Assembly (NCBI GenBank): GCA_965233585.1
Contig: CBDDTI010000155.1
Coordinates: forward strand, 1-39,841
DNA length: 39,841 nucleotides
DNA from: a bacterium
Lineage (GTDB): Bacteria > SAR324 > NAC60-12
Reading direction: 5' to 3'
Part shown: positions 1 through 39,841 of the stretch, piece by piece
Layout of the letters: each line of letters begins with the position of its first letter
Position numbering within the stretch: the first letter of the stretch is position 1
Position numbers and translations under genes: made by a program
Notes under the pieces: generated by a model
Told to the model about the DNA's origin: nothing
Databases searched by the model: none
Seen by the model: the letters and a program-made list of their open reading frames with translations, nothing else

Positions 1-2006
1 CCATCTTCTGTTCTTCGTCAGGGATCAATTTGGAGGATCCCTGTTACATGGGGAAGTGGAAGATCGTTTTGTAGATCCCTTTGTTACCAAATGTACCAAA
101 TGTACAACCTTCAACAATTATATTAGCAAAGCAATAATGAACCACCCATATGGATTGATGGTTTGTATCCCACCCATAAAATGGTCAAATTGAGCATCTG
201 CTGGAGATCAAGTCATAGCAAGTGACATAAATGGTACAATGTGGGGCCCCCGGCCACGATAGCTAAGTTGGTGCAAAATAACTCCAATAACTATGGTTTA
301 TGATACTTATAACATCTTATAACTATAGTATTCATGGGGTTCAAAAACCATGTAAAAACCAAAAAAAACTCCAGACCGGGGCAAAAGTTATCAAAAACCT
401 CGAGAAAACTCCAAAAAAAATTACCGCAGAGCCCATGGGGCATCTCATCAAAGCCTCCAGACATGGGGTCTGCAGTTTTTTCGAGGTGTTGGCAACTTTT
501 GCCCATACTCTTTTGTAAAATCTTTAAATATCTTAAACTATGTCCTACTTTTAAGTTGAATAAATTAAGTCTATGTACTTCACTTAAATTGTCTTCTGTT
601 ACCAGTGTTATATACGTTTTTCTTCGTCAAATATAGAATATGGTTCATAAATAATTTTATTTTAATAAGAAGTTTAATGAGTTGTTTTGATAAATTGTTT
701 TCTTTTATAGATTCTTCATTATCACTAGTAAACAGAAAAATAATTAGACTTTAATATATTCATTTATACGTTTTATTATATTAGACTTAATGTCATTATT
801 TTTTTGCATTATATAAAGCTATGATTATAAACACACCTAGATAATTAATTTTTACATTATACAAAGCTATGATTATAAACATACCTAGATATGATAAATC
901 AAGAAATAATTCAGCTGTATCTTTTGATGACATGGTTCTAAATACTGAATTAAGAAAGAAAAAGTATCAAAAGTATATCAGGCTTGTATAAAAGAAGTTG
1001 ATGCAAATATAAAATTACCTGCGGGTACTAATTTTGTAATATATATATATGTATATATGTATATGCTAATTTAGATGAAAAACAACACAAATATCATATA
1101 CAATAGTATCACATGTGTTGAATTTAACAAATATATACATATATATCAAAAGTAGGTAAAGGACCTAGTACATATATGTTAGTACACTGGTATATTTATG
1201 ACTATTAAAAACATGCCAGTAGATATTTAAAAAAATATCTCAAATCTGCTAGAATTACTAATGTAACTCTTAATAGCAAAACTCAACTTATAATTACATA
1301 GTGTATTGAAAAAATATTTGAATAAGCAATTAATATATTGTACTCAAAATGAATTAGATCAATTCAAATGAATATATAGAGATGTTTTAAAAGAATTAAG
1401 ATTTAGAACAAAATATTCCGATCATCCTGCTAAAGTACAGTAGTATATTTTACGGTACAATATGCTACTCAATTTTTATGACTATAATTAATGAATTATG
1501 GTTAAAAAATAAAATCGATTTAATAATTGTACCAACTATAGGAAAAAGAAACAGTGTTTAGCTATGAAATTGAATGAATTTAACATGAAACAAAATGTAT
1601 ATACTCTAGAAAATGGTTAAATTCTGAAACCTACTAGTGAAACAATAGTATATTCCTCTAACTATTTTAAGAATTTATATGAAAGAAAACAGATTTACCT
1701 ATAAAAATGTCAGCTAGTAATATTGTATATAGAAAAGAAGATAGAAGTCAACCTTTAATTAGGCATAGTGAGATACATTTTTTTAGGAAATACATGAGGC
1801 ATACAGTTTCACTTGTCAAACTTTGATTGTCCCACACTTTCATATCATATCAATGTTTGTGGGTCTTGTCCAAATGTGATGATACAAAACCTTGGCATAG
1901 TATGCAGACATTAAACCAAGCTTGGCATAGTCATGCTCGTCAAGATGAGAATTTTGACGTAGATACAAAAGGGCGCTTATATTCTCAACAAAAATAGCCA
2001 TGGAAA

Positions 2007-2073
2007 CTCTGGTTATGACTAACATAGCCATGGAAAATCCCTCATAAATGGAGGTCTTAATGGGAAAATCATC
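2007..2073. repeat. Partial copy of the same MITE-like repeat
   Basis: CTCTGGTTATGACTAACATAGCCATGGAAAATCCCTCATAAATGGAGG matches the right-hand copies. Confidence 0.75.
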
Positions 2074-2108
2074 CTATCTTATAAATCGATCATCTCTGGA
2101 GTTGACTC

Positions 2109-2182
2109 CTCAAGGATTCCAGGATGTTCTTGTTCAGCGGTGGCGGTTGCCGATAGCTCAAGAAACCCGTGCCACTGCAAGC
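2109..2182 (-). CDS. Host gene exon continuing the PDZ domain (ACSGTGFLSYRQPPPLNKNILESL)
   Basis: CAG acceptor; splicing gives GDRLEACSG (compare PDZ GDRILAVNG). Donor position uncertain. Confidence 0.55.
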
Positions 2183-2414
2183 CTGAGATCAAAGAAGACG
2201 CGTCCCATGCTCCTTGAGCACAGAAAACCCATGGTTTTCCAGAAAAACAAAACAAAACAACTATTTTTTTTCCTCAGAAAATCCCAAGTTTTCTGAAAAA
2301 ATTGCCAAGTTTTCCCAAAAATTGCAATATGTGTCCCTGTGTCCCCATGAAATCACCCTTTTTCCATGTGATTTAAAGCACCAGTTCTCTCCAGGCCCTT
2401 TGGTCAAACAGCGC

Positions 2415-2486
2415 CTCCAGGCGGTCGCCGGGCATCAAACCCGCCTCTTCTGCCCGGCTGCCCAGTGGCACAGCCACCACCAAGGC
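2415..2486 (-). CDS. Host gene exon, PDZ core (ALVVAVPLGSRAEEAGLMPGDRLE)
   Basis: 72 nt, AG acceptor, GC donor; matches the PDZ signature V..V..GS.A..AGL..GD.I. Confidence 0.78.
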
Positions 2487-2509
2487 CTCCAGGGGATCCC
2501 ATTGTGGTT

Positions 2510-3365
2510 GAACTGGGGATAACAGAATTAAACTAAAAAAGTTGAGAATTCATAGAACTGATATATTTAACATAGAATTAAACTACATAAGTTGATATCT
2601 CCACTGAACTGGGGATAACATAGAGTTAGACTGTTGCTCCCCCGTCCATCTAACCGCCCACATTATACAAGCAAATTCTATGGGGTTAATACCAAAAACA
2701 GGGGAGCAACACCTTATAGAAAACAATAACATAAATCAAAACAACAAACAACAAAAAAAACTCAAACAACCTAAACAATACAATAGATTATAAAAAAAGA
2801 CTATACCATAAATCATAACAAAAAAACAATTTCACTCTTATAATTTTGAAATTATAAAATGAAATTTATGTTTGCTGTTTCTTCAAGTTCTCCAGATGCT
2901 TTGTTGTTTGTGTGTGTGTCTCTTGTAATTCTTACATTGAATTTCATAATCATCACATACAGGGCAGGTCATCCATTTTATTTTAGCATTCACTTGTTCA
3001 ATGTTTTCTGCTCTATGATTTCTTCTTTCATTTATTTCTTCCCTGTGTGTCCTACCATAATTTCTAGCATATTCCTTTGCCTCCTCTATATGATTGTAAT
3101 AATACTCTCTCCTCCTTTCATTATATTTTTCTTTGTTCTTTTGATGATTAGCCCTCATATATTCCCTACATTTATCACAAGTTTTGTATATACCCTTTTC
3201 CATTTCCTTAAAACATTTAGCACACTTGACTTTAGTATCCTCCATTACCTACTATAGATAGGTAATAACTCTTTAAGTGTCTTTCCTATCCCTTTTCCCT
3301 AGATTATAACATAATCAACAACAAAATCATAACAACAAACAACAAAAGAAAAAAACAAAACAACA
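2510..3365 (+). repeat. Left terminal inverted repeat of the Polinton-like element
   Basis: GAACTGGGGATAA...GTTAGACTGTTGCTCCCCCGTC...CCCTAGATTATAACATAATCAACAACAAAATCA is the reverse complement of ~33550-34465. Identity is high to ~3329, then decays in an A/C-rich tract, so the inner edge is approximate. Confidence 0.92.
2883..3245 (-). CDS. TIR-encoded zinc-finger/basic helical protein, left copy (C-terminal frameshift)
   Basis: CxxC..CxxC N-terminus, R/E/Y-rich helix, CPVC..RH end; an extra AC in a CA run shifts the last codons relative to the right copy. Confidence 0.7.
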   Translation of the reverse strand: MEDTKVKCAKCFKEMEKGIYKTCDKCREYMRANHQKNKEKYNERRREYYYNHIEEAKEYARNYGRTHREEINERRNHRAENIEQVNAKIKWMTCPVCDDYEIQCKNYKRHTHKQQSIWRT

Positions 3366-4345
3366 TAGACAAAACAAAAGACAATAAAAAAGACAATACC
3401 ATAAATCATAACAACAATAACAAAATCAAAACAACCTACTACAAACAAAATACAAGCAAAAAGAAAGCAGCAAAACAACAATAACAAAATCCTAACAACC
3501 TACTATTAATAAAACATAAACCATAACAACCTCATCATATCAACCCATCTCATCCGTCTCATCCGTAACAACTATATAATATAATCATCATAATTGTATT
3601 GAATAATTTTCATCAAAGCATATACAAATATACATCATCTTACCTTATTTATTTCATAGGTGTTATTTCTAGAAAACATCATTGCTAGAAATAATCCTAG
3701 AAAATAATTGCAACATAAATTTAATAGAATTATTTTATCAAATTTATGGGGATAATCAACATAATTTTCATAATCATTTATTATGAAGAAGATGGGATTA
3801 ATTACCACAGTCTCCCCCTATAGGGGAAGCCTCAGCCCCCAGCCAATATACTATCCCACCCCCCAGCATACATACCAGCATACATACAAACTAGCATATC
3901 ACAACAGCATCACATCGTTCTCAATCTTAAATCTCTTTTAATCCGCAATTGCCATGCCCAAACCGCCCTTCATGAACTCGTTGATGACCACGTCTTCTTA
4001 ACCTCAGCACGGTGTGAATGGCACAGCAATCCAAACTTTTGGGGCGAAATGGAGTGAAAAAAATTTGTGTTTTGTGCCTTGTTGGTGCCAGAATGTCAAG
4101 CTTTTGAAGGCTCACTGGCATCAATGCTCTATTGAAGCAATGTCCTATTCCTACTTGACACCCTGAAACCTTGCTACCTACAGACCTTGTCAATCATAAA
4201 AGCATCAGCCAAGAGCCCTGTTTTGCAAGTCGGCGAAGCAAGCACTGTTTTGCAAGTCGCCCTGTTGGCGAAGCAAGCCTTCTCAAGACGTGAACCATCA
4301 TCGGGTCTGGGGGCCGCTGTCGACTGTGGGATGCCAGTGGAAGCC

Positions 4346-4555
4346 GCCGCGCTTCTCAGTCTCTTCGAGGTTCTCGGACCGAGGGACAAAGGGCACTCCA
4401 CTCTTCTCAGTCTCAATTGGGAGGCCGCGGCCGATGATGATGCCGCGCTTCTCAGTCTCCTCGAGGTTCTCCGACCGAGGGAGGAAGGGCACTCCACTCT
4501 TCTCAGTCTCAATCGGGAGGCCGCGGCCGATGATGATGCCGCCCTTCTCAGTCTC
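4346..4555. repeat. GC-rich tandem repeat, 96-bp period (~2.2 copies)
   Basis: Units start at 4346, 4442 and 4538 with GCCGC(G/C)CTTCTCAGTCTC; CTTCTCAGTCTC occurs five times. Confidence 0.9.
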
Positions 4556-5131
4556 CTTGCCGGAGTTCTCCTCTGCCATGACGTTGTTGCAGCTCACGCA
4601 CAATGCAATGATGAGGCAAGCGAATACACCAGATTTGAGCGCCATGGCAATGCCGACACCCCTGAGCTAAAAAGCGTCCCTGAGTGGCTTGAGGAAAAAC
4701 TCGCAAAAACGCTACGGAAGAACATAAAGATGCTGAAGAATGACACAAAATTCCAAGCGCAAACTGAAAGAGCTAATTTCTGTAGCTTCCAATTGAGACT
4801 GTCAAAGGTGCTCAAATTGAAACAAATTCCAAGGTCAAGCTCTCCAAGAACATGTGGCTTCAAACCTCCAACTGGCATATTCCCAACAGCTGAGTGCCCC
4901 GACAACAGGATGAAGAAGAGATTGATGACAAAGCCAAGGCGAGGAAGGGCAAAGGAACATGGAGCAATCCCAGCCAATGACCCAGTCAAACACAAATTCG
5001 TGGGGAGAAACAAATGAAGGGCAAAACACAAAACCCCGAAACCAAAAGAGCACATCAAATCAACCATCTCATGGTTGCATCAAGTAGGCATAAGTAAGAA
5101 AAACAAATGCTTACAAGGCTTTCTAAAAACA

Positions 5132-6052
5132 CTAAACCTTTAAAAGTTCGTGCCTCATCAACAATCTTGGGTAATCAGTTAATTTGTAATATTTTTGGTT
5201 CAACTTTTCTGCAATCTCTTGCACAACATAATAACCTTTCAGCCAGTGGGAAGTTCTTTCTTTCTGTGTAATTGCTTTCTTTCTCATTATCTTTACTTTG
5301 TCTCCCACCTCTAATGTTGGGTATATTCTTTCTTTCTTTGCCTTTGATGCTACATTCAGCATTGCTCTGAATTCATTGTTATCTTTCCTTGCCTCTTTTG
5401 GTGTCATACCTGTAGCGGAATGCTTCATCTTATCATTGTATGTCAGCATAATTTCTAAATTGTAATCAACCCATTGTATGTTTGCCTTTCCCTTTTTTTC
5501 ATCAGCCTCCACTCCTTTAAAAAGCATATCTTTGTATGTGCGTATAAATCTTTCAGCAAATGTTGGGTGTCCTCTTGTCCTATGTAAGGTTATACCTTCA
5601 CCTTCCACATAATCCTTAAAGTCTTCACCTGCTATTGCTCTCTCATCATCTGTATAAATCATTTTAGGCTTCTTACCCATTTTCCCTAATGCCTCTTTAG
5701 TTGCTTCAAGGACATCCTCCCCATTTTTAGTTTTGATTGGAACAACAACGGCATACTTGCTTAAAACATCAATGCACACTAACCCACCTCTGAATTTTTG
5801 TTCCTCATCAAAATCGTAATAACCCATAAAGAACAAATCAATCTGATAAGTGTGATAATTGTGAGGGGCTGTGAAGGAGTTATACCCTCTGGGCTTTGCT
5901 TTTATCTCAACATTTTTTCTAAAGAAATTTTCAACATCCTCTTTCTTGATTGTGGGTTCTTTCTTTTTAGCATCTTCTAATGTGGTCTTTCTTGAACCAT
6001 AGCCCGCTTTATCAAAATAAATATCACTAATAATCTTCTGTTTATCACTCAT
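5132..6052 (-). CDS. Retroviral-type (rve) DDE integrase, Polinton/Maverick family
   Basis: YQIDL...IYTDDE...FAERFIRT catalytic triad; YN...HS.TGMTP; C-terminal VGDKVKI SH3-like segment. Confidence 0.93.
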   Translation of the reverse strand: MSDKQKIISDIYFDKAGYGSRKTTLEDAKKKEPTIKKEDVENFFRKNVEIKAKPRGYNSFTAPHNYHTYQIDLFFMGYYDFDEEQKFRGGLVCIDVLSKYAVVVPIKTKNGEDVLEATKEALGKMGKKPKMIYTDDERAIAGEDFKDYVEGEGITLHRTRGHPTFAERFIRTYKDMLFKGVEADEKKGKANIQWVDYNLEIMLTYNDKMKHSATGMTPKEARKDNNEFRAMLNVASKAKKERIYPTLEVGDKVKIMRKKAITQKERTSHWLKGYYVVQEIAEKLNQKYYKLTDYPRLLMRHELLKV

Positions 6053-6090
6053 TATAGAATAGATTATATAATAAGTATATATTATATCAT

Positions 6091-6690
6091 TTATTCTTCC
6101 TCTTGTTGCTTCAGCCAGTCTTGATGTTTTTTTGTCTTATTATGTCTTGATGTTGAGCAATTCTGAACTGGTTTTCCACACCCACATATAAAATACTGTT
6201 GTCGCATATCTTTTGTCTTTTCACAATACTGTTTTTTCCTCTCCTTTATTTTCTCTGGAATGGCAAGTCTATATTCTTTCTGCTTCAATAGCGCTTCTTC
6301 CTTGTTCTCATAGTAGTATTCCAGTTGCCTTTCATTTTTTCTTTCTCTTGTTTGTTCTTTGTATTCTTCTTTGGTTCGTCCTGCTATATGTTTATTTACA
6401 CAGTCATTGCTTTGGATGTAAAACCCTTCTCTTTTTGTCAATTCTTCTTTACTATTACAGGGGAAATTTTCTACTAATTCAATTTTACAATTTTCAAAAC
6501 CAAACTTGTCAAATATGTAATTTACACTTCTAAAAAACGGTTTGTCTTCATAATCCAAGTGAAAAAACTTATGTTTATGGTGTATCATTCTTTTTGTTAG
6601 TGGCTCAATAGTTGAACCATAGTAGCGCTCTTGGTATGCTACATCTGTAATCATATATATATTGCCCTTTTGATACTTATTATCACTCAT
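6091..6690 (-). CDS. GIY-YIG endonuclease with C-terminal zinc finger
   Basis: GNIYMI..YYGST..L.KR..H; ELVENFPC..EL..REG; C-terminal CGCG..RHNKTKKH. Confidence 0.85.
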   Translation of the reverse strand: MSDNKYQKGNIYMITDVAYQERYYGSTIEPLTKRMIHHKHKFFHLDYEDKPFFRSVNYIFDKFGFENCKIELVENFPCNSKEELTKREGFYIQSNDCVNKHIAGRTKEEYKEQTRERKNERQLEYYYENKEEALLKQKEYRLAIPEKIKERKKQYCEKTKDMRQQYFICGCGKPVQNCSTSRHNKTKKHQDWLKQQEEE

Positions 6691-6729
6691 TTGACCTCTT
6701 AATATCTTTTTTATAACATCATTTTGTTT

Positions 6730-9700
6730 TTAAATAGTTTTTATCTTATCACTAAATGCGCAATTACAAGAAACGCAATATCCAACTACATTATCCTTGA
6801 AGTGGCTTTGTTCATTATTAACCCTTTGACAGGTTATATTTGATGAAATTTTGCCATCTTCAAAATCTATCACCAATGGTTCATTACAATTTTCACACTG
6901 GGTATTCATAAGGTTCATCAAAAAATCTACATCCACATAATCCCCATCTTGTACATCTCTTCCTGCCTTTTTGTCTTGCTCAATGTAATTAAAAACCTTT
7001 CTCTCAAAATACTGCTCTACTATCCTTTTAGATTTACTTTCTTGACCTTCATTATATTTGAAAAACTTGATTTTGTTAAAGTCTGTCGCCCTTGTAAGGG
7101 CGGTGAAAAACCAATTCTTACTAACATACCATTCATTCCAATCATATATCACTATATCACCATCAACACTACAGCCCTGCTTTGAATGAGCGGTGTAGCA
7201 GTAAGCATATATAAAATGCTTTCTCAATAATTTCAGTTCTATATTTTGCTTCTCACCAGTTGCCACATTTTGTAAAACAACAATATCACCAACAATATTC
7301 ACAATCCTAAATCTGAAATTCACATTAAATTTCTTGCCTTTAGTCTTGATATATTTTCTACATATAACTTCCTCATTTATCACATATTCTTCACCTATAT
7401 TTTTCATTTCTCTGATTTTGCTGGAAACCATTTTACAGGTGTCGTTTGTATAAGCAATGTTATTATCATACATTTCTATCTTGTCAGTCCATTTGAAATA
7501 TGCATCAATGATTTCTCTAAAAGGTGTGCCTTCAAAAATCAACCTTTTAGCATCTCTTAACTTTTGCCTATCTTCTTCAGTCTTCAACCTCTTACATTCA
7601 TAAAGCATAATATTATTTTTGAAAATCAAATTAATACAATGGTCGGCGTATTTTTCGAAACTAATTACATTGCTTACTCTCTCTGGGTTTTTCAATTGCT
7701 TTGTATCACCAGTTGCTAATACAATCTTATCAGGATTATTTCTTTCAAAGTCCCATATCAAAGCCCACTTGCCGACATTATGAAAATATATCTCATCAAA
7801 CACTATGACATCATAAACTGAATACTCAAACTTTGTAAGCCTCTCATCTCCAAAAGAAATACTAAAAAACTTATTGATGGTCGCCCATTCACAACCGCAC
7901 TGTTGCCCTAACTCATTGCTATGAACAACGAATAAAACTCTGTAATTTCTATTTTTCAGATGCTTACATATATAACTCTTGCCTGAACCAGCGAACTCTG
8001 CTTGGATAAGCAACCTTTTATTATTCAAAATATGTTCATCTATGATTTCATCAGTGTTCCATTCATCCTTGACATCACCTGTCAAATTTTGATATTCAGT
8101 TATATTACATAACATACTGGGTTGTTTAGAAAAAGCCTTGCTGGGAAAATTGAATTTATCAGACCACCTCCATTCACCAATTTCACTACCAAATTTCAAC
8201 ACCTCCTTTGCCTTACCCAGATTACATTTATCAATCACAAAGGCATCAGTTTTTACTGAATACACCATTACATCATCCCTCATAAGTGTTTCATAAGCCT
8301 CATTCATATCAAAATTATGATGTTGTAAAATCAGTTCTTTCACATATTTATATCCGTTCCTCAAAGTTTTTGTATCGGAAATGTTCAGCACATAGTGCTT
8401 ACACTCATCCACTATTTTAGCACATTCTTTCTCATCACTTTCAGGTTCAATTGCATTGCCTTTATCATCAAATTCAAGCAAACAATCATCATCATCATTA
8501 TCATTCACTTCACCATCCCATTTAGTTTCAGTAATGATACTTATATCACCACCGTATTTTTCTTGATAGTAAAAGGCATCAACCATTTTTGAAAACACTA
8601 TGGACTTTTTAGCCTTGTTAGTTTGCTTTTCCAATAAGCCGATGTTGATACAAGCAATCATTTTTTTCTTCAACTTATCTTTCTCCTCATCCTCATCCAG
8701 TTTCAATTTCCAAAGTTCATCAACTATTTTTTTGTAATTAACTTTGTATGTATTAGATGGAACTTTGTAATAGATGATTTCAACCATATCAGCATATTTT
8801 TTCAAAAACTTACCGTAAATCAAGTTATAAGTCCTATTGAAAAATAGATTTCTCCTTTTGCGTTTAACAAGATATAATGTTAAAGCATTTATCTTGTTAA
8901 AATCATTCTTTGAATAATCATACTTCCTCCAAATATCAAATTCAGAAAAGACAGGCACTTCAAAAACATCCATTGTAGATTTAGTGTAGGCTTTCCTCCT
9001 ATCTAATTCAATGTGTGTATTCTTTCCTTCAATGATGCTTTCAAAATATCCACTGGGAGCTATGCTATGTGCCATTGAAAATATATTCAAGTCATCCTTA
9101 TGATAATATGACTTGTGATTAGGATTGAACATAGCCTTATTGAAATTAAAAAATGCTTCATTGACTACATTAAACATTTCAGCACTTTTACTATCAATAC
9201 AAGTATCAACAGCACAGTCTATCAAACTCTGGCTTCTGATGTTCAAAATTAATCCGTTAAATTTTACTTTGAGTGATGATACATTACCACCTGCTCCCAT
9301 TATGATTTTAGGCTCATACTTTGCCCTCTTAAACTCACAAAAAATTGTATTCAAGTTTTTGCCACTAACTAATTTCACTTCTTCTTCTTCACCCTCATTT
9401 TCTTTAACTATACCCATTATGTCATCAATGCCATTGAAAAAATCATACTTAACAGGCTTCTCTTTGCTATTTAAATGAAAGTCAGTAGAAGCATTTAGTT
9501 TCATATCTTCTTCAAAATCCCTTTGTGCTATGCTCTTGATGTTGTCATTCATTGTGTAAATGTGGTTACCCTTAATCAATTCAAACAAAACATTAACATT
9601 TTTGTTCTTGTCAGGGTCAAATGTATAAATCTTTTGACCGATACAGTTATACAACCTGACAGTTAATTTAAATTCTTCAAACACTGCTTCCATATCTTCA

Positions 9701-10779
9701 ACTGATGCCCCATTCTCCTTAAACTCTTCTTCATTTAAATTCATCAATTTCAAAATTTTATCTCTTGTCATTCTCTTGCGTTCCCATTTATTACTACTCA
9801 TCAATGTCTCTTCATAGTGGTCTATCAGTGAATTAATCCAACACTCACCGTCAGTGTGTTTCTTATTCTTGATGGCATCAACCAAATTATCACCGGCAAC
9901 ATCCATTTCAGTATTAATGGTGTAGTGATACATTCCTATCTCATGTCCATCCTTTAATTTTTTCTTTGTTTCATCCCCACTACCTCCTGTGTTTGATACA
10001 TCAGTAATGTCTAAAATCTTGATGGCAGTTGTGTAGTCTTCAAGGTTGGTATTATTCTTCAGGTCTGGGTGTTTTAAAACCAATCTCTTGAATAGTTTGT
10101 CAAACAAGGCTGTATCGTGTATCACTTCAAACTCTTTGTATCTACCTTTGGTGTCTCTTCTTTTGGGCAGTGTAGCATCTATTCCTGTCTCCCTTATCCA
10201 AGCCTCCCTAGTGTTCAGTTCATCAAATTGTTTTCTTGTAATTTTGTTTGGGTTGTCCTTCTTCAGTCTTAACCTATCTCTCAGTCGTTCCACCCATAAA
10301 TCAAACTTGTCTCTGACCGCATACTTATCCACCAGTGTTTCATTCAGTTTATCCTCATCTCTTACATTTTTCAAGTTCATCTGAATGGGCTGCTCCATAG
10401 AAAGTAGATTGTGCCAGTCTCCTTGGTTGTCTTTAAAGCCTCTCTGTCCTCCTGCTTTATGCCCATTATCAAAACCATACAACTGAAATCTTACAACATA
10501 GTCTTTCTTGTTTCTGTTAGTTGCCATTCTTTCATTCAATGGAGCTCTGCCTTCAATCTGTTCAAACTTTTTATCAAAACTTTTTTTAGCAAAAGTTGCT
10601 GTTCTCTTGTTGTCGCTCATCAGGCTGTTAATCAGTTTCTGTGCGGTTTCTCTTTGTGAAATCTTCCTGTCTCTATAAAATTCCACCACCTTATCTACTC
10701 TATATTTAACATCTTCTTTAGCACCTCTGGTTAATTTTTGTAGTATGCTTATATTATTGATTACACTTTTTGATTGCAT
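6730..10779 (-). CDS. 1349-aa replication protein: divergent family B DNA polymerase fused to an SF1 (RecD/Pif1-like) helicase and a C-terminal HNH-like zinc domain
   Basis: PolB-like motifs A (ELDRRKAY), B (KKMIACINIGLL) and C (SVKTDAF). Helicase motifs AGSGKS, VFDE, GDTKQL, TAHSKQG, FTALTRA. C-terminus CENC...QRVNN..SH..DNVV..CVSCN. Confidence 0.82.
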   Translation of the reverse strand: MQSKSVINNISILQKLTRGAKEDVKYRVDKVVEFYRDRKISQRETAQKLINSLMSDNKRTATFAKKSFDKKFEQIEGRAPLNERMATNRNKKDYVVRFQLYGFDNGHKAGGQRGFKDNQGDWHNLLSMEQPIQMNLKNVRDEDKLNETLVDKYAVRDKFDLWVERLRDRLRLKKDNPNKITRKQFDELNTREAWIRETGIDATLPKRRDTKGRYKEFEVIHDTALFDKLFKRLVLKHPDLKNNTNLEDYTTAIKILDITDVSNTGGSGDETKKKLKDGHEIGMYHYTINTEMDVAGDNLVDAIKNKKHTDGECWINSLIDHYEETLMSSNKWERKRMTRDKILKLMNLNEEEFKENGASVEDMEAVFEEFKLTVRLYNCIGQKIYTFDPDKNKNVNVLFELIKGNHIYTMNDNIKSIAQRDFEEDMKLNASTDFHLNSKEKPVKYDFFNGIDDIMGIVKENEGEEEEVKLVSGKNLNTIFCEFKRAKYEPKIIMGAGGNVSSLKVKFNGLILNIRSQSLIDCAVDTCIDSKSAEMFNVVNEAFFNFNKAMFNPNHKSYYHKDDLNIFSMAHSIAPSGYFESIIEGKNTHIELDRRKAYTKSTMDVFEVPVFSEFDIWRKYDYSKNDFNKINALTLYLVKRKRRNLFFNRTYNLIYGKFLKKYADMVEIIYYKVPSNTYKVNYKKIVDELWKLKLDEDEEKDKLKKKMIACINIGLLEKQTNKAKKSIVFSKMVDAFYYQEKYGGDISIITETKWDGEVNDNDDDDCLLEFDDKGNAIEPESDEKECAKIVDECKHYVLNISDTKTLRNGYKYVKELILQHHNFDMNEAYETLMRDDVMVYSVKTDAFVIDKCNLGKAKEVLKFGSEIGEWRWSDKFNFPSKAFSKQPSMLCNITEYQNLTGDVKDEWNTDEIIDEHILNNKRLLIQAEFAGSGKSYICKHLKNRNYRVLFVVHSNELGQQCGCEWATINKFFSISFGDERLTKFEYSVYDVIVFDEIYFHNVGKWALIWDFERNNPDKIVLATGDTKQLKNPERVSNVISFEKYADHCINLIFKNNIMLYECKRLKTEEDRQKLRDAKRLIFEGTPFREIIDAYFKWTDKIEMYDNNIAYTNDTCKMVSSKIREMKNIGEEYVINEEVICRKYIKTKGKKFNVNFRFRIVNIVGDIVVLQNVATGEKQNIELKLLRKHFIYAYCYTAHSKQGCSVDGDIVIYDWNEWYVSKNWFFTALTRATDFNKIKFFKYNEGQESKSKRIVEQYFERKVFNYIEQDKKAGRDVQDGDYVDVDFLMNLMNTQCENCNEPLVIDFEDGKISSNITCQRVNNEQSHFKDNVVGYCVSCNCAFSDKIKTI

Positions 10780-10852
10780 TATAATATATTTATATTATAT
10801 TATAATAACATCTCTTTAAGTAGTTTAAGACATTTTATGTTTTTTACCTTAT

Positions 10853-11125
10853 TTATTCTGATGTATCTTCAGTGTCTCCATTATTATAACTTGCTCTCAA
10901 TCTGATACACTTGCTTGATTGCTGGTGTCTCTTGAACTTTTCTTTTGTGATGCTACACCCGCATAAAGGACATTCAACTTTGACACTCAAAAACTTCTTG
11001 TAGTATTCCCAGTGGTAATATCTGTTGTATTTTTTCAAGTCCGCTTTTTTATCAATATCCACCTGTATTAGAGGCTCAATGATTACATATCCGTTTTCAT
11101 CAATGTCTCTGTTTTTGACACTCAT
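10853..11125 (-). CDS. Small zinc-finger protein
   Basis: CPLCG..KFKRHQQSSKC, similar to the fingers at the C-termini of the GIY-YIG proteins. Confidence 0.65.
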   Translation of the reverse strand: MSVKNRDIDENGYVIIEPLIQVDIDKKADLKKYNRYYHWEYYKKFLSVKVECPLCGCSITKEKFKRHQQSSKCIRLRASYNNGDTEDTSE

Positions 11126-11298
11126 AACTATGATTTATATAAGAATATATCTTTAAGTAAATTAAGACAAATTATTGTGCTTTGAAAATCATTTTATGAT
11201 TTAAAAAAACCAATAACCTACGGTTATTGGCTTTTATACATATCCTTCAACTTCTGCCATAGGTGTAGTTTATAAACCTCCCTCATTTGTTTCAACAT

Positions 11299-12396
11299 TT
11301 ACTTCTTCTTACTATCATTACCTTTTGAAGCAAACCAAGTTTTATAAGCACTATCAAACTGTTCATACTGTTCTTTTGTAATCATATCCTTATTTTTAGC
11401 ATTTACAAATTCTTCTCTTAACCTCTGAACCCCTATCGTGGATGCTCCTATCGGTTTTTGTATTGTCTTTCTCTTGCCACTATCTTTAGGTTCATCTATT
11501 TCATCATCTGCTTCCGCTCCTCCTATTTCTAACTCTGTCTTTTTCTTGTTTCTCTTTTTTCTCATTTTAGGCTCTTCTTCTGGACTGCTTCCATCTCTTT
11601 TTTCAGCATTTATTCTTTCAGTTCCTGCTTTAAAACTTTTGGGTCTTCCCGCTTTGCCTCTTGGTTCTATTGTTGTTTCAGGATTAGCACCTCTTTTGTT
11701 TGTTGATGATGTATCCATAACTTCTACAACGGGTAGTGCTTGAGAACTGCTTGAAGATGCTGATGGCTTGGCTTTAGGTTTTGCCTTGGCTTGTGGCATC
11801 TCTTCATCAGTTGCCATACTATACATTTCAGGTTTTATGGGAGCAAAACTTCTTGGTGGGTTGATGTGGTGTATCTGTTCAGGTATTGTTGGTTTGTTCT
11901 GTTTGAAGACTTCACCCCTGTGGTTAATTGCTGTTTCTTCTCTTCTTTTCATTGTTGTGTTTGCTCTGTGTGTCAGTTCAGCATTCAATTGAGATGCTTG
12001 ATGTGTGTTTGATGATGGCACTGTTGGGGTTGTTTGTGTTGTTAGTTCTTCATCTACATTCATTGGTTGAGTTGGTTGTGCTATTGTTGATGATGTTGTG
12101 GGTAGTCGTTGCATTCTTTCAGTGTGATATGTTCTTCCTGCTGTTCTTACATTTTGTCTTAATAGTAGTTCTGACATTTGCCTCAATAATAATCTGCCTT
12201 GTTCTTCTTTCAATTGTTCCATAGCATTTGACCCATCAAAATAAGAGCCTTCCTGACTGTTTCTAAACATTGTTGCTGACCTATCAGGTAGTTTGCCTGT
12301 GATTTTTTCATTGCTCTCATCAATAACCCCTATTATTTCTTCATAAGTAGGGCGTCGCTTCAATTCATAAATACTGTATTTATCCACTTTTGCCAT
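11299..12396 (-). CDS. Hypothetical 365-aa viral protein, largely low-complexity/basic
   Basis: Long clean ORF in AT-rich DNA with upstream TCTA motif; N-terminal LKRRPTYEEI, K/R-rich C-half with RGKAGRPK. Confidence 0.75.
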   Translation of the reverse strand: MAKVDKYSIYELKRRPTYEEIIGVIDESNEKITGKLPDRSATMFRNSQEGSYFDGSNAMEQLKEEQGRLLLRQMSELLLRQNVRTAGRTYHTERMQRLPTTSSTIAQPTQPMNVDEELTTQTTPTVPSSNTHQASQLNAELTHRANTTMKRREETAINHRGEVFKQNKPTIPEQIHHINPPRSFAPIKPEMYSMATDEEMPQAKAKPKAKPSASSSSSQALPVVEVMDTSSTNKRGANPETTIEPRGKAGRPKSFKAGTERINAEKRDGSSPEEEPKMRKKRNKKKTELEIGGAEADDEIDEPKDSGKRKTIQKPIGASTIGVQRLREEFVNAKNKDMITKEQYEQFDSAYKTWFASKGNDSKKK

Positions 12397-12432
12397 TATA
12401 ATATAAAATATTTTAGATTAAAATATTTTATA

Positions 12433-12756
12433 TCAAGTAAAACTTAAATTTCTAAATTGATTTATTTGATGCTGTAAATGTTCTAATGAATTGTGCGCGA
12501 GGTTGTCCCTTTGTATTTCATTATTAATTCTGTCTATTTGATTTCTGTAATTTACCCTTTTATTTGCTTCAATTATATCATTCCTAAAAGATAATAGTTT
12601 GTCCATAGTTTCTCTTCTATCCAGTTGGTCTTTTAACCATTTAAGATAAGCACTGTCATAGTGTTTAAATATACCATAGTTATTTCCATTTGCTGGTTTG
12701 CTCATTTGTTTTCTGTAGTTCAGTGTTGTCTGTTTCTTCCTGTGTGCTTGAAACAT
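12433..12756 (-). CDS. Hypothetical small helical protein (true start possibly MSKP at 12705)
   Basis: ORF fills the gap between neighbouring genes in the same orientation. Confidence 0.5.
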   Translation of the reverse strand: MFQAHRKKQTTLNYRKQMSKPANGNNYGIFKHYDSAYLKWLKDQLDRRETMDKLLSFRNDIIEANKRVNYRNQIDRINNEIQRDNLAHNSLEHLQHQINQFRNLSFT

Positions 12757-13504
12757 TTTCTATATTAATATTATTTAGATAATCTTGATGGAATGTTGAT
12801 TTTAAATGTCTTGACCTTTGACATCTTTGATAATCCTTTCCGCAATCACATTTGATTGCTTCTTTATTCCTTGTTTGTATCTTTTCTCTATTTTCCTCTC
12901 TGTATGTTTTTACTTTTTCTAAAAACCTTTCTCTATTCTCTTGATAGTATTGTTTCTTTTCTTCATTGATTTTGTCTGTGTTTTTCTGGTGGTATTCTCT
13001 TTTCTTTTTCAATATATCTTCTTTGTTCTTCTCTCTGTATTCTTGCCGTTTTTTCTTGTATTCTTCTGTGTCCTTGTTGTCTTGATGCCATTTTTTACAT
13101 CTTTCATTAAACTTTTCTTTATTTTGTAAGTGGTATTATTTCTTTACTTCTCTGATGTATTCTTTATTATCCTCTCGCCATTCCTTTATTGTTCTTAACG
13201 GTATTTCCGTGTTTAACACAGGTTTTCTTTCTAAAATATAATGTCTTTCTCGTTTTCTTAACTCTTCAATGTCATTACAAGGGTATTTCTCAATTTCTTC
13301 AATGTAAAAATGCTCTACACCCAATTCAAGTATTTTCACACACAATTTTCTGTTCTTCTTATATGTATTAAGACTGTCTTTATGTTGTTGAAATCTTTTT
13401 TGTAATGGTTGGCAACTACTGCCTATGTAGATTTCATCATCTATAAAATGTCCAATGAAGTAGATTTTACCATTCTGAAACTTTTTATCACCTAAACTCA
13501 CCAT
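12680..13504 (-). pseudogene. GIY-YIG endonuclease with C-terminal zinc finger, disrupted
   Basis: GKIYFI..IYIGSS in 13136-13504; premature TAA at 13136-13138, then a frameshift near 13050 leading into the basic repeats and CDCG..RHLKSTFH of ORF 12680-13012. Confidence 0.8.
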
Positions 13505-13574
13505 TAATTACTATAAATAACTTTTGTTTAAGTATATTTTTTATAGTATATAGTTAATTTAAGGATTTGCTCAC

Positions 13575-15116
13575 CTAATCGAAAACAATAGTCCCACTTT
13601 CTGTCAATTCTACCACGCTCTCACTCACAAGCGACACAAAAATTTCTTGTATTTGCTCTTCTGTTGCTAAACTTCCTTCTGTTCCTTTGATTTTAAATGT
13701 AATCAATGACCCAGACTTTGTGTTTTGACCAGTAAAATTAACATCAGGCATCTTCTCCAGTGAAAAAGCCATCACAAATTTGTTCTCTCTGTATTGTTTA
13801 TAACTGATGTTTAATGAGTTTTGGTCAGCATTCAGAAAATGAAGTGTTCGGCGTAAAAAGTAGAAGGCTTCAGATAAACTACTCACTTCGAACTCAGGGT
13901 ATTTCTTACTCGCTATTTGAAGTTGGTAAGTAAGTGCTCTACTGCTGTCAGCAAAGCCTTTACCTGCTTGTGCTGGTATGTTTTCTGGGTCTCCTCCGTC
14001 ATTAATCTGCCCCCATATCATAGGATTATAAAAATAGTTCCACCTCTTATATACATAATTATCCACTAAATAGTTTGAGTAGATTTCCCCACCTCTCGGT
14101 GTGCGGTATAAAGTAATAAAAGCATTTGTTAATTTAGACGCTGACTTAACAATATTCATATTAATTTCACCACCGCCTGTGTTAAAAGTTTGAGTGATAG
14201 TGTGGTATTGAGGAACAATTAATTTTAATGATTGACCTTCCAATAAATGTTTTGTAATGTTATTATCAACTGTATTATCCAATGTGATTACATCAGCGCG
14301 GATAATAACATTGTTAATTTCCCAACTGGTTGATGTATTACCGTCTTGAAAGTAGTAGCCGTTTTTGTCAGTTTGTGTTGTTCCATTACCTTGAGGGACT
14401 ACAACTGGTTCAGTGCCATCGCTTACAATGGTAAATTCTAATTCCAAAGGAGCAAAACGAAGTGGGAGGTAATATGAACTTTCCATTAACCCACATACCG
14501 GCTTGTGGGAGAGGCGGACTTTTGAATTAGCGCCGGGTATGCCTGATAATGAATGTCTTGTATGTCTAAAATCAACTCTACCATACTCGTTGTGGTCGCC
14601 GTTTGGATAATAATTTGTTCCATCACCAGTGTCGTTAATTTGAAGGAAATTATCTAATCCATTAGCATACTTATGGTAGTCATCATCATAGGAAGGATTA
14701 GCGCTACTTTCAATGTCATCCATTTCATTAACATCCTTTGACTTAAATGATTTAAATAACTCACAGTGGCGGTTATATTCAACAATATCCTGAACCATTT
14801 GACCACCTACAGTAGCCCTGTATCTTTGAAAGAATGAATGAAGACCACCTAAAGGTCGTAAAAACTTTGCCCTTGTGCCGTCAGTATTTTGTAAGTAAGC
14901 AAATAGACGGACACTACTTAAATCTAAATATTGGTTTGCCTCACCGCTGATGTAAAAGCGTATATTCTTATTACCAGCATTCGGGGCATATACATTAGAC
15001 CCTGATGGAAAATAATTCACTTGTCTTCTATCAGTGATGTATTGACTTGTTTGGGGTAATCCAAAGTTAAGTTGGTTAATCATAACATCGGAACTTTCGC
15101 TAATAATATTATCCAT
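13575..15116 (-). CDS. Major capsid protein (double jelly-roll, Polinton-like virus type)
   Basis: 513 aa, beta-rich; IRFYI...YLDLSSVRL...SFFQR....GGQMVQDI.EYN and YLPL...LELEFTI patterns typical of PLV MCPs; context with ATPase and penton. Confidence 0.8.
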   Translation of the reverse strand: MDNIISESSDVMINQLNFGLPQTSQYITDRRQVNYFPSGSNVYAPNAGNKNIRFYISGEANQYLDLSSVRLFAYLQNTDGTRAKFLRPLGGLHSFFQRYRATVGGQMVQDIVEYNRHCELFKSFKSKDVNEMDDIESSANPSYDDDYHKYANGLDNFLQINDTGDGTNYYPNGDHNEYGRVDFRHTRHSLSGIPGANSKVRLSHKPVCGLMESSYYLPLRFAPLELEFTIVSDGTEPVVVPQGNGTTQTDKNGYYFQDGNTSTSWEINNVIIRADVITLDNTVDNNITKHLLEGQSLKLIVPQYHTITQTFNTGGGEINMNIVKSASKLTNAFITLYRTPRGGEIYSNYLVDNYVYKRWNYFYNPMIWGQINDGGDPENIPAQAGKGFADSSRALTYQLQIASKKYPEFEVSSLSEAFYFLRRTLHFLNADQNSLNISYKQYRENKFVMAFSLEKMPDVNFTGQNTKSGSLITFKIKGTEGSLATEEQIQEIFVSLVSESVVELTESGTIVFD

Positions 15117-15202
15117 AACTTATATATTTAAATTTAGATATTTTATATTCTATATCATTTTTTCTTTTGATGAGGAAAATAAAAACTAATTTTCATTAAT
15201 TT

Positions 15203-15418
15203 TTATTTCTTCTTGTGTGCTATTAACTTAACATTTTTGGATTGAATATTATTGCTTATTTTTTCTATATTATTTCCATTATTTTCTACTAAACTTTTTA
15301 TAGCATTATAATCACTGGGTGGTTTATTCATCTCCTTCTCCAATTTATTATAGGTTGATTGTCCTTTTGTTAGAAGTATTGGTTTTTGTTGATGTTTACA
15401 ATCTATCTTATGAAACAT
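15203..15418 (-). CDS. Hypothetical small basic protein
   Basis: 71-aa ORF between lipase and MCP on the same strand. Confidence 0.4.
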   Translation of the reverse strand: MFHKIDCKHQQKPILLTKGQSTYNKLEKEMNKPPSDYNAIKSLVENNGNNIEKISNNIQSKNVKLIAHKKK

Positions 15419-15437
15419 TATTAATATAGTTTATATT

Positions 15438-16181
15438 TTAATACTTAGTTGAATTTGGTGATATTCCATTATCTATCTTTGTTGTAGGACTGATGGAAAA
15501 CCTGCCAAAGTCAAAGTTTTCATATCCGTGTGCTTTTATGGGGTCTGGTTCATTTAAATTGCTTGTGATTGCGTATCCATCTAAAATTGACACAGGGTCA
15601 TTAGGATTGCGGTAATCCCTATGTTTAGGGTCTTGCCTCCCCCTCCTCTTTGGTTTTATTGCCGGTGTGGCATAAGTAGTTGTTTGAAATCTATTTGGGA
15701 AGTTTTCATTAAGTGTATTTGCTACAGCACTACCGAGGCTGTGGCTCACCAGTCTTGTTATTTGAGGGTTATTTTTCAAATAATTCATCACATCTTTATA
15801 CTTTTCAGTTTGTTCAGCATTCCTTGTTGGTAGATGTATCAAGTCATCTAAAATGTCTCTGGTGATGCTTCCATCTTTTCCAGTAGTGCCACTGATGTAT
15901 AATGTCTTACCAGTAGAATATAGACCTGACGGTGAAGCATAGGCATTTTTAAGACCTTGCCTGTCTTCTAATATTTCTTTGTTTCCTACATTCCTTTCTT
16001 CAGCGTATAGTGTTCTGTTGTTTTGTTTCAGGTTGTTTGTTATTTTTTCTGAAAACTCATTCATTCTTATGTTGCTTTCATTGTTCAGCAGTTCTTCCAC
16101 ATTACCATCTATGTTTTTGATTAAAGTATCAAATTTTCTTCTTCCAATTACTCTGGCTACATTACCAAGAGTTCCTATCAT
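15438..16181 (-). CDS. Lipase-like alpha/beta hydrolase (class 3-like)
   Basis: LYISGT oxyanion segment, nucleophile elbow VSHSLGS, DPV acid, C-terminal His (KAHG). Confidence 0.8.
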   Translation of the reverse strand: MIGTLGNVARVIGRRKFDTLIKNIDGNVEELLNNESNIRMNEFSEKITNNLKQNNRTLYAEERNVGNKEILEDRQGLKNAYASPSGLYSTGKTLYISGTTGKDGSITRDILDDLIHLPTRNAEQTEKYKDVMNYLKNNPQITRLVSHSLGSAVANTLNENFPNRFQTTTYATPAIKPKRRGRQDPKHRDYRNPNDPVSILDGYAITSNLNEPDPIKAHGYENFDFGRFSISPTTKIDNGISPNSTKY

Positions 16182-16225
16182 TATATTATTATTGATAAAT
16201 TAAAATCTAAATTAAGAATATAATA

Positions 16226-17092
16226 ATGATGAGCAATAAATTGACTTACAAAAAGGTGTATGTGAATTCAAAATTTAGACTGCCACAGTCAAGGTCATCA
16301 TCTGACTTTGTTGTGGAATTACAGGAAAATATGGAACTGCCACAAGGTAGTAAAATGTGGATTACAGAAGTGTCTTTGCCAACTTCATTTAAGACAACTG
16401 AAGTAAATTTCTATGAGTATCTTTATGTGATGATTTATGATAATAAAGACATTTTTGTAAAGAATTTCAGGATTTATTTAGGCAATAAAATATATTTCAG
16501 TGAGCAACTTTGTTTTGATATTAATGAAGGCTTAAACAGTAATACTGGTGATTTATCTGCTGGTGGCATATTTGTGTATGCTTATGATGCTACAACAAGA
16601 ACTGTTCAATTCAATATCAAAGATGGATTGAATTACAAAATCAAAATACCAAATGATGAAGAATTAGCAAACTATGTGAATGGTCAGTGGGACAGTGTTT
16701 CCGTGCCTTATGATAATAGAAATCCTGTGTCAATAAATTATGTGTTAAGTAATTATGTTGCTACATCTCCATTGTCGGTCTGGACTTCATCATATTTAAA
16801 TTTAGTTCCATTTAGAGCAGTATATATAAATTCACCTGAACTTACAGATAATCACTATTCAGCACCTAATTCATATTCTTCATCCATCATACGCAAAATA
16901 CTGATTGACCAGCAACTTGGAGGAGTAGTGAATGATGCCCACGGAGGTGTATTTGCTGATGATTTTATAGATGTAGGTGGCAAGAATTTGAGGAGATTAA
17001 GTTTTAGAATTACAAATGAAGAGAGTAAGACAATGAATTTCTATGATATTCCTATTGAATTTTCTTTGCTTTTTTCCAGTCCAACTTATTAG
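16226..17092 (+). CDS. Minor capsid (penton) protein
   Basis: N-terminal VYVNSKFR...SSSDFVVEL...ITEVSLP and C-terminal LSFRIT......F....IEFSLLF, the pattern of virophage/PLV single jelly-roll pentons. Confidence 0.72.
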   Translation: MMSNKLTYKKVYVNSKFRLPQSRSSSDFVVELQENMELPQGSKMWITEVSLPTSFKTTEVNFYEYLYVMIYDNKDIFVKNFRIYLGNKIYFSEQLCFDINEGLNSNTGDLSAGGIFVYAYDATTRTVQFNIKDGLNYKIKIPNDEELANYVNGQWDSVSVPYDNRNPVSINYVLSNYVATSPLSVWTSSYLNLVPFRAVYINSPELTDNHYSAPNSYSSSIIRKILIDQQLGGVVNDAHGGVFADDFIDVGGKNLRRLSFRITNEESKTMNFYDIPIEFSLLFSSPTY

Positions 17093-17152
17093 CCATAAAA
17101 AACATAAATAAACATAAATATACATAAAGAAACACTACCTATATATGTTAGG

Positions 17153-17698
17153 ATGCCTGATTATAGCAAAGGTCAAATTTACAAAATAACTGATGTTGGA
17201 CAAACTAAATGTTATATAGGAAGCACTATTCAACAATTGTGTTATAGAATGGCAAGTCATAGGGCAAACTACAAAAACTATTTAGATGGTAAATATACTT
17301 TTGTTTCAGTATTCAGTCTATTTGAAGAGGTTGGAGTTGAAAATTGTAAAATGGTGTGGGTAAAAGATTTCCCCTGTAATAATAAAAAAGAACTTGAAGC
17401 AGAAGAAGGAAGAATACAAAAAGAAACTGATTGTGTAAATAAGAAAATTGCTGGTAGAACTCGGGCTCAATTATTTCAAGAGCACCCAGAAAAAAAAGCT
17501 ATGTTCGCAAAGAAATATCGTCAAAACAATCCAGAAAAAATCAGAGAAGACAGCAAAAAAAAAAGAGAAAAGAAAGGTAAGGTAAAACATCTATGTGTGT
17601 GTGGTTCTACTTATACATACTTTCATAAGACAAGACACGAAAAATCAAATAAGCATAAACAATACTTACAAAATCAAAGCAATCCCCAAGAGCAATAA
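17153..17698 (+). CDS. GIY-YIG endonuclease with C-terminal zinc finger
   Basis: GQIYKITD..CYIGST..L.YRMASH; C-terminal CVCG..RHEKSNKH. Confidence 0.87.
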   Translation: MPDYSKGQIYKITDVGQTKCYIGSTIQQLCYRMASHRANYKNYLDGKYTFVSVFSLFEEVGVENCKMVWVKDFPCNNKKELEAEEGRIQKETDCVNKKIAGRTRAQLFQEHPEKKAMFAKKYRQNNPEKIREDSKKKREKKGKVKHLCVCGSTYTYFHKTRHEKSNKHKQYLQNQSNPQEQ

Positions 17699-17780
17699 TA
17701 AAAACTAAACCAACATTCTATATATTTTTCTTCAAACTAAATATATAGAATTTTGGAAGAAAAAAATAGAACATTATATA

Positions 17781-18369
17781 ATGAGTATCAAAGTAGTAGA
17801 TTTACAAAATGAAGCAGTAAAAGAAGAAGCGCCAACACTTGAACCAATTGAAGAAGCAAAAGAAGAAGAACAACCTGAACTGGTTAATGAAGTAGATGAA
17901 GAACCAATTGAACAACCAAAAGAAGAAGTAAAAGAACAACTGAAAGAAGAAGTAAAAGAAGAAACAAAACCAAAAAGACAAACACAGAAGGATAGAATAC
18001 AGTGTCCTAAATGTCTCAAAGAAGTCTCATTGAAGACATACAGGTATTCACACGAAAAAAACTGCGGTGGCCAACTATCAGAAAAACCAGTCAGTCAAAC
18101 CACACGCAAAACCCAAAGCAAAACAAACAGCAAAACCAAAACCTAAACCACCTCCTGAAATATATTACAGCGATGAAGAAGAAGAAGAAGAACAACCAAC
18201 CCAACCTTTAATAAAGAAAAAGCAACCAGTTCCAGTTCAACCCATCAACCCAGTTGATGCTATGGCTCAACACTATTTGGTATTACAACAACAATTCATA
18301 AAACAAAAGCAAGAAAAATACAACAATTTATGTATGAATATGTTTTCTTCAAAAACTAAAAAAAGATAA
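17781..18369 (+). pseudogene. Acidic/Pro-rich protein with zinc finger, frameshifted
   Basis: E-rich N-terminus and CPKC..SHEKNC. A 4-bp duplication (CCAGTCAGTCAAA, ~18087-18099) splits EKPV|KPHAKPK between ORFs 17781-18146 and 18067-18369. Confidence 0.65.
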
Positions 18370-18402
18370 ATATAAAATAATATCTCAATTATTTTATATT
18401 TA

Positions 18403-21089
18403 ATGGTTCAATTGGACGGTGGCAATACTATCATAGGAACAGAATTTATCAAACTTTTAGCAACGGGTTCATCAACTTTAGCAACAGAGCAGTATGTAAA
18501 TACAGCAGTTGCTAATGGTGGAGTTGGTGGAGGAACAGGCACGACTGATTTAACAAATTACTATAATAAAGCTGAGACAGATGCTTTATTAAATAATAAA
18601 TATAATAAAACTGAGGCTGACACATTGTTAGATACAAAACTGAATGTAAATAATCCTCAAAATATGGAAGGAACATTGAATATAGGAAGTGTAGGTGGAA
18701 CATCAAAGATTATTATAAATGCTGTTTCATCTTCAAAAGATTTTTATGTTAATGGCGATGCACAAGTATTAGGTAATCATTTAGTAGCATCTTTGGACAG
18801 TAGCGGTTATATCAAAGGTTCAAATATTCAGTCAAATACATTCGATGCCCTCAATACAAATGATATACTTTTTCAAAGCAACAACGATACTTACATACAA
18901 TATGATGTTTCTGAAACTAAAATCGTAGCAAGTAAATTAATACAATGCGGTGGCAATCTTAAAACCCAAGAGATAGACACCATAGCACCGTTAGATTTAA
19001 TCATAAAAAGAAACAATGTCAGTATGATTGAACTTCAAGATAATCTGACGGTATTGAATACTAAAACTCAATGCGAAAATTTTATTGTATGTGATAATTT
19101 TGAAAGCAAAAATTCATCAACAATCATAAACCATATTATGAATGAAAGCACAGGAGAAATGAAATTCTATGTAGGCAGTCCGATAGTCCCCGATACAACA
19201 ACCAATTTAATTATGACATTGAAAAACGGGATTGTTGAATTTAACAAACCTACCAATTTAGATTTATCAGGGGATACATCAAACTGCTTAAAACTGACAG
19301 GAGAAACCGACCAACAAGTAGCAGGAACTGTTGCTGTTAATGGTGCCAAAAACGGAAGTAATATATTAACTGTTAATGGGGCTTCATACTTTTCAAATAA
19401 CATAGAATGTGTTAATAACATATTATGTGATTATATTGAAAGTAAGAACGCATCAACAATAATGAATTATGTAATGAATGAGAGCACTGGAGAAATTAAA
19501 TTTTATGTTGGAAGCCCCACAGTGCCGGATGCTACAACTAATTTAGTTATGACTTTACAGAATAATCTAATTACATTTCATAAACCCACAAGTCCAGATA
19601 TTGGAGGTGGAGGGGTAGATGATACTAATTTAGTAAAATATACCGGTCAGGCAGTTCAGACAATAGAAGGCGATTTGGTCATAGGTGGTGGTTCTCAATT
19701 TTCTACTTATGACTTAACGGTTAATGGTGTTTCTTATTTTAATGCAACCATAGAATTTCCATTAGGAGGTGCGATTAATTTAGGAACTGGTAAAGGTTAT
19801 ATTCGTTCTATCAATATAGGAAGTGGCACTGCCGCGTATGATTATTGTATTTTTGGTTCTGCTGGATTACATCGGTTTTATGTTGGAGGAAGTCCATTTC
19901 CTCAACACTTAAAGTATCAATTATCATCACTCAGGCGTATTTTAATGTTGATGTCGTGTGTCATACTGAATTACAAACTGATGTCATCAATACAAAAAAT
20001 GCTACTGATGTTGATTTAGTCTTTAAAAGAGGTGATGTTGAATATATGAAGTTTGAAGGAACACTACAAGCAGTGGAACTAACAAAAGGTGCTAAATCAA
20101 ACACTTATGATAGTATCGGTAATGCTGATGTCAGTTTTAGAAGGAACACCATAGATTTTATGTATCTTAGAAATGGTAATGTAGAGGTGAATACAGGTAT
20201 ATCATTAGTTGCTGAGACTGCTAAGTTTGATGTAATTGATAGTGCCACTCCTACCAATGTAGTATTTAAAAGAGGCGGTGTTAATTTCTTTACATTAGAC
20301 GGCACTAAAAATATTATTGATGTATCAACTGGTCGGGCGTTGTCGTCTCAATATATTTATGGAGACTATTTTATCCATAGAAATGTTGGTGCTGATATGG
20401 TTTTTCAAGGCAGTAATACAACAGATGACGGTTCAGTAGAATATATGAGATACAGAAAAGCAGATGAAGATGTTATTTTTTCAAAAGATATATATGTCAA
20501 TCAAGACAAAAGGGCATATTTTCACAAAGAAACTGGTAAGAATAGTTATATATTTAATGAAAATACAGCAGGTGTTAATCATTTCAAGTTAATCAATGAA
20601 GACCCTAACGGGGACATAAGATTGTATGCTAATGGTGGTATAAGACTTGTTGTTACTCCATCAAAAGTTTCTGTTCCAGCACCTTATACATTAGAAGGCG
20701 ATGTGGTTGATACTTCCGATTTTACTAAAAAATACGACATCAAAAGTATTGAACATAACTTTACTGACATTGTTAAACAAATTGAACCTAAAACTTTCAA
20801 AATGGAAGATGAAAAAGAAATTGGAATAACTAAAAACCATCTTGGATTTATTGCCGATGAGATTATGGAAGCAATACCGCCCGAATGGGAGAATATTGTT
20901 AGGGTTGATGATGAAGGTATTAAGAAGTTAAGTTATATAAAATTGTCAGGTATATTATGGGGAGTATGTAGAGAGCAACAAACAAAGATAGAACATTTAG
21001 AAACTCGTTTGTTTGAAGTTGAAAATTTCATTAAAGATTTTGTAAAACCTAAACCTAAAACAAGGACAAGAACAAAAACAACAGAATAG
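18403..21089 (+). pseudogene. Fibre/spike-like protein with C-terminal peptidase S74-type intramolecular chaperone; one frameshift near 19900-19930
   Basis: YNKxExDxLL repeats, G/N/T-rich beta repeats, internal duplication; C-terminal SD...K.DI...K.IEPKTF...GFIADE...LSY..L...L......Q coiled coil. Confidence 0.78.
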
Positions 21090-21117
21090 ATACATAATAT
21101 TAAACAAATTAATATTA

Positions 21118-21723
21118 TCAATCTTGTTCCAAACTTTTTATGTAGTTCTGGTGTTTCAGTGTTTTCAAATGTCTTGTATTATGTGTATATGTATATGTTG
21201 CTCCGCAATCACATATATGACTTGCTTTTCTTCTAGCATCAACAACTTCTTGGTTTTTCTCGTTGTATTCCTTCTGTATTTGTAAGTAATGCGCTTTGTT
21301 ATTGTAATAGTTCTCACTGCTTTTTTTGTTGTATTTTTCTTTGTTCTTTTGGTGATGCTGTGCCTTGTATGTTTTTAAATGTTCTTTATTTGCTTCTATC
21401 CATTCTGGTTTCTTTCTACCTGCTACAAGTTTATTTACACAGTCAGTGTTTTGAATGTAATATCCCTCTCTTCTATGTAGTTCATCTTTGGTTTCGCAAG
21501 GGTAATTTTCTATCAATTCAATTTTACAGTTTTCAAGTCCAAATTCTTCAAACAAAACGCCGCTGCTTACTAACTTATTCAAACCTTTACTAAAACTCTT
21601 ATAGGCACTCCTGTGTCCTGACATTCTATTACTTAATGTTTCAATGGTGCTTCCAATATAGCATTTGGTATAACCAATATCTACTATCTTATAAATTTTG
21701 CCTCTTTGATACTTGTTCTCCAT
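21118..21723 (-). CDS. GIY-YIG endonuclease with C-terminal zinc finger
   Basis: GKIYKIVD..CYIGST..LSNRMSGH; C-terminal CDCG..RHLKTLKH. Confidence 0.87.
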   Translation of the reverse strand: MENKYQRGKIYKIVDIGYTKCYIGSTIETLSNRMSGHRSAYKSFSKGLNKLVSSGVLFEEFGLENCKIELIENYPCETKDELHRREGYYIQNTDCVNKLVAGRKKPEWIEANKEHLKTYKAQHHQKNKEKYNKKSSENYYNNKAHYLQIQKEYNEKNQEVVDARRKASHICDCGATYTYTHNTRHLKTLKHQNYIKSLEQD

Positions 21724-21784
21724 ATCAGGATATATCAGTTTATATCAGTATTTCTTTAAACATATATTTTCTAAAATAATATAT

Positions 21785-21997
21785 ATGGGGAATAAGCAGT
21801 CGTCAGTTGAAAAGACCTCTATTGAAGAAATCAAATATATTAATGTTGATGACCTAGATTTATCAAAAATAGATGCCTTACAATTGAAAGCAATTAAGCA
21901 AATGGCAGGGAGAATAGAAACGCTGGAAAAAGAAAAGCAAACAAAAATGATATATGCTTTGCCAAAAATAGATGTCTGTAATTACAGCCTCTTCTAA
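21785..21997 (+). CDS. Small protein with candidate N-myristoylation signal (MGNKQS)
   Basis: ATG at 21785 preceded by TCTA (21770-21773) in AT-rich DNA; MGxxxS N-terminus; 70 aa. Confidence 0.55.
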   Translation: MGNKQSSVEKTSIEEIKYINVDDLDLSKIDALQLKAIKQMAGRIETLEKEKQTKMIYALPKIDVCNYSLF

Positions 21998-22026
21998 TTT
22001 AATAATATTATTGAATAATAATATTA

Positions 22027-22793
22027 TTAATTAATATGAATTTCTTTCTCCAGTCTCACCATAAACATTTTATTAATATCACTGTCCCTTAACTTTACAA
22101 ATAAGAATGAGTAGGGTTGAGCATCAACTGCTGTTCTGTAAATTTCCAGCATTGTCTTTTTGTCTATCAGCGCTGACTGTTCTTGAATAAATGTGTCCAG
22201 TTCTGCTTGGTTTTTCAACTTGAAAATATATAAACTGCTTGTATTTAATCTAACTATAGGAGCCAGTGCGTTCAGTTTCTGTGAAGAAGTTATGACTGAT
22301 AATCCGAAGACGAGTGTCTTGATTTTGTGTAAAGTCCGTGAAGAATTTTTGAATATCTCATAAAAACTCTATCTTCTGCCCAGTCGTCAATTATAAGAAG
22401 GCAACTATATAACTTGTTCATTTTATTTTTCTTCTGGTATTCTATCACTTTGTGCTGTGTGTCTATGATGTGTGCCAGACTTTCAGGGTCATACTCATCA
22501 AACAAATATTGCTCTTTTTTGTTGTCTATTTTTAGTTCTTTCTCTATATATCGGATTACTTCTTTGTATGCTTCATCTATGTGGGCTGTCGGTGATACAA
22601 TGTATATTCTCTCAAAGCATCCCCTGTAGATTTTTAGAATGAGGTTCTGAATTAATATACCCTTTCCGCCCTGTGATGCCGATACAATGATGCTTCTGAA
22701 TGGTAGTTTGTCTGCTTGTGGGTATGGTGATTGTTTGAATTCATACTGTTTTACATTGATAGGCTCTATTTTAGGAACATCAAGTTTTGACAT
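22027..22793 (-). pseudogene. A32/FtsK-HerA-type genome packaging ATPase, frameshifted
   Basis: Walker A-like SASQGGKG, IYIVSPT, Walker B LLIIDD, SRH. After a ~5-bp insertion near 22310 the frame continues FGLSVITSSQKL..LAPIVRLN into ORF 22027-22218. Confidence 0.85.
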
Positions 22794-23169
22794 AATATAA
22801 ATTATTTAGAAAATAAAATATATTATATCTTGTAAATGGCATATCTTATTTTACCTTTGAGTATTGGGGTCAGGTAGAATATGGAACAGTTGCCGATATT
22901 ACCCATCATAAGAATGTTAATTAAAAATAAAAAATCCACCCCTTGGGCTCTTGCTTCTTTTTCATTCCCGACACGGTCTCTTTTTGCTATGACAACAAGC
23001 AGTAGAAGATTTGAAGCCTTTTTGCTCTTGAATTTGTTTGATGCTATGTTTCAATCAGCACAGTTCATTTTCTTTGACATTTACCTACCGCCCCTTATGG
23101 ATTTTTGTTTGCGCCTAAAAATCCATATATAATTAGATAGTAGTAAAATATATCATCTAATTATATAGG

Positions 23170-23361
23170 ATGAGCAGTTGTGAAGTTTTTGATAGTTATA
23201 TCAATACAATAGATGTGATTGAAGATAGTGTCATTGATGATACTAAATTTCCAATTGTAAAAGATAATAAACTTAAACAGATATTCAGGGTAATGCTGGA
23301 GTTCCTGAAGGCAATTATAAATTATCTTAAGTATTATATAAATGCCACCAAAGAAAAGTAG
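23170..23361 (+). CDS. Hypothetical small protein
   Basis: 63-aa ORF preceded by TCTA (23156-23159). Confidence 0.4.
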   Translation: MSSCEVFDSYINTIDVIEDSVIDDTKFPIVKDNKLKQIFRVMLEFLKAIINYLKYYINATKEK

Positions 23362-23779
23362 TAAAAGCAAAATACCAAAAAAGCCAATACCTGAAGATTT
23401 TGAACTATCAGATGAAGAACCCACCACAATAAATCTGGATGAGGAGCAAAAACTAACAAGTAAATTTATCACCTTTGATTGCCCACTGTGTCATTGTAAA
23501 TTACAATTGAGAAATGAAATTGAAATCAACCCCAAGGGAATAAAATGTAAGTGTAATCCGTGTTCATTCAAAATCAGTAAAAATGACAAAACAATGAATG
23601 TCAGCAGGGATGACAACGGGGACATCACATTGGACAGTGAAATCCACAGTATCTCATTCAGTTTCAATAGAATTACAACCCCGCCCAATGATGATGAAGC
23701 AAACAGAAACCAAATGATAAGTGATGTAATGGCTACGCCCAGAAGTAAAAAACAACTGTCCATAAATGATATGGATTGA
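23342..23779 (+). CDS. Hypothetical Cys-cluster protein
   Basis: MPPKK basic start; CPLCHC and CKCNPC motifs. Confidence 0.6.
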   Translation: MPPKKSSKSKIPKKPIPEDFELSDEEPTTINLDEEQKLTSKFITFDCPLCHCKLQLRNEIEINPKGIKCKCNPCSFKISKNDKTMNVSRDDNGDITLDSEIHSISFSFNRITTPPNDDEANRNQMISDVMATPRSKKQLSINDMD

Positions 23780-23854
23780 AACATATTTAAAGAGTTATTT
23801 TAACACACTTTGAACTGCTAAATAAATAAATATCTAAATAATTAATATATAGTA

Positions 23855-24208
23855 ATGAGTGATTTGGATGATAAACAACCTGAAATGGCAGAGATGCTGA
23901 ACAAAATGACAAGATACAACAAGAATGTCAAAACATTGATGGACTTAATGAACAAGGCATTAGAAAAACTTGATATATTAGTAAAAAATAAACCTGCTGA
24001 AAATAATGGTGCTGATGCTGAGAAAGAAAGGATGGATAAAATCTTTGAGGCTAAAAAAATCGGCAGACCTGTAGGAACTTTTGAAACCAAGCAACACCAG
24101 TATCTGAAAATGCTGAACGAAGGCAAAATCAAAATGCCGAAGGCATCCACTTTGGAATTTTACAAGATTGAAAGGGATGGGGAAGTCTTCAAAGTGATGG
24201 GTGAATAG
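23855..24208 (+). CDS. Hypothetical protein (coiled coil plus KKIGRP)
   Basis: Clean ORF with upstream TCTA (23833-23836). Confidence 0.65.
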   Translation: MSDLDDKQPEMAEMLNKMTRYNKNVKTLMDLMNKALEKLDILVKNKPAENNGADAEKERMDKIFEAKKIGRPVGTFETKQHQYLKMLNEGKIKMPKASTLEFYKIERDGEVFKVMGE

Positions 24209-24245
24209 ATGAAATTTTGATAATATTATTATCTATAATAATATT

Positions 24246-24872
24246 ATGAAATTGTTAGAATTGTTTAGTGGCACTGGTAGTGTTGGAAGTGTAGCTAAAA
24301 ATATGGGCTGGACTGTTGTGTCATTAGATTTGAAAGGGGCTGATATAAACTGCGATATACTGCAATGGAAATACAAAAAATATCCTGTGAAATACTTTGA
24401 TATGATTTGGGTTTCACCCCCTTGTATTGAGTATAGCATCGCAAAACAAACTGGGGTAAGGAAGATTGAAGAAGCAAATGAAATAGTAATGAAAACTCTT
24501 GAGACAATCAAATACTTCAAGCCCAGAATTTGGTTCATTGAAAATCCACAAACGGGGTTATTGAAGAAGCAATCATTTATGGAGGGTTTGCCATACTTTG
24601 ATATTGACTATTGTAAATATGGGATGCAATACAGAAAAAGAACAAGGTTATGGACTAATCTGGATACTTGGACACTTAGACCTCTTTGTAAAAAGGATTG
24701 TGATAGTATGGATGGGAACAGGCATAAAGAAACAGCACAAAGGGCACCCAGTAATAAAAAGGAAACTTGGCCTGAAAACTATACCTTGTTCAAACAAAAG
24801 GATTTGTATAGAATACCTCAAGCATTGGTTGAAGAAATTATGACTGCTGTAAATGTTGTATGTTTTCAGTAA
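24246..24872 (+). CDS. Compact C5 cytosine DNA methyltransferase (viral)
   Basis: Motif I LELFSGTG, motif IV SPPC, motif VI IENP, motif VIII-like YRKRT. Confidence 0.9.
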   Translation: MKLLELFSGTGSVGSVAKNMGWTVVSLDLKGADINCDILQWKYKKYPVKYFDMIWVSPPCIEYSIAKQTGVRKIEEANEIVMKTLETIKYFKPRIWFIENPQTGLLKKQSFMEGLPYFDIDYCKYGMQYRKRTRLWTNLDTWTLRPLCKKDCDSMDGNRHKETAQRAPSNKKETWPENYTLFKQKDLYRIPQALVEEIMTAVNVVCFQ

Positions 24873-24911
24873 GATTGGGTCGTAAAGGGTTCCTACACTT
24901 GGGCTCATTGA

Positions 24912-25026
24912 GTAGGATTTGGGTTTCCTACTTGGTAGGATTTTCATTTCCTACTTGGAAAGGTGCTCATAAGGTAGGATAGGGGGTTCCTACTTGGGCT
25001 CATAAGGTAGGATAGGGGGTTCCTAC
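24912..25026. repeat. Array of four palindromes GTAGGA-N8-TCCTAC
   Basis: Copies start at 24912, 24935, 24974 and 25007. Confidence 0.88.
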
Positions 25027-25090
25027 TTGGGCTGGATTTCGGTTCTCAACTTGGAATGGAGAGGTGCCATTCCTGAAAATGTATGGGTTC

Positions 25091-25223
25091 TGTGAATGTA
25101 AAGCCAGACTTTGGACTTGCAGGTCTTGTGACATTTACCGGGCCACCCAGGCTCATGAGTTGTCAGAGTGTGAAACAGGTGCGGCTAGTTTCTCCGGTGG
25201 TTTCCCCCTTTAGTTTGTTTACA
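25091..25223 (+). repeat. 5' LTR
   Basis: TGTGAATG...GTTTACA; one substitution relative to the 3' LTR. Confidence 0.96.
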
Positions 25224-25224
25224 T

Positions 25225-25236
25225 TGGTAGCGGAGC
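25225..25236 (+). promoter_or_regulatory. Primer-binding site (probably tRNA-Met)
   Basis: TGGTAGCGGAGC one base after the 5' LTR; resembles Met-tRNA PBS sequences such as TGGTATCAGAGC. Confidence 0.7.
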
Positions 25237-25314
25237 CGCTCCAGGCGGCTGTCTAACCTGGACAAAGATCTGCCATAGCCGTTGCTGTGGCGGCCTACGC
25301 TGCGGAGGTGACCC

Positions 25315-28300
25315 ATGCCGTCTCCCGTGGAGCCTGCTGCTGAGGTCGACGGTGGCTCCGCCTCTGATGAGTCCGGTGGGGGCAATGATGATGCTGCTCC
25401 TGGGGAAGAGACTCAGCAGAGGTCTACGGCAAGATGGACTGATGAGGACTGGAGGTTGTGGAACTCTGGTGGTTGGTGGGAGGCTACTAGGAATAGGGCA
25501 CCTTCAACGGAAACCACCCCGACACCTGATGGGGAACACTCAGATGGTCATGGAACTGGGTATGTACGTAGGTCGTATACCACTAGGTCTTCTGACCCTT
25601 GGTTGAACCCTTGGAAAGACCCATGGACGAGTAGTCAGTATGGGAGTCAGAGAGACGAGGTTCCTGAGGAACGTGGAGGTGGCAACGACAAGATCGTGGC
25701 CCCAGAGTTTTCTGGGGAAGAGGACCGTGATGGGACTCGTGCTCGCAGCTACTTGAGGAAGATCGAGGCGTGGCGGAGGGTCACTAGGCTCAAGCCCAAC
25801 AAGCAGGCCTTGGTCTTGTACAACGGCCTCACTGGCAAGGCGTGGCACGATGCTGAGGAGATCGATGTGAAGATGCTGGACTCCAACGACGGTGTCGAGA
25901 AGTTCATCGGCTGGATCACCCAGCGCTACCTGGACAAGGAGGTCGTGAAGGCGGGCAGGTACATGAGTGACTTCTTCAAGCTCTTCAAGCGGGGCACGAA
26001 CCAGGACATCAGGGACTACAATAGCGAGTTCGATCGCCATCTCACGAAGCTCAAAGAGGTTGGCTGCGTCCTTCCGGGAGTCTGCAGCTCATGGTGGTAC
26101 ATCGACAAGCTAAGGTTGGACAGTGCAACGGAGTTGAGCCTCTTGTCATCCGTCAACAACCAGTATGACTTGGGGCGATTGCAGGAAGCTGCAGTTGTGC
26201 AGGATCGCATGAACCGGCGCCTTTGGGAGACCGGACGGAGGAGTGACACCAAGGACAACAAGAAGAACCAGCAGGCCTACATGACTGAGCTCGACGACAT
26301 CCCTGAGGACATGGAGGACTTCGAGGATGCCGAGGACTTTGACGAGACCTACGTCCCTGACGATGAGGACCCTGAAGCCCACGAGGCATTTGTGGCCTTT
26401 CAGAATGCCAAGGCCAAGTACAACAACATGCTGAAGGCTCGTGGCACTACTTTGACTAAGAGCCGTGAGGAAGCTCTCAGTCGGGCAAAGGCACGGTCGT
26501 TCTGTTCGGCATGTGGCAAGAAGGGCCATTGGCATAAGGATGCGGAGTGCCCCAAGAACAAGGGCAAGGATGCCGCAGCTGCTCCCCATGTGACCCATGT
26601 CGTCTTCTACACGGAGGGCACCTACTTGGACACCATCGTGGATTGTGCGTGCAGTCGCACGCTGGCGGGAACTATGTGGTGCAGGAAGTACATCGAGCTG
26701 GCGAAGGACAACGGCATCCCCTACATCATCATCAACCAGGACGAGACCTTCAAGTTTGGTGGACCGAAGCTCTACCCATCCAAGAAGGCGATCATCGGGT
26801 GGCTGGCCATTCAAGGCCGTTGGTTTTTGATCAAGATAGCTCTGGTGGCAGCACAAGTGCCGCTTCTCTTGAGCCGGCCCGTGTTGGCCTCTCTTGGAAT
26901 GAACTACAAGATGGACATCAATGTGGCGGACTTCACAAAGCTTAGCCTTGAGCATGTCAAGCTTGATTTCACGACTTCTGGACATCCCAGAGTCAATGCT
27001 GTGAATTTTGGACCGAAGGTCCCACTCTGGCCGGACAACATCGACTGGAGTGTGACAGAAGTGCACATCCCCGACACGGCATCTGCTGCGTCCCGAGCAT
27101 ACATGGCGAGTGCTGCTTCTGTTGGGCGGGTCCACTTCTTTTACCCCAAAGTACATGGACACATTTTTGACATGCTCACCCGTGACACATTGCCGAGTGA
27201 AACTTTCCTACATTGGTGGAACCAACAAACACATGTACGAGATTTTTGGGTGGAAGATGATGAATACATGGTGAGGGTACATGTGACACCACGTCGCACA
27301 TGTTTTGACCCTGGACGCTGGAACACGTCAGATGACACTTTGAGGACAAACCTTTTGAAGGAATTAGATGAGTGCAGGGAAACGACATGCATTCCATGCT
27401 ATGGCAATGGCATCACACATTGTCTTGAACATCGGTGGCGTCATGATTCTTCACCACGTGCTGACTTCTTGTGGATTGGCCGCAGCCGTTTTCGTCGTCG
27501 ACGCACGACGGAGCAAACCTGCTGCCCCACAATTCGACCTGTGTCGGATGTCCAGGACCGCTCCCAAGTCGCCATGGAAGATGACTCGTGCCGAGCTCAT
27601 CCAACAGATGGAGGATCTGGACATCCCAGTGAGGTACGAGTGGACTGTGCCGGAGCTGAGGGCGACTCTCTTGGGGACGCTGGACACCAAGGGGGACCAC
27701 ACCTACAAAGCGGTCGGCATCTCGCACATGTCGCTGGACGCCTTGAAGGAGAAGTGCAGCCAGGAGGGCATCCCCTTGCCGCCGCGACCCACACGGGGGC
27801 TACTCATGAAGCTGCTGCGGGAGAACACCCCACCGACCGGCGAGGAGAAGGTGTGCTTCGGGAGCTACAGGGGCTTCATGTACAAGGAGGTCAACTGGAG
27901 CTACCTGAACTGGGCGGTGAAGGAGGTGGAGACGAACCCCAACCACAGCCCAGACTTGGCACGTCTGGCTCGTTGGGCACAAGCCGAGAAGTCCAAGCCC
28001 CCTCGCGGTGGAACTTCTTCCGTGAGTGGGGATCCAGAACGTTCGGCCGTTCTGCCGATTCCTCTGGAGGCGCTTCCCAAGGCCAAGCACAAGATGGAGA
28101 AGAACACCATGAAGACAGCGAGAACATCGAGGACTCGGCCTCTGACGTCGGATTCCGAGGGATTCAGCCTGGTGTCGGAGCCCGAGATGAGCACGGAGGA
28201 TCAGATCAAGGACATGGAGTCGCGACTTCAGGTGCTGAAGGCCGTCAAAGCGGAGGAGGACAAGAAGGACAAGGGGTACTAGCTGGTGCCTCCAAAGTCA

Positions 28301-31300
28301 AGATGAAGAAGAAGGCCTATTGGGACAAGGTCGATCAGCTTCACAAGATGCGCATCGAGATGAACAGGAGGAGCTGCTACATCACTGCCGAGCACGACGC
28401 CCTTGACGAGCTCTACAACGTTGGGGAGACTACGCCCACCGCAGAGCTCTACGTCCCTGAGGAGAACACCATCTTTGAGGCTGAGCAGGACTCTGATGTG
28501 ATCGACCTTGACGACTATGATACAGATAAGGAGACCGGGCATCCCAGGATCAAGCTGACCTACCCGGAGGACTATGATGAGGTGAGGAATCTGCCCTCAA
28601 AAAGGATGAAGAGGGTGGCCAAAAAGCGTGTCAAAGGTTGGGTCCACCGGGCCTTGCTTTGCCTCACAACGACATTGGTCGCACTTTCCACTCCTGTGGT
28701 GGCAGAGTTGAACGATGCCATCCTGGAGCCGGCCAAGGATCTTTGCAAGGCTGTGCTAGGACCCAATGCTCTTCAGGGCAAGAAGGAAGAGATCGCACTC
28801 CTTGAGCTGTTTGCGGGTTCCGCCCACCTTACAATGGAGTTCGCTCGACAAGGACATCATGTCTTGGAACCCCGAGACATCTTGTATGGCCACAACCTCT
28901 TTGACCCGCTCCAGCAGGAGTCGGTCTTCAACGACATCCAGTATAAGAGGCCCAAGCTCTTGTGGATCGCTTTGCCTTGTACCAAGTGGTCCACCTGGCA
29001 AAGGTACAACTATGCCCATCGAAAACAGCAACTACGCCGAGAACGTCAGAAGCAAAGGAGGTTGGTGCATTTCGCTGTGGAGGCGGCTTGGCACCAAGTG
29101 GCAATGGGCAACGAGGTGATGTTCGAGCACCCCAAGTACTCGGACATGTGGACAGATCCATCTATGCAGAGCTTCATGGAGTGTGAACATGTGGTCGCGG
29201 CCGATTTGGACATGTGTCGTTATGACCTGAGGGCCGTCACGGATGGCGGTAGGCTCAGGAAACCAACCAAGGTCGTGGCCACCAATCCCAACTTGGTGAA
29301 GGAGCTCACCAGGACTTGTCATGGAGGCCATGAACATACTCCCACTGAGGGCCGAAATACCAAAGCTGCAGGGATTTACACCCGCACTTTCTGCAAGGCC
29401 GTGATTGAGGGGTACAAGAACACTGATAGAAGCGTGTGGTTTCAACCTGGAGACCATGCTGCTGCCAAGACCACGTGGGAGAACTACGTGGCCAACAATG
29501 AGGGTGACTTGACAACAACATCGGGCAACAATATGTCCGGTATCGAGTTCCCCGAGAATGTGCCTGCAACATTGGGCAAAGCACTGAGGCGCGTCCATCA
29601 GAACCTTGGGCACCCAGCCAACCATGATTTAGCACGACATCTCAAATTGTCTGGTGCGAGTGAAGCTGCTGTGAAAGCTGCTCAAGGCTTACGCTGCACC
29701 ACTTGCAATCGGAAAGGCAATCCAGGAACAAGGAGGCCAGCCAAATTGGCTCGCCCCATGGAGTTCAACCAAGAAGTTTGCCTCGACACGCTCAACCTCC
29801 TGGACTCTGAGAAGAAGAAGGTTGAGGTCTTGTCCATCGTGGACACCGCCACGGGGTACCATGTAGTGAAGAAGATCAGAGGCCGCAAGTCAGCCGACTT
29901 GTTGGCCGATTTCACTGACGCTTGGCTCACTTGGGCTGGGCCACCTTTGAAAGTGACATGCGACCAAGAGAGGGGTTTCATTAAGGACTTCGTGGACGGT
30001 CTTGAGATGGTGGGCATCCAGGTGCGTTTCATTGCTGGGCAGGCACATTGGCAACAAGGAATAGTTGAACGTCAAGGCCAGTGGTACCGGGCCATTTGGG
30101 ACCGGACTATTGCCCACAGTCAACCACTACCACATGAGATTGAATATACCCTGGCCATGGTTTCTGCAGCCAAGAACAACCTGAGGAGAAAACATGGCTA
30201 CTCACCTGCACAGTGGCTCTTTGGAGCAGAACCTCGTCTAGGAGATGCCATGCTGGACGAGGACGCCAACCTCTACACCAAGGAGGAACTGAGATCCCCT
30301 AATGAAGTCTGGAGAAGGAGACAAGCAATTCGCCTGGCTGCCCGAGAAGCTTTCATGCAGACACAGGCTGATGATGCTCTCAAACGAGCCCTACTTGGGC
30401 GACCACGCGCTGATCAGGAAATCTATGAACAAGGAGACTACGTCTACATCTTCAGTCAACAAGACGACGGGTGGTGTGGCACGAAAACGCCAAAACGTCG
30501 GTGAGTGGATCGGCCCTGGTGTAGTGGTCGGTAAAGAGGGTAGCTCCTACTGGGTCTCACGCGGTGGTCGTTGTGTTCTATGTGCAGCAGAACACCTTCG
30601 CCCTGCAGAATCTGAGGAGCTTGGTATGGCCTTTCAGACCAAAGTGGTGAAGGACGACTTGATGAGGTTGGCACACCGCCTGGACAACAGCGACGACGAT
30701 GAAGTCTTTTCGCAGATGCGATGGATGAGGTGAGACCGAAGAGAGAGATCAACTATGAGGCGGTGCCAGAGAGAAGGCTGAGGACTAAAGGGGTAGTGCG
30801 TATGCATAAACGACCAGTCCCTGAAGGAGGAGACACTCAAGCACACCGTGGCCGTTCTCTTCCACCAGTACCCGATGATGACATCGAGGACATGTTGGAT
30901 CAGGAAGTCGAGCAAGCCACATCTTCCAGACCGACAGCACAGGCACTGATGGTGGAAAAGAGGATACCTCGTTCAACCATCAAGCAGAACGACAAGGAGA
31001 TCCGATGGGAAGACATCCCTGAGGAAGAGAGAGCCTGTTATGTCAACGCGGAGAAGAAGCAATGGACCGAGCACCTTCACTACGAAGCTGTACGAGTTCA
31101 CCCACCTGAAGATGCAGCTCTCTTGAGGAAGAAGGTGCCCAAAGAACGCATCCTCCGGGCGAGGTTCGCCTACCGGGACAAGCACGCCGCGAAACGACGT
31201 GAAGATGCTTCACTACCTCCAAAAGCTAAGGCGAGGCTGTGCATCGGGGGTCATCAAGATCCTGATCTGCAGAAGGGCGAGGTCAACACCGAGGCCCCTA

Positions 31301-32756
31301 CTGCTTCGAGAATGTCCTTGCTCACCTTGCTTTTCCTGGCGGCCCAGTTTGGATGGCAGCTAGCAGCTGGCGACGTGGAGGCCGCCTTCCTCAACGGGAT
31401 TGAGTCCAAACGTGGGCTCTACTTTGAGCCACCACGTCGTGGCTTACCAGAAGTGGAACCAGGCTCCCTCATCGAGATCGTGAAAGGGGTCTTTGGTCTT
31501 TCCAACTCACCTAGGCTTTGGTGGGACAAATTAGCCAAAGAACTCAAAGAGCTGAAGATCAAGGTTGGTGACGACACCCTTACTTTGAGTCATCACGACC
31601 TTGACCCATGTTTCTTCCCCTACGAGATCAACGTGGTCAACTACGAGGGGGCCTGATCACTCATGTCGACGACCTGCTCATCGCTGCCCCTCCTTCGGAG
31701 ATGGGACAACTACAGGTGGAACTTTCAGGATTGTTCCCCATTGCAAAGTGGGAATCTGGTACCTTCGACTACACGGGCGCTACCATCAAGCAGGTGGACC
31801 AGGTCATCGAGCTCTACCAGACTGACTATGTCAACACTCGCTTGGAGGCCGTGGAGATTCCAAAGAATGTGGAGACAGAGGAGATTGCAGACCAGGTCAC
31901 CAAGCAGGATAACATGAGCACCATTGGCGCCCTTTCCTGGCTGGCATCACAAACCAGGCCAGATCTCCAAGCTGGAGTCTCCCTTTCTCAGAGACGACAG
32001 CGCGACCCCACCTTCCAAGATGTGAAGAACACGAACAAGCTGGTCAAAATGGCACAGGCTGGGAAGGGTGAACCTCTTCAGTTCACGAAGGTTTCCGATG
32101 GATTAGATGACCTACTCCTGCTGGTATACAATGATGCGGCTTGGGCTAACGCTACGCTGGATCCCAACCACGAGCTTCCTGAGGACTACGAAGCAGCTGC
32201 TGGACATGGGGTGTATTCCCAACTTGGGCACCTGCTGCTCATGACGAGCCGCGCTGCTTTGTCAGGCCAAGAAGTGCCAGGCACCGTGGTAGGATGGAAG
32301 TCACACGGGTGCCCACGTGTTTGCCGTAGCACTTTTGCGGCAGAAGTCATGGCAGGATTGGAAGGTTGGGAAGAAGCCTTATGCTTCCGCTCTTTCATTG
32401 CGGGAGCCTTATCGGCTCAACCTGGCGGGCTTCGCGAGGCCAATGCGAGGGCCCTTTTTCCCATAGTCAGTTTGACTGACTGCAAGTCCGTGTACGACAA
32501 CGTCCATCGTGTGGGAGGACCAAGAGCACCAAGCGAGAAGAGATTGGTAGTGGACCTTACGGCCCTGAGGATGATGGTTGGCGAAGAGGCAGCCTACTGG
32601 GGCGGCATCATTCATGGAGCCCGGACTCTGCGTTGGCTCCCTACAGGAATGCAGCTGGCAGACATCCTCACGAAGGTCATCCCAGATGTACGTAGCTGGT
32701 GGGCCAACACACGCACCATCAAGCTACCTTTTTCATCCCCTGCAAGTCCAACGTAA
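25315..32756 (+). pseudogene. Copia polyprotein: Gag, zinc knuckle, protease, C5-MTase-like domain, integrase, RT, RNase H; three frameshifts (~30455, ~30710, ~31615)
   Basis: CSACGKKGHWHKDAEC; IVDCACS; ELFAG/LPC/EHP; HQNLGH..CTTC, CLD/CDQ/IVER; KARL..GG, GDVEAAFL, HVDD; NDAAW, AAE, TDCKS, QLADILTK, spread over four ORFs. Confidence 0.92.
27548..28282 (+). CDS. Overprinted +1-frame ORF within the Copia polyprotein (HeH/SAP-like repeats plus FGxYxG...YLxW module)
   Basis: Open 27368-28282, first plausible ATG at 27548; protein-like sequence with C/G-ending codons, while the polyprotein frame is open but low-complexity here. Confidence 0.7.
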   Translation: MSRTAPKSPWKMTRAELIQQMEDLDIPVRYEWTVPELRATLLGTLDTKGDHTYKAVGISHMSLDALKEKCSQEGIPLPPRPTRGLLMKLLRENTPPTGEEKVCFGSYRGFMYKEVNWSYLNWAVKEVETNPNHSPDLARLARWAQAEKSKPPRGGTSSVSGDPERSAVLPIPLEALPKAKHKMEKNTMKTARTSRTRPLTSDSEGFSLVSEPEMSTEDQIKDMESRLQVLKAVKAEEDKKDKGY

Positions 32757-32767
32757 AACACAACCAG

Positions 32768-32900
32768 TGTGAATGTAAAGCCAGACTTTGGACTTGCAGG
32801 TCTTGTGACATTTACCGGGCCACTCAGGCTCATGAGTTGTCAGAGTGTGAAACAGGTGCGGCTAGTTTCTCCGGTGGTTTCCCCCTTTAGTTTGTTTACA
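32768..32900 (+). repeat. 3' LTR
   Basis: 132 of 133 positions identical to the 5' LTR. Confidence 0.96.
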
Positions 32901-33027
32901 GGTTCCATTCCCCAAAATGTATATAGGGGGTGCATTCCTACCCAAAAATGATTAAATGTCCTTCATAATCTGCCCAAAATGTAGGGGCTACATTCCCCAA
33001 AATGGAGGGGTTCCATTCCCATTATCT

Positions 33028-33153
33028 GGGCTGGACATAGGGATGTCTAAGGGCTGGACATAGGGATGTCTAAGGGCTGGACATAGGGATGTCTAAGGGC
33101 TGGACATAGGGATGTCTAAGGGCTGGACATAGGGATGTCTAAGGGCTGGACAT
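33028..33153. repeat. Tandem repeat, 23-bp unit GGGCTGGACATAGGGATGTCTAA x5.5
   Basis: Perfect copies at 33028, 33051, 33074, 33097, 33120 and a partial one at 33143; each full unit contains GACAT-N4-ATGTC. Confidence 0.95.
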
Positions 33154-33173
33154 TGGGTATTGAGCCTATGGAC

Positions 33174-33327
33174 GTATTCAGCATTTGAATACAGAATAAG
33201 GGCGTATTCAGATACTGAATACGGGGTATTCAGCATTTGAATACAGAATAATGGCGTATTCGGATACTGAATACAGAATACGGGTGTATTCGGATACTGA
33301 ATACGGGTGTATTCGGATACTGAATAC
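33174..33327. repeat. Array of six palindromes GTATTC-N7-GAATAC
   Basis: Copies start at 33174, 33204, 33226, 33256, 33286 and 33309, with 3-11 bp spacers. Confidence 0.92.
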
Positions 33328-33549
33328 GGGGTATTTAACAAATGAATTGTTTTTAGATGGTTTCTTCTTCTCATTCATTTTTATGTAATTGCTGGGATGT
33401 GGCTTTATAGATAAATTATTTCATAAATAATTTATCTTAAAGTCCATTCATAGGTATAGGCTTTGCAATAGGCTTTTGAATGAGGTTAAGTGTATGGTTT
33501 GTTGTTATGGTTTGTGGTAAGGTTTGTTTTATGGTCTATTGTATCGTTT

Positions 33550-34465
33550 AGGTTGTTTTGTTTTTTCTTTGTTTTATGTGTTTGTTTTGATTTTGTTGTT
33601 GATTATGTTATAATCTAGGGAAAAGGGATAGGAAAGACACTTAAAGAGTTATTACCTATCTATAGTAGGTAATGGAGGATACTAAAGTCAAGGTAATGGA
33701 GGATACTAAAGTCAAGTGTGCTAAATGTTTTAAGGAAATGGAAGAGGGTAAATACAAAACTTGTGATAAATGTAGGGAATATATGAGGGCTAATCATCAA
33801 AAGAACAAAGAAAAATATAATGAAAGGAGGAGAGAGTATTATTACAATCATATAGAGGAGGCAAAGGACTATGCTAGAAATTATGGTAGGACACACAGTG
33901 AAGAAATAAATGAAAGAAGAAGAAATCATAGAGCAGAAAACATTGAACAAGTGACTGCTAAAATAAAATGGATGACCTGCCCTGTATGTGATGATTATGA
34001 AATTCAATGTAAGAATTACAAGAGACACACACAAACAACAAAGCATCTGGAGAACTTAAAGAAACAGCAAACATAAATTTCATTTTATAATTTCAAAATT
34101 ATAAAAGTGAAATTGTTTTTTGTTATGATTTATGGTATAGTCTTTTTTATAATCTATTGTATTGTTTAGGCTGTTTGAGTTTTTTGTTTTGTTGTTTTGT
34201 TGTTATGATTTATGTTATTGTTTTCTATAAGGTGGTGCTCCCCTGTCTTTGGTATTAACCCCATAGAATTTGCTTGTATAATAATGTGGGCGGTTAGATG
34301 AGAAAGACGGGGGAGCAACAGTCTAACTCTATGTTATCCCCAGTTCAGTGGAGATATCAACTTATATAGTTTAATTCTATGTTAAATATATCAGTTCTAT
34401 GAATTCTCATTTTTTTTAGTTTAATTCTATGTTATCCAGAGTTTTTTTTCTATTATCCCCAGTTC
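33550..34465 (-). repeat. Right terminal inverted repeat of the Polinton-like element
   Basis: Reverse complement of 2510-3365 with small indels; ends ...TTATCCCCAGTTC. Confidence 0.92.
33672..34076 (+). CDS. TIR-encoded zinc-finger/basic helical protein, right copy
   Basis: Near-identical to the left copy; intact CPVC...RHTQTTKH finger; 24-bp tandem duplication of the start (MEDTKVKV-MEDTKVK). Confidence 0.75.
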   Translation: MEDTKVKVMEDTKVKCAKCFKEMEEGKYKTCDKCREYMRANHQKNKEKYNERRREYYYNHIEEAKDYARNYGRTHSEEINERRRNHRAENIEQVTAKIKWMTCPVCDDYEIQCKNYKRHTQTTKHLENLKKQQT

Positions 34466-34920
34466 TATGGTTTATAAACCAACTTATATCAAAGAGTTTA
34501 CATGTGGTTATATTTATTTATTTGTATATATATATATGGTTTATAACCATCTGATATGGCTGTGGCTGAATTCTATGGTTTATGGATGTTTATGGCAGGT
34601 ATAACGAACTAGTGAAAATGGGGTTTATAAACCAACAAACATAGCTGGGGGCACCCCATCCCGTAGCCATGGTGATTCATATTCGTAATATAGGATTAAT
34701 GATGACTGGGAATAGTCGGATTATTCTCCAAGTACTGATTCATAGTAGGACTTAACTTCATAGTAGGACTTACTATTCCTGGGATGATTCTCCACTGATT
34801 GATGGGATGGGAATATCAAATGGTGAGTTCAATGGGATTTCAGGGGTGTCATGGGATTTTATGGTGATTATTAGGGATTTAATGATATATTAGTATGGAA
34901 TGTTGATAATTAATGGGATT

Positions 34921-35037
34921 TACCCTCTGGTTATTCAACATAGCCATGGAAAATGGCCCCTTTATAGATGATTTTCCCATTGAAACCTCCATTTATGAGG
35001 GATTTTCCATGGCTATGTTAGTCATAACCAGAGGGTA
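34921..35037. mobile_element. MITE-like host repeat (~117 bp)
   Basis: Terminal inverted repeats TACCCTCTGGTTAT...ATAACCAGAGGGTA; related copies at 35413-35531 and 2007-2073. Confidence 0.8.
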
Positions 35038-35412
35038 AACTGAGGGTAATAGGACTCACTGGGATTCAAGGGGATTTAACGGCTTTACCGTTTACCACAT
35101 TACAGTCATGAGATCATTGGGAATCTCTGGTGGTTTTTCAGTCACTCATAGAGTCACACATGGGAATGCCATAAACAACTACCATTTGGGGGGTGAAATC
35201 CCACCCATAATGGGATCATAGGGAATCAATAAAGGTTTAGTGGGATGTGTGTCAGGTTGTCATGCAATTTTATGGTGATTCTTGGGGATTGTTCACGAAC
35301 ATGTGGAGAGATCGACCCATTCGCTTCGATGAAATAAACCGGACTATAAGATGGCGATTTTCCAGATCTAACAACTTCGCTGAGGGTAAAGGATGGACAA
35401 AAAATAAATATA

Positions 35413-35531
35413 TACCATCTGGTTATGACTAACATAGCCATGGAAATTCCCCTATAAATGGAGGTTTTAATGGGAAAATCATCTATTTCTATGGGCCATT
35501 TTCCATGGCTATGTGAAATAACCAGAGGGTA
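35413..35531. mobile_element. MITE-like host repeat, second copy (opposite orientation)
   Basis: TACCATCTGGTTAT...ATAACCAGAGGGTA with the same internal CATAGCCATGGAAA motifs. Confidence 0.8.
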
Positions 35532-36027
35532 TAAATAAATGAGGAAAAAAACAGCCGTCATTAAATCCCCAAAAACAGTTGTTCGGTATACTAACCAGCA
35601 AAGGTTCCTTTGAGGAACCTGGATTTCATTCTGGAGTCACTGAGCTATTTTGGGTGGATGAAACTGGGAGTCACTGAGGTTGTTGTGCGAAATTTGTAAA
35701 GCTTCAGTAATCTATTGGATTCTTTGATTAAGACATCATTCGATAATATACTGATGACATTGTATGACATCATCTGACAGTCAATCTTATCTTTCATCTT
35801 TATATCGTATTACATTATATTGATGACTATCATATGATATATTGACTGTAAATCTTATGACATAATATTGATTCTTTCGTATCTGTATCATCTCTGTATA
35901 TTATCTCTGATAAAAAAAAATGTAATTTATCATGTTATCTTGTGACATCTTATCTTTCGTATCTTTCGTATCATTCTGTGCCACCCCGCCACGGATCCCG
36001 TAACGGATTGGGCAAACGGCGCGACGC

Positions 36028-36093
36028 CTCGGTATCCTCGGCCGACTTGTGACCAACGACTTGCACACCCAGCTCCATGTCGTTCAGTAACTC
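36028..36093 (-). CDS. Host gene exon, N-terminal part of PDZ domain (ELLNDMELGVQVVGHKSAEDTE)
   Basis: 66 nt, CAG acceptor, GC donor; LGVQV matches the PDZ beta-B strand pattern and joins in frame to exon 2415-2486. Confidence 0.7.
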
Positions 36094-36352
36094 CTGGAGC
36101 CCATGGCGAGAGATGTCGGATTTATCAAAAAAAGAACGGGAGAGTCGGAGAGTCTTCTTGAAGAACACAAAGATCTATCAGTCTATCTAGATATAGATAT
36201 AGATACAGCTATATTATATATATATATATATTCACGCATACATACATATATACCGTATATCTATATATATATATACATGTCTGTATATGTATATTTTATA
36301 TGTATCAAAATGCCATGTTTTCTCATCCACCAATCACAAATGGCCGAATCTC

Positions 36353-36418
36353 CTCCTCGGTGGTGTAGATCAGATTCTTCAGGGAAAAGGTCTTGGGGTC
36401 CCTGTAGAGCTGCAAGAC
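36353..36418 (-). CDS. Host gene exon (VLQLYRDPKTFSLKNLIYTTEE)
   Basis: 66 nt, CAG acceptor, GA donor, in phase with both neighbouring exons; the 3' end could shift by one GAG codon. Confidence 0.6.
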
Positions 36419-36753
36419 CTGCAACGGAGCTGGGATAAAGCCGGGCCATGGCGGCCATGGTCACATACAGGCGCAAAGTGGTTATATCGTGATTTCAATC
36501 TCCATTCTTGGATTGTTTCTACCTGATCTTCTTGGTGCCTACGTCTAGTTGTGAAAAGTCCAATGTCCGTAAATCTTAGTTTTGCATGATCAGCACATCT
36601 CAATTTCTGCTGAAAAATCTCACCAACAACTCATCCAAAAACTCAAAAACTCATCCCAAAAAAAACAAAAAAAAACATTTCTGTGGCCATACCTCCATTT
36701 TTTCCCGGTGAAGCCTCCTTTTTTTTCCTGGTGAAACCCATGGCACCGGTGAC

Positions 36754-36864
36754 CTTTGAGATGAAGACCGGCTCCCCGGACATCACCGCGTGGTGAAGCG
36801 CGGAGAAGCCATGCGCATCCGTCAGCCCCAGGAGGTACGGATAGTGGGAGACCATGGCACGCAC
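36754..36864 (-). CDS. Host gene exon, ankyrin-repeat-like (VRAMVSHYPYLLGLTDAHGFSALHHAVMSGEPVFISK)
   Basis: 111 nt, AG acceptor and GT donor, GC-rich; D-x-x-G-x-S-A-L-H-x-A ankyrin motif. Confidence 0.75.
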
Positions 36865-37418
36865 CTTTTCGCACGGTGAATTCAAAGTTCTCTATGTCAA
36901 TTGAATTTTAGATATTATACATATACACTATCTATATATACATATATATATATATAATATTACATATCTATTCTCCAACTGGGATTGATAATCACCAACT
37001 GGGATTGGTAGGGAGGAATGTTGATGGATCCCTGATCCTATCACCTTGATGTCAACCTTGAAGATGATGTTAAAGTCCCTGACTTACCAATCAATGTCCA
37101 AACCCTGCAGGATCAACGGCCGCACCAGTTTTCCAATGGCACAAGCAACGATACCCTCCCGCCGCAGGCAACACTGAGCCTATTCCCCGGCTACGGTGGG
37201 ATTTGGCTTTCATTGAGGACCCTTGGATATTCATCTCGAACAGGCAGTGATTTGTGATTCCCTCTACTTCAAGTTTTGTTCGAGATGCTGAGATTGCCAC
37301 AGCAAAATGCCAATATGATTCACTTCCCCATGGAACTTGATGTACAAGCAGTTGCAAAAATCAATCAAAATTTGCTCACTCAAAGAATGGACGTCTTGGC
37401 TTTTCCAATTTCCTCAAG

Positions 37419-39841
37419 TTACTGCTTATCCCCCGTTTTGGAACCATCTGACAAAGTGCGAAACCACTGCATCCTGGCTCGGGAATCAGACCTCGCGCGG
37501 AGAATCTGCGCTTCATCGTGCAAACTGTATCGGCCTCCCTCCATGCAGGCTCTGAGGACACTGGCGTCCATGCATTTGGTAAGTGCATCGGCTAGTTGTG
37601 CCTGGGATGGTACCCAGCGAATCATGATTCCATTGTTCAAAGTGTTCTTTAATCAGCTTTGCTTGCAGCTGTGTGCGAAACTCTTGACAACTGGGTGGAG
37701 CGTGGCGACTAATGAGGTCATACAAGAACTTACAGTCAGTGGTAATTATATCATGTTTATTGGAGTTGATCTGTTTAAGGAAATTGTATTGGGGTGGTGG
37801 TGCATTCGGTGTGTCATTACTGGATGGTGGGATTGCCGCAAACGCAGGTGGAAGTCTGAGTAGAGTTTCATCGGCCTGTTGCCATCGGCAGCTGCCATCT
37901 TGCAGCCAAGCCCAGTACAGACGCACCCAGGATAGGATATCCACGGCTCCTGCCAACGACATTGCCTCTGCCGACAACGTGCTAACAACAACCTTTTGTA
38001 TTTTCTTGGAGTGCCACACCACTGGGTTTACCGGACTGTTCTTGTTTTCTCCAATGTCCTTGTGACTGGCCATGATGATCATCCCTTGGTGTGAGTCGGG
38101 AACTTTTTCCGAAGCAAACGACGCATCAGAGAAGGCTACAAATCTCAGGTGTTCAATTGGAATTGGCTGGATTTTGATGGTGACGTTGGCAAACATTTTG
38201 GCTTCATGAAGGATTTTGTTGGCTTCAAGTAAAGTGGAAATTGTACACTTATTGATTTGTGATTGAAGCCATCCCAACTTACTACAAAGGTCAGGTCTAG
38301 TATTGACTGCCGCATATTGGAGAGAACCAACCAACGCTCGGAGTGATTGTCTTTCTGTTTCATTGACTGGGTCATTTGGAGTTTGACGGCGTTCTTTGGG
38401 AATTGTTATTGGATGTATATCTTTCACATATTGTTCTTGACTTACCCAAATGGATTGATCTTTTTGTTGGACAATCTTCAAACCAGTGAACGTGAATTCT
38501 CGGCTACGCTTGCTCCCAAAAGGATATTTGGCTTCAAGTTCTGCAAGACGCTTGTGAAAAACAGGAGACCCACAGCATAATCCATCATCCACATGAATTC
38601 CAATCATTCCTTCAGGTTTTCCTTGTTTATCTCTGAGTATGAAGGTGCATGGATCAAATGGAGCTGTTTCAAATCCCAATTTCTCTAAGCTTTGCTTGAG
38701 TTCTTGAAACCAGAGACACGGAGCATCTACCCTCCCGTAGGCTCCCTTGAGCAACCTGACAATTTCATCTTGGCGCAACTTCAGTTTGGTGCGCATTTCA
38801 GCAGGAGGTTCCATGCCCAAAACTCTGTCGCTGCATTCGGTTCCTCGCAAAAACGCTGTTTTGATATCAAAACTGTGTATGTCCCATCCAAGGCTAGCAG
38901 CATGTTGGAGTATGAGAACCCTTGATAGCTTTGACATGGTTGGGCTGTATCTTGGGATTTGATCTACCATAGGGTCTTCAAATCCGAGAACGACCAAGCG
39001 AGCTTTCGGCTTCTGGCGAGGCTGTTGCACGCCAGTGACTATCTTCGGATTTCCAGTGCTAGGACCTTCATCGACGTCCTTCCACGTCAGGATCCATCGG
39101 CATCGCAAGATGTTCTCAGCAGGGACCTGATTCCTCAGGATTCTACACACTGTGCTTGTGGCCAGCCAGCTGTCAACTTCCTTGGACTTGGCATCTTCAA
39201 ACAATTGACGATCTTTGGGACTAAGAGTTGATATCTTGACTTCACTTCTTTGGCGTTTTGCGGCTGAAACCAAAAAGGACATTTCTTCGGGTCGTGTTTC
39301 CTCTTTCCAGTGGTCGATATCCCTTTGGTTAATTTCAACTTCAAAATGATAACAGTGATCTTCATGAAGGTTGAATATAATTTCTTCATCCACGTACAAG
39401 CTTTCGCCTTCATCGGAGGTTTCAGGCAGTGGGACTTCATGTGCTGGTAAGTTTACTTGAGGGTTATTGTCAGGAAAGTTATGTGATGGTGATCTACTGG
39501 AAATTGATGTAATGTCCGGGTTCTTGATCTGGTTGATCTTTGGGTGACTCCACAGCTGGCCTTTCGGCGGGCTCTGGCATGTTGGGCCCATTGGCCTCGG
39601 CTGGTAAGCTTCCTTCGGTGCCTGGTGAGGTACCGATCGTGGGCGGGTCGGCTCCGGTGCTTTCTGGATTTCTTGGGGCAGTTGGATGAGGCAACATGTC
39701 ATGAAACTGAACACCACCATGAGTTGGTCGAATGCTCAAATCAGCAGGCTTTTGGGTCTCTTGCATTGGGTGGTGCTTAAACTCTTCAAATGCTGAAAGG
39801 CTTCTAACATATTCAGGGGGTACCCGGTAGAGCTTGTGGTG
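37419..39841 (-). mobile_element. Second Copia retrotransposon (RT-RNase H part; 5' portion outside the window; frameshift near 37640)
   Basis: CRWILTWK, KARLVVLGF, FDIKTAFL, HVDD, FSDASF, SAE, then RWVP...QLADALTK in another frame. A possible 3' LTR lies at ~37095-37378 (TG...CA) but cannot be confirmed. Confidence 0.9.

What the first reader, a model, noticed from the sequence alone, without database searches (positions are those of the whole stretch)
2510..34465. Apparently complete endogenous Polinton-like virus in a probable dinoflagellate genome
Seen: ~0.85-0.9 kb TIRs enclosing ~24 kb of AT-rich intronless genes (integrase, PolB-helicase, MCP, penton, ATPase, lipase, fibre, MTase, four GIY-YIG). 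Known: Mavericks/Polintons pair an rve integrase with pPolB, ATPase, capsids and an adenain-type protease. Here no stand-alone protease is recognisable and the polymerase architecture and accessory set are atypical. Inference: a distinct PLV lineage that may not be described for this host group.
Basis: partly seen in the sequence, partly recalled or inferred. Interest (0 to 1): 0.88.

Follow-up and report, generated by a model that had tools for sequence, protein, structure and literature searches.

The report
Decayed polinton-like provirus, dinoflagellate-type
This is a real integrated polinton-like virus of a family that is common in dinoflagellate genomes, but this copy is broken and its gene set matches kinds already in print, so it is an ordinary member and not a new lineage.

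Summary
Terminal inverted repeats of 908 and 967 bp (95% identical) at 2510-3417 and 33499-34465 enclose an AT-rich viral gene block.

The 513-aa protein models as a double jelly-roll capsid protein. Its best solved match is PBCV-1 Vp54 (E 1.7e-17).

The 1349-aa "PolB-helicase" is the published "Tlr1-like helicase". It has an OTU-type cysteine protease domain (Cys and His kept in 35 of 35 relatives), a phi29-like protein-primed PolB fold (E 1.3e-7), an SF1 helicase and an HNH-like cysteine cluster.

An rve integrase, an A32 ATPase, a probable penton, a phage-type fibre, a C5 methyltransferase and four GIY-YIG genes complete a gene set of the Tlr1 type. All of these are already reported for polinton-like viruses, including Symbiodinium ones.

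The copy is not intact:
- The ATPase carries five extra bases that shift the frame.
- The fibre is frameshifted.
- One GIY-YIG gene has an in-frame stop.
- A 7.8-kb copia retrotransposon and a 1.3-kb GC-rich block sit inside the element.

Identical proteins occur on other contigs, so the family is multi-copy and young. The closest named relatives are Symbiodinium kawagutii gene models. The novelty claim is not supported.

The parts
2510..3417 (.). Left terminal inverted repeat (908 bp), with subterminal AACTGGGGATAAC motifs
   Evidence: 95.2% identical to the right arm
33499..34465 (.). Right terminal inverted repeat (967 bp)
2883..3245 (-). 120-aa Cys-rich ORF inside the left TIR. Its mirror copy lies at 33672-34076 (+). 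It is related to the C-terminal half of the GIY-YIG proteins.
   Evidence: (family D4); its 90% cluster has 44 members
3820..5090 (.). GC-rich block (49.8% GC) between the left TIR and the integrase. It holds a 96-bp tandem duplication and a 115-aa ORF (4298-4645, -). Origin unknown, probably a secondary insertion.
   Evidence: no Pfam match; the exact ORF is not in the protein collection
5132..6052 (-). rve-type (DDE) integrase, 306 aa
   Evidence: PF00665 E 1.1e-6, 29.3 bits, below the cut-off of 32.6; D72, D135/136, E167; no PDB or PHROG match
6091..6690 (-). GIY-YIG homing-endonuclease-like gene 1 (199 aa)
6730..10779 (-). Replicase of 1349 aa (Tlr1-like helicase). Layout: unassigned N-terminus (aa 1-~290), OTU-like cysteine protease (~300-410, C313/H406), pPolB-like domain (~430-900), SF1 helicase (~905-1240), HNH-like Cys cluster (~1290-1349).
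10853..11125 (-). 90-aa Cys-containing ORF next to the replicase gene
   Evidence: only a weak zinc-finger match, E 0.26
11299..12396 (-). 365-aa low-complexity, lysine-rich ORF, function unknown
   Evidence: no family match; its cluster has 6 members
12680..13504 (-). GIY-YIG gene 2, interrupted by an in-frame stop at 13136-13138. The nuclease domain lies at 13136-13504 and the C-terminal repeat/Zn part at 12680-13135.
13575..15116 (-). Major capsid protein, 513 aa, double jelly-roll
15438..16181 (-). 247-aa protein with an HSLGS motif, possibly a lipase or phospholipase (unverified)
   Evidence: the exact sequence is on 7 contigs and its cluster has 158 members
16226..17092 (+). Probable penton / minor capsid protein, 288 aa
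   Evidence: atlas 0.98, viral clusters; Sputnik V18/19 family on 26% of members of one cluster; no Pfam or PHROG match
17153..17698 (+). GIY-YIG gene 3 (181 aa)
18403..21089 (+). Fibre gene of about 890 aa, split by a frameshift near 19895. C-terminal Peptidase_S74 intramolecular chaperone.
21118..21723 (-). GIY-YIG gene 4 (201 aa)
   Evidence: phrog_19446, E 5.9e-4; 40% identical to gene 1
22027..22793 (-). A32-type packaging ATPase, broken by five extra bases after codon 160 (about 22311-22317)
24246..24872 (+). C5 cytosine DNA methyltransferase, 208 aa
   Evidence: PF00145, 27.5 bits, above the cut-off of 22; phrog_757, E 1.5e-16
25091..32900 (+). Ty1/copia LTR retrotransposon nested in the element. 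LTRs at 25091-25223 and 32768-32900 (132 of 133 identical, TG..CA). 5-bp target duplication GGTTC at 25086-25090 and 32901-32905.
   Evidence: (rve, RVT_2)
32901..33498 (.). Tandem-repeat stretch (23-bp units and GAATAC-rich units) that, together with 24881-25090, received the copia insertion

Best explanation
The interval is an integrated polinton-like virus (PLV) with a Tlr1-type gene set, sitting in a genome that is most likely a dinoflagellate's.

Inferred life cycle of intact relatives:
- The rve (DDE) integrase inserts the linear, TIR-bounded genome into the host chromosome.
- A single large replicase copies the genome by protein priming. Its OTU-like protease would release the priming N-terminal part, the pPolB-like domain would polymerise, and the SF1 helicase would unwind.
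- The double jelly-roll MCP and the penton build an icosahedral capsid, which the A32 ATPase fills.
- A trimeric fibre, matured by its C-terminal S74 chaperone, mediates attachment.
- The GIY-YIG genes are selfish homing endonucleases riding on the element.
- The C5 methyltransferase modifies DNA.

What is shown and what is inferred:
- Shown here: the folds, domains and conserved residues, the TIRs, the multi-copy state and the lesions.
- Inferred from the literature on this class: protein priming, virion formation and any dependence on a giant virus.

This particular copy is a decaying provirus. Three genes are broken and two foreign blocks are nested in it.
For: - TIRs of 908 and 967 bp are 95.2% identical.
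- MCP model: pLDDT 78.7, pTM 0.83. Foldseek against PDB gave 211 matches at E<=0.001. The top match was PBCV-1 Vp54 5tiq_B (E 1.7e-17, probability 1.00, TM 0.52/0.61), followed by SGIV, Sputnik, faustovirus, ASFV p72 and vaccinia D13. BFVD gave 121 matches at E<=0.001, including NCLDV and virophage MCPs and a TVS1 protein.
- Replicase aa 280-900 model: pLDDT 86.2. All 9 PDB matches at E<=0.001 are phi29 DNA polymerase chains (E 1.3e-7 to 2.4e-6, 518-533 alignment columns). Archaeal PolBs follow.
- OTU deubiquitinases match the N-terminal ~120 residues of that model with probabilities 0.89-0.98 but E 0.05-0.13.
- Residues kept in 35 of 35 relatives: Cys313, His406, Asp593, and Lys843/Asp845 of the motif VK[T/S]DA. 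The K-x3-N-x2-[FI]-G motif is also kept, apart from a Cys at the Asn in the window's own subgroup.
- Helicase: PF01443 E 4e-7; UvrD_C_2 in 17 of 22 and AAA_30 in 15 of 22 family members.
- ATPase: PF04665 E 3.6e-5. An intact 253-aa relative matches the window 160 of 160 in one frame, and aa 161-253 in another frame.
- Multi-copy state: 370 MCP relatives and 1320 representatives at E<=0.001. Exact copies of the window's MCP, penton, integrase, methyltransferase and lipase-like proteins lie on 2, 2, 3, 4 and 7 contigs.
Against: - The integrase match is below Pfam's curated cut-off, and nothing matched in PDB or PHROGs.
- No sequence-level PolB signal was found. Pfam gave none in 22 members, and hhalign against phi29 gave probability 0.1. 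The PolB call therefore rests on one predicted model, an atlas lead and motif reading.
- Motif C has Lys where canonical PolBs have the first Asp, so polymerase activity is unproven.
- The OTU matches have E-values above 0.05.
- The penton and the lipase are only leads.
- No clean target-site duplication: GTGGTT on the left against ATGGTT on the right is a 5 of 6 match that needs a one-base offset.
- The intact ATPase relative P0405 gave no Pfam match at E<=0.05.
- The host was not identified. The best matches are unnamed ENA records, and no dinoflagellate spliced-leader relic was found (0 matches, uninformative).
Confidence: 0.85

Rival explanations
1. The provirus is actually intact and could be reactivated. 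The two frameshifts and the stop would be assembly or consensus errors among near-identical copies.
For: PMC10120064 (passages) reports that polishing collapses near-identical EVE copies and creates false frameshifts and stops. The other 15 or so ORFs are open. The window's MCP, integrase and penton are identical to copies on other contigs.
Against: The ATPase lesion is five extra bases, not a homopolymer slip. The copia element, with its own 5-bp target duplication, adds 7.8 kb to a genome of about 24 kb. The TIR arms differ at 43 sites and 9 indels.
Confidence: 0.1
2. It is a canonical Polinton/Maverick, a self-synthesising transposon with pPolB, rve integrase and an adenain-type protease.
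For: rve integrase, a PolB-like fold, TIRs and the capsid genes. Repeat annotators label such dinoflagellate elements 'Maverick' (PMC11071213).
Against: No Ulp1/adenain protease was found in any scanned ORF. The polymerase is fused to an SF1 helicase, has no recognisable exonuclease motifs and has VK[T/S]DA as motif C. PF03175 was not detected.
Confidence: 0.03
3. It is a virophage in the taxonomic sense (Maveriviricetes), or a fragment of an endogenised giant virus.
For: The MCP model's best solved matches are NCLDV capsid proteins, and Sputnik matches at E 9.8e-15. The penton lead points to Sputnik V18/19.
Against: At 8-13% identity these fold matches only show the shared double jelly-roll. 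The element is about 24 kb, TIR-bounded and carries an rve integrase and a Tlr1-like helicase. There is no virophage cysteine protease and there are no NCLDV core genes.
Confidence: 0.02

Closest known systems
Tlr1 element of Tetrahymena thermophila and PLVs that encode a 'Tlr1-like helicase' (PMC5499653; PMC11161782)
   Same: MCP, minor capsid protein, A32 ATPase and rve integrase. No maturation protease and no stand-alone pPolB. A replicase of 1000-1400 aa with vOTU (Cys/His kept), a pPolB palm lacking the first Asp of motif C, a C-terminal SF1 helicase and then a homing-endonuclease-type domain. TIRs. GIY-YIG genes.
   Different: Tlr1's replicase ends in a GIY-YIG domain, whereas this one ends in an HNH-like Cys cluster, as reported for other PLVs. 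The hosts differ (ciliate versus probable dinoflagellate). No sequence comparison with Tlr1 itself could be run here.
Dinoflagellate endogenous PLVs: the 'Dino group' MCPs (PMC10120064), full-length proviruses (PMC11957031) and 'Symbiodinium PLVs' with HNH-helicase fusions (PMC12220804)
   Same: Host group, low GC against a GC-richer host, TIRs, and genes annotated as helicase, rve integrase, GIY-YIG, MCP, packaging ATPase and methyltransferase. High copy number. Retrotransposons nested in or beside them.
   Different: I could not see those papers' figures, supplements or sequence sets. Whether this exact family is among them is therefore unchecked. PMC12220804 describes the HNH unit as N-terminal to the helicase domain, whereas here the HNH-like cluster is C-terminal.
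OmPLV of Oxyrrhis marina (PMC12721341)
   Same: A dinoflagellate host, about 25 kb, AT-rich, TIRs of 232-858 bp, GIY-YIG genes, copia elements nearby, fragmented genes, and a fusion of SF1 helicase with pPolB.
   Different: OmPLV has the reverse domain order (helicase then pPolB) with a full exonuclease domain. It uses a tyrosine recombinase instead of an rve integrase, has a Holliday junction resolvase, and no minor capsid protein was found. Its MCP is reported not to group with the other dinoflagellate elements.
Polintons/Mavericks (Polintoviricetes)
   Same: rve integrase, a protein-primed PolB-derived replicase with a vOTU domain, double jelly-roll MCP, penton, ATPase and TIRs.
   Different: Polintons have a stand-alone pPolB with an exonuclease domain and an adenain/Ulp1 protease. 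Neither is present here.

Membership tests
Polinton-like viruses with Tlr1-like helicase (Aquintoviricetes-type PLV) | [quoted passage not shown] | tested here: met
   AF2 model pLDDT 78.7; PBCV-1 Vp54 E 1.7e-17, probability 1.00; 211 PDB matches at E<=0.001; BFVD
Polinton-like viruses with Tlr1-like helicase (Aquintoviricetes-type PLV) | Single jelly-roll minor capsid (penton) protein | tested here: inconclusive
   Atlas feature score 0.98 to viral clusters; Sputnik V18/19 family on 26% of members of one cluster; recognition value 2160, below the tool's 2300 mark. No fold model was made.
Polinton-like viruses with Tlr1-like helicase (Aquintoviricetes-type PLV) | A32/FtsK-type packaging ATPase | tested here: met
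   PF04665 E 3.6e-5, 23.8 bits against a cut-off of 22.8. Relatives carry a precomputed PF04665 label. The gene is frameshifted in this copy.
Polinton-like viruses with Tlr1-like helicase (Aquintoviricetes-type PLV) | No adenain/Ulp1 capsid maturation protease | tested here: met
   No such family in the ORFs scanned with Pfam or PHROGs
Polinton-like viruses with Tlr1-like helicase (Aquintoviricetes-type PLV) | Large replicase: vOTU (Cys/His), pPolB palm (motifs A and B kept, first Asp of motif C lost), C-terminal SF1 helicase, then HNH or GIY-YIG | tested here: met
   phi29 DNAP E 1.3e-7; OTU folds probability 0.89-0.98 but E 0.05-0.13; motifs kept in 35 of 35; helicase. The HNH part is weak: 1 of 22 members at E 0.046 and McrA at E 0.8. 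The terminal-protein-like middle domain was not tested.
Polinton-like viruses with Tlr1-like helicase (Aquintoviricetes-type PLV) | Linear genome with terminal inverted repeats | tested here: met
Polinton-like viruses with Tlr1-like helicase (Aquintoviricetes-type PLV) | Tlr6F-like conserved protein | not tested
   No reference sequence or profile was at hand
Polinton / Maverick (Polintoviricetes) | rve (retrovirus-like) integrase | tested here: met
   PF00665 E 1.1e-6 but below the gathering score; D, D, E residues present
Polinton / Maverick (Polintoviricetes) | Stand-alone protein-primed PolB with exonuclease domain | tested here: not met
   The PolB-like fold is fused to an SF1 helicase. 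No PF03175 in 22 members. No conserved Exo motifs are seen among the invariant columns.
Polinton / Maverick (Polintoviricetes) | Adenain/Ulp1-type cysteine protease | tested here: not met
Polinton / Maverick (Polintoviricetes) | Target-site duplication from rve integration (6 bp, recalled) | tested here: inconclusive
   GTGGTT against ATGGTT, 5 of 6, only with a one-base offset at the right end
'Dino group' of dinoflagellate EVE capsid genes (PMC10120064) | MCP clusters with dinoflagellate EVE MCPs | not testable with these tools
   No reference Dino-group sequences were at hand. Indirect: 6 of the 120 listed MCP hits carry a species label, and all 6 are 'Skav'.
Virophages (Maveriviricetes) | Virophage-type MCP together with a cysteine protease | tested here: not met
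   No protease. Virophage MCPs match only at fold level, behind NCLDV MCPs.

The most novel reading that the evidence does not exclude
This is a young, still-mobile lineage of Tlr1-type PLVs in a Symbiodiniaceae-like dinoflagellate. Intact sister copies exist: identical MCP, penton and integrase proteins lie on other contigs, and an intact ATPase cluster has 182 members. Those copies could still make fibre-bearing virions and, like other PLVs, might act as virophage-like antagonists of giant viruses in coral symbionts. The strict conservation of the vOTU Cys/His and of polymerase motifs A, B and VK[T/S]DA across 35 divergent relatives would then mark an active polymerase with a non-canonical motif C.
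Probability: 0.3. Interest if true: 0.5.

Novelty: new member of a known kind. Interest (0 to 1): 0.22.

Why it matters
It adds one well-dissected example to a class already known to make up 1-2% of some dinoflagellate genomes (PMC10120064). The useful points are modest:
- A high-confidence model shows that the "unknown domain" fused to the helicase in these dinoflagellate elements is a vOTU plus a phi29-like PolB.
- The copy illustrates how such proviruses decay, through nested copia insertion, small indels and a nonsense mutation, while near-identical sister copies persist.

It does not open a new question.

Tried and rejected
- Sequence-level detection of PolB failed. phmmer of the 1349-aa protein against PDB gave 0 hits. 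A 22-sequence profile against PDB hit only helicase and HNH-like parts, at E >= 0.05. Pfam on all 22 members gave no PolB family. hhalign of the family profile against the phi29 polymerase sequence gave probability 0.1.
- Lipase: no Pfam match, and only a cinnamoyl esterase at E 0.78.
- Integrase: no match against PDB or PHROGs.
- Host naming: cluster look-ups returned no organism names, and I did not pursue the unnamed records. A search for the dinoflagellate spliced-leader motif found 0 matches, with 0 expected by chance.
- No tRNA genes and no Rfam families in the window.
- Rejected: an NCLDV fragment, a taxonomic virophage and a canonical Polinton (see the rival explanations).
- Not done:
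  - A DNA-level search for sister copies.
  - MCP and ATPase phylogeny against named PLV, Maverick and virophage sets. No reference sequences were at hand.
  - A fold model of the penton and of replicase aa 1-279.

Full report
**Structure of the interval**

The window appears to be a whole 39,841-bp contig, since the exact-match look-up lists 39841 as the contig length for its proteins. Inverted repeats pair 2513-3417 with 33499-34439. Alignment and direct reading extend both arms outward to a shared GAACTGGGGATAA tip at 2510 and 34465. Over 2510-3417 the arms share 861 of 904 aligned bases (95.2%), with 9 gap openings.

Composition splits the interior as follows:

| Segment | GC | Length |
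|---|---|---|
| TIRs | 30% | 908 and 967 bp |
| Block 3820-5090 | 49.8% | 1,271 bp |
| Viral core 5091-24880 | 32.7% | 19.8 kb (87% coding, uninterrupted ORFs) |
| Block 25091-32900 | 54.9% | 7,810 bp |
| Tandem-repeat stretches 24881-25090 and 32901-33498 | 46.7% and 40.1% | 210 and 598 bp |

The 54.9% GC block is a Ty1/copia LTR retrotransposon.
- Its ORFs match rve and RVT_2.
- It has 133-bp LTRs (TG..CA) that are 132 of 133 identical.
- It is flanked by a perfect 5-bp duplication, GGTTC.

The finding does not mention either insert.

**Capsid genes**

The 513-aa protein has no Pfam or PHROG family. It does have 370 relatives at E<=0.001 in the 90%-clustered collection and 1320 among the 50% representatives. 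With a 56-row alignment, AlphaFold2 gave pLDDT 78.7 and pTM 0.83, with two beta-rich halves.
- Foldseek against PDB returned 211 matches at E<=0.001. They were led by PBCV-1 Vp54 (E 1.7e-17, probability 1.00, TM 0.52/0.61), then SGIV, Sputnik, faustovirus, EhV-201, ASFV p72 and vaccinia D13.
- BFVD returned 121 matches at E<=0.001. These included NCLDV MCPs, virophage MCPs, an adintovirus capsid protein and a Tetraselmis viridis virus S1 protein.

It is one. At 8-13% identity these matches place the protein only in the double jelly-roll class, not in a family.

The 288-aa ORF, two genes away on the other strand, is probably the penton. The protein atlas gave 0.98 to purely viral clusters, one of which carries the Sputnik V18/19 family on 26% of its members. 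The tool's own recognition value was below its benchmark.

**The replicase**

Pfam sees only an SF1 helicase, at aa 929-1056 (E 4e-7). The family has 93 relatives, most of them 1200-1390 aa. A 22-row profile hit RecD2 and TraI helicase cores and, weakly, the HNH enzyme McrA at the Cys-rich C-terminus (E 0.05-0.8). No sequence method detected a polymerase.

A model of aa 280-900 built on 35 rows reached pLDDT 86.2. Its PDB matches were as follows:
- All 9 matches at E<=0.001 are phi29 protein-primed DNA polymerase chains (E 1.3e-7 to 2.4e-6, probability 1.00, 518-533 columns).
- Archaeal and eukaryotic family-B polymerases follow at weaker scores.
- The N-terminal ~120 residues match OTU proteases and deubiquitinases: TYMV PRO/DUB, DUBA, OTUD3 and MRFV protease. 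Probabilities are 0.89-0.98 and E-values 0.05-0.13.

Conservation across the 35 relatives (32-89% identical) supports both domains:
- The Cys of E-C-W-I-N and the His of N-H-I-Y are invariant.
- So are the Asp of E-[IL]-D-x-x-K-A-[FY], and the Lys and Asp of V-K-[TS]-D-A.
- The motif K-x3-N-x2-[FI]-G is also kept, apart from a Cys at the Asn position in the window's own subgroup.

The atlas also pointed to a Preplasmiviricota cluster in which 11% of members carry PF03175 (score 0.92).

This layout is the one published for "Tlr1-like helicases". That description gives a variable N-terminus, a terminal-protein-like middle domain, a vOTU with both catalytic residues, a pPolB palm that keeps motifs A and B but lacks the first Asp of DTD, an SF1 helicase, and then HNH or GIY-YIG (PMC11161782, passages; PMC5499653, parts 1-3 of the text). 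The earlier paper called the polymerase inactivated. The later one predicts it is active, because mavirus, pipolins and others also lack that Asp. I follow the later view but mark activity as inferred.

**Other genes**

- Integrase: rve E 1.1e-6, below Pfam's cut-off, with D72, D135/136 and E167 in place.
- Packaging ATPase: Pox_A32 E 3.6e-5.
- Fibre: the C-terminal Peptidase_S74 chaperone scores E 1.8e-10, and 8 phage tail-fibre PHROGs match.
- C5 methyltransferase.
- Four GIY-YIG genes: Pfam E 0.0095, 2e-8 and 4.6e-5. The fourth matches PHROG 19446 at E 5.9e-4. Genes 2-4 are 35-42% identical to gene 1.
- Each TIR carries a 120-134-aa Cys-rich ORF related to the C-terminal half of those GIY-YIG proteins.
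- "Lipase" is unverified. There is an HSLGS motif and an esterase alignment at E 0.78. A 2026 preprint does list phospholipase as a capsid-associated PLV gene (10.64898/2026.06.19.733378, passages).
- No adenain/Ulp1 protease appears in any ORF scanned.

**State of this copy**

- ATPase: an intact 253-aa relative (representative of a cluster of 182 members) matches the window 160 of 160 up to "...SRH". It then continues at "FGLSVITSSQ..." in another frame. The DNA shows five extra bases between the two parts.
- Fibre: the third copy of an internal repeat ("FYVG...") runs from one frame into another near 19895.
- GIY-YIG no. 2: a stop at 13136-13138 is followed in frame by 151 further codons of the paralogous C-terminal region.
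- Together with the copia element and the GC-rich block, this makes the copy a decaying one.
- Caveat: PMC10120064 warns that polishing of near-identical copies can create false frameshifts and stops. Five extra bases and a retrotransposon with its own target duplication are harder to explain that way.
- No clean target-site duplication flanks the PLV. The best candidate is GTGGTT against ATGGTT, with a one-base offset.

**Copy number and host**

Exact copies of the window's MCP, penton, integrase, methyltransferase and 247-aa proteins occur on 2, 2, 3, 4 and 7 contigs. Their 90% clusters hold 1, 133, 113, 7 and 158 members, and the replicase cluster holds 202, including many truncated forms. 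Seven of the 120 listed MCP hits carry a name. One is a JGI "hypothetical protein". The other six are EukProt "Skav" gene models, at 69-72% identity, as are 2 of the 93 replicase hits. I read "Skav" from memory as Symbiodinium kawagutii. The best matches are unnamed. A dinoflagellate host is therefore likely, but the species is not established.

**Comparison with the literature**

| Source | What I saw | What it reports |
|---|---|---|
| PMC11957031 | passages, | Full-length, TIR-flanked dinoflagellate proviruses annotated with helicase or pPolB, rve integrase, GIY-YIG, MCP, ATPase and Tlr6f |
| PMC12220804 | passages, | Stand-alone GIY-YIG genes widespread in PLVs; HNH-helicase fusions in "Symbiodinium PLVs (n = 12)"; S74-chaperone fibres "ubiquitous across PLVs" |
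| PMC12721341 | abstract and Results, | OmPLV of Oxyrrhis, and a S. kawagutii "dinoflagellate polinton" used as a reference |
| PMC11071213 | passages, | Maverick/Polinton repeats in Breviolum minutum |
| PMC7805220 | passages, | Six unique virus MCP genes in Symbiodinium microadriaticum |
| PMC13037468 | passages, | PLV contigs from Karenia brevis lysate metagenomes |

I saw no figures or supplements of any of these papers. Whether this exact family is drawn in them is unchecked.

**Verdict**

The element is a Tlr1-type polinton-like provirus of a dinoflagellate-associated, multi-copy family. The "atypical" features are the published norm for this class, and the copy is not intact. It is a new member of a known kind and of low interest.

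Noticed in passing
window 25091-32900: A young Ty1/copia LTR retrotransposon is nested in the provirus. Its 133-bp LTRs are 132 of 133 identical and it has the target duplication GGTTC. A 1729-aa ORF is followed by two further ORFs (30721-31656 and 31608-32756). The rve domain lies in the first ORF and RVT_2 in the second, so the polyprotein seems split. A second copia RT ORF lies outside the element at 37513-39720 (-).
   Followed up: partly
window 3820-5090: A GC-rich (50%) block lies between the left TIR and the integrase. It has a 96-bp tandem duplication and a 115-aa ORF (4298-4645, -) that starts with a hydrophobic, signal-peptide-like stretch and contains two 32-aa repeats. It has no family match and is not in the protein collection. 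It could be captured host DNA, another mobile element or an introner-type insertion.
   Followed up: partly
window 1990-2073, 34964-35037, 35400-35486: An element end of about 75-84 bp is repeated on both sides of the provirus. One copy lies left of it. Two copies to the right, in inverted orientation and 375 bp apart, look like a small MITE.
   Followed up: no
window 24881-25090 and 32901-33498: Tandem-repeat DNA lies between the methyltransferase gene and the right TIR: five and a half copies of a 23-bp unit at 33005-33180 and GAATAC-rich units at 33183-33347. It is unclear whether it belongs to the virus or is another insertion.
   Followed up: no
window 21710-21997 (+): A small intergenic ORF has a methionine followed by GNKQS, which resembles an N-myristoylation signal (recalled motif). 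This would suit a small membrane or capsid-associated protein. It has no family match.
   Followed up: no
window 2187-2509: The 323 bp just left of the provirus are 49% GC, while the rest of the left flank (1-2186) is 30% GC and the right flank starts AT-rich. The two sides of the insertion site do not look alike, which may be why no clean target duplication is seen.
   Followed up: no
protein P0405 (relative of the ATPase at window 22027-22793): The intact 253-aa ATPase relative gave no Pfam match at E<=0.05, while the window's truncated 167-aa piece matched Pox_A32 at E 3.6e-5. This shows how marginal the sequence signal for this family is.
   Followed up: no

Follow-up and report, generated by a model that had tools for sequence, protein, structure and literature searches.

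A bipartite motif, TCTA followed at a fixed distance by TATA, precedes the morphogenesis genes of a polinton-like virus (PLV) integrated in the window (the whole stretch of 39,841 nt analysed here), and a second motif precedes its replication protein and GIY-YIG genes. The preliminary description of this DNA had pointed to TCTA upstream of most structural genes; we find it to be a real signal, tied to strand and position, that lies in AT-rich surroundings ahead of structural-type genes and is conserved across diverged copies. The two motif classes very probably represent a genuine promoter code. On the whole explanation, a bipartite late and early promoter code that would be read by a co-infecting giant virus, we hold the scales level. 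The pair resembles a viral early/late code and offers a handle for finding the giant virus that may switch the element on.

The window carries an integrated Dino-group PLV

The element is an integrated Dino-group PLV of a Symbiodiniaceae-type dinoflagellate, and the surrounding DNA is Symbiodiniaceae-like and mis-binned in a bacterial MAG. Its inverted repeats are 91.5% identical over 949 nt and enclose a nested Copia-type retroelement, whose named relatives are all dinoflagellate, mostly Symbiodiniaceae. The provirus without this insertion measures ~24.5 kb, with a GC content of 30-36% versus 53-56% in the insertion, and homology with other copies spans ~3750/5100 to ~24750. The AlphaFold model of the major capsid protein (MCP; pLDDT 80, pTM 0.82) matched PBCV-1 Vp54 (E 1.6e-18), Sputnik MCP (1.1e-14) and mavirus MCP (8e-11) in Foldseek. 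The element resembles the Dino-group endogenous PLVs (Bellas et al. 2023) in its MCP, which shares 69-72% identity with Fugacium kawagutii ('Skav') gene models, and in being integrated, low in GC and embedded in retroelement-rich DNA with named relatives in Symbiodiniaceae. For the N-terminal 900 aa of the replication protein, similarity to pPolB is a lead only (Atlas clusters with PF03175 score 0.90-0.91; a PDB sequence search gave no match).

A virophage-like element with an rve integrase had been proposed. The rve-type integrase is there, scoring below the Pfam cut-off, but the element is a Dino-group PLV and not a mavirus-type virophage proper; no maturation protease was found in it. The proposal of an inducible antiviral provirophage fares poorly for the present copy, which is unlikely to be a working one itself because its ATPase and fibre are frameshifted and a retroelement is nested in it. 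Intact fibre orthologues switch frame in tblastn near 19857-19926, and 252-aa ATPase orthologues do so near 22314-22356.

Table 1. Features of the element, in window coordinates. For minus-strand genes, TCTA reads TAGA on the plus strand.
Feature	Position	Strand	Remarks
Whole integrated PLV	2511..34443	.	Bounded by inverted repeats; nested retroelement included
Left inverted repeat, candidate TIR	2511..3417	.	
Zinc-finger ORF in left repeat, 120 aa	2883-3245	-	Early-class motif before it at 3253-3276
rve-type integrase, 306 aa	5132..6052	-	Pfam rve E 1.1e-6, 29.3 bits, under 32.6-bit cut-off
Late-class site before integrase	6055..6063	-	Two TCTA copies, at -11 and -6 (6055-6058, 6060-6063); TCTA in 4/7 start-aligned orthologues
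Replication protein, 1349 aa	6730..10779	-	SF1 helicase domain at residues 929-1056, Pfam Viral_helicase1 E 4e-7
Putative early-class promoter ACTTAAAGAG-N-TATA before replication protein	10796..10819	-	Early motif in 4/4 start-aligned orthologues
orf90, zinc-finger ORF	10853-11125	-	
Putative early-class promoter before orf90	11136..11156	-	2/2 orthologues
orf365	11299-12396	-	
Palindrome before orf365, 16 bp, AT-rich	12399-12435		TCTA in loop
Putative late-class promoter TCTA-N8-TATA before orf365	12402..12417	-	TCTA 12414-12417; TCTA in 15/17 orthologues
orf107, 107 aa	12433-12756	-	
Late-class TCTA before orf107	12776..12779	-	13/17 orthologues
MCP, 513 aa	13575..15116	-	Double jelly-roll fold (AlphaFold + Foldseek)
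Putative late-class promoter TCTA-N8-TATA before MCP	15123..15138	-	TCTA 15135-15138
AT-rich hairpin	15177-15208		
Putative late-class promoter before penton-type gene	16206..16222	+	TCTA 16206-16209; 15/18 orthologues
Penton-type gene (putative; label from preliminary description)	16226-17092	+	
Early-class variant ATAAAGA...TATATA before GIY-YIG gene	17124..17130	+	Early motif in 6/8 orthologues
GIY-YIG gene	17153-17698	+	
Palindrome before fibre, 15 bp	18366-18403		TCTC in loop
TCTC variant before fibre	18383..18386	+	TCTA in 4/7 fibre orthologues
Fibre gene with Peptidase_S74 chaperone domain	18403..21089	+	Pfam Peptidase_S74 E 1.8e-10
AT-rich hairpin, convergent 3' ends of fibre and GIY-YIG genes	21093..21119	.	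z -2.8 to -3.9 range vs dinucleotide shuffles
GIY-YIG gene	21118-21723	-	
Putative early-class promoter before GIY-YIG gene	21741..21759	-	
Putative late-class promoter before MGNKQS ORF	21770..21785	+	TCTA 21770-21773; 3/4 orthologues
MGNKQS ORF	21785-21997	+	
AT-rich hairpin	21997-22032		
A32-type packaging ATPase	22030..22793	-	Pfam Pox_A32 E 3.6e-5
Putative late-class promoter before ATPase	22796..22810	-	TCTA 22807-22810; 3/5 orthologues, distant C657 copy among them
Late-class TCTA before orf63	23156..23159	+	
orf63	23170-23361	+	
Putative late-class promoter before orf117	23833..23849	+	TCTA 23833-23836
orf117	23855-24208	+	
Palindrome before methyltransferase, 16 bp	24216-24251		TCTA in loop
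Late-class TCTA before methyltransferase	24232..24235	+	
C5 DNA methyltransferase (MTase)	24246-24872	+	
Copia-type retroelement nested in provirus	25315..32756	+	rve + RVT_2 domains, GC ~55%
Right inverted repeat, candidate TIR	33499..34443	.	
Mirror ORF in right repeat	33672-34076	+	Early-class motif before it at 33641-33664

TCTA is enriched upstream of ORFs in the window

All nine TCTA sites listed in the preliminary description were found, together with a tenth before orf107, and the TCTC before the fibre is present at the equivalent position. The distance of 8-22 nt given there is roughly right; measured from the T of TCTA to the A of ATG it is 6 to 23 nt. 'Most structural genes' is a fair description, with the addition that integrase and MTase carry TCTA too.

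Sense TCTA lies at -30 to -1 in 10 of 22 ORFs (45%; ORF sets from a simple greedy caller, some ORFs being spurious) and antisense TAGA in 3 of 22. Mononucleotide shuffles gave a mean of 2.7 and a maximum of 9, none of 5000 reaching 10. TCTA was found in 13.7% of 30-nt stretches of matched AT content taken from other parts of the element and before 57 of 795 non-start ATGs (7.2%), or 9 of the 69 with at least 80% AT upstream (13%); the binomial P for 10/22 is 2e-4 to 3e-4. Against matched controls of the kind suggested earlier TCTA is enriched, 45% versus 7-14%, and a positional peak was seen. The window holds 16 copies of TCTA-N7-9-TATA, versus 4.5 +/- 1.9 in whole-window dinucleotide shuffles (0/100 reaching 16), and eight matches to the composite fall within 5068-24900, six of them directly upstream of ORF starts.

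Two motif classes divide the genes across diverged copies

Among metagenome MCP orthologues (65-98% identical), 41 of 43 carry TCTA at -18 to -29; the A at -4 is invariant in these promoter regions, whose flanks are merely 54% alike. Across 397 pooled, non-identical upstream regions drawn from 40 sources, TCTA on the sense strand was counted 4-20 times at each position between -23 and -13 and 0-4 times between -60 and -24, and antisense TAGA 0-8 times per position without a peak. At 68 of 131 TCTA sites a TATA begins at +12 or +13; the control is flat.

The second motif, AAAAnTAYTTAAAGAAATA-N5-7-TATATA, stands upstream of replication protein and GIY-YIG genes and almost never occurs together with TCTA in one gene family. 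TCTA was present in 93/136 rows from the morphogenesis/other families versus 1/27 from the replication/GIY-YIG families, and the early motif in 5/136 versus 18/27 (Fisher tests 1e-10 and 3e-13, on rows that are not phylogenetically independent; orf247, orf347 and orf145 are left out of the split). Both motifs also occur in a second lineage of the same assembly whose MCP is just 30% identical (C657, C322, C581). In four more distant IMG/VR relatives TCTA is at background level (6/58 ORFs), and the code is therefore specific to lineage or host, as has likewise been reported for EMALE types (PMC8547959).

Chance alone, given how AT-rich the intergenic DNA is, would fit the ~175 copies of TCTA that the two strands together carry over roughly 20 kb of element. 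Dinucleotide-preserving shuffles of each 30-nt region (mean 8.6; 1530/5000 reaching 10) also fail to reject chance from the window alone. We judge this short-region control uninformative, because C is so rare that the retained TC and CT nearly recreate TCTA. Strand asymmetry, the sharp positional peak, the fixed TATA spacing, the composite excess, the excess over background and the retention in MCP orthologues all speak against chance, which the other copies and metagenome loci make untenable; in our judgement it is already refuted by the comparative data, and we give it a negligible probability.

TCTA might instead belong to a 3'-end/terminator hairpin or to some other structural element of the DNA in the short spacers. 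Of 15 long palindromes, 12 lie between genes, intergenic DNA making up only 11% of the element, and TCTA or TCTC sits in the loops of those before orf365, fibre and MTase, the first being kept in 10/16 orthologues with differing arm sequences (stem of at least 10). However, stems around TCTA average 4.5 bp at MCP (24 sites) and 3.8 bp at penton (16 sites) versus 4.1 bp in shuffled flanks, TCTA also occurs at divergent promoters without an upstream 3' end (penton/orf247, MGNKQS/GIY-YIG), and its position follows the downstream ATG and coding strand. A better account of the palindromes is that the 3' hairpin of the upstream gene overlaps the promoter of the next, and a purely structural role for TCTA is very improbable.

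Proposed promoter code and its reader

In the promoter reading, the late-class core promoter would be bipartite, with TCTA as its upstream half (A-N3-TCTA, 8-9 AT-rich nt, TATA(TA)), and would end ~5-10 nt upstream of the ATG. This class would drive the genes for morphogenesis (MCP, penton-type gene, fibre, packaging ATPase and a number of small conserved ORFs) and also integrase and MTase, and the early class would drive the replication protein, the GIY-YIG paralogues and the zinc-finger ORFs, among them the ones within the terminal repeats. Strong AT-rich hairpins come after 7/21 stop codons (z at most -2.8 vs dinucleotide shuffles), which fits this reading. We infer that the motifs act as promoters in a temporal cascade. 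Their most likely reader would be the cytoplasmic transcription apparatus of a co-infecting giant virus, in which case the element would be inducible and live like a virophage; that a helper giant virus does read the code has, to our mind, an even chance. Promoter matching between small and giant viruses is accepted practice (PMC11502894). Of the EMALEs, CroV activates only those that carry its late motif (PMC10945749), PgVV employs the early motif of its helper (bioRxiv 2022.07.28.501842), and Tetraselmis PLVs are reported to be induced by a giant virus (bioRxiv 2025.10.09.676808).

Transcription by a co-infecting giant virus, as first suggested, is plausible, but no helper candidate or giant-virus genes were found in the assembly or in an IMG/VR scan with the early 14-mer, and the mimivirid early motif AAAATTGA, in merely 2/397 upstream regions, is treated as absent. 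Neither NCLDV capsid nor VLTF3 was found in the assembly, the control of the capsid search having matched in no genome. Among at least 118 IMG/VR stretches matching the early 14-mer, no contig had more than one match except four in one tandem repeat (L111).

Possible too, and held more tentatively, is an autonomous nucleus-based PLV, in which host RNA polymerase II with element factors (e.g. the zinc-finger ORFs) would read both classes; early genes would be host-driven and late genes switched on by an early product, making a giant virus unnecessary. The missing helper and an early motif unlike known mimivirid ones fit this, and so does the fact that the element codes for a replication protein of its own and has several zinc-finger ORFs preceded by early motifs. 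Against it, both promoter elements lie within ~25 nt of the ATG, probably too near for a canonical Pol II TATA box, which would start transcripts inside the ORF, and the compact, AT-rich, monocistronic layout with 3' hairpins recalls giant-virus transcription units such as those of mimiviruses. PLVs replicating without a giant virus do exist (PMC10945749; TsV group, PMC11502894). Dinoflagellates reportedly use TTTT instead of TATA, with spliced-leader trans-splicing (PMC9651163), a further point against this reading. Element sequence is present in coral metatranscriptome libraries of three studies, which would suit autonomous expression, but such contigs cannot demonstrate transcription: they cover the element, reveal no transcript starts and also bridge intergenic regions, so that DNA carry-over is possible.

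Comparison with known systems

Our literature search found no published promoter analysis of Dino-group elements, and in the main text of Bellas et al. 2023 (PMC10120064) 'promoter' and 'motif' each occur 0 times, with no promoter analysis. The layout here combines an upstream core that differs by class, a spacer of roughly one helical turn and an AT-rich initiator region close to the ORF; the bipartite promoters of poxvirus-like cytoplasmic DNA viruses share it, with different sequences.

The likeness to the CroV/mavirus late promoter noted earlier holds for the TCTA core and the AT-rich flanks near the ATG, but the common core is just 4 nt; convergence is easy, since nothing beyond the A at -4 and the spacing to TATA is informative. 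CroV and ChlorV (Aliimimivirinae) accompany TCTA with the mimivirid early motif (PMC13196603), written AAAAATTGA, whereas the element pairs TCTA with TAYTTAAAGAAATA. A CroV-like helper would not explain the early class, because AAAATTGA is absent here.

Like mavirus and type-4 EMALEs, the element is a small DNA virus that integrates, encodes an rve-type integrase and has TCTA in AT-rich flanks before starts (PMC8547959), a motif that predicts which EMALEs CroV reactivates (PMC10945749). It differs from them in its Dino-group MCP, the lack of a detected protease, a second, non-mimivirid promoter class on replication genes, the coupling of TCTA to TATA at +12/+13, and a dinoflagellate host. Dino-group MCPs are, according to the main text of Bellas 2023 (PMC10120064), distant relatives of PgVV (Gezel-14T), the PLV virophage of Phaeocystis globosa. 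Some PgVV genes carry the helper's promoter: five have AAAATTGA, the early motif of mimivirids, and a late motif was not found in this virus (bioRxiv 2022.07.28.501842). In the element, by contrast, two other motifs divide the genes by class, and an rve integrase takes the place of the tyrosine recombinase of PgVV.

TCTA directly precedes start codons in the provirus

The nine TCTA sites that the preliminary description had placed upstream of genes of the integrated polinton-like virus (PLV), and the TCTC before the fibre gene, were all found in place, and a tenth, previously unlisted TCTA lies before orf107. Of the 22 ORFs of the window, 10 have TCTA on the sense strand in the 30 nt before the ATG, while the antisense TAGA occurs in 3. 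Mononucleotide shuffles yielded a mean of 2.7 TCTA-bearing ORFs and never reached 10 (0/5000). TCTA was contained in 13.7% of AT-matched windows elsewhere in the element and was found upstream of 57 of 795 non-start ATGs (7.2%), or 9 of 69 (13%) where the upstream sequence was at least 80% AT. Compared to the AT-matched and non-start-ATG backgrounds, TCTA is significantly enriched in the window (P ~2-3e-4), so that the comparison with an AT-matched background by which the motif was to be checked comes out in its favour (10 of 22 ORFs against 7.2-13.7%). When the 30-nt upstream windows were shuffled with their dinucleotides preserved, chance was not rejected (10 reached in 1530/5000). We discounted this control: with C so scarce, retaining TC and CT in such short windows nearly rebuilds TCTA. 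The composite TCTA-N7-9-TATA was observed 16 times, compared to 4.5 +/- 1.9 in dinucleotide shuffles of the whole window (0/100 reach 16), and 6 of its 8 occurrences inside the element directly precede ORF starts.

Position and spacing of TCTA are conserved among relatives

Within the same assembly, we identified a close copy on contig C424 (major capsid protein, MCP, 95% identical) and a second lineage with 30% MCP identity on contigs C657, C322 and C581. A metagenome scan additionally yielded 60 loci with MCP orthologues (59-98% identity), 43 of which include the MCP start, the remaining 17 lacking it. TCTA was present at -18 to -29, mostly at -22 or -23, in 41 of these 43 loci. In the 41 upstream sequences the A at -4 is invariant, and 31 flanking columns are merely 54% alike.

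Upstream regions from 40 sources were combined into a set of 397 non-identical sequences, with C581 omitted as a near-duplicate of C322; the ORFs were called with a simple greedy caller and include spurious ones. TCTA was found on the coding strand in 127 of the 397 regions, peaking at -23 to -13 (4-20 per position, versus 0-4 at -60 to -24), and the antisense TAGA showed no peak (0-8 per position). Of 131 TCTA sites, 68 have a TATA beginning at +12 or +13 relative to the T of TCTA, while a random-anchor control was flat, and the columns flanking TCTA from -11 to +15 are 84-98% A+T. In CroV (Cafeteria roenbergensis virus), the distance from motif to start is likewise short and fixed.

Orthologues aligned at their N-termini carried TCTA frequently before orf365 (15/17), orf107 (13/17), MCP (21/24) and penton (15/18), as well as before orf121 (7/13), fibre (4/7), integrase (4/7), ATPase (3/5) and orf71 (5/19). 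The motif was found in 0/21 GIY-YIG genes, 1/4 replication protein genes and 0/2 orf90 genes. In four distant IMG/VR relatives, TCTA occurred at mere background level (6/58 ORFs). The observation of TCTA is real and stronger than a reading of the sequence alone could reveal, and its interpretation as a promoter is well supported.

A second upstream motif marks replication-type genes

De novo k-mer counts in the pooled regions revealed a second, strongly strand-biased signal, with 27 sense and 1 antisense occurrences of TAAAGAAA and 17 sense and 0 antisense occurrences of CTTAAAGA. Its TTAAAG core peaks at -39 to -27 within the consensus AAAAnTAYTTAAAGAAATA, which is followed by TATA 15-20 nt downstream. 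This early-type motif was detected before orthologues of the replication protein (4/4), orf90 (2/2) and the four GIY-YIG families (6/8, 3/5, 2/3 and 1/5), compared to 1/24 for MCP, 2/18 for penton and none for orf365 or orf107. Summed by class, TCTA precedes 93/136 morphogenesis and other genes versus 1/27 replication and GIY-YIG genes, and the early-type motif 5/136 versus 18/27, where the sums omit orf247, orf347 and orf145 and the rows are phylogenetically non-independent. The genes thus carry two mutually exclusive upstream signals, each with conserved strand, position and spacing, which split morphogenesis-type from replication-type genes. Both classes recur in the lineage with 30% MCP identity and also on the ORFs of the terminal repeats. 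A candidate third motif, TTAAGA, seen before orf121 orthologues, was rejected, as it showed no enrichment (19 sense, 25 antisense).

The mimivirid early motif AAAAATTGA, the partner of TCTA in the CroV-like promoter set, does not accompany TCTA here: AAAATTGA was found in 2 of the 397 pooled regions and is essentially absent, the early class being TAYTTAAAGAAATA. The likeness to the late promoter of CroV and its virophage mavirus, as proposed in the preliminary description, holds for the sense orientation, the AT-rich flanks and the peak position of TCTA, but not for the early partner. L188, one of the four distant IMG/VR relatives and a free PLV contig with an MCP ~43% identical to the query, lacks TCTA and carries an early-like CTAAAGA...TATATA before 4 of 16 ORFs, which suggests that the early-type signal may be older or more widespread than TCTA.

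The provirus belongs to a dinoflagellate-associated PLV group

A search for inverted repeats within positions 1-27000 yielded none, while a search of the whole window yielded a ~0.9-kb pair. In each member, an early-class motif precedes a zinc-finger ORF of 120-134 aa that resembles the C-terminal portion of GIY-YIG proteins. The integrated element is bounded by these terminal inverted repeats, with no target-site duplication established. It encodes an rve-type integrase (Pfam E 1.1e-6, with a score short of the curated cut-off), a replication protein, four GIY-YIG paralogues, MCP, a penton-type ORF, a fibre protein with a Peptidase_S74 chaperone domain, an A32/FtsK-type packaging ATPase (Pox_A32, Pfam E 3.6e-5), a C5 methyltransferase and about ten small ORFs. 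No protease family that could represent a cysteine maturation protease was detected in the 22 ORFs at Pfam E <=0.01, a threshold that distant forms could escape. As a lead from Atlas (score 0.91), the N-terminal 900 aa of the replication protein may be a pPolB-like domain fused to the SF1 helicase. A PLV of Oxyrrhis marina encodes a helicase-pPolB fusion of ~1500 aa (PMC12721341).

Features of the window and of a related contig
Feature	Position	Details
Inverted repeats, ~0.9 kb	2511-3417 and 33499-34443	91.5% alike; candidate ends of the provirus
Replication protein	6730-10779	1349 aa; SF1 helicase domain, Pfam detecting the helicase alone
AT-rich palindromes after stop codons	12399-12435, 15177-15208, 18366-18403, 21093-21119, 21997-22032, 24216-24251	stems 10-16 bp
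Frame change in fibre gene	near 19857-19926	relative to intact orthologues
Frame change in ATPase gene	near 22314-22356	relative to intact orthologues
Copia-type retroelement	25315-32756	between methyltransferase and right repeat; ~55% GC; rve + RVT_2
Second RVT_2 ORF	37513-39720	outside the provirus
Short ORF / zinc-ribbon ORF, window	23170-23361 / 23342-23779	
Short ORF / zinc-ribbon ORF, C657	18640-18834 / 18809-19237	
GC-rich 96-bp tandem repeat	4346-4557	2.2 copies; beside the integrase end
67-nt repeat	2007-2073, 34967-35033, 35418-35483	3 copies

The assignment of the 513-aa MCP rests on its predicted double jelly-roll fold. Modelling on 11 close sequences gave low confidence (pLDDT 37), but a model from 56 diverse relatives (pLDDT 80, pTM 0.82) matched PBCV-1 Vp54 (E 1.6e-18), Sputnik MCP (1.1e-14) and mavirus MCP (8e-11) in Foldseek. 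Pfam assigned no family to the 56 relatives, and PDB sequence searches returned nothing useful. Since this fold is common to PLVs and giant viruses, it does not tell a virophage from either. By sequence, the MCP clusters with endogenous elements of dinoflagellates: it is 69-72% identical to six Fugacium kawagutii ("Skav") gene models, an identity that places the element in the Dino group of endogenous PLVs, named in Bellas et al. 2023 (PMC10120064) and characterized there as distant relatives of Phaeocystis globosa PLV (PgVV). IMG/VR contained no relative when searched with the MCP alone or with close MCPs, and four distant contigs when searched with a narrower MCP alignment.

The window is one entire contig of a 12-Mb bacterial bin with 747 contigs. 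On either side of its low-GC block (30-36%), and also within it, lie Copia-type retroelements (~55% GC; rve and RVT_2 domains), one of which, given the bounding inverted repeats, is inside the provirus. This arrangement recalls the nesting of retrotransposons in virophages of Cafeteria (PMC8547959). All named relatives of the retroelement are from dinoflagellates, mostly Symbiodiniaceae (Cladocopium goreaui with 52% identity, Effrenium, Fugacium "Skav" models, Symbiodinium, Durusdinium), with one from Prorocentrum. Near-identical DNA was present in coral metagenomes and in runs under at least five organism labels, which fits an algal symbiont common to them. The contig is eukaryotic, and we read it as Symbiodiniaceae-type DNA that was probably misplaced in the bacterial bin by its composition. 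Related proviruses occur on at least five further contigs of the bin (C424, C657, C322, C581 and C73).

Candidate readers of the two promoter classes

We propose that TCTA would serve as a late and the second motif as an early core promoter, each class-specific box being coupled to a common TATA-like initiator region, so that transcripts would begin within a few nucleotides of the ATG. Such boxes within ~25 nt of the ATG make host Pol II alone an awkward reader, as dinoflagellates are reported to use TTTT instead of TATA as well as spliced leaders (PMC9651163). Several analogues borrow promoters from giant viruses: mavirus and EMALE04, an endogenous virophage of Cafeteria, carry the CroV late TCTA (PMC8547959; PMC10945749), and PgVV bears the early motif of its helper (bioRxiv 2022.07.28.501842). 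Tetraselmis PLVs are described as giant-virus-induced in a recent preprint (bioRxiv 2025.10.09.676808). Taken together, these points make a helper giant virus our preferred reader of both boxes, a proposal by analogy to which we assign an even chance. The virophage-like lifestyle suggested in the preliminary description is a reasonable conjecture.

The main rival is an autonomous PLV whose promoters are read by the host polymerase together with factors of the element itself, which we consider a serious but somewhat less probable explanation. It gains from the fact that no helper is known and that none was found in the assembly or by an IMG/VR motif scan: the scan for TACTTAAAGAAATA returned at least 118 stretches, one per contig among the matches listed except for a tandem repeat with four, and no helper candidate. 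The assembly had no match to the NCLDV capsid (PF04451) or VLTF3 (PF04947), and its A32 matches were to other PLV copies only. As the assembly is a bacterial bin, the absence of the former two says little. Further points against a helper are that the early class is unlike that of the sole giant viruses reported with TCTA (PMC13196603) and that the available RNA contigs yield no transcript starts. Six RNA-labelled runs contain 29-57% of sampled words from the element, and contigs of four such runs cover 30/30 bins without starts, ends or strand, some bridging intergenic stretches (e.g., 15565-16273 and 20975-21988). No common added leader was seen by eye, without a reference, among the 24 loose ends listed, with 641 more existing. 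The RNA contigs decide neither for host-driven nor for helper-driven expression.

As a further step, Dino-group PLVs might provide coral symbionts with a resident, inducible defence against giant viruses, copying the early and late promoters of an undiscovered Symbiodiniaceae giant virus; this extension is speculative and, in our view, rather unlikely. Replication genes would then fire with the early genes of the helper and capsid genes with its late genes, and reef metagenomes could be searched for that virus by the pair of TAYTTAAAGAAATA and TCTA-N8-TATA.

The element family and the idea of promoter sharing are already known. What seems to be new is that this PLV lineage carries TCTA, that the motif is coupled to TATA in a fixed manner, and that there is an early-type motif with a clean split between gene classes. 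We found no published promoter analysis of dinoflagellate PLVs, and the word "promoter" does not occur in the main texts of Bellas et al. 2023 and the Oxyrrhis and Karenia papers. A conserved two-class promoter code offers concrete tests of what DNA viruses attack the algae living in corals, and of whether the many endogenous PLVs of these symbionts do anything. Should the code match a giant virus, dinoflagellates would have their first candidates for a virophage-like defence, and the elements would be the first small virus seen copying both temporal promoter classes of a helper. Should the host polymerase read it, the code would add one of the few defined promoters to a lineage in which hardly any are known. 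Whichever holds, the family was described before, and the copy in the window looks decayed.

Palindromes behind stop codons

Long AT-rich palindromes are concentrated between genes, 12 of 15 being intergenic, though intergenic DNA makes up 11% of the element. A hairpin directly after the stop codon was significant in 7 of 21 genes (z <= -2.8) and not in the other 14. Some post-stop palindromes are common to convergent genes, while others hold the TCTA of the next gene in their loop. In the tight tandem pairs orf107-orf365, orf117-methyltransferase and orf121-fibre, TCTA or TCTC lies within the hairpin loop. Ten of 16 orf365 orthologues retain the preceding palindrome with differing arm sequences, and the MCP and penton promoters have no palindrome stems. 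We read the hairpins as 3'-end signals overlapping the next promoter and not as what TCTA means. In mimivirus, AT-rich palindromes just behind the stop codons of most genes mark mRNA 3' ends (the "hairpin rule"), and the post-stop palindromes of the element may act likewise.

State of the copy and minor observations

Relative to intact orthologues, the reading frames of the ATPase and fibre genes are shifted, and the provirus copy in the window therefore looks decayed, although the frame changes may instead be assembly errors. The related contig C424 (19.7 kb) combines two or three incomplete copies of this provirus family in a mosaic, with the replication gene in fragments and the integrase-end repeats duplicated; the 96-bp tandem repeat of the window is far more numerous there. 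Matches to the window overrun both ends of C424, as with circular or tandem DNA.

In the window, a longer zinc-ribbon ORF that lacks a motif is overlapped at its start by a short ORF whose own promoter carries TCTA. The same overlap is found in the diverged lineage (C657), and the two ORFs may form a bicistronic or frameshifted unit. Further, the 67-nt repeat present in three copies in the window is a small dispersed element that is also matched in 4-8 other contigs or loci.

Follow-up and report, generated by a model that had tools for sequence, protein, structure and literature searches.

What kind of replication protein is encoded by the long open reading frame at 6730-10779 of the window (the whole stretch of DNA analysed, 39,841 nucleotides of contig CBDDTI010000155.1), and is it likely to work? 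The frame, which lies on the reverse strand as do all of its domains described below, is single and unbroken and specifies 1349 aa. An earlier note on this DNA had read it as a possibly self-processing polymerase-helicase-nuclease, and every motif that the note had listed was found in place in the intact frame. Read from its N-terminus, the chain starts with a helical domain, followed by an alpha/beta domain placed where pPolBs have their terminal protein, an OTU-type protease, a polymerase palm, a superfamily 1 helicase and a small HNH-like Zn module. We consider it highly probable that an integrated polinton-like virus uses this chain as its replication protein and that it is a member of the pPolB-S1H fusion family, also called 'Tlr1-like helicases', the named members of which were compared by description only. 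These fusions have been published with the architecture TP-vOTU-palm-S1H, to which HNH or GIY-YIG is added, and the later of the two papers predicts that they are active polymerases (Krupovic, Yutin, Koonin 2016, PMC5499653; Krupovic et al. 2024, PMC11071308). The family is further described there as having three globular domains ahead of the palm, a vOTU, a DTD motif that lacks its first Asp and, at the C-terminus, an HNH or GIY-YIG domain. The novelty implied by the earlier note therefore falls away, and as both the architecture and the proposed mechanism are already in print (PMC5499653, PMC11071308), the weight of the locus as a discovery is small and its value is that of an annotation.

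The protein homologue search returned full-length relatives of 1300-1390 aa, the top one 89% identical at 100% query coverage, and public protein sets already hold relatives with 85-89% identity. Conservation in the palm and OTU domains was read from an alignment of 62 sequences with identity down to ~25%, and that of helicase and C-terminal residues from an alignment of 30 sequences, two of which end before the C-terminal module. A profile search for named distant relatives gave 32 proteins, none with a descriptive name and one with a eukprot gene-model label only. Pfam, searched with the whole replicase and five fragments at E <= 10, contained nothing relevant for the non-helicase domains, and for all 30 aligned members it reported helicase families only and no polymerase, OTU or HNH. 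With the same 30 members PHROGs yielded 'exonuclease V' for 5, all other families being without a name, and no polymerase, OTU or HNH. PDB phmmer with the replicase yielded 0 matches, and a PDB profile search with the 30 sequences only weak helicase matches to RecD and TraI (E 0.03-0.18) and no polymerase, OTU or HNH.

The polymerase palm

The polymerisation (palm) domain extends over 8140-9192. Its structure model (pLDDT 89.5, pTM 0.81) bears out the PolB-like domain proposed earlier, as phi29 DNA polymerase fills the best 8 PDB rows (probability 1.00, E 2.4e-5 to 1.5e-4, 361-383 aligned columns), with modest query-normalised TM-scores of 0.44-0.48. Motif A has D593 (codon 9001-9003), the first residue of DRRKAY (residues 593-598, 8986-9003), motif B spans K706 to G714 (8638-8664, within KKKMIACINIGLL at ~8632-8670) and motif C, K843-T-D845 (8245-8253), belongs to KTDAF (residues 843-847, 8239-8253). 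In model numbering, to which 519 is added for protein numbering, strand 70-75 carries D593, helix 179-196 carries K706, and D845 sits in the turn that joins strands 320-324 and 327-331. Insertions are seen in the model at residues 604-697, separating motifs A and B, and at residues 720-805, separating motifs B and C, and the boundaries of TPR1 and TPR2 are approximate. S557, D593, D615, K706, G714, D845 and G868 are invariant in all 62 aligned sequences. The central region models as a PolB palm and has both of the Asp residues that the note had asked about; we take D593 and D845 to be the metal ligands by analogy with D249 and D458 of phi29.

A family-A-like polymerase of the TVpol type, in place of PolB, is suggested only by the consensus 'IANINFGLLEK', which resembles the Pol I O-helix motif. 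However, of the 47 PDB matches listed for the palm model 36 belong to family B and not one to family A, all 8 with E <= 1e-3 being phi29, a protein-primed PolB, and the K-x3-N-x2-[FY]-G spacing in the 30-sequence alignment is an exact fit to PolB motif B. With phi29 on top and family A missing from the fold matches listed, a PolA or TVpol identity of the motifs was ruled out and we give it virtually no chance; the model argues strongly for a protein-primed PolB-type polymerase.

Neither the Exo I-III motifs nor the DTD of the canonical Polinton pPolB are present. Between residues 410 and 560 Asp is nowhere conserved and Glu at just two positions (E467, E489). The subdomain of residues 446-516 shows no conserved set of acidic residues of the DEDD type, and no 3'-5' exonuclease occurs among the PDB matches listed for the model of residues 1-560. 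No intact Exo domain was thus found, and the proofreading deficiency put forward in the note is supported by the sequence.

It was proposed in 2016, because motif 4 is lost and motif 3 altered, that the palm of these proteins is inactivated (PMC5499653), in which case the protein would be a helicase only and its palm a structural part of a replisome that uses another polymerase. The replicase offers some features in favor of this reading: the first Asp of DTD is replaced by K843 (invariant in the 30-sequence alignment and present in at least 90% of the 62-sequence alignment), motif 4 (KxY) was not recognised and the Exo domain is missing. Pfam finds no further polymerase gene in the element, yet host or helper-virus polymerases could serve. 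In contrast, the invariance of D593, D845, K706 and G714 in 62 of 62 sequences at ~25% identity is unexpected for a dead active site, and the claim of inactivation is withdrawn in the later paper, in which active polymerases without the same Asp are described (PMC11071308). We consider an inactivated palm very improbable. In the 62 relatives neither the two metal-binding Asp nor the Lys of motif B nor the Cys-His pair of the OTU domain ever varies, and this adds independent support to the 2024 prediction that pPolB-S1H fusions are active polymerases and proteases.

Domains on either side of the palm

The chain begins with a helical domain (residues 1-89, 10513-10779), modelled at a pLDDT mostly >90 and made of helices 4-17, 22-36, 43-53, 58-76 and 81-89. 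An ESM Atlas search with residues 1-290 gave no usable match, and the family's N-terminal domain is described as variable (PMC11071308). The middle alpha/beta domain of the model (residues 92-260, 10000-10506; strands 92-103, 114-116, 122-125, 132-139, 152-155 and 252-260 with helices in between) occupies the position of the pPolB terminal protein and, by analogy with what is described there (PMC11071308, section 10), we infer that it may have the terminal-protein role.

A cysteine protease domain of vOTU-like type follows at residues ~295-420 (9520-9897), with GECWINSL at residues 311-318 (9826-9849) and GNHIY at residues 404-408 (9556-9570). The Cys-His dyad that the note had proposed to look for consists of Cys313 (codon 9841-9843) and His406 (codon 9562-9564); both are invariant in 62/62 aligned sequences and in the model they are the first residues of helix 313-322 and of strand 406-409, respectively. 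The fold matches agree with one another but are weak, with proteases of the OTU or tymovirus PRO/DUB type making up 23 of the 43 PDB matches listed for the model of residues 1-560, the best of them at E 0.13 and probability 0.87, every listed match having E >= 0.09 and those of the OTU type E >= 0.13. In a viral-structure search the same N-terminal model matched bidnavirus-like pPolBs (E 2.2e-4) and a 999-aa protein without a name (E 5e-4, probability 0.97), with mavirus pPolB at rank 13 (E 0.052, probability 0.77). The Cys protease suggested earlier is thus supported, and modelled, as an OTU-type domain. Between it and the palm the model places a small alpha/beta subdomain (residues 446-516, 9232-9444, pLDDT ~90), possibly an exonuclease vestige or a linker.

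Downstream of the palm the superfamily 1 helicase (residues ~915-1240, 7060-8037) is clear, as the note had it. Pfam Viral_helicase1 matches the whole protein at E 4e-7 and a fragment at E 2.1e-8, and among the 30 members AAA_30 is matched by 19, UvrD_C_2 by 14 and Viral_helicase1 by 14. Walker A reads GSGKS (residues 931-935, 7975-7989), and the 30 aligned sequences show no variation at G931, G933, K934, S935, D995, D1025 and Q1028.

The C-terminal Zn-binding, HNH-like (His-Me-finger-like) module comprises residues 1281-1345 (6745-6939) and carries the motif CxxC...QRxNN...H...DN...CxxCN at residues 1295-1339 (6763-6897). In the 30-sequence alignment Q1318 and R1319 are strictly invariant, whereas C1295, C1298, H1326, N1330, C1335, C1338 and N1339 are conserved at the level of at least 90%, not strictly, because two of the 30 rows end before the module; in a 15-sequence alignment (A4) the residues Y, C, C, Q, R, N, H, N, C, C and N of the module are invariant. 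The strict signature [QD]-R..N...H...N....CxxCN occurs in 42 of 61 relatives, and ~11 more have variant forms by eye. The motif reported in the note therefore stands, while its HNH identity is a non-significant lead: the PDB profile search has McrA (6ghc, E 0.88) and an HNH endonuclease (4h9d, E 1) as its best matches, both non-significant, and HNH clusters of the ESM Atlas score 0.78-0.82 with the C-terminal part, short of the 0.9 from which a match is regarded as stronger than a lead. In the alignment with McrA, itself non-significant, the module has the Asn and CxxCN, and the 'HH' of McrA stands opposite T or a gap just before the invariant Q-R, with no His at the position of the first HNH His. 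HNH in helicases of polinton-like viruses was reported by HHpred in 2016 (PMC5499653), and the literature views the C-terminal module as the leftover of a homing-endonuclease or intein invasion. We tentatively raise the thought, which we hold to be unlikely, that the Zn module could instead be a functional component of the replicase, maintained by vertical descent (e.g., a modified His-Me finger which would nick or hold the ends of the inverted repeats), and that subdomain 446-516 might in the same way be what is left of the exonuclease domain.

The host element and its proposed replication

The replicase gene sits in what is very probably a polinton-like virus integrated in a eukaryotic genome, and we annotate 2510-34465 as such a virus with an intact replicase. 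The element, of ~32 kb, is bounded by terminal inverted repeats of ~950 bp: the left one (2510-3460), which starts at GAACTGGGG (2510), is 91-99% complementary to the right one (33499-34465) in the inverted-repeat alignment, and the flanks tgtggtt (2503-2509) and tatggtt (34466-34472) represent a possible target-site duplication of 5-7 bp. A 67-nt inverted match (2007-2073 and 34967-35033) was rejected as the element end, the alignment showing it to be a separate short repeat and the true termini to be at 2510 and 34465. The element also encodes an A32-like ATPase and an rve-type integrase (5132-6052, reverse strand; Pfam rve E 1.1e-6); the integrase score of 29.3 bits falls below the curated cut-off of 32.6 bits. 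No capsid proteins were found in the element by Pfam, and PDB phmmer of the two largest neighbouring ORFs gave nothing relevant.

This copy could be a dead relic of an endogenised element, idle in the host genome, its replicase frame having stayed open by chance or because it arrived recently. A nested LTR retrotransposon of 7.8 kb, which has a 5-bp target duplication, interrupts the element, so the copy may be silent, and its A32-like ATPase ORF has just 167 aa and covers only positions 11-127 of the 242 of the profile (Pfam E 3.6e-5). Yet the 1349-aa frame is open throughout and aligns with its relatives over 100% of its length, and of the 23 strongly conserved columns at which it departs from the family 21 are common to its own clade and just 2 are private. 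As the LTRs of the retrotransposon are 99% identical, the interruption is recent, which likewise counts against this reading. We regard a dead relic as somewhat unlikely.

We propose that a linear element ending in inverted repeats would be replicated by the fusion chain through protein priming. The N-terminal part of the chain would supply the priming residue and the OTU domain would cleave this priming part off the polymerase; self-processing by the vOTU is included, as a prediction, in the hypothesis published for pPolB-S1H fusions (PMC5499653, PMC11071308). The exonuclease-less polymerase would remain active, as expected from the invariance of both metal-binding Asp residues and of the motif B Lys, while the fused helicase would open the duplex ahead of it and the C-terminal module may act as a nuclease or a DNA anchor. 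As this domain set fits ordinary protein-primed replication with a fused helicase, the different replication mechanism envisaged in the note is not supported.

Comparison with known systems

The best structural match of the palm, phi29 DNA polymerase (PDB 2pyj, 2py5, 2ex3, 1xhx), is likewise of the protein-primed type at 9-11% identity; unlike the replicase it combines a proofreading exonuclease domain with a DTD motif C and a KxY motif, its terminal protein is separate, and it lacks a protease and a helicase. The canonical Polinton/Maverick pPolB has a TP-vOTU N-terminus, a protein-primed palm and an rve integrase in the element, as here, but it retains the Exo domain and lacks a fused helicase. 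The fusion from Oxyrrhis marina (PMC12721341), found in a protist's polinton-like virus, likewise joins an SF1 helicase and a pPolB in one chain; in it, however, the helicase is N-terminal, the opposite order, and the Exo domain is complete, and its authors judge its origin to be independent. The pPolB of mavirus (TP-vOTU-PALM) is described as likewise exonuclease-less, with an N-terminal TP and vOTU and the same Asp of motif C missing (PMC11071308), although it has no fused helicase and its S3H helicase is a separate gene.

The closest likeness is to the Tlr1-like helicases of polinton-like viruses, Tlr1 elements and transpovirons, which, judged by the published description, have the same domain order as the replicase (PMC5499653, PMC11071308). 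Common to both are the Cys and His of the vOTU, a palm with TPR1 and TPR2 and without Exo, a motif C without its first Asp, and the SF1 helicase; the length of 1000-1400 aa and a host element with terminal inverted repeats are likewise shared. At the C-terminus Tlr1 itself has GIY-YIG and the forms of polinton-like viruses have HNH, whereas for the transpoviron helicases neither was identifiable in the 2016 paper (PMC5499653). The replicase does not differ in kind from this description, although the small alpha/beta subdomain between its vOTU and its palm may be an addition.

The replicase and its relatives

The replicase (P0001) is encoded by one open frame of 1349 aa at 6730-10779 on the minus strand, and every motif named in the earlier note was recovered from it, each in its place: DRRKAY (residues 593-598, 8986-9003), KKKMIACINIGLL (about 8632-8670), KTDAF (residues 843-847, 8239-8253), the Walker A motif GSGKS (residues 931-935, 7975-7989), GECWINSL (residues 311-318), GNHIY (residues 404-408) and the C-terminal CxxC...QR.NN...H...DN....CxxCN (residues 1295-1339). 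A word-index search returned 93 relatives, many of full length (1300-1390 aa), the closest being 89% identical across the entire protein. Residues 1-900, searched exhaustively with phmmer against 1.84 billion representatives, matched 1017 proteins at E <= 1e-3, 86 of them at E <= 1e-30.

Relatives were aligned in one set of 30 sequences and two of 62, the latter down to about 25% identity. C313, H406, S557, D593, D615, K706, G714, D845 and G868 are invariant in the 30- and 62-sequence alignments; the 30-sequence alignment adds the helicase residues G931, G933, K934, S935, D995, D1025 and Q1028, and the strictly invariant C-terminal Q1318 and R1319. C1295, C1298, H1326, N1330, C1335, C1338 and N1339 are conserved in 90% or more of these 30, falling short of invariance because two rows stop ahead of the module. 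Judged by these relatives and invariant residues, the motifs are not chance strings. The copy studied here departs from strongly conserved columns at 23 positions, 21 of which are common to its own clade and two private, and it appears sound.

The SF1 helicase proposed in the earlier note was borne out by Pfam, with a Viral_helicase1 match in the replicase (E 4e-7) and, among 30 family members, AAA_30 in 19, UvrD_C_2 in 14 and Viral_helicase1 in 14. PHROGs returned 'exonuclease V' for 5 of the 30, and a PDB profile search gave RecD and TraI at E 0.03-0.18. Beyond the helicase, these sequence libraries (Pfam, PHROGs, PDB profile) recognised no domain of the replicase.

Polymerase, protease and C-terminal domains

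Residues 520-915 were modelled with AlphaFold2 from 62 sequences (pLDDT 89.5, pTM 0.81). When this model was compared with the PDB, all eight matches at E <= 1e-3 were phi29 DNA polymerase (E 2.4e-5 to 1.5e-4, probability 1.00, 361-383 aligned columns, query TM 0.44-0.48). Family-B polymerases account for 36 of the 47 matches listed and family-A polymerases for none. The consensus IANINFGLLEK, which is reminiscent of the Pol I O-helix, had raised the idea of a family-A (TVpol-like) central domain, a reading that the structure comparison rules out. The family-B assignment stands, and in the model a strand holds D593, a long helix K706 and a beta-hairpin turn D845, as expected of motifs A, B and C. 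Across the family these motifs read D-x2-K-A-[YF]-T, K-x3-N-x2-[FI]-G (with PolB spacing) and K-T-D, so that, compared with the usual DTD, motif C has Lys in place of the first Asp and keeps the second; the Asp residues of motifs A and C are both present in the model. Residues 410-560 hold no conserved Asp, two conserved Glu (E467, E489) and none of the Exo I-III motifs, in agreement with the earlier failure to recognise exonuclease motifs.

The model of residues 1-560 (pLDDT 87.6) comprises a helical domain (residues 1-89), an alpha/beta domain (92-260) and an OTU-like domain (299-420) in which C313 starts a helix and H406 a strand. No PDB match of this model is better than weak (E >= 0.09 throughout), and among those listed 23 of 43 are OTU or tymovirus-type proteases or deubiquitinases, including TYMV PRO/DUB (probability 0.87), maize rayado fino virus protease (0.85), Crimean-Congo virus OTU (0.72), OTUD2, DUBA and otubain 1; the 23 include 3von and 4ksl, which we assume to be OTU. 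In the comparison with predicted viral structures the three matches at E <= 1e-3 were an unnamed 999-aa protein (probability 0.97) and two bidnavirus-like proteins labelled 'DNA-directed DNA polymerases'; mavirus pPolB ranked 13th, and replicases of tymoviruses and betaflexiviruses were among the further matches. The invariant C313/H406 pair and the prominence of OTU-type matches, weak as they are, support the cysteine-protease-like domain first read from the sequence.

The same model confidently places a small alpha/beta subdomain (residues 446-516, 9232-9444) between the OTU domain and the palm, which the available parts of PMC5499653, PMC11071308 and PMC12721341 do not mention. One family member has a Glyoxalase_2 match here (Pfam, E 0.0033), and glyoxalase-like chains occur among the weak PDB matches.

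For the HNH-like claim, the signature module is present, while the best PDB matches of its 15-sequence profile, McrA (E 0.88) and HNH endonuclease 4h9d (E 1), are non-significant, and Atlas similarity to HNH clusters (0.78-0.82) is a lead-level score. In the non-significant McrA alignment the His-His pair of McrA lies directly ahead of the invariant Gln-Arg, which leaves no evident canonical first His. Of 61 relatives, 42 show the strict pattern, about 11 have variants of it as judged by eye, and 8 are without the module; retention for a function would explain this frequency no worse than repeated invasion.

The element carrying the replicase gene

The AT-rich element is bounded by inverted repeats of about 950 bp (2510-3460 and 33499-34465; 91-99% complementary), the right one with 23 nt duplicated internally close to its tip, and the flanks tgtggtt/tatggtt possibly represent an imperfect short target-site duplication. 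It carries an rve integrase (Pfam E 1.1e-6, under the Pfam cut-off) and an A32-like packaging ATPase (22290-22793, 167 aa; Pfam E 3.6e-5, profile positions 11-127 of 242) whose ORF may be truncated or frameshifted. Peptidase_S74 is an intramolecular chaperone of endosialidase or tail-fibre type, and its match in a 414-aa ORF (19845-21089, E 2.4e-10) suggests a fibre-like protein. Pfam on the ORFs and PDB phmmer on the two largest neighbouring ORFs identified no capsid genes.

Four small ORFs are paralogous (6091-6690, 13136-13504, 17153-17698, 21118-21723); three have Pfam GIY-YIG matches, and 21118-21723 is linked to them solely by a 74% DNA repeat to 6343-6513. At least ORF 6091-6690 among them has a Cys/His-rich tail resembling a zinc ribbon, and similar Cys/His motifs occur in ORFs 10853-11125, immediately upstream of the replicase, and 12680-13012. 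Within the element a GC-rich block (4000-5017, 51%) includes a 96-nt sequence in two tandem copies (4346-4537, 95% identical) as well as a repeat-rich ORF of 276 aa without a family match.

A GC-rich (about 55%) LTR retrotransposon of 7.8 kb is nested at 25091-32900, with 133-nt LTRs (99% identical, TG..CA ends), a 5-bp GGTTC duplication at both sides and rve and RVT_2 (Copia-type) matches in ORFs from 25315 to 32756. Just upstream lies a C5 cytosine DNA methyltransferase-like ORF (24246-24872, 208 aa), which is probably not the gene that was interrupted, as its frame stops ahead of the insertion. In the interval from the retrotransposon to the right inverted repeat, at 33005-33350, tandem repeats of about 23 nt (GGGCTGGACATAGGGATGTCTAA and a TACTGAATACGGG-type unit) form two arrays, and comparable repeat-encoded peptide strings occur just ahead of the insertion (about 24900-25090). 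The flanking host DNA holds a second Copia-type reverse-transcriptase ORF (37513-39720, minus strand, 735 aa, RVT_2 E 1.4e-16), and three copies of a short sequence of about 70-85 nt, which may be a MITE or a small host repeat, lie beyond the element ends (1990-2073, 34964-35037, 35400-35486; both orientations, 86-97% identical).

Proposed replication and the published family

In all 62 relatives the two metal-ligand Asp, the Lys of motif B and the Cys-His pair stay unchanged, which argues for both polymerase and protease being active. Beyond the folds and invariant residues, which the models and alignments show, we infer from the family literature and phi29-type replication that replication of the element would be protein-primed, on linear DNA ending in the inverted repeats: the priming residue would lie in the N-terminal part of the replicase, which OTU cleavage would release, the exonuclease-less polymerase would carry out extension and the fused helicase would open the duplex.

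The earlier domain reading was thus supported by motifs, alignments and models; its suggestion of an unusual, unrecognised architecture fails, since the family has been published and public sets already contain near-identical proteins. In the available text of PMC5499653 (Krupovic, Yutin, Koonin 2016), 'Tlr1-like helicases' of polinton-like viruses, Tlr1 elements and transpovirons are 1000-1400 aa long, with about 450 unannotated N-terminal residues, a pPolB domain with motifs 1, 2a, 2b and 3 and TPR1/TPR2, without motif 4 or exonuclease and regarded at the time as inactive, then an SF1 helicase and, in PLV proteins, a C-terminal HNH domain. The parts of the preprint PMC11071308 (Krupovic and colleagues 2024) available to us describe structure models with three globular domains ahead of the palm: the N-terminal one is variable, the second has an alpha/beta fold and takes the place of the terminal protein, and the third is a vOTU whose Cys and His are conserved. 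They point out that active polymerases, e.g. mavirus, lack the same motif C Asp, and predict active 'pPolB-S1H fusion proteins' whose vOTU frees the terminal protein. As far as these parts go, our models agree with those fusions domain for domain, and the replicase is a member of this published pPolB-S1H, or Tlr1-like helicase, family. PMC12721341 (Haro and colleagues 2025), which in its available part restates the Tlr1-type domain order, describes a separate fusion with the helicase N-terminal and the exonuclease complete, whereas in the replicase the helicase follows the palm and the exonuclease is absent.

Follow-up and report, generated by a model that had tools for sequence, protein, structure and literature searches.

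A probable dual-coding stretch in the polyprotein gene of a dinoflagellate-type Copia retrotransposon

The retrotransposon described here raises the question of whether one stretch of its DNA codes for two proteins at once. The window (the whole stretch of DNA that was analyzed, 39,841 nt) contains a Copia-type element in which, as an earlier note had claimed for more than 700 nt, the polyprotein frame (frame 0) and the +1 frame are both open: over 735 nt, 27548-28282, the polyprotein frame contains no stop. We consider it likely that this dinoflagellate-type Copia stretch is read in two frames, encoding a linker of the polyprotein and a nested 244-aa +1 accessory protein.

The element and its two open frames

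The element is delimited and organized as follows.

25086..25090, + strand: left copy of the target-site duplication, GGTTC (sequence reading)
25091..25223, + strand: 5' LTR, 133 bp, TG...CA; direct repeat family D3, 99% identical to 32768-32900
25315..30504, + strand: polyprotein ORF, frame 0, ending prematurely in this copy (ORF list and translation)
28792..29430, + strand: C5-DNA-methyltransferase-like fold in the polyprotein, frame 0 (AF2 and Foldseek)
29767..30033, + strand: integrase core, aa 1486-1574 (Pfam rve, E = 2.7e-6)
30455..30712, + strand: integrase C-terminal segment, +1-displaced in this copy only (P0194 match)
30703..31656, + strand: reverse transcriptase part, again in frame 0 (Pfam RVT_2, E = 6.1e-11)
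31605..32756, + strand: remaining pol, frame +2 in this copy (P0197 residues 2107-2482, 71%)
32768..32900, + strand: 3' LTR (direct repeat and alignment with the 5' LTR)
32901..32905, + strand: target-site duplication GGTTC, right copy, directly 3' of the 3' LTR

Two LTRs with TG...CA ends (identical at 132 of 133 positions, with one mismatch, by alignment and reading of the sequence), a 5-bp target-site duplication, and an integrase located upstream of an RVT_2-type reverse transcriptase assign the element to Ty1/Copia, and RE1, RE2, GIP or Copia protein are the names that its relatives bear in their sources. The polyprotein ORF encodes, in this order, a gag-type zinc knuckle, a protease-side region, a linker, a DNMT-like domain, and the integrase, whose rve match scores 28 bits, under the Pfam cut-off of 32.6. 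Frame 0 is collinear with the relatives P0171-P0176 and P0197 from 25315 on. The pol region of this copy is broken, and the copy may therefore lack expression altogether. Its displaced segment 30455..30712 provides an internal control for a true frame displacement: P0194 matches the +1 frame there (82.6% over 86 aa), and frame 0 of the same segment contains five stops.

The stretch with two open frames lies between the protease side and the DNMT-like domain, and comprises three overlapping or adjoining features.

27368..27547, + strand: open +1 'leader' 5' of the conserved Met (identity, codon-position divergence, stop counts)
27547..28281, + strand: polyprotein-frame linker, residues 746-990 of P0001 (translation, composition, stop-free)
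27548..28282, + strand: nested +1 gene, 244 codons plus TAG (composition, homologues, conserved Met, identity)

Read from stop to stop, the polyprotein frame is open on the + strand over 25312-30504 (1730 aa) and the +1 frame over 27368-28282 (304 aa). Within 27548-28282 the sole stop in the +1 frame is the terminator of the gene at 28280, and the third frame has 12 stops. Over the whole of 25312-30504, 48 stops occur in the +1 frame, and no other open run in it is longer than 119 codons. The openness of both frames exceeds chance. When synonymous codons were permuted with the +1 protein held fixed, the polyprotein frame acquired 6.46 stops on average and none in only 4 of 20,000 shuffles; shuffling the codon order of the +1 frame gave a mean of 7.88 polyprotein-frame stops, with P(0) = 0.0001. 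In the reverse test, where the polyprotein-frame codons were shuffled, the +1 frame acquired a mean of 4.77 stops, with P(<=1) = 0.011. None of the 25 T-ending codons of the +1 frame precedes a codon starting with AA, AG or GA, although 77 of the 244 codons start so. For the open leader, with 48 stops in the 1,427 codons outside the 304-codon ORF (3.4% per codon), a run of 60 open codons would arise by chance with a probability of about 0.125, and the leader probably has no +1 coding function, judging from the divergence pattern described below.

Selection on the two frames and their layout in relatives

Several properties single out the +1 frame. In composition scoring, it is the best frame in 10 of the 11 windows covering 27412-28162 and in 1 of 57 windows elsewhere, and GC3 is 0.81 across the nested gene versus 0.63-0.66 in the flanks. 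In comparison with the P0197/P0154 lineage, the stretch starting at the Met shows 56% identity and 73% positives in the +1 frame, versus 37% and 49% in frame 0; over the 60 codons before the Met, the respective identities are 45% and 61%. Divergence within the gene is 0.37, 0.24 and 0.40 at the first, second and third +1 codon positions, whereas in the leader it is highest at codon position 3 of frame 0, which is the pattern of frame-0 coding; the codon-position pattern flips at Met 27548. All 24 homologue representatives that begin at this column start with Met, and among the 73 that reach further upstream, 46 carry a Met no more than 4 residues away from it, compared with a chance expectation of 20%. 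At the other end, 42 of the 46 representatives reaching the last helix terminate within 40 aa past it. Homologues of the +1 product form 296 clusters, of which 160 match at E<=1e-10, and 92 of the 150 listed representatives are no longer than 350 aa.

The linker encoded by frame 0 is Gly/Glu/Gln/His-rich by translation, in agreement with the spacer that the earlier note had read there. It contains 20% Gly and no Lys or Tyr, and 15.5% of its residues are hydrophobic, compared with 30% in the remaining polyprotein; six relatives read through it in frame 0. Judging from composition, conservation, and position-specific divergence, all of the kind expected of a primary coding frame, +1 is the main selected frame. 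Purifying constraint appears clear for the +1 frame, and for frame 0 the evidence consists in the absence of stops. The +1 gene had been described as overprinted on the polyprotein; the polarity is probably the reverse, since the +1 frame has primary-frame properties and the polyprotein reading is weakly constrained; it is probably the linker that overprints the +1 gene.

The two-frame layout recurs in relatives, as the earlier note had proposed to check. Six relatives, 43-65% identical, show a collinear frame-0 reading through the region, and at least four diverged lineages besides this copy keep both frames open, as deduced from the codon compatibility of predicted-protein pairs, whose members usually come from different contigs of one lineage. 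P0197 is codon-compatible with P0154 at 317/317 positions and with P0156 at 329/329, P0195 with P0003 at 317/317, P0171 with P0204 at 184/184, P0173 with P0210 at 264/276, and P0175 with P0209 at 269/284. Compatibility is 95-100% in four lineages versus about 22% on neighbouring diagonals. P0197 is an intact single ORF of 2,491 aa on a contig of 7,679 nt. An alignment-based scan of genome contigs for the DNA of relatives yielded 89 pattern matches, none of which was confirmed by tblastn. From these protein-level comparisons, we regard the dual-coding region 27548-28282 as real and conserved in family members.

Homologues that carry the domain in frame with polyprotein parts had been named as the observation that would speak against two-frame coding. 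Such proteins are numerous: 40 of the 150 listed representatives exceed 800 aa, and many have the domain in frame with gag-protease and/or integrase. In P0095, P0128, P0144, P0146 and P0026, a frame-0 LWxGRxxF motif is followed by the domain start in the same frame. However, the source was looked up for 13 of the long in-frame proteins, and 11 of them are Symbiodiniaceae gene models (10 NCBI Symbiodinium, one Cladocopium), which skip 100-1000 nt of window sequence at the junction; the remaining two, P0026 and P0028, are ENA predictions. The in-frame versions appear almost only in intron-permitting Symbiodinium gene models. If some long in-frame homologues are real uninterrupted ORFs, the segment would be an ordinary polyprotein domain in part of the family. 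A search for longer fusions gave two matches, the Durusdinium gene model P0215 and an ENA protein that switches frame in the middle of the first helix.

Predicted +1 protein and the adjoining methyltransferase-like domain

The +1 product was claimed to look like a folded protein, and its AF2 model is confident, with a pLDDT of 84.5 overall and above 92 for residues 10-150. The peptide motifs quoted for it were found in the +1 translation. The predicted parts are listed below.

27587..27688, + strand: first helix-extended-helix unit, residues 14-47 (AF2 helices 14-23 and 34-47, pLDDT >90)
27734..27826, + strand: second helix-extended-helix unit, residues 63-93 (AF2 helices 63-72 and 83-93)
27845..27997, + strand: FGxYxG...Y..W module of QSregVF_b/ExoX-like_C type, residues ~100-150 (Pfam, pLDDT ~95)
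27998..28192, + strand: low-confidence linker of the +1 protein, residues 151-215 (pLDDT 51-68)
28193..28270, + strand: C-terminal long helix, candidate coiled coil, residues 216-241 (AF2 helix 216-241, pLDDT 86-95)

Pfam matches at E<=1 among 44 family members comprise QSregVF_b (PF12843) in 33, SAP (PF02037) in 20, Rho_N (PF07498) in 16, ExoX-like_C (PF20600) in 10, and HeH (PF12949) in 6, and the SAP, Rho_N and HeH matches of family members fall on the first helix-extended-helix unit. Residues Y119 and W122 of the module are invariant across 44 sequences, and the consensus of 44 sequences shows the column pattern EI..LE.RLA.LK in the C-terminal helix. The best SAP match among relatives has E = 3.9e-8, and P0022, with 26.7 bits, passes the SAP cut-off of 23.9; the best HeH match among relatives reaches 23.3 bits against a cut-off of 28.9. 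The 22-bit cut-off of QSregVF_b is passed by 3 of 23 re-scanned proteins (P0006 24.2, P0210 23.4, P0209 22.3), and the QSregVF_b matches are partial, covering approximately positions 9-36 of the 66-position profile. In the window copy, a weak SAP match covers residues 58-76 at 17.6 bits versus the 23.9 cut-off, no QSregVF_b match is listed, and the Pfam scores are under the curated cut-offs. The suggested SAP/HeH and DUF3820-like affinities find support at the level of the family (Pfam, 44 members) and stay below cut-off in the window copy. The +1 family resembles SAP/HeH/LEM/Rho_N and QSregVF_b/ExoX-like_C proteins in its profile matches and in a model with two helix-loop-helix units and a beta-beta-alpha-alpha module; it differs from SAP/HeH/QSregVF_b systems in that the matches are partial and mostly sub-cut-off, with the window copy reaching none.

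A Foldseek search with the whole +1 model returned no matches at E<=0.001 in PDB and none in BFVD, with a SAP-like CDNF C-domain, Rho_N and HeH proteins only among the weak matches; these null fold searches are uninformative because the model is multi-domain and flexible. A sequence-profile search of PDB with the family alignment gave E = 0.026 at best, and an ESM Atlas search with residues 1-155 gave no usable match. By its domain type, the +1 protein may bind DNA or chromatin.

The downstream 'MTase' domain noticed earlier folds in prediction like a C5 DNA methyltransferase. In the AF2 model of 28432-29511, residues 121-333 mostly have pLDDT >83, and Foldseek detected 59 PDB matches at E<=0.001, with DNMT3A/3B at the top and M.HhaI and DNMT2 also present, at modest TM-scores of 0.25-0.46. 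At E<=1, neither the window domain nor any of seven relatives matched Pfam DNA_methylase (PF00145). The columns P182-C183 and F127-x-G129 are invariant in an alignment of eight sequences of the domain; we take them to be motif IV and motif I, respectively, of C5 DNA methyltransferases, and the predicted C5 methyltransferase fold is accompanied by the catalytic Pro-Cys motif. Co-folding of the +1 protein with the DNMT-like domain gave weak support (median 0.33 from runs of 0.00, 0.56 and 0.33; best of three controls 0.00), with runs agreeing in at least 0% of contacts and partner pLDDT of at least 64 (custom alignments). The co-folding mark is reached by 116 of 157 solved complexes and by 2 of 215 mismatched pairs, and passing scores of 0.60 or lower were obtained for only 18 of these 116 complexes and for both passing mismatches; we do not count this prediction as evidence of binding.

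Proposed reading, rival explanations and known systems

We propose that the dual-read stretch sits between the protease side and the DNMT-like/integrase side of a polyprotein in which ribosomes starting at the gag AUG (25315) would need frame 0 to stay open in order to reach the methyltransferase-like domain, integrase and reverse transcriptase. Across 27548-28282, frame 0 would encode only a glycine-rich, lysine-free and weakly conserved linker, and the +1 frame, from the conserved AUG at 27548 to the TAG at 28280-28282, would encode a separate accessory protein of 244 aa that comprises two motifs resembling HeH/SAP, a module of QSregVF_b/ExoX-like_C type, a flexible segment, and, towards its C-terminus, a long helix. 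Of the two readings, the +1 gene would be the more strongly selected and probably the older, with the polyprotein linker superimposed on it. The +1 protein presumably has an RNA of its own, shorter and either spliced, trans-spliced or started internally, and is translated from the AUG at 27548; it may bind DNA or chromatin and oligomerise through its C-terminal helix, and could serve the element, e.g., by tethering or escorting the cDNA/integrase complex. A wider version holds that a widespread dinoflagellate Copia lineage makes a separately translated +1 chromatin-tethering protein from a spliced-leader trans-spliced sub-genomic RNA, and that this protein, with the element's divergent DNMT-like domain and integrase, chooses or marks insertion sites in the host chromatin, which is unusual and largely histone-poor; taken jointly, these claims are doubtful.

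Ty1-type elements use +1 frameshifting, and a programmed +1 frameshift within 27368-27547 could yield a Gag-protease-HeH fusion ending at 28282, while unshifted ribosomes would continue into pol and the slip would determine how much structural relative to enzymatic product is made, as in Ty1. In favour of this, the +1 frame stays open ahead of the Met, over 60 codons here and over 60-72 codons in P0154/P0156, and gag-protease-domain-stop proteins of 824-962 aa exist (P0028, P0044, P0073). However, neither any of four known +1 motifs nor an X XXY YYZ -1 heptamer occurs in 27300-28300, the leader is constrained in frame 0 only, the constraint switches exactly at the conserved Met, and the open leader is of a length that chance alone could give; moreover, two of these proteins, P0044 and P0073, come from eukaryotic gene models, and the third, P0028, is an ENA prediction. 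We consider such a frameshift unlikely. Alternatively, the +1 ORF might be spliced to the downstream pol, giving a HeH-DNMT-like-integrase fusion and no free-standing protein, as in P0215 (1,298 aa), which begins at the domain and runs into frame-0 pol, and in P0031 and P0034, which resemble it. These three look like gene-model or frame-hopping predictions (the source was seen for P0215 only), and the stop just past the last helix in 42 of 46 representatives, where both the helix and the stop are conserved, makes splicing of this kind quite unlikely.

Two further explanations do without a second functional frame. If the segment were an ordinary in-frame polyprotein domain, with entry and exit frameshifts in this lineage due to decay or assembly error, the open polyprotein frame would be incidental; many long homologues do have the domain in frame, and this copy shows other frame displacements in pol. 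We rejected this compensated-frameshift reading as very unlikely, since frame-0 openness would have P ~2e-4, the two-frame layout recurs, at 45-65% identity, in at least four other lineages including the intact 2,491-aa ORF, true displacement in pol brings 5 stops within 86 codons, and, of the 13 in-frame homologues with a traced source, 11 are gene models from which 100-1000 nt at the junction are missing. It is extremely unlikely that the +1 frame is open by chance in GC-rich DNA, or that it is the remnant of a host gene once captured and no longer in use. Long off-frame ORFs do occur in the element (e.g., 353 codons on the minus strand), and the GC3 of the segment, unlike that of the remaining element, would fit a foreign origin; this reading was nevertheless rejected in view of the 296 homologue clusters, the better conservation of +1 than of frame 0 over the same DNA, the coding-type divergence pattern, the conserved Met and stop, and the confident fold.

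The two-frame reading has its closest likeness in hepadnaviruses, where the 'spacer' of the polymerase overlaps the PreS/S envelope gene. In both cases, a reverse-transcribing element has a poorly conserved, flexible polyprotein linker whose DNA would also code for a separately expressed protein in another frame; however, the hepadnaviral product is an envelope protein, whereas the product nested in this protist Copia LTR retrotransposon looks like a nuclear DNA-binding protein. Within the same superfamily, Ty1 uses a +1 frameshift at the gag-pol junction and Drosophila copia produces gag from a spliced RNA, so that a second frame or a second RNA yields more than one product. These are consecutive polyprotein parts with a short overlap, whereas here the polyprotein ORF continues past both ends of a 244-codon gene. 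Plant LTR retrotransposons carry additional ORFs. To our knowledge, overlapping genes are well known in viruses and rarely documented in eukaryotic retrotransposons. In the accessible portions of the literature, we found no description of an other-frame gene nested inside a Copia polyprotein.

Deltaretroviruses have a 'gene nursery' of accessory genes in overlapping frames that are detectable by composition, according to the available part of the source (PMC3744397). The likeness lies in extra retroelement proteins encoded in alternative, composition-detectable frames; retroviral accessory genes lie close to the 3' end, and many of them are young and disordered, whereas here the nested frame is predicted to be folded and is better conserved, and the linker is the disordered partner. 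Chromatin-related modules beyond gag and pol are also shared with arthropod Copia elements that captured an MBD (PMC6673714) and with DIRS and Gypsy elements that captured DNMT3 (PMC5890265). As far as the accessible text of these papers goes, those modules lie in the polyprotein or in an ORF of their own that precedes the RT ORF, with no mention of a nested position such as that of the present one. Symbiodinium Copia elements are said to be without a DNMT domain in the portion seen of PMC5890265, and the part seen of Chen et al. (PMC5776459) lists integrase, RT, RNase H and LTRs for them and does not mention extra ORFs.

If the two-frame reading is correct, the family has an unrecognised accessory protein and an adjoining unrecognised DNMT-like domain, and would offer a clean natural case of a polyprotein tolerating a linker sequence dictated by another gene, as well as a testable handle on retroelement access to dinoflagellate chromatin. 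Were chromatin tethering also true, the element would parallel, among retrotransposons, the spacer/PreS overlap of hepadnaviruses. Under two-frame coding, the Symbiodiniaceae gene models of these elements are probably mis-spliced chimeras of two reading frames.

A Copia-type element and its surroundings

The two reading frames described here lie within a 7.8-kb element of 55% GC that is embedded in 31%-GC DNA. The element ends in TG...CA, is flanked by a 5-bp target-site duplication (GGTTC), and encodes an RVT_2 reverse transcriptase in the ORF after 25312-30504. Those of its more distant homologues that bear a name, from Symbiodinium, Cladocopium, and Durusdinium, are RE1, RE2, GIP or Copia protein. 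Thus, the LTRs, the target-site duplication, the integrase and RVT_2 domains, and the homologue names identify it as a dinoflagellate-type Copia LTR retrotransposon. The features needed below are:

25091-25223 and 32768-32900: 5' and 3' LTRs, 133 bp each, identical at 132 of 133 positions
25312-30504 (+): long polyprotein ORF (frame 0), ATG at 25315, with the integrase core inside
27368-28282 (+): open +1 frame, comprising a leader (27368-27547) and the nested gene (27548-28282; 244 aa)
28792-29430 (+): DNMT-like domain of the polyprotein, frame 0

The DNA around the element (1-25085 and 32906-37000) is densely coding and virus-like at 31% GC, with the following Pfam matches:

5132-6136 (-): rve integrase
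6730-10794 (-): 1,354-aa ORF with an SF1 helicase match
19842-21089: Peptidase_S74 fibre-chaperone match
22290-22805 (-): Pox_A32-type packaging ATPase
24213-24872: C5 DNA methylase
within the 31%-GC surroundings: three GIY-YIG ORFs

We take this gene set (integrase, helicase, GIY-YIG, S74, Pox_A32, and methylase) to resemble that of a virophage or polinton-like element; if the resemblance holds, the retrotransposon would sit within a small DNA virus that had itself integrated. Short tandem repeats occur on both sides of the insertion, as 33-nt units on the left (24897-25045) and, on the right (33005-33347), as six copies of 23-nt units, mostly 98-100% identical, plus other units. A second Copia-type reverse transcriptase ORF near the window end (37513-39735, minus strand; RVT_2 E = 1.4e-16; local GC 44-49%) is distant kin, about 25% identical to the related polyprotein P0197, and a 51%-GC island in AT-rich DNA (4136-5017) holds a 293-aa ORF without a Pfam match.

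Two reading frames over one segment

The claim of the earlier note that more than 700 nt are open in both the polyprotein and the +1 frame was confirmed: the +1 frame is open for 304 codons (27368-28282), the polyprotein frame crosses it without a stop, and 12 stops interrupt the third frame over 27548-28282. Because long off-frame ORFs exist elsewhere in this GC-rich element, for example one of 353 codons on the minus strand, openness was tested directly by shuffling. Permutation of synonymous codons with the +1 protein fixed gave a mean of 6.46 polyprotein-frame stops and none at all in 4 of 20,000 trials, so the double openness is not due to chance; shuffling the codon order of the +1 gene gave a mean of 7.88 such stops (P(0) = 0.0001), and the converse test of +1 openness gave P(≤1 stop) = 0.011. 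Codons that begin with AA, AG or GA make up 77 of the 244, yet not one of them comes directly after any of the 25 +1 codons ending in T, and the equivalent frame (-1 of the coding frame) elsewhere in the element has 96 stops in 1731 codons.

A codon-usage model, trained on the remainder of the polyprotein and applied window by window, favours the +1 frame in 10 of 11 windows at 27412-28162 and in 1 of 57 others. The +1 reading has the position-specific composition of coding sequence (GC3 0.81 vs 0.63-0.66 in the flanks). Since its G/C-rich third positions are the first positions of the polyprotein frame, the latter encodes a linker-like peptide that is 20% Gly, lacks Lys and Tyr, and reaches half of the usual hydrophobic content. 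A HMMER search of the whole library with the 244-aa product retrieved 296 clusters at E ≤ 0.001, 160 of them at E ≤ 1e-10. At the level of predicted coding sequence, these data show two overlapping conserved reading frames, of which the +1 frame is dominant.

Selection was compared between the window and the lineage of P0197 (frame 0) and P0154 (+1 ORF) over identical DNA.

Amino acid identity between the window and the P0197/P0154 lineage
Region; +1 frame; frame 0
60 codons upstream of Met 27548; 45%; 61%
Met 27548 to end; 56% (73% positives); 37% (49% positives)
Folded part alone; 60%; 39%

In the flanking polyprotein, identity is 65%, and the alignment is free of indels as far as the C-terminus. 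Nucleotide divergence at +1 codon positions 1, 2, and 3 within the gene (0.37, 0.24, and 0.40) follows the usual coding-frame pattern with position 3 damped, and in the leader it peaks at frame-0 position 3. Both identity and divergence patterns reverse around 27548, and thus the switch in constraint coincides with the Met. All 24 representatives beginning at that column start with Met; among those extending upstream, 46 of 73 carry a Met no more than 4 residues away (chance expectation 20%), and several of the remainder have one about 13 residues upstream. At the other end, 42 of the 46 representatives that match as far as the last helix terminate within 40 residues of it.

Ordinary frame displacement can be seen in the same element and looks nothing like the segment at 27548-28282: at 30455-30712 it is the +1 frame that matches relatives (P0194, 82.6% identity across 86 aa), and frame 0 has 5 stops there; a further displacement to frame +2 occurs near 31605-31620. 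The pol of this copy is thus damaged by two frame displacements, yet a single mismatch in 133 positions separates its LTRs; the copy may be young and derive from a defective master, it may have been mobilised in trans, or the assembly may contain indel errors.

Related elements and in-frame homologues

A scan of genome contigs for the relatives' DNA found nothing, and two-frame openness in relatives was judged from predicted proteins. Six polyproteins (P0171-P0176, 43-65% identical) give single frame-0 alignments to the window that are continuous across the region, and P0197, from the P0172 cluster, is one uninterrupted ORF of 2,491 aa on a contig of 7,679 nt, apparently an intact element. For pairs of frame-0 and +1 proteins, we asked at each position whether some codon pair encodes both residues.

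Codon compatibility of frame-0 and +1 proteins
Frame 0; +1 ORF; compatible positions
P0197; P0154; 317/317
P0197; P0156; 329/329
P0197; P0155; 203/203
P0195; P0003; 317/317
P0171; P0204; 184/184
P0173; P0210; 264/276
P0175; P0209; 269/284

The baselines are 14% for random expectation per position, about 22% for neighbouring diagonals, and 40-55% for non-matching lineages. For P0197 and P0154, chained dynamic programming found one consistent DNA for all 318 codons. Thus, at least four further lineages, at 45-65% protein identity, are predicted to carry a read-through polyprotein frame and a +1 ORF of about 280-330 codons on the same sequence.

The alternative raised in the earlier note, that the segment is in frame with the polyprotein in other copies, exists on paper in many long proteins: 40 of the 150 representatives listed are longer than 800 aa, and many long homologues join the domain in a single frame to gag-protease and integrase. 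Among 13 such proteins whose source was checked, 11 are Symbiodiniaceae gene models (10 from NCBI Symbiodinium and 1 from Cladocopium), and the remaining pair, P0026 and P0028, are unnamed ENA predictions. Compared with the window, the in-frame proteins leave out 100-1000 nt where their match passes from frame 0 to +1, and most exit the domain ahead of the C-terminal helix, as expected from an intron-permitting predictor that stitches the best-scoring frames. The published Symbiodinium models of these elements are therefore probably annotation chimeras. In six ENA predictions (P0081, P0023, P0127, P0132, P0051, and P0214) the frame changes at scattered sites inside the segment; the pipeline behind many ENA metagenome proteins presumably includes a frameshift-tolerant gene caller. 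Five proteins (P0095, P0128, P0144, P0146, and P0026) have a frame-0 motif and then the domain start in the same frame, and parts of the family may have a true in-frame version of the domain, which is the main caveat. NCBI Symbiodinium models P0120, P0074, P0057, P0125, and others seem to fuse segments of two frames.

The neighbouring domain and the +1 product

Pfam gave no methyltransferase match in the polyprotein or in seven relatives. The structure modelled for 28432-29511, with a mean pLDDT of 74 and a core above 83, had 59 Foldseek matches in PDB at E ≤ 0.001 (TM-scores 0.25-0.46), with DNMT3A/3B on top and M.HhaI and DNMT2 also among them, and an invariant Pro-Cys pair and F-x-G motif occur in the 8 aligned sequences of the domain. 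Judged from this model, 28792-29430 folds like C5 DNA methyltransferases though invisible to Pfam, in line with the MTase domain that the earlier note has directly downstream of the +1 gene. The available text of one study describes DNMT domains as absent from Symbiodinium Copia elements (PMC5890265), and that of a 2026 preprint gives only DIRS and LINE as DNMT elements for Symbiodiniaceae. Co-folding of the +1 protein with the DNMT-like domain was a weak pass (0.33 vs 0.00), not counted as evidence.

The AlphaFold2 model of the +1 product, built on an alignment of 44 family members (mean pLDDT 84.5; residues 10-150 above 92), has two helix-loop-helix units, a small beta-beta-alpha-alpha module, a low-confidence stretch, and a long terminal helix (residues 216-241). 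Fold searches with the whole model gave no significant match.

Pfam matches among 44 family members (E ≤ 1)
Family; members; best E
QSregVF_b; 33/44; 3.1e-5
SAP; 20/44; 3.9e-8
Rho_N; 16/44; 3.3e-6
ExoX-like_C; 10/44; 1.8e-5
HeH; 6/44; 5.1e-5

In a re-scan of 23 members, three passed the QSregVF_b cut-off and one the SAP cut-off, and the window's own copy fell short of the cut-offs, scoring 17.6 bits for SAP against 23.9. The HeH/SAP-like repeats, FGxYxG...Y..W module, and helical end that had been read from the sequence therefore stand as resemblances, with family membership borderline.

We propose that frame 0 acts here as a spacer whose sole requirement would be to stay open, so that one ORF spans gag to RNase H, as in P0197. 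The region contains no detected frameshift signal, and the +1 gene may be expressed from a shorter RNA, starting at its own AUG, with splicing or spliced-leader trans-splicing as candidate routes; Drosophila copia and retroviruses use splicing, and dinoflagellates use spliced-leader trans-splicing. From its domain type, the +1 protein would bind DNA or chromatin; it might oligomerise through the last helix, and our best guess is that it tethers or escorts the integration complex. In the open-access literature, our searches turned up neither an account of a Copia polyprotein with a gene nested inside it in a different frame nor a paper that connects retrotransposon, SAP domain, and dinoflagellate. 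As a working analogue, the hepadnaviral polymerase spacer, which overlaps PreS/S, comes closest; more distant parallels are the overlapping accessory genes of retroviruses and the ways in which Ty1 or copia make two products. Outside the window, the 4,625-aa homologue P0012 is matched at 33 separate places by residues 122-147 of the +1 product, which suggests an extended array of the Y..W module.
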